Source: Ophelia neglecta
Lineage: Eukaryota
Assembly (NCBI GenBank): GCA_965285935.1
Contig: OZ260662.1
Location: 99,138,001 to 99,202,000 of the forward strand
DNA length: 64,000 nucleotides
Reading direction: 5' to 3'
Position numbers and translations under genes: made by a program. The notes under the pieces are model-generated. The model saw nothing but the letters and a program-made list of their open reading frames with translations. It did not search any database and had not been told where the DNA came from. Below, piece after piece: positions 1 through 64,000 of the stretch; positions within the stretch are counted from its first letter, which is position 1, and each line of letters begins with the position of its first letter.

Positions 1-10
1 GCAATCTGTA

Positions 11-174
11 TTATTTATCAACTTGTAACTTATTTCTTGCCAACACTTTACATAGCCCATTATGACACTTGTCGCAAGATATATTATTAACAGGGCATGT
101 GCAATAAAAGCCTTCGAATGTGTCAATGCAAGTTCCTCCATTCAAACATATCATACTGATACAAGCAATAATTT
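11..174 (-). CDS. Gene A EGF-like exon reading through to a stop
   Basis: Phase-1 acceptor; [29 protein letters not shown] resembles gene C exon 51751-51864; no GT at the expected donor, TAA at 11-13. Confidence 0.6.
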
Positions 175-3100
175 CTGTAAATAATGATAGACAATCAATG
201 AAACAAAAAGTAACTTTTAGAGGATAGTGAGCTTTAACACCCCACTATTAGCGTGATTTTAAGGAGTTGTATACGTGTGTACCGTCACGCTTGTAATAAG
301 TGTAAAAACTGTGTTTTTACGGATGAAAGACTTAATGAATGAAATAAAACTGGGTGAAACAGTTATATTGTTAAATAACTAATATTTATTCCAATTCTAC
401 GTGCTTTTCAATGGTATCTGATAACTTCATGATGTCCTGCGTCGGTTATCAAGGTTTTAGATTATAACAAAATATAAGTATGTTCAGAGATGACGTTGCT
501 TGGATCAATGTTACGAAGGCAGGGGTCAGGCGGTGCACCCGGGATACTACTCGTGTTTGACCTTAATGAGGCACAGTGTACAAAACGAGTAGGGGGTGGA
601 GCATACCGGCGTGTACATGCGACAGCCATTGTGGACGTTACATACGGCAATCGCAGGTATTTTGTAATTGTGATTAATACAATAGACTTGCATCATGACT
701 CAAACTAAGCTGCCTTCCCCGTTTGGGTCATCTAAAACGGCTGTCCTAGTAGACGGCGGATATCACCTGTGGAATATGCCCAAGTGCCACTTTATGTTTT
801 ACCACGCTCCATTTCCAAACACCAGACGATTACAAAGCAATCGACAGTTTCAATTATAAGTGGTTTTAACAAGCTGCAGAGGTGTTCGAAATCACGTATG
901 AGGGACCGACAGCATATCCGAGATGTATTAATATGTTAATACTAGTGAATATGAATATTTTTCATCAATTTGCAAGTTATTCCATTCTGGTTGCCATGCC
1001 AACGAGCACCTTGTAACTAGTCTAAGAGTGTTTTTATTAAGACGAACTAGAAACCTATTTTTTTAGCTTTTTAAATTATTATTTTGTAAATTCGTTAATC
1101 AATAAAACGATCCAACCATTGTTATCACAAAGCTTTATAAGGCTAAGCTAGGCAAGACTTAAACCGAGCTTCATTTTTAAGAAGTTTTACAAATTTGATT
1201 TGTAACTGTTAAGACTAAACTTAAAAATATAAAAGTAAGAAGACACGTAGTCTATTGAAACATGCTGCTATTTGTCTTTTTCTCTTTCAAATAACGTATC
1301 ATAGCTATTCAGTAACTAACTAGTTTCACAAAATGTGCAATGAAGCTTTTGGTACAATTACCGTATAATACTGTCATAGATTAATTTGTACTAAAGTGTG
1401 TTCATTCCTTAATATAACGTAAATAGACTCACCTCCCAATGTAGTGGTTTGAGTTGATGCTGGTGTAGGATTTGATGATATAGTTGTAGTACCAGGAGTT
1501 GGTGTTGGCGGTGTAGGGGAAGGAGTTGGTGTTGGCGGTGTAGGGGTAGGAGTTGGTGCTGGTGGTGTAGGGGTAGGAGTTGTTGTTGGTAGTGTAGGGG
1601 TAGGAGTTGGTGTTGGCGGTGTAGGGGTAGGAGTTGGTGCTGGTGGTGTAGGGGTAGGAGTTGTTGTTGGTGGTGTAGGGGTAGAAGTTAGTGATGGTGT
1701 AGGAGTTGATTGTATAGGTGTAGTGCCAGGAGTTTGTGTTGGCGGGGTAGGGGCAGGAGTTGGTGTTGTCGGTGTAGGTGTAGGAGTTGGTGGTGTAGGG
1801 GTAGGAGTTGTTGGTGGTGTAGGGGTAGGAGTTGGTGCTGGTGAAGGAGTTAATGGTATAGGTGTAGTGCCAGGAGTTGGTGTTGGCGGTGTAGGGGTAG
1901 GAGTTGGTGCTGGTGGTGTAGGGGTAGGAGTTGTTATTGGTGGCGTAGGGGTGGGAGTTAGTGATGGTGTAGGAGTTGATTGTATAGGTGTAGTGCCAGG
2001 AGTTTGTGTTGGCGGTGTAGGGGCAGGAGTTGGTGTTGTCGGTGTAGGTGTAGAAGTTGTTTGTATAGGTGTAGGGGTAGGAGTTGGTGTTGGTGCAGGA
2101 GTTGATGGTGTTGGTGTAGGGGTAGGAGTTGGTGTTGGCGGTTTAGGGGCAGAAGTTGATGTAGGAGTTGCTGGTGTGGTTGTAGGGGTAGGAGTTGGTG
2201 TAGTAGTTGATGGTATAGGCTTACTACCGGGTGTCGGTGTTGACGTTGTAGGGGTAGAAGTTGGTGCTTGTGTGGAAGAATTAGATGGTATAGGTGTAGT
2301 GGTCGTCGTGGGTCTAGGACCTTCCAGCATGACTTGCTCCGTATTAACGCAGCCGCCCAATTCCTGATGCGCAAACCCCGACTGTAAGCTGTCTCGAACA
2401 TTAACAACGCATCTCTCAACAAAAGGCAAGTCTTGCTTCTCTCGAACAGTGAGTATATAGGTAATGCGGAATCTGATGATAATGCTGCCTTGGCTGGAAT
2501 TGAAAACAGATCTTTAAGATTTTTATAATTGGTGCAGATAATTTTTTATACATTTAAACGGTATATAAATAACATTATGATTGATGATTAGCATGAACTT
2601 TCGTACCTGAATCTGATCACCTCGCATCCCCCGTAATCAAAAGTAGTACCTGACATCAATGTGACATCAATCTGAATATCATCAGCAATACAAAATGCTA
2701 TACTGGCATGTTAAAATCAAGTTTTCGTTTCACAAAGGCGTTTGACAAGGATTCGCATAAATGTGAGTTTCTTAAACAACACAGGTCAGAAACAACCGGA
2801 GCCGTTTGTCGTGGGTTAGTGATTGCCTAACTGATCGGTGGCAGCGGCGGATCTTTACTGGCGAGAGTCTTCTTATAAACACATTCCAGCAGGAGTTTCA
2901 TATGGTTCTATTCTTGTACGTCTCTAATATTTGGTCAATTTTAATGACATTGTTGGAGATATGTCCAGCAACATTCACCTATTTACCTCATTTTATCGCT
3001 CGTTTATCGTTTCCTGAGTTGTCAGCAATTGTGAACAACTCAATTATTTAGTCGAGTCCCGTCCCCGATACCTCTTCTATGGTAACACAAGATTACGTTT

Positions 3101-6100
3101 GAGATTGTCGGTATCATTACCTATGATGTGCATTAATTATTTACTAGAAATTTACACTATATTGTTGTCGTAAACCGTGTATGCTTAATTGTTTTACCGA
3201 TATTCGTTATGTAGCTGCTGTTCACTTCACCGGATTTTAGGCTCAACCTTATAGGTGACAATATCTTTGCTCATTTTTGCTCATCTTAGATTGACACAAA
3301 TTTTTATTATGGAGTCTTCAATTTCAATTTAATATTTATGACACCTTAAAACCTGAAAAACTAATTGTTAAATTGCCTATTTAATTCTCATTGGATTGCA
3401 TCTACGCTTGGTGCTGTTGGGTCGGCGTCTGTCATGCTTCATCTGCATTTGATGGGGCATGGCGGGCTTCGGTCTGGAGAGGCGGCGATGTGATCATATA
3501 TACATGCTGATGCCTGTGTTGATATTCGCGCTCACGCATATGACTATGTGTGCGTTGGGATTTTTGCGCGGGTGTGTGTGTATTTAGGTCTTTGAACAAA
3601 TACATGGCCTCGGCTAATTAATACTTCAGGCCGCCTGTCATCCTACCACTTCATCTCGTCCATTACATGCTGTTTTACCTAAAAGTCCGTATGTTGATAT
3701 GTTGGAACTAACCGTTTATAAGACGTAGGCTTTTGTAAGATCCAATATAGGAAAAATGAATAGGTTTAAACCAATCTGTGATATAAGGCTATCAATGAAC
3801 TTGAAAATCCTGGTATGTTTATGTACGTGGTTTCTTAACACAGGTTATTCTACATTGAAGTTTTGTATTATGTTGTTCATAGGAGTGTTCTTAATTGAGA
3901 GATGAGTTTCGTACTTTAAGGCAGGTATCAGTGTAGTTATACATTATGGATAAGATATACGTTTACCTCTTTGCAAAACCTTTCCTGGAGACTTCTGAAT
4001 TCGGCTGATTTCAAATTCTTGTATTGATTAAGAAATGGTTCACCAGAGCATTTCATTTCTCCGACCACTGTGAGAAAGTGAATAGTTCTATTTACGTTAC
4101 TATTGATAACGTAGTTATAGATAGAAAAGTTCAAACTCAGCGCTATCTAGTAAGGGAGGTTATAAGAATCTTCTGTAATTATTTTGCTTGGTACAATAGC
4201 TCTCTTTTAACTATGGTATACTGTCAAACGGTACTGAATTATCCATACAAAACCTAAACCTCGATGAAGGGGAAAACTATTGCCACAATATGTTTACCAA
4301 CACATCTCCTCACGTCTCTTTTACGCCATTCATTATACAAAAGGGACAGGAAACCAAACGTTCAGACTGTAAAACCTATACCTTAATTGGATCAATTTTG
4401 ATTGTCACGAAAGGCAGAGTTTGCTCTCCATAAAATTTCTCTTTAAGACCCTCTGTTTTACACATCACCATACCGTTTTCCCAGACCGCCGACTTTGACA
4501 AGGATTTTAGACATAGAGGAAACATCGTAACCTTGTGGTGCCTGTCTCGTTGATCATCAAGTCAAGGTGTGATACGTATGTGGACTACAAATTCGGGCAT
4601 TACTTCCAGACTATTTATTCACCATTAGTGCAAACGCCATGCATGGATTGGAGAGACGGAGTTTCCCACGTTGTCACATGACAGACAATTCCAGGCACAA
4701 TCCCCACATTTTGGCAATTGTGCGATGTTAAGAATTGAAATACTCACGATTTATGGCAGTCTTTTCCTCTGAAATAAAAATAAACATCGATATCAGGAAT
4801 ATTGGTGAATGAAAATTTTTCACGTTATAGGCATTGGCAAGCAGGTCTTAATTGTTGATAATTTATATAAATCTCCATCAATGTCTATAAGCTGACATCA
4901 ATTAACCGACCTCTGAAACGTAGCTGCCAAAGAAGCACCCCGAAAACCACCGATGACAGCACGACAATGATGATGAGTGACAGGCATAGTCCTTTTGGCG
5001 TAAAACACGTCCGTGGTATTCTTTTGCTTGTACTGTGATCATCGCGCCAGGACACACCTGGAGGTAACCGCTGTGACTGCGGGCCCAAGGTTGGCAAGTA
5101 GTAGTCAGGCTTGTTTGGTTGGTAGGCGGGGGTAAAAGCAGGCCTCATTAGGTACTGTGGAGGTGCACGCTTAACACCCACATCATCTTTCTGAAGCAAA
5201 GTATTGTCATACAGCAATTTTATTTTATTACCACGCATATAAAGATATAAAGTTCTCTTAAGTACAAAAATGTTATATCTGAAGGCTAGGTGATTGACGG
5301 CACGCTGTTGTCTATTGGTAATAAGTCTGGGCCTGTGCGCAATTCTCGTTTAGCCGGAAGTTTGCGGCAATTGTTACTTTATTTTGTCAGAAATTCTACA
5401 GGACACAGTGACACAGTTCCGTACAATAGACCTCTCTGGCAAAGGCAACCGAATAAGAACAATGCCGATGTGTTGTTTTCTGTATTGATTCGTATATGTT
5501 TGTTCCTTTCTTCTGCTTAGTACTCGGACCAAATTCCTCAACCTACCAAGTCGAAGGCGACACATTGAGTACCCAATACAACAAAAGGGACTCAGGGTTT
5601 AATCATTGCATTGATCAATAAGGGTGGGATTAAACGACGGAGGTGACTTCCCAGCAGTATGCACTTACATGTATCAGGGCGGGCAGACGCGGGCTTCAAA
5701 AGTCCAAACGTGTGCATAAATAGCCGTGAAATCGGAAAATTGGTAAAAAAATACTGAGTTTATTGGTGCCGGGACTAGCTTCCTCACATTCAGGCGATGA
5801 TTATATATATAATGGCCCCCTTAATCCCTATGATTTATAAAAAGAATTAGTACCGTAGACGTATTGTGAGTTATGGTTTTTAAATATGAGTAGTAACTTT
5901 AGATGGTTTTTGACGTATGGTTTATGAATATGAGTAGTTATTTAGGTGTATTGTGATATCTGATTTATCAACGACTTAATAAATTCTCATATACCTACTT
6001 GACTTTCATCGGCTTCATTCCAGCGCCACGATGGCAAAGTGTCAGATTTCAACCATAGTAGCTTTGAAGGGGGCTAAAGAAGTATGAATGAAACTCTGTT

Positions 6101-6995
6101 TAAATTATAATTATTCATTTTCCAGTTTATATCCAATAAAACCCATAAGATATATTTCGGTTGACAGCTTTAAACTAAACTAAGCACAAGACAAAAAGAA
6201 GCAACGCAAAACCAAGAAGAAGTATTATCGATAGACTTTATAGTAAGGTTAGTGTAAACCACGTGGAGACGACATACATTTTGTTCACAGATTAGTTTCA
6301 GACGATCAGGTGTATAGTTGTCCACGTCATCTTCTTACACAATACACAATATTAAAAGGCATCAACCTATTAAGAAGCACTATTTACAAATAAAGAGAAA
6401 TCCGTAGATCCGTCATCTTTATCTTAACAAACACCCACATGCACAATGGCACTGATGTTAATAAGTCATTTCCCATCCTCGTTGATATGTATACAGACGC
6501 GTTGAGTTTTGCAGTTATGTTGTTCGCCTTCATGGGACTCGCAAATTATTCCTTTCCAACTAATTAAAGACTAATTGTGCGCTTACAAATGTGATTCTGC
6601 AGTAGATTTTCACAGTTTTCTCGATATAATCGCTGCAACTTTATCGTTGTTCTGGCGTAGTGCAAGTCAGTAATATGTTCCATGGTAAATGCTTTTGAAA
6701 CACATAATATTTAAAAAAAGCTTTTACATGAATTATTACTTTAATAATTAGAAAAAAGTTAGCATAGACTTAATTGTTTTGAAGTTTAATATTGGCATTT
6801 TCCATCTTGCATCCTCTGAGGGAGACAGTGCCATTTCAGATTGGCGATGAATGGGTAGAACAAATCCTCCATAAAACATTAAATCAATGTTTTGTGTTCA
6901 TCAGTATTTTAGCATGCATTAATATCGTGAACAGTTCTTACCTCCCTGCCTTTGCCTTTCTCCCCAGAAACTCCCTTTCCTTCATCCTCAGACAT
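11..6995 (-). CDS. Gene A: type II membrane SEA-domain mucin (PPxY tail, TM, SEA, Pro/Thr mucin, one EGF), ~606 aa, multi-exon
   Basis: GT-AG exons 6942-6995, 5999-6073, 4911-5190, 4748-4768, 3967-4067, 2607-2671, 1433-2493, 11-174 total 1821 nt in frame; exon sizes 75/21/101/65 match paralog C. The 3' end is uncertain near the window edge. Confidence 0.8.
500..720. repeat. ~200-bp non-coding block also present at ~22160-22370
   Basis: Shared strings such as ccggcgtgtacatgcgaca and ctcaaactaagctgccttccc. Confidence 0.75.
1433..2493 (-). CDS. Gene A exon: SEA C-terminal half ([12 protein letters not shown]) plus Pro/Thr mucin repeat
   Basis: ttccag acceptor, G|gtgagt donor, long TPTPTPP repeat ORF. 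Confidence 0.9.
2607..2671 (-). CDS. Gene A SEA exon 2 ([21 protein letters not shown])
   Basis: 65 nt, phase 0 to 2, homologous to 28531-28595 and 58350-58414. Confidence 0.8.
2728..2990 (+). mobile_element. Degenerate CR1/L2-type LINE reverse transcriptase fragment
   Basis: Broken translation FTKAFDK..H / [12 protein letters not shown] / [15 protein letters not shown] follows the KAFD, GVPQGSILG and INDI RT motifs. Confidence 0.6.
3967..4067 (-). CDS. Gene A SEA exon 1 ([33 protein letters not shown])
   Basis: SEA N-terminal pattern; 101 nt as in B and C. Confidence 0.85.
4748..4768 (-). CDS. Gene A 21-nt microexon (EEKTAIN)
   Basis: tttcag acceptor and gtgagt donor; phase 1-1; same size in B and C. 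Confidence 0.7.
4911..5190 (-). CDS. Gene A cytoplasmic tail plus signal-anchor TM exon
   Basis: [13 protein letters not shown]...[27 protein letters not shown]; basic residues precede the hydrophobic helix. Confidence 0.85.
5999..6073 (-). CDS. Gene A exon 2 ([25 protein letters not shown])
   Basis: 75 nt, phase 0-0; aligns to C exon [25 protein letters not shown]. Confidence 0.75.
6942..6995 (-). CDS. Gene A candidate first coding exon 1a ([18 protein letters not shown])
   Basis: gagaaATG to GAG|gtaaga, 54 nt, phase 0 fits exon 2. Confidence 0.6.
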
Positions 6996-9443
6996 TTCTC
7001 ACAGTGGCATTGACCAGCAATACAACCTCAATTAAATAAAAGTTCTATCTCTTATCTGCTTATTAGCGCGCCACTTCGGGCCACGTCGAATTTAATCTCT
7101 CTATGGATATGCCTCGCAGATCAAAACGCACTGCTGGCCTTACATGTTAACTTCAAACCAGACAATATAACGTACGCAATAAACACTTTTAAGTTATTCA
7201 TGGAGCAAACATGTGCTAAAGCTTAAACTCGACATTTTAAAACTGCAAAATTAATGGTTGACAGTGAACTTATTTGAATGTAGGGACACACAACAAGTAT
7301 GGTGATACAAAAATGGTTTTAAGAAAAAGTTCATAATGTTAAGGTATTATGAGCTGGAATCATAAATACCCTTTTCACGGAGAGAAGGGAGATTGTCAGT
7401 TGACATAGCCGAGAGTCCTGAATAACAAGCACAGGGTGTGGTGGTTTAAAACCTTAGAGCACGAATCTAGGCGGTTCCTTCCATTGTCAAACACTACACA
7501 CAGATTTGTAGTCTTTCAGTCCATTCAATGGGTTTTGTGTTTGCCAGAAAATGAGTGGAATCCCCTCGATGATTACTTCCTCTTACCCAACACAGGTTAT
7601 AAAACAACCGGCTGGATCTTTATTATTGCAAGACGAAATATCAAAACTCTTGGTACTTGAAACTAAGGGACCTGCATTGGATTTCCAGGTGGATCTAGAC
7701 AAGGGGGCATTCCTTTTACCGCATTATAACGGTGGAAGTATTTTAAGTGGAAAGCCAAGCAGCAGATTAGCATGTGTATGTTACCTATCCCCCCCCCCCA
7801 CATACACACACACACACACAAACGCGCGCGCGCGCCCGCACACACACGCAATCATACGTGCCTGGATGACACGAGTTACGCATCTTTAATGAAATAACCA
7901 CGGAAGACCTTAGAGCACAAGAACTTCAATAGTGCAAAAATAAAGAGAATAGGTGCAATTTATCCACAGTGCATCGTCTATTTGTATTTAGTTTGGCATC
8001 TCTGAACAAAATAAACCAGTTGGATTTTTTTTAAAGACCAAACCAGTTTAAATATTCTTTTTTTATGGCTACTTATGACCCTCCGGTGCAAGGGATCTTA
8101 CTGATAACAGAAAACTATGTATGTAGAAAATGTAGAAAGTTGAGTGCAGAAAAAAACAGAAGAAACGTTATCTCAAATACTAGAAGTGCCATACACTCAT
8201 ACATCCTCGAAAATTCCACTGTCAAAAAACTATGAATAAAGAATCTACAATAATCGGTAAGAACCTTTGACCTCCCGGCCGCATAAATGTCATATACTGA
8301 CTAGTGTACACTGTACAGCCCGTTGCCAACAAACATGCTTTAAATGTTTACAGCGAGGCATATTTAAACCTGGAAATTGTCTATCAACAATCCGCCATTC
8401 GCCGGTGCATTCAAAAACTGTATAATATATTAGTTTTGCATATTATTTTTTTATAAACTATTTGCTCAAACCATATATTAGATGTATCAAATATTTATAG
8501 GCATAATTAACCTTAATATTTCTCGAAAGGGCGCCAACAGCGGTTTGGAAAGCTCGTCATTATTTGCACATGTACTCGCTTTTGGGAGTAATCTCGCTAA
8601 GTTGATCAAATTTGATCCGTGATATGAATCAAGTAAAGTTGGCTAAATGCTGTACTTGTCGTTGCCAGCCTAGATTTTGTGGATGAGATTTCTCCTCACT
8701 AAAACAAGCGTCGTGTTGATACGATAAGCCGTAACCCGAACAATATCGTTAAACCAGAGGAAATCCCTACGACGACTGGCCTGTTATTGTGCTTTATACG
8801 GTAAAATGAGAGGGTGGTGGGTTCTAAAAATATGTTGCATATATGTGCCCTATACTATTTTCATATCTAATGTAGTTGTTCTTCATGTTCCAAATCTTCC
8901 AATCACGACACCTAATGAACTCTGTTTAGTGTGAATCTTTGACCTGGAAAAACAGCGTGACCGTTCACCCAAAAAACAATCCTTTAAATCTTCCGTTTTA
9001 ATCAAAACCTGATAATGTTGCAAGAGTTGGTCAAATTTGTGGATGAATTTTGTGCTTTCACTTTGTGAATCTAGAAATGATTTTAATGTTTTCGCGGTTT
9101 TATCATAACCACAATATATGGCTCATTATGAGTTTGTATAAGGTTCCCAATTGTTCCATGGTGAATGGTTGGGAAATAAATTATATTCAAATTAGCGAAA
9201 ATCTGTCTGTTTGATACAGTATTGCGTTAGACTTTATAACCTTAATTTGTATACTTTCATCAAGAATATAGTCAATTATTATCTTAAAGTTTAATTTGTT
9301 TTATTTCGCACCAAACACAATGCCATTTTAGATTGACTTTGAATGGGTAGACCATCCCTTTCATAAAATCATTTAATCAATGTTTAATGTTCGTATAAAC
9401 AGAAAAATTGTACGCCCTTATAAATAAAGTTTACAGTTCTTAC

Positions 9444-9497
9444 CACCCAGCCTTGGCTTTCATCCCCAGCCTCATCTTTTCCTTTATCCACAGGCAT
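9444..9497 (-). CDS. Duplicated candidate first coding exon 1b (MPVDKGKDEAGDESQGWV)
   Basis: gagaaATG to GTG|gtaaga, also 54 nt, phase 0, inside a diverged copy (~9320-10145) of ~6830-7660. Confidence 0.5.
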
Positions 9498-11177
9498 TTC
9501 TCACCGTCGAACCTGCTAGCAATATAGCATCAATTGAATAGAAGCTGTAACTCTCTGTATTCTTTTTAGTGATTAGCTTTCAGATACAAATGTGGTAGAA
9601 TACAGTCACTCTGTGGAGGTGCCGTCCCGATCCGAAGCAAAGTACTACACCTACATATCTCATTACACATCTGGCGGGATTTATATGCAAACAGCACACT
9701 TAAAACACCCTTAAGTTATTAACGTTGCAAAATTATCTTACGGCTTATTATCAGAAATGCTAAAGCTGCTACTTAATGGTTGACAGTTAACTGATTGAAA
9801 AGAAAAAAAAAACTATTTTAATGTTAGTAAATGTGTTTGAACAAGATTTCTGTCTTTGTGACGTATTTTTAGCTGGAATTAGAAGGAATGGTCTTTTCAC
9901 GGGGAGTATGGAGTATAAATCAGTGAGTCGGCACCACAATACCAAGCACTGGGCGTGACGTTTAAACGCGACGCAGTTATTCTCTTGGGTAAACATTTGT
10001 AGTTTTTAAGTCAATTCAAGTGCTTGCCTGAAAATGTGGGGAATCCCCTCTGAGGGTTCTTCCTTTTACGTTACACATGGCATAAAAACGTTGGGTAGTT
10101 AATTGATTATTGCAAGACGGAATATAGCGACTCTTGGTACTTAATTTGATTTCCAAGTGAATAATGGTAACGGGGTAAGAGGCCTCCTGGAATACCTTCG
10201 ATTGGTTCAATACTAATACTTTACTGTTGAACGAGCGAACATGCAATTGCACTCTCGTCACGATCGTAGCTATCTGTATGTACATCTATCTGTCTATCAT
10301 AATTATACATTAGAATTGAACGAGTAAGCATTCGCTGGTAAAATCGATACGGGCGTTGTAATTAATGTATAGATCTTATCAATTAAGCTTGGTTGAAAAG
10401 GATATAACTGAATATACATCTAGTACGGCGGTTAGCAGAATATTTAAAATAGGTGTCATTTCAAGTGTCTTCCGGATATTCTTTCATCGGTATAAATGTA
10501 TTGAAAACAGAGACCAGAACATGCTTTTTTCTCAAGATATAATAAAATCACAGAGAATGTACTTTCATTACACCTTCACAGCAAACCGATAATGTACAAG
10601 TTGAGCAGTTCAATATATAGTGCGGAAATGCATTATAGACTAATCAATCCGAAAAAACTAGATTGAACGTTTCTAATGAAAAAATACAGCCAGCCAGCCG
10701 AAGACGATATTTATGTTCAAATTATAACAATGGAATTGCGTTAAATGGGTGTAGAGAGAAAAAAGAGGTTGTACGTAGGATTATATAAGAGCGATGATGA
10801 TCCTGTTAGGATGATGATACAGATTAATGGCTCTTGAAACACATCATTGATGAAATATCTGCAGCCTAGAGTATAACCGATTGTTTATCTCATTATAAGT
10901 GCTATCAATTGAAAAGTACTTGGCGTTTTTAACTCTGTGTTATAATTAATGAGCTAAGAAGTCGATGACCCCGACTGGACACCAAGGATGTGAGTTTCCT
11001 GCTTAGATAGAAAGAACTGTCTGGACTTTATTAATTTTCTATTTTTCTAAGTAACCTTCATGCAGGTGGCTCCTATCATAGCGTTCCTCGCGGAACTTAA
11101 TGGGAGTCTCCTTGACATATTAGTAGTGTACATTTACCATAAATAATGTATATATATAGTAATTACCTCCAGTATTT

Positions 11178-11178
11178 G

Positions 11179-11209
<31 letters not shown>

Positions 11210-11302
11210 CTGCCTATATCAATGTAAAAATTTGTCTAAATAAATACGATACCATACCATACCATACCATACCATATCCATACCATACCATACCATACCA
11301 TA
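11178..11302. repeat. (TTAC)n and (ACCAT)n microsatellites
   Basis: Directly visible. Confidence 0.9.
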
Positions 11303-11879
11303 AATGTTGAAAGCGGCTGCATTTTGCAATGTCAAGCGCCAGCACACATATTGCCAAAGCCTATGTCGATCAAGGGTCTTTCGAAACTAAGCCAAGCGTT
11401 AATGACGAACGAATGTTGAGTAGAACAATGAAATTCCTGGCAATCATAATAATGTTGCTCATGCAAATATTCTCTAACTTTCATTTCTAACCAGTCCATT
11501 TTTTTCCAGTCAAATTTAATGCAATGGGCTATGAGAGCCAATCTACTTTTTTTATAAGAACATTATTCAACGAGTCTGTAACACATATTGCAGATAATGT
11601 TTCTTGGCCATGGTAGAAGACTAGGGAAGTTTCCTACCTAATTCTAACACAAGGTATCGGTTTTACCCCCATAGGCATGGTAAACAAGCTGTGCTTACTG
11701 ATGGAAAACTATTTAAGAACAGCACATGTTATATCCTTTGAGGGAGGTAACACCCTTTTGACTTATGAATTCAAGAACTGATGTATTTTAGACGCGCAAT
11801 AAATATTTATCCAAAACTGCCATAAAATGCTTTATCCAGATGGGGCATACCCTTTTGAAAATGTAATGCTGTATGCACA

Positions 11880-12300
11880 CGTCGTCTTAATAATAACTGA
11901 CAGACATATGTCCATAATATCAATACCTGCTTTATATTAAAGCACATACTTGTCGATAAGCCAGACATTCCAGTACTTATTGTAAGTTACAGGAAAGGTT
12001 ATAGGTGTATAATCATTTGCCAGGTTTGATTTATCGTGAATCACAATACCTACTAGAAGTCGGTGCGTGAAGCGTGAAGAAGCCTTAGCTCTTAAACGAC
12101 GTATTATGGATTAACTCCTATCTAATGGCTACATCGCCTGAATGGAGTTCCTTTTTAACCTTTTTACCATAGAGTTAATAATCAATATTTAGAAGGCATA
12201 TAGCATGCCATTATAATGTAGAATATTCTTATAAGAAGAGTGATGGTAAGCGCGAGGACGGATGGGGTTGGTAGAGGAGTGTGTACCATCCAGGTGTTTA
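11880..12300 (-). mobile_element. Possible highly decayed LINE RT remnant
   Basis: IVIHDKSNLANDYTPITFPVTYNK resembles the IPxxK...NYRPITLxxxxxK RT motif; many stops. Confidence 0.35.
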
Positions 12301-12819
12301 TTTTCGAGGGAGACCTTACTAAAATAAATATTTTATATAAATCACATATCCTTTGGATAATTTGCTAATTTCATTATATTTCATATCTATTTCCGTCTCT
12401 TTTCTGGTGTTCTTTATTCAACTCAATTTATTTCCTGTCGGGTAGCGGGGACTGATGTATGTGGTCCTGTGGCCGGTAACTTCCGATGAGTGGTTATCTC
12501 ACAAAGTGGAAAGTACAGTTTATTCGAAAGATTATTGTAACCATGGACACTAGAAGTAGATAGTAGAATGGATAAGTAACTGGGTGCCATTTGTAATAAA
12601 TTGGCCAAATCACGTTGTAAATCCCGCAAACGAGATTTAAACGAGATTTCATTCTAGCAGAAGCCAAATTGAATCCGAAGAGAAAGCCACATAAAAAATA
12701 AGGTTATTTCGTCCTTTTGACATTTAATCCTTACAAAGTAATTCAATCAGAAATTCAAATGTGCTTTGACTTTAAAATGTGCCTTGAAGGACTAGTTAAT
12801 TATAAACTAATCAGTTATA

Positions 12820-25100: not shown

Positions 25101-28100
25101 ACTGGCCAGCTGGGCATTATAATATGCTCATCCGGGCCTCTCAGTTTAACCGACCAATGACATTTAACACACTGACTTACCCTTCAACATGAACAAATTA
25201 TAGATAAATCTTTGGCTCGTTAGTAAACGTTTTGGAAGAGAGAATATGCAATCAGTCCTTTGTTGTCATGGAAGCAGGGCAGATATTGTGTTTCTGTGTG
25301 TAAAAAATACCGTATTTTTATTGTCTGAATATAATTTTTACTCTTCGTTTTGGCTATGACTTATGGTTGTAAAAATATTACTTAGGCCTTTAGCGTTTTA
25401 ATAGTCTACAACACTTTTGTTACCTAAATCGTAACCTTTGGAACAAGCATACAGTTGAAACCTATACACGTGCAGTTTTATCGCCAGATACAAAACTTAG
25501 TCTTTTCTTACTATCTTAACAAGTATATTATAAATTGATATAATTTCTGATTAAAATATCACTGTAACCTAAGACCTTATTTAACATTTTTTGATGGAAA
25601 TTATGCTCATCTTTAACTTTTGCAAATGATAAAAATATTTGTTATGAATGTATTTGCTATGGTAACGAACATCCAAATACTCAGATGAGAGCCTACATAC
25701 AATCCCTTGTTTCTGAAAATGCAAACGATATAAATATATGTAGCTTTCAAATGATATACATCACTAAAGCTGTGCCCAAATAATTATCTAAGAAGTAAAC
25801 ATTCCGCTGAAGCCTCTTCTCATAGAATCTTGTCTCCACATGCAACATATTGTATTCTATTGGTTATTGAACAAGCTGACTTTAGTTATGCCAGTCTTCT
25901 CAAAAATCTCGAGGCAAGCTATCCTAGAATAACTAATAGGTTAATTATACTGATTAGGAATATTTTCCACCAATTTGTCAGTTATTAGATTCTGGTTCCC
26001 ATGCCAAAGATCTCATTATATTTAGAGTGCTTTTACCGAACCAGTAATCTATAATATTTTAATTTTGCAATTAATAATTTGTAAATTTATTAATCAATAG
26101 AACGCAAGTTAAACAAATAGGCATTTGTTTTTGCTATGGCGACGAGGATATCGTTTTTAATTCCTATGATCATAAGCCATTTATTTTTAGCGCAATGTTG
26201 ACTATTAATTTTCATATTCATACTAGGTATAGCATATTGTTAAAAAGGTTGTTATGTGGGTCTAGACTTTTCCAATTATAGGCAATATTTCAATCTTATT
26301 GATGCACGTACCAAATGTACATGGCATTTAAGCCATAACCATACCTTTTGGATGTAATACTTTTTTGGATGCTATGAAATGGCTTGTTCGACCTTTTAAT
26401 ATATATAATTTGTTCACTATAACTAAGATTTTATGGGTTATTAATGTTGTTGATATATCCAACTGTGCAGTTTCAAACTGTAGAGTATGTGTTCAGGTAA
26501 TTAATTGTGGGCTTGCTAATATGTTCACTTCTGCAATAAAAGTGCCGTTCGTAAAAATGGAAGAAAATATTATTTGAGCAGGTGAGCCGGATATGGTTTT
26601 CATGAAACGTACGTGTAATTTCGTATCAAATATCACATGGTATCATTGAATTATCTCAAGTTATCACAACCTCATTAGTATAATATGTATTAAATAGAAT
26701 ATGGAAATATCAGTCCGAATCAACTGGTTTAAAATGACGGAACTATACGATTGATAACAGAAGTCCTTTCTGATTGACCCTATCTAGCGAAAGGAAAGGA
26801 AAGTGGGCAAATGTTCTAGCGTCATACTTCCATAGGGTAGCAAGTTTCACAATGAAATTTTGTGTTTGCGTATATTCTAAGGCGTATATTAATGTTTGAT
26901 ACAAATAGAGAATATGTTGGAATTGTATTGAACAAGCTAAGATGTTTTATATAACTGGAAAGCTGAAAACCACAAACTAAAATTAATTTTAAAACTAAAT
27001 GATTAACCATATTTGTATGTATTGAATTTTTGAAAGGAAATACGTTGCGAGGGTAACCATGTAGGTTAACCCCCCCCCCCCCCCCCCGAAGCTTACCATC
27101 TTGAGCGTCATATTTGTGTCAACAAATCAGCAGGTATCGGAGGTTGGCGCTAATTGGCCTGTTCTACCAATGACGTAATAATGTAATAACGGCAATAGAA
27201 CTCGGATTCTCCTATTATTTAAGGTTGGTTGTAAAATGGCCCTGAAACCTTGTCAATACATGTAGTACGCCTAAAATGAGGCGTTTGTTAATCGAATCTA
27301 TACACGAGCTCACCTCCAGTGGTAGTGCTATGATCCCTTGTCTTGGTACTGGTAAGCCCTGATAACGGTGTAGTGATTGCATCGGTAGTCGATGTGGAGG
27401 TGGAAGTGGCTGTCGTTGAAGTAGTAGGATTTGCTGTCGTTGTAGTGGTAGTAGTTGATATCGGTGTGGTGGTAGGTTTGATTGTTGTTGTGGTAGGATC
27501 TGCTGTCGTTGTAGTGGTAGTAGTTGATATTGTTGTAGAGGTAGGTTTTGCTGTCGTTGTAGTGGTAATAGTGGCTGTCGATGTGGTTGTAGATGGTTCT
27601 GTCGTTGTGATGGTCGTTAATGCTTTCGTTGTAGTAGTAGTTGGTTCTGTCGTTGTAGTAGTAGTTGGTTCTGTCGTTGTAGTAGTAGTTGGTTCAGTCG
27701 TTGTAGTAGTAGTTGGTTCTGTCGTTGTAGTAGTAGTTGGTTCTGTCGTTGTAGTGGTAGTTGGTTCTGTCATTGTACTGGTATTTGGTGCTTTTGCTGT
27801 AGTGGTAGTTGGTACTGTCGTTGAAGTGGTAGGTATGGCTGTTGTTGTTGCAGTTGGTAGTGTGGTTATAGTAGTATTTGGTACTATCGTTGTAGTGGTA
27901 GGTATGGCTGTTGCTGTAGTGGTAGTTGGTGAGGTCGCTTTAGTAGTAGTAATTGCTCCGGTTATTGAGGTAGTGGTAGCTGTAGTGGTAGCTTGTGCAG
28001 TCGTTGTAGGGATAGTTAGTTCTGGTTTTATAGTTGCAGTTGGTTCTTTCATCGTAGTGGTGTATTGTTCTGTCTTCATCATGGTAGGTGGTGTTTTCGG

Positions 28101-29723
28101 CGTTGTGGTGGGTGGTGCTTTCGTTGTAGTGCTGGTGTTTGCTGTCGTTGTTGTGCTAGTGGGGGCAGTCTTTGTAGTGGTACCATGTGCTGTCGTTGTA
28201 GTGGTCGTGGGTGCTGACGTTGTAGTAGTATGGTCTGCTCTCCTGACTGGATCGCGTATTCGGCCTCTACCAAACTGTTCACGCATTCGTCCCGATGTCG
28301 CTGACCATTGAATTATCTGACGAACGATGGCTATAAGATTGCTAACAAATTCCAAGTCATTCCTTTTTAGACCAGAAATTATGAATGTAATCCGGTATAT
28401 GACGATGATACTGCCTTCGCTAAATAAGATAAAAAAAAGTATTGTTGTATCTATTCAAATATCTTATCTTCTGCCAATAAACTTTAAGACCAAGAAAAAA
28501 CTTAGTTTGGAAATAAAAAACAGCCAATACCTGAAACTTATCACGTGACATCCACCATAATCCAGTGTACTGTTGGCACTGAATGATAGTTCCATCTAAC
28601 ACAAAACGGGTAGTAATATTAAATAGTACTATGGGTAATCGTGGAATTCGTTTTAATGCATCTAAGTCATTGTCTCCTGCTATACCTACTTCTAAATTTA
28701 TTAGTGTGATTACTGATGTCAACCAATACCAGCGGCTGTAAGTGTGCTATCGGATTCTTTAATATGTATGTATATCTTGCATTTCTAACCTTTCATTTTT
28801 TTTCGGACATGTTTTCACCGCCGTTCAAGGACTATAGCTTAAATGTTTTCTTTCTTACCTCCTTGCAAAATCGTTCTTGGAGACTTTTAAAGTCGGCTGA
28901 TTTCATATCCGCGTATTGACTCCGAAAAGGTTGATCCAGCAGTTCCATTTCTCCAACCACTGTGAAGAGAAATGATAAAGATAATAAACCTTTAGTCCGT
29001 CATTCATTTCAAGGCAATGCACACAACTTTATAAATCGAGGTGATTAATTATATCAAACTCACGATTCAGCACACTGTTTGTCTCTGCAAAAAGAATAAA
29101 CATGTGATTTAGAGAATCATTCAATTTATTTGTCATTTAGGAGAATAATATAACTTCTTGTAACATTATCAACGGTATGTGTCTAAACTACATTAAAATC
29201 TAATCGAGAAGTGGCGGCAAGTTCACGAGTAATTCTGACAATTCGTAAAGGAAGATACTTAAATAATCGGACCTTTAAAATGCAAATGCCATATAAGCAC
29301 ACCAATTCCAGCTAAAAACAAAACAATTGTTGCTAATGAGAAGAAGAAGATTTTCCTCGGCATGACAGACATCCTGCGGTTTCTTTTTTCTGGATCCCGT
29401 TCAAAACGTTTTCTTCGCGTCTGTTTTTACCCCGATTAAGTCTTTCAAACCGCTGGTTAGGGTATGTATCGTAGGTGGGAAGATAATGGTAAGGCATGTG
29501 CGGATGATAGGCAGGAGCAATAACCGGCGGCATGACGTAAGGTGGTGGTGCAGGCTCGGAACCGACCGAGTCACTCTGAAAACGTATGTTCCACAAATAT
29601 TGACACTTTCTACCTTAGGGATAAAATGTGTCGTAAAATATCCACTGCCGTGTTATTTTTTCCTTACAAAGTTTATGAAACATAGCTGAAACGATGTTTT
29701 TGGGGCTTTATGTCCAGGTATGT

Positions 29724-29765
<42 letters not shown>

Positions 29766-29892
29766 AAAATAATTTCCGTTTTATATACATACCTGACTGT
29801 TGTTGACATCATGCCATTGCCACGAACGCAAAGTGTCGGACTCCATATTCGCTCCATATTCGTGTCGGACTCCATATTCGCTTTCCATAGGG
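18981..29892 (-). CDS. Gene B: SEA-mucin with 8 EGF and 3 CBM14 domains; 5' exons frameshifted (pseudogene or tail-less isoform from ATG 29372, 998 aa)
   Basis: Exons 29793-29892, 29273-29575, 29064-29084, 28859-28959, 28531-28595, 27314-28419, 24806-24919, 23759-23887, 23302-23523, 23060-23176, 22819-22935, 21725-21853, 21283-21480, 20917-21033, 20472-20585, 19312-19443, 18981-19195; open from 29372 to stop (2997 nt). Confidence 0.8.
19312..19443 (-). CDS. Gene B 8-Cys EGF exon
   Basis: [23 protein letters not shown]; phase 1-1. Confidence 0.85.
20472..20585 (-). CDS. Gene B EGF exon
   Basis: [34 protein letters not shown]; 114 nt. Confidence 0.85.
20917..21033 (-). CDS. Gene B EGF exon
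   Basis: [34 protein letters not shown]; 117 nt. Confidence 0.85.
21283..21480 (-). CDS. Gene B CBM14 exon
   Basis: [28 protein letters not shown]; 198 nt. Confidence 0.85.
21725..21853 (-). CDS. Gene B 8-Cys EGF exon
   Basis: [31 protein letters not shown]; 129 nt. Confidence 0.85.
22819..22935 (-). CDS. Gene B EGF exon
   Basis: [35 protein letters not shown]; 117 nt. Confidence 0.85.
23060..23176 (-). CDS. Gene B EGF exon
   Basis: [34 protein letters not shown]; 117 nt. Confidence 0.85.
23302..23523 (-). CDS. Gene B CBM14 exon
   Basis: [18 protein letters not shown]..; 222 nt. Confidence 0.8.
23759..23887 (-). CDS. Gene B calcium-binding-type 8-Cys EGF exon
   Basis: [38 protein letters not shown]. 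Confidence 0.88.
24806..24919 (-). CDS. Gene B EGF exon
   Basis: [34 protein letters not shown]; 114 nt. Confidence 0.85.
27314..28419 (-). CDS. Gene B exon: SEA C-half ([10 protein letters not shown]) plus Thr-rich mucin
   Basis: TTTTTEPT repeats; phase 2 to 1. Confidence 0.9.
28531..28959 (-). CDS. Gene B SEA exons 28859-28959 and 28531-28595
   Basis: [33 protein letters not shown] and [21 protein letters not shown]. Confidence 0.85.
29273..29575 (-). CDS. Gene B tail/TM exon with a 1-nt deletion
   Basis: 303 nt versus 304 nt in C; TTGAA-CGG versus TTGAAGCGG; TM intact in the shifted frame. Confidence 0.8.
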
Positions 29893-30903
29893 CTACGCGA
29901 ATGTAATTAAAAATGGAAGAACATTTGTTATAATGATAAATCGTACAATAATTCCAATTCGTTTTCAAAGAGTTTTACTGACATAAGATAACAAAATTGT
30001 CTGTGACAATGATGGTATGACAGTAGGTACCGTATACACTTTTATTCAATCTACACGAAGAAAGTCACGGAACAGTGCAAAAGTACATATAAGCTTTAAT
30101 CATATGCACATTGACGAGTAACTTTATCATGGATTTGGAAACCTATACAAACGTTTAATTAAATCAGGGCGGCAACTTGTTATCCACAAGTAACAGGTGC
30201 AGAATTATAGCCATTAAAGATACAACTTGCTAACATTTAAAGAGATACTTCTTTAAAACGTTAAAAGACAACGATTTTTATACCACATTATCCGTCATTC
30301 TTAAAAGTATAATTTTAAAAAAAAACTAATTTGGCAAAATGTGCTTCGCATTTTTACCACGGGCCCTCGATTTTATATAGTTGAGACGCCCATGTTGGGT
30401 GTTTGATGGTAGATCATGCAGAAAAGACATGTGTGAATTTATTAACTACGCCATTAACAATGCACAAATCTTTAACCAAACAGTTCGAATGGGCTCTAGC
30501 AATATACCTACCACATATGAAATTATGATAAAACAACTGGGTCCTATTTGAGTTTATTTGACCCATGTGTGACAATAAAAGTAATGTTCAGAACTGATTT
30601 GCTTGGCTTATATGGGGATTTAATACATCTGTCGAAGCGAAAATACCAAACAACTAGGAGCACTATTACTACGTACTACGAGGCTCGTGGCTTAACTGGT
30701 AGTAGTAGTAGTAGTAGTTTATTTCTCCTCAACTTAATGAGAGCATACAAAATACAAAAGCTAATCAACAAAACATATTGAGACAAAATAAATACTCACT
30801 AGTAACCTTCCGACTATACCAAACTGTGATTCATATATTCAATTTCTTACATATCAATTTACCGACAAAGACGTGTAACATTTAAAATTATTTGAATTTA
30901 AAA

Positions 30904-33900
30904 TTATAAGAATTCAAACTTATATAAGCACTTTGCGAATGGTCCGAATGACTGTATTACATGTTCGACAAAACCTAGGTGAAATTCATCCCCGATGCCC
31001 AAACAGTATTTGACGAACGTATAAGTTTCTAAGTTAAAAAGGAACACCGATTCTGAAACCTCCAATATATCAAATATAACTTCCCAAAACAAGTCTCTAG
31101 TGTCACGAAGTTCCCTGCAGCCATAATCTGAGAGTAAATGGCTATATGGACATACAACAGTTTCTTGACACAAAACACAAGTGACACGTAATGCCGAATT
31201 ATACAACGCCAGAAGACTCGCTAAATTAACACAATTGTTCTTTAGGCAAACATTTTTTTTCGACATTGTGTACAAGGGAAATTGGTGTAACTTTTCGTAC
31301 ACATCACAAAACAAGTGACAATCAGGTTTTAATGACAGGGAATCTTTAGTCCGGTTCAGCTCGTGTGTTTCAATGGCCTTCTGATTTAGTAGGACAAGCA
31401 CTTGACCGGAGTATAGTATAATAGTTACTGAGGTCATATTTGGACAAAATTCGTATTATTTCCGGTATAAAACCCTTTTGATTACTGCTAGACCTTTCTT
31501 CACAATCGTTAATTCTACATTCAAACATATGCTTTGCTATATGTCTGCACGAAGGTAACAGGCTAAGTTTATAAAAAAAACAGTAATTTCTTTTCATCTA
31601 TAGTACTTTCTAAAGAATACCAGCCGAGGGCTCCCAAAGCGAGTTCATTATGTGTTCGTTGGATAAATCCCTGGATATATTTAGCCGCGTACCTCTGCAT
31701 GATTTCCAGCTGGTTAATTTCTGTGAGATTAAGTTGACACCACAGTTCAGACCCGTGTAAAACAGAAGGGAGGCAAATTTGTTTCCAAAGATTTTTGCTG
31801 AAGTAAGGGGGTTAAGGCCCTTAGCAGTTACACCTACTCCAGCCATACCGGCGAGCTGACGTCTACCCTTTTGGCACGAGCGATTGGTGCGCTCTGATGA
31901 CTTAAGATCAACAGATAACAAAATCCCAACATGGTTTTCTTCGAAGTTTTCTGAAATCTGCCTATCGCACAGCCACCATTTTCGCCATAAAACATTTTTC
32001 TCATGTTGCTGTCTGGTCTCGCCAGAAATCAGAACTTTGCTTTTGGATGTGGAAAATTTCATCCTCCACCTCCGTGCATATTGGCCCGCGGCAGTAAGCA
32101 TAGCTTGTAGCCCGTTACGAGTTGGGGACAATAGCGTACTGTCGTCGGCCAATGTAGGGCTACCCAGATCCTCACCAAATAGCACTAGGCCCGCCTGGGT
32201 GTCAGCTATACACTGGTGAAAATCAGAGTACGCAACGGCATGTAACAAAGTGGACATAATTCCTCCCTGCTTAATGCTTCTGCTAATGTCAAAAGTTTCT
32301 GACAAAGACCCATTAAGCATGACTTTCATTTTGGAACCAAACAACCATTCCCTAAACAGCTTCCAGAGACGCCCCTTAACTCCGAGGTTATGCAATTTGA
32401 GGAGGAGTGCGTCCCACCAGACCCTATCAAATGCCTTTTCCGCGTCCAAGAAAGCCGCGTATACCTTGCTTCCGCCTTCAACAAAGTGAAATATAGACTC
32501 CTGCACGGTGAAAGACAGTAAAATATTGCTTGACCCAGACTTACTGTGTTGAAGCAAATCGGGAAAACCTATATCTAGTAGCCAAGGCCTTAGCCTCCTC
32601 GCAATTATCTTTTCAAACAATTTATTGATCACGGGCATCAATGTAACTCCTCTATAAGAATCTTTGTTATTTTTCGGTTTCTTTTTACCCTTGTGCAAAG
32701 GAATGAGGACGCCAGTCTTCAGAGAAGGGGGGATATGAACTTCGCTCACCATGCGGTTAAAAAGTGAGGCAAGCAATTCATAAATAGCACTACCTCCATA
32801 CTTCAGATGTTCGTATGTAACACCATCTAACCCTGGCGCTTTGTTGTTGGGAAGTGACCTGGCCACTTCGCACACCTCCTCTTTTGTAATTGGGTCGTTT
32901 AATACCTTAGGGTCGTCTTGTTCAAAATTTATATTCTCGGCGATAGCGCCGACTTTTGAGGTAACCTGCTCAGCAAACTCGTTATCATAATCGAAATATT
33001 CGTCAGGTTGCTCGTTGAGAAGTTCGGAAAGTGTTTGCGCCAAAAGTTTAAAAGATCTGTAGGCGTTGAATAAATGTTTTTATCGTCTCTAATGACATGA
33101 AAAGGCTCCTGTGTTGACCGACGACTACGTACAAAACGCCAGAAGGAATTCAAATCGTAATCACCTTCGGCTCTATCCATGCGCTGTTCTTCGCGCGCTT
33201 TAATTTTTTGATATTGTTTTATCCGAAATCTAGTTTTTGCCGCCTTATAATTACGATATGATGGATATTGCATCCCCTTTGGTGACCCATCTTCTTTCCA
33301 TGTTTCTCGTTTTATCTTTTGGGCTTGGTGGGCCTCATCTAAATCTTTGTCCCAGTAATGTTTTTGATACGGTTTGATTTCTGAAACGGGTATAATTTGT
33401 TCTGCCGCTTCACACATCATTTGAATGAGTGACTCACACATATCATTAGTACTCATATTTACATTAAATATATCAAAACCTCCGGACTTCTAATTGAGAG
33501 CAACTGCATATGCAATCTTGTCACCATTTCGCCAATTAAGATTAGGTCTGTATATGGGAGCATAAGTCTTTATCGGAAAGCATATTCTACAGTTAACCGG
33601 CAAGTGGTCTGACGTGTTAAGGGTATATTCCAAGGTTACAGAACAAGTTAAGATTTCTGTTTCACTATCATAAGGTACACATATGTGATCTATCTGACTC
33701 GGACAACCCTCGCCATGGGGAATATGTGTCCAGTCAGGACCTGAACATTGACTTGAACACATCATAGATTTCATATTTAGACGACTTAATGTTCTATTTA
33801 CCATGGCGCCGCGCCTCGAAGCAGGATTTCTGCCTCTCAGTCCAGCGACACTACCCAACTGGGCATTAAAATCACCACCAAAAATTACTAACCCAAACTG

Positions 33901-34338
33901 ATTATAATACTCAAATATATCTTCCATTATATTCAGACAAGCTATGTATTCCTCGTCTAGTTGATTACTACTAGGTAAGTACACACTGAACATATATATA
34001 TATTCTTTTCTTTCAGGGCTAAATATTTCTATACCTATTATACGATCATTACCACATTCTTGTAACCGACATACAGAGTAACCCAGTGACTTGCGCCATA
34101 GAATGGCGACACCCCCAGCTTTACCATGTTTCAGTGTTTTCATTCGGTCATCAGTTTTTGCGTAACAGTCAAACTCTTTGTTAATAGTATTCAGAAAGTG
34201 AACATTATCTGCCTTCAGATGGTGTTCTTGTAAACACAAACAGTCAGTTATGCTAAGCAGAGTCCATATATAAGCTGCTGATGCCATGGCACCCCAGCAG
34301 TTGTACGATGTAACTCTTATATCAGATGAGGTGTCCAT
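30904..34338 (-). pseudogene. LINE ORF2 (EN-RT) broken by a stop and frameshifts
   Basis: Pieces 33490-34338, 32929-33456, 31610-33043, 31370-31597, 30904-31437. Confidence 0.88.
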
Positions 34339-34356
34339 TATTAGTTTATATTCGTA

Positions 34357-35751
34357 CTAGTCCTGACTTCTATACTCCCAGTCACGTACGTTAATTCCTG
34401 TTGGCCAAAATTCAGGGTCAGCCACTCGGGCGATGTCTTCCGCATTGACATTCACCTTGAATGACAAATACCTTCCGGACTGTCTGAGGGCCACACAGTG
34501 AGTAACTCTGATATCTGCGTCTCTGAGATACTCTTTAAGTATCTTCTCAGTGTGCTCCCGAGAACCTTTAACTCTGACACTGCCAACGTAAAGCGCTTTA
34601 GAGCGAGGTTTACGGGTCACAGTACGAAAGCCCTCCAGTGTGTCGTCTCTGACCGTTATTGTTAAGTTGTCCCTCTCTGTGTGCTCCTCGTCCCCGGGGA
34701 TATCCCACGCGCTGACTTGGGACTCGGGACTTCCTGGCTTGTTGGGGTCTGGTGCTGTATCATCCTGTTTGCCGGAAGCGGACTTGCTTTTGTCCGCCGC
34801 GGTTATGATCAGAGACGTACGTTGGCCTGATACTCCCGCAAATCTCTCAGTCATTTGCGGCGCGGTATCGACGGCCATAGATTGGTTATTCTCTCTGTCA
34901 GGCATAGTGGATACCACGACGGGGTTTGTGTCACGATTTTCCTCATTCGACGTGGGATGCTCTGTTATATTTCGTTTGACTATCTGAGAAAATGTTTCGG
35001 CAGTTACCGGCCCATCTGAGGATTTAAAACTCTCAAGAGAGGAAGGGGGCGGTTTTACCTTCTCAACAAACAAAATGTGTAATATTCCATTAACAGAGTC
35101 GTGCAACAATTTGACAGTTTCAGCATGCTTGTCTTGTTCACATAGTCTACGTTTCTCTATCTCATTAAAGTCCGTTCTCATTTGATTCATTTCCTCCCTT
35201 ACAACAGCGGCAGTAACAGTCAGAGATCTATTTTCTGCTCTTAAGTCTGCGTTCTCACGAACCAACATGACTGTTTGTTTTTGAAGCTCCTTGTTGAATT
35301 TAAATAACTCACCATAAAAGTCAGAAGATACAAGTCTTTTTTCATTTTCATCATAGAGCAAATCGTCTTGAGTTTTTTCTTCTTGATTTTCAGCTAAGGA
35401 TTTGTTATAAGCCTTGCGGGAAGAAGTGTTCATTAGCTTAGCAATGTCCATTGATCTGCCACCTTCAATATATTGAAAAAGCTGAAAAATATCGTCAGCC
35501 AATTTCTCTAATACCGCCTGCCCTTTCCTGTTTATCAAGGTTCCTAGTGGGGTTTCGACGACGTGTGCACGGCAATAATCGTATAAAGCACCTCTGTGAT
35601 GTTTCAGGTCTGTCAACTCAAACGTGCTTGAAAGAGATTGGACGAACCTTTCTCTATTCAGCAATCCATATTTTTGTTTAATAATGTCATAAATTTCAGC
35701 TTCTGTTTGAGTCGCTTCATGCTGTTCGTCTTCGCTTGATAATGACGCCAT
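34357..35751 (-). CDS. LINE ORF1 (coiled coil plus C-terminal RRM-like domain)
   Basis: Open from MASLSSEDE; ends ALYVGSV...FWPTGINVRDWE. Confidence 0.8.
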   Translation of the reverse strand: MASLSSEDEQHEATQTEAEIYDIIKQKYGLLNRERFVQSLSSTFELTDLKHHRGALYDYCRAHVVETPLGTLINRKGQAVLEKLADDIFQLFQYIEGGRSMDIAKLMNTSSRKAYNKSLAENQEEKTQDDLLYDENEKRLVSSDFYGELFKFNKELQKQTVMLVRENADLRAENRSLTVTAAVVREEMNQMRTDFNEIEKRRLCEQDKHAETVKLLHDSVNGILHILFVEKVKPPPSSLESFKSSDGPVTAETFSQIVKRNITEHPTSNEENRDTNPVVVSTMPDRENNQSMAVDTAPQMTERFAGVSGQRTSLIITAADKSKSASGKQDDTAPDPNKPGSPESQVSAWDIPGDEEHTERDNLTITVRDDTLEGFRTVTRKPRSKALYVGSVRVKGSREHTEKILKEYLRDADIRVTHCVALRQSGRYLSFKVNVNAEDIARVADPEFWPTGINVRDWEYRSQD

Positions 35752-38275
35752 TTTTCCAGACAATATTACAAAGTAGTGTATCCAGCTTTCACACCTTTTG
35801 GTGTTCGTTGAATTTGGAACTGGTAAAGCGGCTTGGCGCGCCTGTGCTTTCACACTTCGTTCTTAGCTTTTCAGCGGGAAAGTTATTGGGGCGCCCTGCC
35901 AGTATTTGTTCCAATCGAGTCCTTAATTTCACATTCGCTGAATGCATTTAAATTAAGTCCCCCGCATATGAACAGCAAGCCTCGTGGTTGAATACGACAT
36001 AACCAATGACACGTTGTGTCGTTTAGTCTTTCCAATGTGAATATCAGGGGACATCCTTTAGGTGAAAGTGTGTGGAGGCTTTCTAACTTGTAAATGTTCC
36101 TGCATTTATTGACTGGGCTGAAGGTCCAAAGTGATAGTTAACATGAAATAGATATATTTCAAACACTAAAAAGAAATGTGTGAATATATAACGCTTTATT
36201 GAGCTGATTAAGTGACATGCTATGATGTATTTAGTAATTGCCATCCGTATTATATCAGAAAGATCAAGTAGGTGTCGACTTTAGAAGGACTAAAGCAAGG
36301 TCATTGAGCACCCGTCGTGCGAATAAATGTATAAGGAATTTGAATAACCTATGTATAGTGTGCACCTATTACACGTATATTTAACATAGATGACAGCATC
36401 TGTGAAAAAACGGTAAGCATGTCGGTTCTTTCGGTTTATGAACTTATTATGTTTTTGGATGTGTAATACCGCTATTTTGCACAGTGCAGAACAAAAAGGC
36501 AGCAACTTAACATAATTAAGGTTATGCAGCAGACTGTGAAGCAATCCAAGGGAGCACAGATGCATAGTTGTAATCATTTTTACCATACACAAAACAATAA
36601 ACGACAATCGGCTGAAGCCTAAATGACTGACTAACTCCTTATTAATTCAAATGAGAAGGGAAAAAATCACCATGCAATTTGTGCGTAAAGCATGGCTTTA
36701 TACAAGGAAGTGATATCAAGACACCACCAGGGTATCTCATCACTAAATGTGACGTATATTGTAGGTTGAATGGGGGGGGGGGCACTATAATAAATACTTA
36801 AATCGGTCCTCAGTATACAGTTATGCTCGCGACAGGCCGGTCCGATATTGGGGTAATATTGCAGTAATGTCCCAATAGTGTTGCAATATTGTTGAGACTT
36901 ATTCTCGACCGTTTTCCGACATTTGTCGGCGAAGCCGCGACACGGCCGCAATGTTATTGCAACATGATCGCAACATGGGTCGTAATATGTGCCGACAGTG
37001 GCCTGCAGTTCTAGGCAGGTAATCAGTATACCAAAATTACTACGCGGCTGTCTCAGAGACGTCCTGTAAAAATTGTGACACTTGGGATTGAACGTTATTG
37101 ATTGATCCTTGGATTTTGGTGCAGCCCGGCAAAATATTTTTCTGCTACTTAATTACCTCATGTTAGCGAGAAGTTTTCCTTGGTATTTTCTACTACATGT
37201 AGTTTTCTACAGTCATAGTTTTTCATAACCAGTGCCATGGTCTACGGCAGGTAATTAAATATCTACCTGTACATGTATATCGACAGTAATTAATGCCCGT
37301 TCACGCAATATGGTGAAGATTGTAATGTACCCAGCCTTTTTATTGACGTATGCTTCACATGCTTTGAAGCAGGATGCATAGGCATATATTGCTTATAATT
37401 TAATCATTCAGAATTAGAGGTACGCTTTGTAGCTTATGTCAAAAAACAATTGGAATTAAAAAGGTTAACACAATGATCCGCATTATATATGTACAAATGA
37501 ATAAAGTAGAAAATTGTTTTACTAATGTCCGACACCTTTACTTACGTCTGATATCAAGCATTCAATCCAGAACATTGTGGTGACAAATAGGCCCCCAGCA
37601 TGGTCTAGTCTCAGACTAACCATTTTCCCGCTCAAACTAGCCAGAAAGCATGTAAAATATTCTCTACGTCGTCCCTAAAAACTTAAATTAATTGAAGTGA
37701 TGTCTCGCAATTATACATGTATCTAGCTGGTACTAAAAGTATTCCTGTAAGTTGCCGTATGCTGTAACCAAGCACTCCATTAATCCGGTCATGGGCAGAT
37801 CATCACATGAAAGGCAGCTTGCTGAATGGACTGTTTATGTAAGCAATCGGTGCGCACACAAAGTGCTTGAAACATCAAGGGGTTGTCAGCCTGAGAAACA
37901 CCCATCAAACACACGACGATTGACAGAAGTGTGGACAACAAAGCTGATAAGCTGCGGGGCAGCCGAGGCTTCCCCGGCTCCTCGGACGCCGCGGGGTCTC
38001 CGTAGCTTATGTCACAGAAACACATTTTGAATTCGAAGGAGTGAATAAAATACTTGTTTATTTTTAACAGAAAAATCGGCATTTCATATACAATACTGAC
38101 GTCTGATAGCACTTCTACAATCATAGTAATCCAGAACATGTAAAACATGAAATTACATTACAGATGTACATGTAAAGTTACTCGTGTCATCCATATGTGC
38201 CATAAAGTGTCAATTTCACTGGTATTCAGCCTTATAACCTTATATGATTATAGTAAAGTGTCAATTTCACTAGTC

Positions 38276-38941
38276 CTAATTAGCAGCTTTCTTCAGGTCT
38301 AGCCTGTAGTGGCGATTAATATCGTCGATAGCCGTCCTGACGAATTTCAGAGCCTCCTTTTGAGATTGCACACTAAAGGTGCGCTTGTAGCAATCTACAA
38401 TGGCGTTGAACCTTCTTTTCTGGGGGGAGATGGACGGGCGACCTCTGCCCATCACATTACGGTCTGCAGCCCGCTCGGCACAGGAGTACATAGAGCGGGC
38501 CAGCTGCGACACGAAGACCCGGGCAGTGCAGTGATCCAAGATGAGCTTCCTCACTAGATCCGGATCTGCCTCGTAGTTTGGCTGAAAGACGTCCTGTTCA
38601 TTTACACATCGTGCGTCCTCGGGCCGGACAGGTCTGGAGGGCTGATGGGCGGCCTGGGCCGGCGCAGGGGGCTGGACGTGGGGAAGTGCCTCGGGCTGTC
38701 CCCCCTGTACCGGCAGTGGTTGGGGGGGAACCTCGATGTCGCGTGCCCGGAGAGCCGCACGCAGGCGCTGGATCTCCTGTTGTTGGTTTGCCACGGTCTG
38801 CTCCAGCAGATCGACACGGGCCATCTTCCTCTCCAGAAGATCCAGCCTTTCTGAGGTATTGGGCATCTGCTGCTGTTTTCTGGTGGGAAGGGGGATGTCA
38901 GGGAGGGAATCCTCATCGTCGGTCACGACACGTCCATTTGC
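38276..38941 (-). CDS. Coiled-coil plus BEN-domain terminal exon, probably transposon-derived
   Basis: GC-rich open exon after a ttttttttgtagcag acceptor; VFVSQLARSMYS..ER..NVMGRGRPSISP..FNAIV..F..VRTAIDDINR fits the BEN helical pattern. Confidence 0.65.
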   Translation of the reverse strand, partial: ANGRVVTDDEDSLPDIPLPTRKQQQMPNTSERLDLLERKMARVDLLEQTVANQQQEIQRLRAALRARDIEVPPQPLPVQGGQPEALPHVQPPAPAQAAHQPSRPVRPEDARCVNEQDVFQPNYEADPDLVRKLILDHCTARVFVSQLARSMYSCAERAADRNVMGRGRPSISPQKRRFNAIVDCYKRTFSVQSQKEALKFVRTAIDDINRHYRLDLKKAAN

Positions 38942-41931
38942 CTGCTACAAAAAAAAATAGAGAAGAGAAACTTAGTCACTGCTCTGTTTGTCAATACATA
39001 CATGTATTTGTTGTTTTATGATATAGTGTAGTGTAGGTTTAAGTGCAATGTAAATGTACAATGTAACGTAATGATTATTATGTAAGCCTTTTAAATGTGA
39101 CATTCTCACACTTATTACCTGATAGAAAAACAAACAAAATGCGGGCATCTTCGCAAAAATAAGGTGTTGTGCAATTAAAAGAACATGTATTAATTCTAAT
39201 CAGTGCTAATTACCTGAGGCTATGAGGGAGGGGATCAAGTAACCTGCGAGCTTTCATTAGCTTCTTAGCTTTTTTCCTTCTCAACTTAGACTTACTATCT
39301 CTGTACATGGAAACGACTTCATGATTTATTGTGCCTTACAAATATCACTACATGGACCTATTTGAACAAAATGCCACAATCTGCCCCGTGGCCTTGTCTT
39401 TTATTTATAATGAGTAAAACTTGCTTCGAGTATTCGTACATATCTGAAGTCGCGTATAAGGAATTCTTGTGTTCTATGTTCAGTTTATATAATACTTCGC
39501 TTATTTATGCAAGATGAAATCATTGTATGAATACACTTGTTATGGGCCCGTCTGCTAACGGTTTTGACATCTTTTTGATGCGCTAAACAGAAGCATGGGG
39601 CATTTACATCAAGCATCTTCGGCGTTCATTCCTGACTCTCCAGTCCCCTGCCGTCTATTATCTGGCTGCCCGCCTACACATTTCTATCACTATATCTCTG
39701 GCCCCTTATCGGCCGCCTTATTCATTTCATGACTCGTTCTCACACACTGTTTTCTCGTTTAATATACTGTAAGAATCCGAAACTTACTTCCTTCTTCTCT
39801 TCTACTTCATAATGACAGAAGGTATCTCAATTCAGAGGTCCGAGTTCGGACTTAGTAGGTGCCACACTTGTTATTCATTAACAAAATATGATATATCATA
39901 TTGCATTTAAAATAGCATCTAATTTAATAACATTATGTAATTTACAATTATGTAAAGTTGTAATGAGCCCATCATACAAGGACGTGTACTATCGACAGAG
40001 TTATGCCGATAAGTGTATGCGTTTGAGAGATAATATGGCCATGTCAATGCTGCTTTTTTTTCTTTCCATTAATGTACAAGCCTTTAGGACAATAAAAGCA
40101 ACATTGTATTTTATTAATTGAACTATCTGGAATTATACTTTGTCAAACATGGTCAATACAGCGTCACTACCCCTGCACCAAGTGTCGTGATTAAAGGTCC
40201 ATTTAGTCACTTTTGCTAATTACCTATTCTGCTCAGAATTCAGACAATGCCTAAGGGAACTTTCTCATTAATAATTATGAAATAAATAATTTCACTTCCA
40301 GGTGCACTATCAATATCATCGCATGTTGCTATTGTCGTCCTCATATTTATCGTTGCTTTACCTCCGAAAATAATCGCTTTCAAACAGACGGCAGAGTAGT
40401 ACCAAATATAAATATTGCACTCGATTGCAATATGTAACCGTCTATTCGACAAGCCCTTCCTGCTGTACATCTTAGGTCCCCATTTTGGCAAATATCTATA
40501 TGTCTTACCTCCATGAATAATCTCTGCGTGAATCCACTGTAATCATCTCGCAAGTTGTCAGAGGCATCCTTGGCACGACCTTTTCATCCAACAAAAGACA
40601 TAATTTCTTACAAAAGTTGGCTTATCCCAATTGATCAAGGTAACTCTAGCTGTCTAATGAACGTACCATCTCAAGATGAGAGTGTCTTGAAACAAACTAC
40701 GTGGATATATATTGTCATAAACAAATAAAATACTGAACAGCACCAAAGTCAGCTAAGCCAGTTATTTGGCAATGAATCCTTCCGCGTTCTAGCATACTAG
40801 TTAAAATGGCGCTAAGCAGTGTATAACTAACAACAAAAGAATGTTGATAGTTTTCTTACTTAAATCGTCACACGCCAGTTAATAAAGCAACAATATCACT
40901 CATGCGATGAAAGGACAGAAATGTAATCGTATTAACTTTTGAATTATGCCGACAGCGGGTTATAAATTACTTTAAAACCGACTGCTGAGATATTGCTATT
41001 TTGTAAATATTAGATAACGATCTAGCTTTTTGGGTGTTCTGTTAACGGTGGTTGTCTGTCAAATGTGGCGTCCGGGCCAAAATGTACGTGTTTAGCATAT
41101 CGGTTGGGTAGCTTTTTAAACCGATACATTATGCCGAGTCACTCTGTAAACATGTTAAGCGAGCAGCAAGGAAGTATAATATTACATGTAGGGCTCCCTT
41201 ATTAAATATTGTCGTATTTTTTTGCTTAGGACCCGGTCACTAACGGACCTGGTGCATTTTACACAACTGAAATTTAATTGACTTTGTAAAACTGAACTTG
41301 CGTATCTTTCTATATTACATTACGCATGTACAGTCACAGCGAAACAGAGAAGTCAACTATTACTGTTGGTTGAACAACTTTCGGAATTAAGTGCTTTCTT
41401 ACTGGCCCAATAAATCTCAGTAGAATTCTCCATATTGACAATCATTGTGCTATCGTGGCTCAAGTAAAAAAAAGCAGACATCATCTGAATATACGGGAAC
41501 CTAAGTACTCCCATATTCCCGATCCCTTACAGATTACTAAGTATTCGACAGCTATAAGTGCCACTGGTATATCATAAGGAGCATAACTCGAATTCAGCCT
41601 AGCGGGCGGATCGACGTTTTTACAGTAACATTTGTGAGCATAGAACGCAAAAAACAAGCATGAATGGCAGATCATCTGTGAACCTGTATACTATCATGTT
41701 TTAAACTAGGTTTGTCCCCGGATGCGCCATACTAATTCCGGACTGGGGAACTAAGGTCAAAAGGATTAAAGTTGCAACGAAGGTGACCTCCCTATGATGT
41801 GACGCTGGCGAGGCGTGTCGTTCCACGTGCTCCGACGCGCTTTGCTAGAGTTGCACTGCCTCGTAATCGTTTCTATATATGATATCCTTTGTTGCCGGCA
41901 CATATATTCTAGCTGTTTATAAATTCTAGTT

Positions 41932-44900
41932 TTTTTTTTTTTTGTTTTTTTTTACAAAAAGTTTATTCATATTACATATTCAATTACAAATATGGACATG
42001 TCCAATTGTTAAAAGAATAGTATTCCCCCAATATAACAATATAGTACATATATATAGTGATATCTCAGTATCATGCTATTGTGAATCCAGCCCATTTGTT
42101 GACATGCCCTGCATTCTGCTTTTCAGTTGTTGACATTAACACTTCTATTTCCCTTTGATGCATAATTACTCTTTTGTAGGCCTCAAAATTAGGAAAGGCG
42201 TCTTTTAGTCTACAGGTATACAGATACATCCTGGCTAAACAAGAAAGAGTAAAAAACAAACTCTCATCTCATCCAAAGAAAATGTCTTCTACATTTAGCT
42301 TTTCTTTAAATACTCGTTTCTCACATTCCTTCCAAAAACCCTGTACAACAATACACTCCCAATACATATGATGTAGATCCTCAACCTCCTCATTACAGAA
42401 GGTGCACATATCATGCTCCTTTAAACCCCATTTGAACAACCAATAATTATTTACTAAAATGTCATGAAGGAATTTATACTGGAACTCTCTTAATCTGGTG
42501 TCTGCAAGTCCAGTATATATTCGTTTGAAGACTTGCGATAAACAAATCCTTCCTTGGCTTTCACATACTTTGTAATTCTTGGCGCATAATCTTTGTTTAT
42601 ACCGTTTCTATCAAATATTTCAGCATATACCTCTTTTGTTGTTACACACTCTAAAGGAACCTGGTTAATCAAAAATTTGGTATCCTTCGTTTCGTAGCTT
42701 AATGCTTCTTTATATACAATGTCAGATTTGCTAACCGCATCTACAATACCCATCCAGTGCAACCAATTTTTACTGTCTAAGCCATATTTCTGTACCAGGT
42801 CGCAAAAGGTGATTACACACATCCCATACATATCTGATTCCTACATCATAGAGTTGTTTATAAAATATTATTTTGCCATCTACCAGGATATATCTATTGT
42901 AAAACAAACAGAATTTCCTAGGAATATTTGTGTTCCCATATCTGAACCATCATGCTAACATACATGCGTAAAATTTGGGCACCTTTCCTTCTAAAAGAAA
43001 GTCTTTACAATCATAATTTGAGCATAAAAGAGCATACAGATTCACATTGCACGATTTCATATAATAATCTAAAAAGTATCTCCATGTGCTTTGTTCTTCA
43101 ATAATCATTCTTTTGAGCCACTTTATATGAGAACACTCAACCATACTTTTAAAGCAAGGAACATTTAGCCCTCCATGTTCCTTCTTTCTCACTAGCACCT
43201 CTTTTTTCAATTTCGGCCTTTTACCAAACCAAATGAAGTCAGAAATTAAGTTTTGCACCATCTGTATATACGTCTCGGGCATGTACAGAGCTTGCGTAGT
43301 GTACAGAAACTGCGATACAATAAAAGCTCTCAATACAATAACTCGACCTATCATGGTCAAACCTCTACCTTTCCACTCATTCAGTATATTCTTACATTTG
43401 TCAATTTTCTTTTGATAATTCAAGTCATTATTTTGTTCTCCATTATAAGAAAAGTAAATGCCCAGCACTTTTAGCGGCCTAACTGGCCAATATATACCGA
43501 GAGGTTTCTCGTTGCTACCTCTAGATGACACCAACCAGATAGCCTCCGTTTTGTCCCGATTTAATCTGAGACCCGAGTGTTGACCATACCTCGCTGATTG
43601 AACATCTCGCACCATACCATTTTTGTCGTCAGCGTACTGCAGTAACTTTACTTCAGAGCCCCCCACTTCTATACCCACAATTCTTGGATTTTGTCTGATG
43701 CTACAGGCAAGGATTTCTGCTACCAGCACAAACAGGTAGGGCGATAAGGGGTCACCCTGTCTCACCCCTCTACCCAAAGAAAAATAGCTCGACATGTGCC
43801 CGTTATTGATGACACAGCTCATAGCATCTGTATAGAACAGATCAACCCACCCTTTAAGTGACCTGCCGAAATTATATTTTTCCAATGTTACCCTCAAAAA
43901 CAACCAATCCACCGAGTCGAAAGCCTTTTCAAAATCGATACTGAGTAAAATCCCTGGAATATTCACTGCTTTTGTATAGAATAATATGTCTGATATTGAC
44001 CTTATATTGCTTGAGATATGCCTGTCCTTAACGTAGCCAACTTGATTGTTGTGGATGAGTTTGGGAAGTTTGGATTTTATTCTTTCGGCTATGGCTTTGG
44101 ATGCTATCTTAAAATCTACATTAAGCATGGAGATCGGCCGCCAATTCTTTAACAGAGTCCTGTCTTTCCCTTTATCTATTAGTGTAATGACAGCTTGCCG
44201 CTGAGAGGTCGATAACTTTCAAAGCCGGTATGCAGTGTTAACTGATTATAACAGGGGTATGCCGACTAAATCCCAAAATTGTTGATAAAATTCTAAAGTG
44301 AGACCGTCGTTACCAGGGGATTTGTCTCTCTGAAAAGTTCCCAAAATCCGTTTTAGCTCCTCAAGTGAAAGCAAACCGTCGCAACTTTTACTCTCTTCAT
44401 CTGATAAACTACAGTTTGTTATTGTTTTCAGATAGTTATTGACCTGGTCCTTACTTTTTAACCGGCGGTTTTCATACAATTTTTTATAGTACTTTTGTTG
44501 CATATTCAGTATTTCCCCTTGATTAGTAGTACACGTCCCATCCTCCCGTTTTAGCTTGTTCATGTTTGTTTTTACCCGATTTCTAGATATTAAGCGCATG
44601 AAATAACTATAACTCCGCTCTCCTTGTTCTACCCACTTGCTCCTGGATCTTACGATTAACCCTTTGGTTTTGTAATCTTCTATTTTACTCAATTCATTTT
44701 CTATCGCTTCCTTCTCCTGGAAAAGCTTCTCCACCCGGCAGAAATCTTGGCAGCTATCTAACTGATTACTGACCTCCTGGAGTTTCACCTCCAGTTCTTT
44801 GGATTTTGTAACTCGACACCTAGCTTGATTTTTTCCAAAGAAAAATATCTTACTTTAAACTTTAAATACTACCACGCCATCCTCTTATCTCCAAACACAT

Positions 44901-46506
44901 TGCTCTCCTCTTTCCACTTAATAAATTCTTTACCTAGACTAGTGACATAGTCTAGATCATCCAGGAAAGAGTTGTTCATTTTCCAATATGCCCTACCCCT
45001 AGTGTGTTTTGATCCCTTTATATCCACTCTTATTGCGGAGTGGTCACTTTTGATGGAGGGAACTACATCAACCTTTTCGACCATGTCACACAGTGTTGCT
45101 GACAAAAGCCAAAGGTCCAGCCGACTGTGGATTTGAGGCGACCTTTGACGCCAGGTAAACCGCCTAACCTCGGGGTTCAACCATCTCCATACATCCTTTA
45201 ATTCGAATAGTGACATGATATCCTGTATCGTTCTCACAATATCAACATAATTTTGGGTAGTTTGCATATTACCCCCTTTCCTATCTAATGTAGGATCTAA
45301 TATTGTATTAAAATCCCCACCTAAGATGATATTTGTCAATATGTCAGAGGAATCTCTCATAGATATGTATAGGTCTTTAAAAAATTGCAGTCTAGACTTT
45401 TCTTCATTTGGGCCATAGATATTGTAAATAGTCATCCCCGTGTCCTGTATATTACAAAGAATAGCTTGCTTCCTCCCCCATTCGTCTGCTTCTATTTTAT
45501 CAATTTTAATATCTAACCCTGGTTTAATTAGTATCATGACTCCTCTTGCCATGGATGTTCCATGGGAATAATAGACTTTTCCCCCCCATTGATTCTGCCA
45601 TATTGCCTCATCGGCCTTAGTACTATGCGCTTCTTGTAACAAACATACATCCGCCTGTTTATCACGTATAAATTGATACACTAATTTTCTTTTAAGTTCA
45701 TCTCTAATACCCCTGACATTAAAGGACATACATCTTACATTGCATGTCACATGACTTCCTGTAGTAGGTTCCATTGTTTCCACCCAGGTTGGTTTATATA
45801 ATAACCTGTCATATATTGGAACACTACATATAATATAAGGATTACTACTATGATCATATTCAAAACGTGCATAATAATCACTCGATTTAGATGTATTGTC
45901 ATTGTAATAGTCATTTGATCCTATACGCTTTTCAGCTGGTTTCAAACTGCGCCGTGAACTGAGTGAGTCAGGCTCGGCTGCTGCCGGCCTTCCGTTGCGC
46001 CGTTGCTCCCACTTTCGGCACGTTATACCCCGTAGCCAGAAGCCCCTTTTTAAGACTTTATCTACTTGTTCTACTGGTACAAAGATCCTGCAGCCGACTA
46101 CCATGTCATTAAATCGCTCAGCATGGATGATGACGACAACTCGTGGGAGGCTAAGATTAGCAAGAGGACTCTACGAAATTTACGCCGTGCCGAGCGGCCA
46201 GAAAAGACAAGCCCCAGTCCTGCGTCCAACCTACGGGGCAGAAACCCTTCGGCCCCTCCGCCCCCCGTCAAACCTCTCCGAGGCCGACAACGGGTGGAGG
46301 GAACGAGCATATATGTCCAGGACATAGTCATTGATCTGGATGAGGAGGATACAGCTATCGTGCGGGGAATTCGGGCCTATGCTCAGGCCCACGGACTGAC
46401 AGTTATGTCATGCAGGGTGGTCAGAAACAGATTTAATGACATGGTAGTCGGCTGCAGGATCTTTGTACCAGTAGAACAAGTAGATAAAGTCTTAGAAAGG
46501 GGCTTC
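41932..46506 (-). mobile_element. L1/Tx1-clade LINE, 5' truncated and inverted, poly(A) tail, 12-bp TSD
   Basis: EN FNVRG/LQEAH/GDFN/SDH, RT RQGDPLSPYLF/QYADD, C-terminal CTFC..H..WEC; polyT 41930-41953; TSD taaattc(t/g)agtt at 41920-41931 and 46507-46518. Confidence 0.93.
42071..45774 (-). pseudogene. L1/Tx1 ORF2 (EN-RT-zinc finger), frameshifted
   Basis: Fragments 44869-45774, 44246-44788, 42950-44128, 42490-42831, 42071-42259. Confidence 0.88.
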
Positions 46507-46507
46507 T
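46116..46507 (+). mobile_element. Inverted ORF1 segment of the L1/Tx1 element
   Basis: Plus-strand reading SIYVQDI...RFNDMVVGCRIFVPVEQVDKVLERGF overlaps the minus-strand continuation through a 78-bp inverted repeat. Confidence 0.85.
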
Positions 46508-47671
46508 AAATTCGAGTTGGAAATAATTCTTATAGCTACGCCTTCATCATATTATATAAGAGCTACATCTCCTTCTGTCAATATACTAAAGGGTAAACAC
46601 AAAAACTGTCTTCTTTAATATGCCTATTCAAACACAAGTTTAATGGGCTTATGTTGTACAAATTTGTCTTTAGGATTGAAATCTTTATATTTTAATTACA
46701 GCATGTCTTTATGTGTCTTTTTGCGAACTTACAAATAAATAACGCAAATATTTACCGAAGCCGAACGAATAACATGCCATCTTTCACTTCTGGTACAAGT
46801 GCGTATATTCGCACTGGTTGTACCTAATCCATAGCCTACATAAGTGGGGTAGCAGGTGCCTCGCATACATGTGAGAGTTAGTGGAAAAGGAAAATAATCA
46901 TTTGTTCTCCGAAATAAACCCCTCTCATTGATTGGAAATAATCTTCAGCCAAAAGACGTCAACCAATCGTAATGAAAGTTTCTATTGAAAGTGGGGGGAA
47001 CTATATATAGTCCGAAATGTGTAGACGTACTCTCACTTTGTATAATAGATATTACTTTCTAGTAGTTCAATTAGTCCCAATGGCGAAAGGTACACAATAT
47101 TGTCTGATGGCGTTACCTTGTTTAAAAAGCTATATCTCAATGTTCATACGTTCACTATTTATATAATTCCTTATCCATATTAAAATGATTTAATCACTAT
47201 CATCTAATGATAAAACATCATAGCACCTCAATTGAACTAAACAGAATCAAAATCATTTCAACATATGTAATAATAGCCGAGTATTACTGTAACACGTCCG
47301 GTTTACATAAAGGGTTGGTATCTCACAATCTCTTTTGAATAAACTTTGAATAAAGCAAGATCAACTCAACATCTATAGGTTTGTTCTTCACATTTATGAA
47401 AACCTTAACAGTGAGAACAGTCATTTTATGATTGATATAACCGTTACGTAAAGCGCTGTTAGCAATATAAATATTTAATCTTAATCAATGAACATATTAT
47501 GTTTATCAGTAGAACATAAAACACATATTAATCATTGTTTCCGGATCTAATTGATTAATACTTCTTTCTATTTGTCTTCAAATAGGCCTGATGGGCGACA
47601 ACAATATGTGAAAAAAAAACATTTCCCTTTTAAAAAGAAAGTCATTCAAGGAAAAACGACAAGTCAACCAT

Positions 47672-47874
47672 TTAAGGAGCCAAAGTTGTTGCTATAGCAC
47701 AGGATGGTTTATCGGAACAAGGTTGATCAGGATCAGGATCCGGAAGGAGGTCACCTGCGCACGGTGTGGAGCCATAGTGAGTAGTGCCTCCGCACCATAT
47801 GTATTGCGTACACTCACTTGGGTGTGGAAGGTATGTACTACCCGAACGTGTCACCCCATTACATGTGTTCAGAT
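47672..47874 (-). CDS. Gene C terminal CBM14 exon
   Basis: [26 protein letters not shown] then TAA. Confidence 0.8.
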
Positions 47875-50800
47875 CTGAAAGAAAATATTGCATATTGGAT
47901 AATGCTAGAAATTTATATTTTGAAGCCTAAGAAAGATAATTAAAGTATTGCAATGATATTTTAGTCATTCATATACGATTTTTAAAAATTCTTTAACCCT
48001 AATGAGACCACCCACCCAAACCCAAATATCTCAACACCAACCGAAACCTTTACCCAGACCAGTCCTAATCGTAAGGACACAGCATCATAAGCAATAAATG
48101 CTGCCCAAAACCCCGAACATGTTTCATTCCAAAAGGCATTATGTGTTACAGCTAGTGACCTCCCTCTCAGGAACATGCTAGTAGAGGTACATGCATAACT
48201 GTTCTAAAGATTGGATCCACTGTTATGTAATCAATGGTCCCTTCCTTCTCTTGCTTTTGGCACTTCTCTGAATGGATATGTGCCAGCTGTTATTTTGCGC
48301 CATTGTCAGCTCCCAACTGCTGTGCGAGCTCTAAAGAGCTAACACAGAATAGTGGCAGCCACCAACATCAACGTGATTCACAGTTTTAGGATTATAAGTG
48401 GCAGTCCCATTATACGTACTGCTGACTTACGCGTCCAAGCCTCCAAATCATTGTGTACCACTCTCATAGACATTATCTTTTCCCCATGGCTATTAAATTT
48501 ATTTTTGTTGTTTCTCCATGGTTGCCTGCTGTCTCTTATTTATCTCTAAACTATCAAGCTTTGTGGTAACTTCGCACAGTTTCAAAGGCCACTATGATAG
48601 CTGCAACTATCCCTATGGTTATGTAGTATCAAGTTTGTCAGCACTAAACCTGGCTGTCTTACCAGCTTCTTGGTCAGCTGTAGGTCCATGTGTCAACGTG
48701 ACATGGTCCGGTGATTTCTCCATGTCATTGCCGAGTTTAGCAATGACCTGATCTCCTTGTTGTAGTCAGTCATAATTAATTTTTCAAAACAATAGCTAGC
48801 TTCTTTACACTTTCTAACGTTATCTCTCTTATTCCCGGTTCAAACAAATTAGAGTTCTTTTCTTTGTTCCTATTTTGGCCGGAAAACAACTCGCCAGGTT
48901 ACAGATTTACCAATTTTTAGCGAGCCCCACTATGACTTCTATTTTCAGTTAACTTTGAATAAAGTGGCCATGAGGGTTATGTGCTTTATGTATTTGCTTG
49001 CATCGGTCAAAATCAAAACAAACTTCAAACGAAAGAATGTGGGAAATACTAACCAATCCTACAGTCGGGCTGAACTGCTTCGTTGGCGCATGGGCACTGA
49101 TATCCACAATCACATCTGTAATTGATTCCATCGGGGAAGCACGTTCCGCCGTTTTTACAAGGATTCGACGTACAAGGGGTTATTTCTAAAATAACATCAA
49201 CAAAAATTATATAGCTTTAATAGCGGTCATGGTAAAAGACGTAATGCAGAATGCGGAATGGAATTGGAAATTTTTGGTGCCTTCTTCCAGACATATTCCA
49301 CCCATTGGTTCAAAAATCTTAATACTAGACATAGCAGTTCAACTTAATTTCATCGTTTCTTTTCTATTGTGGTCGGATAACAGCTCGCCAGGTAACCGAT
49401 TTATCAAAATTTGGCGAGGCTCATTATATTATGACCATTTCTGTGTCTGAGCTTTGAATACAGTAGTCTTGAGTACAGTGACGTAGGCAAATCACCGTGG
49501 AATCATCATTTTTGTGTTGTCCAGAAAAGAAAGCAAGGGACTAGGCAGAAAGCCCATATATCTCGATTCGGGTATTGCTCTTTAAAATGCAGCTTCTGCC
49601 AACATGACCGGTGCGAACTAGCTCTTCTGTTCGCAGATAAATAAGGCTGTTTAATGGATTTTCAGCGCTTTCAATGAGTGTATTACCGAGCATATTTTAA
49701 CATGATTTCAATTGCATAATGTCTTGTGCATTGTAAGCGGTCATCTTCTATAGGTAGGAGTGGATATTCCGTTGGCAGAGAAGGCAACTTCTAACAATTC
49801 AATTGGGTTATCAATATAAATACACATTTCATAAAATGTTAGGCAAACAAGACAAGATTTCCTAAAGTGCATGTTCACAACTGGACCTAGGTTTTGGACA
49901 GGGATGCTCGGCTTGGGCTGCAAATGCCAGGAATAAACGTTAGTGATGATAAAACTGGACATGCGCGCCTAAACCTGATTTTTTTTCAAGGGCTGCGCTT
50001 TAATAAAAAACTTTGGCAGTGCGGTTGGGTTTCCAAAATTAGCCAAAGTAAGGGCGCTGGAAACCAAATAGTCGTCCGCAGGGGTTCGATGAAGGGAGTA
50101 GTTCATCTATTGGCCAGAGTGCAGCGTAAATACCTAGGCAATTTTGAGTAAAGCTTTGATTGCACAACATGTAGTGATTGTGAACTCGATTCTCTGGGAG
50201 CGCAGTTGACATTATACATGGTGCCAATGCAAACATGGCAATTTCATGTGCCTCATGGGCAAAAACACAGCATTGCAGTCATGGCCCCGGTTAAACACCA
50301 ACGACATCAGCCCGATTAGATCTGACATAAGTTATCTGTGTCTGCTAATATCTGTCATTTCGTATTTTATCGTTCCGACTTTTCCGTATTCCGCACCGTA
50401 TTCTGCGTTACCTTTTTTATCATGACAGATTTAATGTGTGTGAAGGCACACATCGCAAAAAAAAACTTAATTCCTAGTCAATTTCACATAATTAGATTAT
50501 CATAATATTATATTCTTACCTGTTTCACACCTTAATCCAATAAATCCATTGCCACAGGAACAGACGAAAGTGCCAGTAGCGTCATTGCATAAACCTCCGT
50601 TAAAACATGTCTCGTTTGTACAAAGAATTTTTTCTAAGAACAAATTATTATATACTGATTGATTTTGAAAAATATGACTCACATTGATTGCTGTTTTTAA
50701 TTATATTAGTTTTGCGACACTGTAACGTCTAATTTACGCTAGAATGTTTAAGTGCAACTTGCGAACTCGGTAACGTTGTCGCCTCATGTTCAAAAACACG

Positions 50801-53800
50801 AATGCCGTAATTCTAAGCTCACCTATTTCACAATTGGTTCCGGTATAACCATCTAAGCAGTCACAGGTAAATCCGCCAGATATATTCCTACAGGTCCCGT
50901 TGTTTTCGCAAACTTCACTGCTGCAATCTATCAAATGACATGAGTATAAGTTAACAGAATATAAGATCTGTCAGAACTACCAATAAGCAGATTAACTATG
51001 GTAAGATGTATCCACCTTTTATTATATTGTATGTTGCGCAGGCAACGTTTATTTCATCAGTACATGTAGGATGCATGACATTAGACGGATCAAATACTTG
51101 TCCATTTGTACAAGGGCGTTGTGGGTATTTCCTCTTAGATGCGCAGCGGATGAACTCCGAACAATTGTTTGGCTCAGGATAGTAGCCATCATCTCTCCAT
51201 GAACAAGATGCGATATCTTCAAAGATAGATGTGCAGAATGCACCAAAATATCAAGAAAATGTATTTACAAAAGTCAGTTCTGAATGTTGTTATTTTATGC
51301 ATTACAAGCATATTAGCAATTAAACAGATTCGTTACCGTTTTCACACTTCGGTTGAACCGCCTGGTTTGCACATTCACACTTTGCACATATACAATAAGA
51401 AGTGGATGGTCCGTCCTGCACACAGGTACCTCCATTCTGACATGGATTGGGATCGCACGGATGGTATTCTAATGAAATGAAAACACGTGTTTAGCACGTA
51501 CCCTTGCATATTTAGTTGCACAAGCAAACCAAAACGTTGTTAAACAGAGAATCGTACTTTTATATTTGATGCTGTTCTCTGATAAGGTGGCATAGTTTTA
51601 TTAATGCAGGTTACGTTAAATTTGTAAAATAGAAAATCTTAATATTGGTTTAACCCAATCACGGTATGAAAGAAGTCTACACATTGAATACAACGTAGAA
51701 TATGGTTTCTATCATTTGGTGTCATATCAGTAGAATACGAATTTACTTACCTGATTCGCATTGGGATCCGGTATATTCAACTGGGCATGTACAATGAAAG
51801 CCATTGATAGTATCGTTGCAAGTTCCACCATGTAAGCACGGGCTTTCGATACAGGGAATTATTTCTGCAAATCACGACATTACTTCAGTACGATTTGATA
51901 TATTGACAACAGTGCCCCAGTGATTTGCCTTCATTCTCATTGCCAGTGATATGTCTTTATTCTCATTGCCAGTGATATGCCTTTATTCTCATTGCCAGTG
52001 ATATGCCTTTATTCTCATTGCCAGTGATATGCCTTTATTCTCATTGCCAGTGATATGCCTTTATACTCATTGCCAGTGATATGTCTTTATACTCATTGCC
52101 AGTGATATGCCTTCATTCTCATTGCCAGTGATATGCCTTTATTCTCATTGCCAGTGATATGCCTTTATACTCATTGCCAGTGATATGTCTTTATATTCAT
52201 TGCCAGTGATATGTCTTTATTCTCAGTCCCAGTCATATGTCTTTATTCTCATTGCAGGTGGTATGCATTTATTATATATCTACTTGTAATTACATCGTAA
52301 ATTGATTTATATCACCGATTTCACATTGTATAAACGTCGCGTGTCAGAAGATAAGTCATACTAAATCCAATTCCGACTGACAAAATCGTGATAAACAATC
52401 AAATCCACATGCATGGATATTTTTTTACTTTACCTGAGGAAAAGTTAGCTTATCTATATAAAGACCATATATTTCTTGAAGCATTCATCAAACGCTTTCT
52501 CGTGAATTAGCCAGCATTTTCCCGAAAACGATTTGGAAATGGTATTGTAGCTCGACATTTTCTTTTCTTGTCGGGTTCGCAATACGCATATTCTCTTTTT
52601 ACTTGTGGAATTTGGGTTAACTATTATTTTGCCTGCGGGTAGATTTTCCTGTCGATTCAGCAGATTTTGATGGACTATAGTTTAATGACTTTGATTTGTC
52701 TTTAGGGTATGCAGTCCCTTTTTAAAGTGTTAACTTAAACGATCAATTAGTTTTGTTTTATGCGTAGAATAAACAAAGTCACAAATACGGTATAAGCAAA
52801 TAATACACGTGATAGAATGGGATTATATAATAGCAATAAGCTGGAAAGCACAACTTTCTTTTGATATTTGACTACGATAAGAATAAATTGATCTAGCTGA
52901 CTGACTACTTAGCATTCCCCCCTCCCTCATCACCCTCCGCCGAATGGGAACACTTATGTTCTAATATGGCGCCGCGTCGCGCTTTCGCCATGCCAACCAA
53001 CCAGGATAGATTGTTTTCAAAAAAGCCACTCATATGATTTTTTCACATAATGTACCCATTTGACTGAAAATTAATCGTCAGAAACGCTACCGTTTTGCGA
53101 TGTTCGCATATCTTAATGTGATGATGTTACTTCACTGTTATTCACGACCGAAAACACAACTAAGTTTGTAATCTTGTCTGGCAATATCATGCAAAAAGTA
53201 GTCTTGTGGGGGATGGGGGGGGGGGGAATGTTGCACTCAGAGGACTCAAAAATCTTTTACACTGGCATGGGACTCAAACCCAATATATCAAATCGATTAA
53301 AATAATCTTAAAGAAGGGACATGACATTTTGTAATTAGTGTAAGATATTTACAAATAAATAAAGTCAAGAATCACTGGCATAATTTTAACATCAAATGCG
53401 GTTCAAAGGTTCTGACACATTTATGATTAGGGTATAATGTGAATATCGTATACAAAATTGAAACACGAATGTCAATTGGCTACTTCACATTTTCTACAAG
53501 CGTTGGAAAATACAAATCATTTTTACACATAAGATAATTCATTCAAAGTCATCGAAATTATGCTATGATAATAGAATTGTGAATCACTTTGAACATAACT
53601 TATTGAACGGGTTGTGTGTTCAAATGTAACTGGCCTATGGAAACTGTCAATGGAGCTAGTTGTTTGCCGGGGCCGCGCTTTGCATAGCAACATCGGACCG
53701 AGGTCACGGTTTTATGCCAATTATTAATGAAGGATACAATAAATCACAGTTTCATTGATTATCTACCTGTTTCACAAAGATTCCCCGTGTAATGCGCAGC

Positions 53801-56800
53801 ACAATGGCATACGTATCCGGCTATTGTATTCTGACATGTTGCTCCATTCGAGCAGTTTACATCGCTACAAAACTCCGGCAATTCTGTTAAAAAAGACGTC
53901 AGGTCTATTCATGCATGATGAAGGAAGAGTGGGTTATAACATTCAATGATGCGACATAGTGAGCCAATTTCAACTTCTACTAATATGATAACAAAATAGA
54001 ATGACTTAACCTGTTGCACATGCAACTTCCGATGGGGCGAAGCATATCACATTATTTGTAGAATTGTAGCCAGGGTTAAACACTAAGTTAGCGGGATTAC
54101 AGGTCACTTCGGTTTGCCCATTGTCGTAACACCTTAGAGACTTGTGACAGTCTGATGGAGACGGAAAATATGCGTTTCCGGTCACGTTCCTCCAAAGACA
54201 AGAAGATAAATCTGAAATTAGAAAATATAAATGATTGATATCAACAAACGCCTAACAGGATGTTTCCTGAAATGTAACGGTCATATGCAGTTTTAAAATT
54301 TGTTGGCATTTCTTCATACAAATGATTATTCATATAACCAATTACTAGCGAATAGAAGTTATAAGCTTTCTGAAGGTTTATTTTACAATATTAAGTTCGC
54401 GAGTTTTAAATTCCCATTGCCAGTTGACGCGTATATATTATCAGCGTTTGCTGTGAAACATCGCACCAGGCACATCTTCGTAAATGAGACAAATGACACC
54501 CATCAGTGTATACATTCACATTTTGGCGAGGTTTCATTTTCCCAGGACGAATTAACGCTTTTATCCCGGTAGGCCATTAAACTGAACCAGTTCCTGTTGC
54601 GTTGATCGACCTATTAACAGAATGTTCCCTTCCAAATCAAGTTTTGTTTAATTAACAAAATAAATTAGGTAGATCACACCTATCCAGATAACATAACGTG
54701 TTATTTACCATTCTCGCAGTTTGGACCTGCTTGCAGATTGGCACATTGGCATTTAGCACATACACATGTGTACTCCCCTATACCGTCAATACACGTACCT
54801 CCATTTTGACAAGGTGTGCTAGCACACTCATCAATATCTAAATATTGTTTAATCTGAATTAACATTGGTGCAGTAAAATGAGAAAATATATTTGAAATCA
54901 ATATCACATATATTAATGGACTTTGTTGCTGTGGTATAGTGTTCATTTTATTACTCTTTACTGTTGAAATCGTAGAAACATGTGTATCCTTAAGGATACA
55001 CATCTCCTTTTAGGAGAAAATTCTGTTTGTTTTGAACTTATTATAATACGAATCTGTTAAATGTCTTACTCAATTCACAATATGACTCAGTGTAACCTTT
55101 GGTACAGTTACAAACAAAACCATCGGCCTCGTCTTCACATAAACCGTCATGCTGACACGTGACATTCTCACAGTTTAAACGTACTGAAACAAAAAACATA
55201 GCAACCAAGCCAACGTTATTGGAGAATGCCGTTGATATAGAATTCATTGCAAGTGCCCTGCCTTCATCGGTAGATCGAGCTAGTAAATGTCATAAGGCAA
55301 TGTCAGGCACTCTATCGATTGGTGTGCAACGCTCATTGAATGTTACCAGTAAGTATTAATGGTAAAGGCATACAGGGCATGCCCATTATAACAATGATAT
55401 GGATTTATCTGGCTTTGATTTACTTTGATTTAAAGAAAATGGACAATAGTGACAAGCATATTCATACTCTCTTATTATAAGTCACTATTAGAGCATGAAA
55501 GGGATGTTAAAGGAGCATTGTTTTTAAATGCACCCACGTTGGTACGTACACATAGTTTAGGCTTTGGTTTAGCTAGGACCTTTGCTTTGACCCCGTTGCC
55601 CATGGTGCCAGTAGATTTAACTAGAGTCACGCCTCTAATATAGAAGTATGGGAAGTCCCTTGGGAGAATAGTACGTTCTAGATACAGATGCTTTATTCTG
55701 TCAACACTTTTGTTTTGTGGTGGCAGCCAACATACAACAAATCGTTTATTTCAAAAAGAGGGGCATGGCATCTTGGATGTGCTGCACGCCGTAATAGAAC
55801 ACACAACGGACAAAAAGCTCAGAGTTCGATACAAAAAAGCAACACAAATGAAAGGAAGTGTTTGCTCTTCTCTTGATATGTCACCGCCCCTGTCAGATAT
55901 TGATACCACCTGAATCCTTGCGCTTTAATAATAATTTGCACTGAGAAAAGTATGATATTTGAATTATCATACGATATAAATTTGACTTTTGGTTTGTTTT
56001 TTACCCTCACACCTCACACGTTTCTTCTCAGAAAACCCAAGTAACATTGGTGCCGATTGTGAATGCACTGTTCACTGATACATTACACCCATTACCACAA
56101 TGACCGGGTGTACACAAGTCAAGATATAAGCTACATCAGAAGATGAAAGCAGGAGTTTTGCGGTAAACTGGCGGTCCTCATTATACTTTCTCGACATAAT
56201 AAGAAAATGAGAATGAATGTAGTTAATATGGCTATGTGGCTTTAGCTAAGCTGGAGCAGCACCGACGGAGGGGTTCCTCCACAAGTCTACGCCATATTCA
56301 TATTCGTGTTAACAAATCAGCAGGTATAGGGGGTTGGCGCTAACTGGCCTGTTCTACCAATGACGGAATAATGTAATAACGGCAATAGAACTCGGATTCT
56401 CCTATTATTTTAGGTTGGTTGTAAAATGGCCCTGAAACCTTATCAATACATGTAGTACACTTTAAATGAGGCGCTTTAGAAGCTATATACGAGCTCACCT
56501 CCATTGGTAGTACTATGATCCCTTGTCGTGATACTGGTTAGCCCTGATATCGGTGTAGTGAAGTCATCGGTAGTCGATGTGGTGGTGGAAGTGGCCGTCG
56601 TTGAAGTTGTAGGATTTGCTGTCGTTGTAGTGCTAGTAGTTGCTATCGTTGTTGTGGTAGGTTTGATTGTTGTTGTGGTAGGATCTGCTGTAGTTGTAGT
56701 GGTAGTAGTTGCTATTGTTGTTGTGGTAGGTGTGATTGTTGTTGTGGTAGGATCTGCTGTCGTTGTAGTGGGAGTAGTTGATTTTGTTGTAGAGGTAGGT

Positions 56801-59800
56801 CTGGCTGTCATTGTTGTGGTTATAGTGGCTGTCGATGTGGTTGTAGATGGTTCTGTCGTTGTAGTGATCGTTGATGCTTTCGTTGTAGTGGTAGTTGGTG
56901 CTATCGTTGTGGTAGTAGTTGGTGCTACCGTTGTAATGGTAGTTGGTTCTTGCGTTGTAGTGGTAGTTGGTTGCTTCGTTGTAGTGGTAGTTGGTTCTGT
57001 CGTTGTAGTGGTAGTTGGTTCTGTCGTTGTAGTGGTAGTTGGTTCTGTCGTTGTAGTGGTAGTTGGTTCTGTCGTTGTAGTGATAGTTGGTTCTGTCGTT
57101 GTAGTGGTAGTTGGTTCTTGCGTTGTAGTGGTAGTTGGTTCTGTCGTTGTAGTGGTAGTTGGTTCTGTCGTTGTAGTGGTAGTTGGTTCTGTCGTTGTAG
57201 TGGTAGTTGGTCCTGTCGTTGTAGTGGTAGTTGGTTCTGTCGTTGTAGTGATAGTTGGTTCTGTCGTTGTAGTGGTAGTTGGTTCTTGCGTTGTAGTGGT
57301 AGTTGGTTCTGTCGTTGTAGTGGTAGTTGGTTCTGTCGTTGTAGTGGTAGTTGGTACTATCGTTGTAGTGGTAGTTGGTTCTTGCGTTGTAGTGGTAGTT
57401 GGTTGTTTCGTTGTAGTGGTAGTTGGTTTTTGCGTTTTAGTGGTAGTTGGTTCTGTCGTTGTAGTGGTAGTTGGTACTATCGTTGTAGTGGTAGGTATGG
57501 CTGTTGTTGTAGTTGGTAGTGTGGTTATAGTAGTAGTTGGTACTATCGTTGTAGTGGTAGGTATAGCTGTTGTTGTAGTTGGTAGTGTGGTTATAGTGGT
57601 AGTTGGTACTATCGTTGTAGTGGTAGGTATAGCTGTTGTTGTAGTTGGTAGTGTGGTTATAGTAGTAGTTGGTGCCGTAGTTGTAGTGGTAGTTGGTACT
57701 ATCGTTGTAGTGGTAGGTATGGCTGCTGCTATAGTGGTAGTTGGTGATGTCGCTTTAATGGTAGTAGTTGCTATCGTAATTGAGGTAGTGGTCGCTGTCA
57801 TTGTAGTGGTAGCTGGTGCAGTCGTTGTAGCGGTAGTTAGTTCTGGCTTTGTATTTGCAGTTGGTTCTTTCATCGTAGTGGTGTATTGTTCTGTCTTCAT
57901 CATGGTAGGTGGTGTTTTCGGCGTTATGGTGGGTGGTGCTTTCGTTGTAGTGGTACTTTTTGCTATCGTTGTTGTGCTAGTGGGTGCAGTCTTTGTAGTG
58001 GTACTATGAGCTGTCTTTGTTATGGACGTGGGTGCTGACGTTGTAGTAGTATGGTCTGCTCTTCTGACTGGATCGCGTATTCGGCCTCTACCAAATTGTT
58101 CACGCATTCCTCCCGATGTTGCTGACCATTGACTTATTTGACGAACGCTGACTATAAGATTGCTAACAAATTCCAAGTCATTCCTTTTTGGACCAGGAAT
58201 TATGAATGTAATCTGGTATATGACGATGATACTGCCTTCGCTAAATAAGATAAAAAACTATTGTTGCATCTATTCCAATATCTTATCTTCTGTCAATAAA
58301 CTTTAAGACCAACATAAAACTTAGTTTGGAAATAAAAAACAACATATACCTGAAACTTATCACCTGACATCCACCATAATCCAGTGTACTGTTGGCACTG
58401 AATGATAGTTCCATCTAACAAAAAACGTGTAGTAATATATAGTACTATGGGTAAACTAGGAATTCGTTTTAATGCATCTAATTCATTGTCTCCTGCTATA
58501 CCTACTTCTAAATATATTAGTGTGTTTACTGATGTCAACCAATACCAGCGGCTTCTCTGTTGTAAGTGTATTATCGGATTTTTTAAAATGTATGTATATC
58601 TTGCATTTCTCATCTTTCATTTTTTTTCGGACATGTTTTCACCGCCGTTCAAGGACTATAGCTTCAATGTTTTCTTTCTTACCTCCTTGCAAAATCGTTC
58701 TTGGAGACTTTTAAACTCGGCTGATTTCATATCCGCGTATTGAGTCCTAAACGGTTGATCCAGCAGCTCTATTTCTCCCACCACTATGAAGAGAAATGAT
58801 AAAGATAATTAACCTTTAGTCCGTCATTCATTTCCAGTCAATGCACACAACTTTATAAATCGAGTTGATTAATTATATCAAACTCACGATCCAGCACACT
58901 GTTTGTCTCTGCAATAAGGATAAACATGTGATTGAGAGAATCATTCAATTTATTTGTCATTTAGGAGAATAATATAACTTCTTGTAACATTATCAACGGT
59001 ATGTGTCTAAACTCCATTAAAATCTAATCGACAAGTGGCGGCAAGTTCACGAGTAATTCTGACAATTCGTAAAGGAAGATACTTAAATAGACGGACCTCT
59101 AAAATGCAAATGCCAAATAAGCACACCAATACCAGCGAAAAACAAAGCAATTGTTGCTAATGAGAAGAAGAAGATATTCCTCGGCATGAAAGACATCCTG
59201 CGGCTTCTTTTTCCTGGATCCCGCTTCAAAACGTTTTCTTCGCGTCTGTTTTTACCCCTATTAAGTCCGTTAAACCGCTGGTTTGGGTATCTATCGTAGG
59301 TGGGTAGGTAAAAGTCAGGCATGTGCGGATGATAGGCAGGAGCAATAACCGGTGGCATGACGTAAGATGGTGGTGCAGGTTCGGAACCGACCGAGTCACT
59401 CTGAAATAGTATGAACCACAAATATTGACATTTTCTTCCATAGGGGTTAAACATGTAAAACTATCCAATGCCATGTAATTTTTATTGCAAAGTTTATGAA
59501 ACATAGCTGAAACGAAGTTTTTCTAGATTTATGTCCAGGTCTGTCTTATATATATATATATATATATTCTCCATTGAATTTTTTTTTTCAAAAATAAGCA
59601 TTCGGTTTATTTGTATTCATAATTAAAATATCTGATTGTAAACGCCTTTTAACTCAGTATTAATTTAGCAGGACAGGGAAGCCAAATTGAAGTAATTGTC
59701 GATGTTATGGGAATGGGGCCTGGCGAACGAACAATAATTTCCGTTTTATATACACACCTGACTGTTGTTGACATCATGCCATTGCCACGAACGCAAAGTG

Positions 59801-59832
59801 TCGGATGTCCTCCAGATTCGCTTTCCAAAGGG
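47672..59832 (-). CDS. Gene C: intact type II SEA-mucin with 7 EGF and 3 CBM14 domains, at least 1245 aa; first exon not located
   Basis: Exons 59758-59832, 59097-59400, 58888-58908, 58683-58783, 58350-58414, 56499-58240, 55070-55183, 54709-54837, 54011-54211, 53767-53883, 51751-51864, 51337-51468, 51016-51216, 50823-50927, 50520-50633, 47672-47874 total 3738 nt in frame. Confidence 0.87.
50520..50633 (-). CDS. Gene C EGF exon
   Basis: [34 protein letters not shown]. Confidence 0.85.
50823..50927 (-). CDS. Gene C EGF exon
   Basis: [34 protein letters not shown]. Confidence 0.85.
51016..51216 (-). CDS. Gene C CBM14 exon
   Basis: [33 protein letters not shown]; 201 nt. Confidence 0.85.
51337..51468 (-). 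CDS. Gene C 8-Cys EGF exon
   Basis: [27 protein letters not shown]. Confidence 0.85.
51751..51864 (-). CDS. Gene C EGF exon
   Basis: [34 protein letters not shown]. Confidence 0.85.
51918..52270. repeat. Intronic 26-bp minisatellite (~13 copies)
   Basis: Unit tcattgccagtgatatgcctttattc head to tail with no spacers. Confidence 0.95.
53767..53883 (-). CDS. Gene C EGF exon
   Basis: [34 protein letters not shown]. Confidence 0.85.
54011..54211 (-). CDS. Gene C CBM14 exon
   Basis: [36 protein letters not shown]; 201 nt. Confidence 0.85.
54709..54837 (-). CDS. Gene C calcium-binding-type 8-Cys EGF exon
   Basis: [37 protein letters not shown]. Confidence 0.88.
55070..55183 (-). CDS. Gene C EGF exon
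   Basis: [34 protein letters not shown]. Confidence 0.85.
56499..58240 (-). CDS. Gene C exon: SEA C-half plus expanded Thr-rich mucin (24-bp VNTR)
   Basis: [13 protein letters not shown] then many TTTTTEPT units. Confidence 0.9.
58350..58783 (-). CDS. Gene C SEA exons 58683-58783 and 58350-58414
   Basis: 101 and 65 nt, near identical to B. Confidence 0.85.
59097..59400 (-). CDS. Gene C cytoplasmic tail plus TM exon
   Basis: [13 protein letters not shown]...[38 protein letters not shown]. Confidence 0.88.
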
Positions 59833-60968
59833 CTACGCGAATAAAATTTAAAATGGAAGAACATTTGTTATAATAATAAATCGTGTAATAATTTCAATTC
59901 GTTTTCAAAGAGTTTTACTGCCATAAGATATCAAAATTGTCTGTGACAATGATGGTAGGACAGTAGGTGCCGTATGAACTTTTATACAATCTACACGAAG
60001 TAATTCACGAAACAGTGCAAAAGTACATATAAGCTTTAATCCTATGCACATTGAAGAGTAACATTATCATGGATTTGGAAACCTATACAAACATTTAATT
60101 AAATCAGGGCGACAACTTGTTATTCACCCTGTAATTATACACGAATATCTTATACAAACCTGTGTTTTGAATATTCACCAGCTTCAATCTATAAAAAGTA
60201 TACAATGGTGTTTTGTTTTATTCCCTTAAATTGCTGGCCTGAAGCTATTTGACTATGTAAGTTAGTTCCAAAATTAGATGATTCGAAAACGAAAGAAGAC
60301 ACACATATATATGTCATTGACATAGTATTTTAACTAAAGTGGGTCAAGATATTAAACGTCCGGTAATCCACAAGTAACAGGAGAAGAATTATAGCTATTA
60401 AAGATACAACTTGCTTACATTTAAAGAGATACTTCTTTAAAAGGTATAAGACAACACTTTTTATACTTCATTATCCGTCATTCTTGAAAGTATAATTTAA
60501 AAAACTAATTTGGTAAAATGTGCTTCGCATTTTTACCACGGGGCCTCGATGTTATATAGTTGTAACGCCCATGATGGCTGTGTGATGGTAGTTCATGCAG
60601 AAAAGACAAGTGTGAATTTGTTGACTACGCCATTAACATTGCACAAAATCTTTACACAAACAGTTCGAATGGGATCCAGCAAGACACCTACCACATTTTT
60701 TACAATAACTAGATGTTCCCTTAAAATAAATTGTTGAAATTGACATGAAAGCGCCTGCATTCCTATCTGCCACCAAAAATCAACAAAGCAGTACTGTAAA
60801 ATTATGGCAAAACAACTGGCTCCTGTTTGACTTGATTTGCCCCCTGGACGAAAATAATTGAAATGTACAGAACTGATTTGCTTTGGGGATTAAATACATC
60901 GGTCGAACCAATATTTCCGGACAACTAGGAATACCATTGCTACGAGGCTTTTGGCTTTACTGTCGCTT

Positions 60969-61166
60969 CTTAAATTTATGTATGCAGTTACGAAAGACTC
61001 CTCATGAGTATTGCTTTTAAATGTGTTACATCAATTTCTAGGCATACTGATATATGCCATATCTTAAATTTATGTATGCAGTTATGAAGGATTCTTAATG
61101 AGTATTGCTTTCAAATGTGTTACATTAATTTCAAGGTATACAAGGCAACAACTGCGCTAAAATAAA
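60969..61166 (+). mobile_element. 198-bp insertion with 7-bp flanking direct repeat and an internal 94-bp-period duplication
   Basis: gtcgctt at 60962-60968 and 61167-61173; ends aaaataaa; absent from the B paralog. Confidence 0.6.
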
Positions 61167-62776
61167 GTCGCTTTTCAGCGGGAAAGTTATTGGGGGCGCC
61201 CTGCCCGCATTTGTTCCAATCGAGTTTTTAATTGCGCATTTGCTGAATGCATTCATATTAAGTTACCCTCATTCGACCAGAAAGCCTTGGGTTGCATACG
61301 ACATAACCAATAACAGGTTGTGTCATATGTCTTTCCAATGTCAGGGGACACCGTTTAAGTGAAAGTGTGTGGATATAGGCCTTTTAACTTGTAAATGTTA
61401 CTGCCTTTATTCACTAGGCTGTATGTCCAAAGGGGTAGTTAATATGAATTAGATATATGTCAAACATCAAAAAGAAACGTGTGTGTATATTATGGTTTCT
61501 TGTGCTGATTAAGTGACATGCTATGATGTATATTTATAATTGACATCCCTATTATATCAGAAAACTCAAGCAGGTGTCCACTTTAGAAGGACTGAACCAA
61601 GGTCAATGAGCTCACGTCGTGCGAATAAATGTATAAGGAATTTGAATAAACTTTGTTTAGTGTGCACATATTACACATATATTTAACATAGATGACAGTA
61701 TCTTTGAAAAGACGGTAAGCAAGCATGTCGGTTCTTTTATGAACTTATAATGTTTTTGATGTCTAATACGACTGGTTTTGCACAATACAGAAGACAAAAA
61801 TGCAGCAACTAAATATAATTAAGGTTGTGCAGCTGACTTTGATGCAATCCAAGGCAGCACATGTGACAACATTGCCTAGTTGTAATCATTTTTACAATAC
61901 ACAATACAATAAACGACAATCGGCTGAAACCTAAATGACTGACTACCTCTTTATGAATTCAAAGGAGAAGGGAAAAAATCACCATGCAACTTGTGCGTAA
62001 AGCATTGCTTTATACAAGGAAGTGATATCGAGACACCATCTGCCGGCCCTGAACATATGAAAGATCCTGGGTTACGTACGGTTTAAGGTACCAGGGTCTC
62101 TCGTCGGTAAATGTGACTTATATTGTAAATTTAAAGGGGGGGGGGGGGGGGCACTATAACAAGTACGTACATCGGTCCTCAGTATAAATGTACCGAACGG
62201 AATTACTGCCAATCTCAAGCACCCAGTCTTAGACAAAAGGCAAGTACAGATAAAACAGAGTCGTAACATGGCTAAAAAAGGACTTCATTAGACAAATAAT
62301 ACAAAAGGGGAGCTAAAAATAAAGCTCGAAAATTGTGTCAATTCCTTCAGCCAATCCTGACATTGAAAAGCTAATTGACTATAAGCCCATTTGACATTGA
62401 CTGAAAATTATACAATCTGACTCCTAGAAGCAGGCACCAGCTCAGAAATAATAAATAGACATTGTGGTTAAACCAGTGCCGACACTGATGGATCCGCTAG
62501 AATCCTATTGCGTACAAACTTGTAAAGCCCTGGCAATTTTCCATATACAAAATTCTTCAGTTTTACAACAAAAACCGAACGGGTGCCTTTTTTTACTTTG
62601 TTCCTTGGCATTTTAATATCACTTTTAGTCTCAACACTCTCCGCATTAAGGCAGTTATTAAGTGTTTAAGACATAACAAATGACGTTTCATTATTTATAT
62701 CTATCGTGATCCCTCAGGCTTTACTCGACTATATACTGGCACACTAAAACTGGGAACAAACTGTTTTATATACATA

Positions 62777-62807
<31 letters not shown>

Positions 62808-63179
62808 TATACAACACCAGAGTCATAATTGTAAATAGTAGAAAAGAAAATGTGTTCCGTTTCTAATGATAAAATAAAATCATCTTCGATGATAATTTCA
62901 TATCATTAATATTGGTCATGAAGTTTACTAATTCGTGGTGCAAATATTTGCAGGTCATAAGCAGGGTTTTTAAAAATAAATGTTAATAATTTAGACTTAA
63001 AATCCCCTCTGACAATGTGCTAGCAACGCTAATGCTATCAACTCTGACAGCTGGCAAGGTAGGAAGAAGGTAAATATTCCTTTAAACTGATATTTTAGAC
63101 AACAGCGGAGACGGAAGGGAGAGCTGAAATTAAGGCAATGAGTGAGGGGATCAAGTAACCTGCGAGCCTTCATTAAGAC

Positions 63180-63475
63180 AACAGGGGAAAGGTGGGATAA
63201 TCTAACGGTGGGCCTACATTAAGTCAGGAGAGGGGAGGGAGTGGACATTTAGACCCGGGGCGCAATGAAATTTCCCATTATTTTGCTACAACCCGTATCT
63301 GTACGCGGGAGATGTTTCGAGAGTTTTTTTCGGAATACTGCTACCGCAAATCGGTTGTTCTTTATTTCGGAATACTGCTACCGCAAATCGGTTGTTCTAT
63401 TGGCGTACTATTGTGACAAATGACTAAGTGTACATAAAACAACCTCAACCATGTCCCAGCCACTCCTTTATATAA
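63180..63475. mobile_element. Degenerate MITE-like insertion absent from the B paralog
   Basis: Weak inverted ends (aggggaaaggtgggata / tgtcccagccactcctt); internal tandem pair tttcggaatactgctaccgcaaatcggttgttct. Confidence 0.4.
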
Positions 63476-64000
63476 CATTTTTAGTTTGGATACCGGCCAT
63501 TTGTATCTAGAAAAAGTGAAAGTTTCTTAGATTTATTTTCCTTCTCAACTTAGACTTACTGTTTCTCTGTACATGAAAACGACTTCGTGATTTATTGTGC
63601 CTTACAAATATCACTGCATGGACCTATTTGAACAAAATGCGACAATCTGCCCCGTGGCCTTGTCTTTTATTTATAATGAGTAAAACTTGCTTCGACTATT
63701 CGTACATATCTGATGACGCGTATAAGGGATTCTTGTGTTCTATGTTCAGTTTTATATGATACATCGCTTAATTTTGCAAGCTGAAATCATTGGATGAATA
63801 CACCTGTTATGGGCTCGTCTGCTAACGGTTTTAACATCTTTTTAATGCGCTAAACAGAAGCATGGGGCACTTACATCAAGCAATATCTTGGATAAGATAG
63901 AACATCTGTTATTAAAAGCTTAAATATTGCGCCAGAGATAAAGTATTTGTCCTTGAAGGACAGTTTTACTAATATAATGCTTTTAAATAAGCCAACTATT

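Follow-up and report, generated by a model that had tools for sequence, protein, structure and literature searches.

Described proteins closest to the cluster

MUC1-type mucins (MUC1, MUC3/12/13/17) share with the gene cluster analysed here an O-glycosylated stalk of tandem repeats (predicted in the cluster), a juxtamembrane SEA (a SEA-like module in the cluster) with a G|S site and the idea of a shed ectodomain, and EGF modules are present in MUC3/12/13/17. These mucins are type I proteins that have a signal peptide and carry the tail at the C-terminus, whereas the order in the cluster is mirrored, and vertebrate mucins are without the predicted chitin-binding heads of the cluster. The peritrophins and invertebrate intestinal mucins resemble the cluster in their six-cysteine CBM14 modules and Thr/Pro mucin stretches. 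They are secreted via a cleaved signal peptide and are not known to have a SEA domain, EGF array, helix or cytoplasmic tail. Agrin contains SEA, EGF, follistatin-like and laminin-G modules together with Ser/Thr-rich glycosylated regions, and it has no CBM14, whereas in the cluster only EGF and CBM14 modules lie past the stalk. Its transmembrane variant, TM-agrin, is a type II form of a SEA protein that carries no protease (PMC7570499).

The TTSPs with a SEA stem (enteropeptidase, matriptase, HAT/DESC) have, like the cluster, an N-terminal tail, a signal anchor and a SEA-type module after the helix, and this module carries a G|S[VI][VI]x site (PMC2958558). In the cluster, however, a mucin stalk and EGF/CBM14 heads replace the protease, and no sequence similarity to the TTSPs could be detected. 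The beetle protein CHT7, a group III insect chitinase, is anchored in the membrane at its N-terminus without cleavage of a signal peptide, and its C-terminal CBM14 is directed toward the cuticle (PMC5891080), so that type II anchored CBM14 proteins do exist, but CHT7 is an enzyme with two GH18 domains and without SEA, mucin stalk or EGF. The nearest functional analogue of the tether proposed below is provided by MUP-4 and MUA-3 of C. elegans, membrane proteins with EGF and SEA that link the apical epidermis to the cuticle, which detaches when a protein of this type is lost (PMC2150763). In these proteins the helix comes after the extracellular domains, a vWFA domain is present, the tail is filaggrin-like and binds intermediate filaments, and the cuticle is collagenous; they have neither CBM14 nor mucin stalk, whereas the cluster has the opposite orientation, its only tail motif is PPxY and vWFA gave no Pfam match in the ORFs scanned.

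Each half of the architecture has a precedent, in TM-agrin, the TTSPs, the chitinase CHT7 and MUP-4. The preliminary description of this DNA had set a TTSP-like N-terminus with chitin-binding heads and no protease apart from known proteins, a contrast that was overstated in view of TM-agrin, CHT7 and MUP-4 (PMC7570499, PMC5891080, PMC2150763). Its remark that the whole was not recognised as a named family agrees with the sources searched, in which we found no named family, database relative or published description of a TM-SEA-mucin-EGF/CBM14 architecture.

Layout of the cluster and gene models

The minus strand of the window, the whole stretch of 64,000 nucleotides of Ophelia neglecta DNA that was analysed, carries three paralogs, A, B and C, at 11-59832; A is truncated at the window edge, and B and C read through to stop codons. 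The exon set consists of a tail/anchor exon, a three-exon juxtamembrane module, the third exon of which is fused to the stalk, and, in B and C, 11 phase-1 cassette exons in identical order (EGF, EGF-variant, CBM14, EGF, EGF, EGF-variant, CBM14, EGF, EGF, EGF-variant, CBM14-stop).

59749..59832, minus strand: gene C conserved 5' block, putative first exon or promoter, ATG at 59777 (tblastn, alignment; coding role putative)
59097..59400, minus strand: gene C exon for cytoplasmic tail and signal anchor, 304 nt, phase 0>1, APPSY and helix (acceptor tttcag|AGTGAC, donor AGAG|gtccgt)
58683..58783, minus strand: gene C SEA-like exon 1, 101 nt, phase 1>0 (19/33 residues invariant among A, B, C)
58350..58414, minus strand: gene C SEA-like exon 2, 65 nt, phase 0>2, ending ISF + AG| (alignment, splice sites)
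56499..58240, minus strand: gene C SEA-like exon 3 and 513-aa Thr-rich stalk (starts C|GAA GGC AGT = S-E-G-S-I-I-V; phase-1 donor GGAG|gtgagc)
47675..55183, minus strand: gene C, 11 phase-1 cassette exons (Pfam, splice sites/phases, comparison with B, CBM14 fold)
Gene C cassettes 1-4, minus strand, full-codon spans: 55071-55181 EGF; 54710-54835 EGF-variant; 54012-54209 CBM14; 53768-53881 EGF
Gene C cassettes 5-8, minus strand, full-codon spans: 51752-51862 EGF; 51338-51466 EGF-variant; 51017-51214 CBM14; 50824-50925 EGF
Gene C cassettes 9-11, minus strand, full-codon spans: 50521-50631 EGF; 49055-49183 EGF-variant; 47675-47872 CBM14, then stop
29790..29870, minus strand: gene B conserved 5' block, ATG at 29812 (alignment)
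29273..29575, minus strand: gene B tail/anchor exon, 303 nt (1-bp deletion vs C, near 29400)
28859..28959, minus strand: gene B SEA-like exon 1, 101 nt (alignment, splice sites)
28531..28595, minus strand: gene B SEA-like exon 2, 65 nt (alignment, splice sites)
27314..28419, minus strand: gene B SEA-like exon 3 and 305-aa Thr-rich stalk, phase-1 donor (alignment, repeats, splice sites)
18984..24919, minus strand: gene B, 11 phase-1 cassette exons, order as in C (Pfam, splice sites, comparison with C)
Gene B cassettes 1-4, minus strand, full-codon spans: 24807-24917; 23760-23885; 23303-23521 CBM14; 23061-23174
Gene B cassettes 5-8, minus strand, full-codon spans: 22820-22933; 21726-21851; 21284-21478 CBM14; 20918-21031
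Gene B cassettes 9-11, minus strand, full-codon spans: 20473-20583; 19313-19441; 18984-19193 CBM14, then stop
5990..6073, minus strand: gene A conserved 5' block, ATG at 6018 (tblastn, alignment)
4911..5190, minus strand: gene A tail/anchor exon, 280 nt, phase 0>1, APPQY and helix (hydropathy, splice sites)
3967..4067, minus strand: gene A SEA-like exon 1, 101 nt (alignment, splice sites)
2607..2671, minus strand: gene A SEA-like exon 2, 65 nt (alignment, splice sites)
1433..2493, minus strand: gene A SEA-like exon 3 (S-Q-G-S-I-I-I) and 291-aa Pro/Thr stalk, phase-1 donor (alignment, repeats)
53..172, minus strand: gene A first cassette exon, EGF-like, last before the window edge (Pfam EGF 28.8 bits; phase-1 acceptor and donor)
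12820..13446, minus strand: decayed EGF-variant/CBM14/EGF copy (tblastn, Pfam, alignment)

Every exon junction in the three genes is canonical GT-AG and the phase chain is consistent throughout (0>1, 1>0, 0>2, 2>1 and then 1>1 eleven times, the last being found in 22/22 cassette exons of B and C); the agreement of exons and phases along the whole chain exceeds chance. The protein of gene A is 35-61% identical to those of B and C, yet the lengths of the first two SEA-like exons, 101 nt and 65 nt, are the same in A, B and C. These conserved exon lengths and phases on one strand bear out the tandem family of three paralogs that had been proposed. Open exons with intact splice sites account for 15/15 exons of C, 5/5 visible exons of A and the 14 remaining exons of B. 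By these models gene C looks intact, as is gene A over its visible part in the window, and gene B, as assembled, is broken in its tail exon, which has 303 nt against 304 nt in C, the 1-bp deletion putting the helix out of frame with the PPPY tail; this single-base gap could be an assembly error.

Between B and C the 5' halves share 92-98% identity, intron sequence included, with exons conserved no better than introns, and the identity breaks off about 200 bp past the stalk donor. The cassettes of B and C, in contrast, show 30-71% identity, with every cysteine kept in 22 exons and a pN of 0.43 vs a saturated pS of 0.80, and the two halves therefore have different histories.

LINE insertions are found between genes B and C; the best matches to the LINE reverse transcriptase show just 48-49% identity and are largely metagenomic. 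The decayed copy at 12820-13446 has lost cysteines and contains an in-frame stop; it is closest to cassette exons 6-8 of gene C (tblastn E 5e-8, 1e-19 and 3e-9) and matches Pfam CBM_14 with 25.9 bits. Plus-strand ORFs over the stalks were dismissed as antisense repeat artefacts, the remaining ORFs of the window had no Pfam match and an Rfam scan of the window gave no match.

Domains of the predicted proteins

Upstream, conservation between A and B/C is confined to the 5' block (tblastn E 3.5e-7), whose ATG lies at the equivalent aligned position in 3/3 genes and which putatively serves as the coding first exon. A weaker GTCA(G/A)G donor of this block, phase 0, is compatible with A, B and C; the strong CAG|GT donor, of phase 2, works in B and C with a shifted acceptor and leads to a stop in A. 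Either model adds just 5-7 polar residues before the tail exon. The ATGs within that exon at 59454 (C) and 5238 (A) are unlikely starts, since the stretch from ATG to acceptor is unconserved and is closed by a stop in B.

The PPxY motif reported earlier is found in all three tails, as APPSY in C, APPPY in B and APPQY in A. Each gene encodes one hydrophobic segment (19-23 aa, mean Kyte-Doolittle 2.4-2.95) that begins at about residue 68-76 of the tail exon, with 4-6 Lys/Arg within 15 residues on its N-side and a net charge of +1 to +2 on its C-side, and by hydropathy and charge bias this corresponds to an N-terminal tail and a signal anchor without a cleaved signal peptide. The CBM14 modules at the ends of B and C contain no hydrophobic segment, and the sole helix precedes the SEA-like module. 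The claim of one signal-anchor helix accordingly stands as one segment per gene, with the frame of B, as assembled, broken before the helix. A type II layout is suggested by the positive charges on the N-side, the helix about 75 residues into the exon and the PPxY motif, which needs cytosolic WW partners, and also by the EGF/CBM14 disulfides and the O-glycosylated stalk, which must be extracellular; the inverted topology of the preliminary description is thus supported as a prediction.

The juxtamembrane module comprises about 120 residues in three exons (33, 21 and about 60 residues) and begins 3 residues after the helix. Its F-S-(E/Q)-G-S-I-I string crosses the exon 2/3 junction, the first Ser codon being split AG|C in A, B and C, and continues as G-S-I-I-V in B and C and G-S-I-I-I in A, which fits the G|S[VI][VI]x autoproteolysis motif and gives a predicted site; known SEA cleavage sites of this type include GSVIA (PMC2958558). 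The motif lies about 55 residues into the module, where it follows an aromatic-rich strand (DYGGC-V-I-x-F-S) and precedes a hydrophobic one, and G-S-I-I and its flanks are invariant, though the paralogs are just 35% identical across exon 3. The module, juxtamembrane by its start, runs into the Thr/Pro stalk within one exon and lies next to a region predicted to be heavily O-glycosylated. Single exons of A, B and C gave no match to Pfam SEA (PF01390) at E up to 10, and profile searches of the PDB with the exon 1 and exon 3 alignments returned chance matches only, so that SEA is a motif-level call. An AF2 model of exon 3 alone, a part of the module, had a pLDDT of 58.6 and one helix. The FS(Q/E)GSII string of the earlier claim is therefore real, at a conserved junction, but the SEA HMM is silent exon by exon; we consider that the module is probably a SEA domain and self-cleaving. 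Relatives of the SEA exon 3 region numbered zero for gene C among candidates of 326-1038 aa and zero for gene A among candidates of 208-663 aa, and a profile of the tail/anchor exon had zero matches among 1.84 billion representatives of any length.

The stalk measures 291 aa in A (86% T+S+P), 305 aa in B and 513 aa in C, with 71-86% T+S+P across the three, and is built of tandem repeats with units of 24-27 bp and longer (TRF), that of C being a 24-bp unit x61; the Thr/Pro stalk was thus correctly described. Every stalk exon, that of the diverged A included, ends in the 9-nt GGAGGTGAG phase-1 donor, and without splicing each stalk ORF reaches a stop 8-20 codons beyond it. The cassettes follow the 5' module on one strand within 1.2-2.4 kb in 3/3 loci. 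No conserved signal-peptide exon separates stalk and cassettes: A has none, C one weak candidate and B three candidates, of which the mini-ORF 27010-26956, with a phase-1 GT, is the most signal-peptide-like. From the phase logic and an arrangement seen three times, we infer that splicing joins the stalk exon and the cassettes.

Each of B and C has eight EGF-type and three six-cysteine CBM14 modules in its 11 cassette exons, with the stop in the last CBM14, and gene A too continues into an EGF-like exon (53-172). Pfam EGF was found in all 17 EGF-type exons scanned, 12 of which reach the gathering score; in C, exon 51752-51862 was called EGF by cysteine pattern only. Pfam CBM_14 was found in six/six CBM14 exons, with 22.3, 38.2, 26.7 and 34.9 bits in four (cutoff 22.1) and 15.0 and 17.2 bits, below the cutoff, in two, and the six cysteines align in all six. 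A CBM14 profile retrieved solved chitin-binding domains from the PDB (E 8e-13), and the best PDB sequence match was 8in3, a CBM14-type polyphenol-binding protein. An AF2 model of one CBM14 exon (pLDDT 78.6) had only chitin-binding-type domains among its top 12 Foldseek matches in the PDB (TM about 0.55-0.60), including CHIT1 CBM14, Blo t 12, Avr4 bound to chitin, Der p 23, tachycitin and EHEP. Both sequence (Pfam, PDB profile) and predicted fold thus agree with the CBM14 heads, and with the EGF/CBM14 ends of B and C, proposed beforehand; CBM14 folds can bind ligands other than chitin, and chitin binding by these heads is predicted. No Trypsin domain matched in any ORF scanned and B and C stop within the last CBM14 exon, in line with the reported absence of a protease.

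Alternative readings and a candidate chitin tether

We give an even chance to the reading in which lineage-restricted animal genes, clustered in tandem, encode type II membrane mucins with a SEA-like hinge and CBM14 heads. One rival reading concerns the hinge: the module may not be a self-cleaving SEA domain, in which case the proteins would be permanent anchors or be shed by a protease and G-S-I-I would be incidental. This we hold to be unlikely, though a real contender, as the exon pieces have no SEA match in Pfam or the PDB, the partial fold is poor (AF2, exon 3 alone) and many true SEA domains are uncleaved, TMPRSS6 being without the common motif (PMC2958558); yet the fit to G|S[VI][VI]x is exact, the strand context and the position right after the helix are as in TTSPs, G-S-I-I and its flanks are invariant between paralogs 35% identical in that exon, and a domain split into three short exons should not score exon by exon. 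Each locus might also consist of two adjacent genes, one for a short type II SEA-like mucin that stops right past the stalk and another for a secreted EGF/CBM14 protein, the fusion then being an artefact of running them together. The near-identity of the B and C 5' halves (92-98%) against saturated cassettes, with a break about 200 bp past the stalk donor, would fit, as would the stop 8-20 codons after each donor and the signal-peptide-like mini-ORF in the B intron (27010-26956, phase-1 GT), but gene conversion confined to the 5' half accounts equally well for the mosaic, the phase-1 donor GGAGGTGAG is retained in 3/3 paralogs, diverged A too, a phase-1 acceptor precedes the first cassette exon in every case, the introns hold no conserved signal-like exon (A lacks any, and C has a single weak candidate) and the adjacency of stalk and cassettes recurs three times, and we regard two genes per locus as improbable.

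That the cluster is decaying, its copies being pseudogenes or disused and the architecture without present function, has a slim chance in our estimate: one deletion in B aside, which could be an assembly error, the exons of A, B and C are open with intact splice sites, and the cysteines of 22 cassette exons are all kept despite silent-site saturation. The frameshift in the B tail exon, the LINE insertions between B and C and 5'-half exons conserved no better than introns in B/C speak for decay, as does the dead relic at 12820-13446, but the same relic displays what true decay looks like here. The same architecture might alternatively do another job, as a receptor or releasable decoy for chitin-bearing particles (fungi, food, parasites), which is rather unlikely in our judgement. 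SEA cell-surface mucins are described as releasable decoys (PMC6491460), CBM14 modules are found in immune and allergen proteins, and recognition genes typically show tandem duplication and heads that diverge fast (here 30-71% identity); against this, the sequence offers nothing that separates self from foreign chitin and, PPxY apart, no signalling domain.

If the genes do encode type II membrane mucins with a SEA-like hinge, the protein would be inserted in the membrane with its N-terminal tail in the cytosol, and the SEA-like module would cleave itself at G|S while folding, the two halves being held non-covalently; in known SEA domains the halves remain associated and force is needed to separate them (PMC10556640). 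The O-glycosylated stalk would extend the CBM14 heads, which would bind chitin fibres of the apical matrix and tie the cell surface to the chitinous layer by a link that could give way at the SEA seam when loaded, shedding stalk and heads and leaving the tail, helix and stub in the membrane. The PPxY tail may recruit WW-domain proteins, most simply Nedd4-type ubiquitin ligases, that would set surface turnover. A force-gated sensor of the chitin matrix is a further reading to which we attach little probability; the CBM14 heads would be embedded in chitin, tension transmitted along the stalk would split the pre-cleaved SEA halves, and the tail-helix-stub would signal through PPxY to Nedd4-type ligases or a YAP/Yorkie-type co-activator. 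Were this true, it would be a mirror image of MUC1/Notch-style mechanotransduction, reporting the state of the chitin layer to the epithelium that secretes it.

How epithelia grip and sense the chitin that they secrete has been worked out for few arthropod and nematode proteins. If confirmed, the tether of type II membrane mucins would be a simple, testable candidate for the link between epithelium and chitin in another lineage and a natural mirror image of MUC1 for asking if SEA cleavage and force-dependent shedding depend on orientation, and it would illustrate how surface proteins are built from phase-1 exon cassettes and local gene conversion.

Arrangement of the cluster

All of the relevant coding sequence in the window lies on the minus strand, where three paralogous putative type II membrane-mucin genes, A, B and C, stand in tandem. 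Their 5′ module consists of a tail and anchor exon followed by a three-exon SEA-like juxtamembrane module that runs into a Thr/Pro stalk, with cassettes of short phase-1 EGF, EGF-variant and CBM14 exons downstream.

Features of the cluster (all minus strand)
~59.8 kb down to 47.7 kb: gene C, paralog with 5′ module and cassettes
~29.9 kb down to 19.0 kb: gene B, paralog with 5′ module and cassettes
~6.1 kb down past position 1: gene A, partial, leaving the window
59749-59832 (C), 29790-29870 (B), 5990-6073 (A): short conserved block shared by A, B and C, 5′ of the tail exon
12820-13446: decayed EGF-variant/CBM14/EGF block between B and A, interrupted by an in-frame stop and with several of its cysteines substituted
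31610-35853 and 42074-46170: two LINE non-LTR retrotransposons between B and C (Pfam RVT_1, Exo_endo_phos, zf-RVT)

The endonuclease and reverse-transcriptase ORFs are open in both LINEs, and the element at 31610-35853 carries in addition an upstream ORF of 498 aa without a Pfam match; its reverse transcriptase, the one of the two that was searched, has best database relatives that are 48-49% identical. The remaining ORFs on both strands of the window gave zero Pfam matches, Rfam gave zero matches across the window, and there are no N runs in it. A locally GC-richer patch holds an open frame of 222 aa (38279-38944, minus strand) without a Pfam match, where the other frames and the opposite strand also carry overlapping ORFs. 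Near-identical translated stretches on the minus strand, at 465-699 in an intron of A and at 22156-22350 in an intron of B, are a dispersed repeat and probably a small mobile element, and an intron of C contains a 26-bp minisatellite (51917-52273, 13.7 copies, 92% identity).

The membrane end: tail, anchor and SEA-like module

The tail exon has an invariant PPxY motif: it is 304 nt long with APPSY in C, 303 nt with APPPY in B and 280 nt with APPQY in A; the conserved stretch that follows reads P-A-Y-x-P and P-D-(F/Y)-Y-L-P-T. Each tail exon encodes a single hydrophobic segment of 19-23 residues (mean hydropathy 2.4-2.95), located about 70 residues into the exon; 4-6 Lys/Arg stand in the preceding 15 residues, and the net charge behind the segment is just +1 to +2. 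A type II orientation with the tail inside is predicted from this charge bias and the position of the helix, from the need of PPxY motifs for partners in the cytosol, from mucin, EGF and CBM14 modules being extracellular, and from the fact that no C-terminal hydrophobic segment was found.

The three exons after the tail exon are of 101 nt (phase 1 to 0), 65 nt (phase 0 to 2) and a long exon starting in phase 2, and the lengths of the first two and all of the phases are identical in A, B and C. Read exon by exon, their linear arrangement is as expected for a SEA module, and between A and C lengths, phases and motif are kept at protein identities of 61%, ~50% and 35% over the three exons. The F-S-(E/Q)-G-S-I-I string on which the preliminary description had drawn is real in all three paralogs and exists only through the splice of exon 2 to exon 3, which splits the Ser codon AG|C over the junction, so that exon 3 begins (E/Q)-G-S-I-I-(V/I). 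Documented SEA cleavage sites are GSVVV in mucins, GSVIV in enteropeptidase and GSVIA in matriptase (PMC2958558), and G-S-I-I-(V/I) fits among them. The SEA domain claimed from the first reading is thus backed by motif and layout, whereas Pfam (E up to 10) and PDB profile searches, run exon by exon, recognised SEA in no single exon; such a result is expected and says little, since the domain is cut into 33, 21 and ~60 residues. Exon 3 modelled by itself with AF2 gave a poor result, one helix at a pLDDT of 58.6. As a call on motif and layout, a putative SEA module is plausible.

The stalk is the cysteine-free Thr/Pro continuation of SEA-like exon 3, with 291 aa in A (86% T+S+P; repeat units of 27 bp and 126 bp), 305 aa in B (a 24-bp unit, ~35 copies) and 513 aa in C (a 24-bp unit, ~61 copies). 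At the start of the genes, the 5′ block lies ~350-900 bp upstream and has an ATG at an equal aligned position (59777 in C, 29812 in B, 6018 in A), which is directly preceded by the best-conserved part of the block (GACACTTTGC..TCGTGGC). A weak phase-0 donor, GTCA(G/A)G, is compatible with A, B and C and would add five residues; a stronger one, five bases further, is compatible with B and C only, and neither adds a signal peptide. The block could equally well be a core promoter or 5′UTR element as a coding first exon.

Predicted chitin-binding heads and the number of genes per locus

Both B and C have 11 short exons whose pyrimidine-rich acceptors and whose donors are all in phase 1, in the common order EGF, EGF-variant, CBM14, EGF, EGF, EGF-variant, CBM14, EGF, EGF, EGF-variant, CBM14. 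EGF and CBM_14 identities were confirmed by Pfam exon by exon, and a profile from six CBM14 exons matched solved chitin-binding domains in the PDB down to E 8e-13. When one CBM14 exon was modelled with AF2 (pLDDT 78.6), its 12 best fold matches in the PDB were all chitin-binding domains of the CBM14 class, Avr4 with bound chitin hexasaccharide among them. The predicted B and C genes end in EGF/CBM14 cassettes, as had been proposed, and also as proposed they contain no protease: the stop codon comes shortly after the final CBM14 domain, with no other domain after the heads. At this end of B an 85-bp unit is present twice (18862-19033, 98% identity), covering the end of the last CBM14 exon, so that a second copy of its final 16 codons and of the stop lies just downstream. 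In A one EGF-like exon (53-172) is visible before the window edge.

EGF-variant exons, one preceding each CBM14 exon (minus strand)
54710-54835, 51338-51466, 49055-49183: gene C
23760-23885, 21726-21851, 19313-19441: gene B

These exons encode eight cysteines and match the EGF model only to position ~25; the tail after the fourth cysteine reads C-x-C-A-x-C-x-C-A-N-x(6-7)-C, a pattern that to our knowledge is not a recognised EGF subtype.

From the exon structure we favour one gene per locus, joining stalk exon and cassettes. The stalk exon ends in A, B and C with nine shared bases, GGAG|GTGAG, a phase-1 donor conserved in all three paralogs; every first cassette exon has a phase-1 acceptor, no conserved signal-peptide exon lies between stalk and cassettes, and the arrangement recurs three times. 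The same features weigh against two genes per locus, a SEA-like mucin separate from the cassettes, which we consider improbable. The sole hint of an independent cassette start is a signal-peptide-like ORF of 18 codons with a weak phase-1 GT in the stalk-to-cassette intron of B (26956-27010, minus strand), with no counterpart in A or C. Separate genes would also accord with the different histories of the two parts of B and C. Their 5′ halves (27108-30698 and 56298-60962) are 88-98% identical, including introns and ~1.3 kb upstream, with exon similarity no higher than intron similarity, whereas the cassettes (18984-24919 and 47675-55183) share 30-71% protein identity, cannot be aligned by blastn and have reached saturation at silent sites (pS 0.80; pN 0.43). 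This mosaic suggests that the duplication is old and that gene conversion or replacement has recently affected the 5′ half alone.

C is open throughout. Compared with C, the tail exon of B (29273-29575, minus strand) is missing one G near 29400, after ...GTTTTGAA. The frame therefore changes past the PPPY tail and meets a stop ahead of the membrane helix. Either the lesion is real and pseudogenising, or the assembly is in error at this point. The decayed block between B and A has exons 6-8 of the C cassettes as its nearest relative.

Relation to known proteins and possible function

No homologs of the 5′ module were found in a word-indexed collection of 5.8 billion proteins (within its length limits) or among 1.84 billion representatives of any length, and no description of SEA and CBM14 combined in one protein was found in the literature searched, in agreement with the claim that the architecture has no named family. 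The protein collections seem to be without this animal and its close relatives, judging from the 48-49% identity of the best LINE matches. For the parts there are precedents: peritrophin-type mucins pair CBM14 with mucin. TTSPs (PMC2958558) share the tail-anchor-SEA front end, with SEA here at motif level, TM-agrin is a type II protein with SEA and without protease (PMC7570499), CHT7 combines a type II anchor with CBM14 (PMC5891080), and MUP-4 and MUA-3 are SEA and EGF proteins that tether to a cuticle (PMC2150763). Both the combination of domains and their mirror-image arrangement in the predicted proteins seem to be new, though they are common phase-1 modules reshuffled.

The cleaved halves of SEA proteins in general remain non-covalently attached and can be pulled apart (PMC10556640). 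Should the module cleave as a SEA domain does, its first half would stay in the membrane with tail and helix, and the second half, with stalk and heads, would be held non-covalently and be detachable by pulling. The preliminary observation of an inverted mucin family was largely right, and its interpretation, a SEA-cleavable, releasable tether to chitin, is plausible and supported in part. The main alternative, that the proteins serve as receptors or decoys for chitin of foreign origin, appears rather unlikely to us. The simplest function, and a plausible one, would be a breakable tie of the epithelial surface to a chitin-containing matrix.
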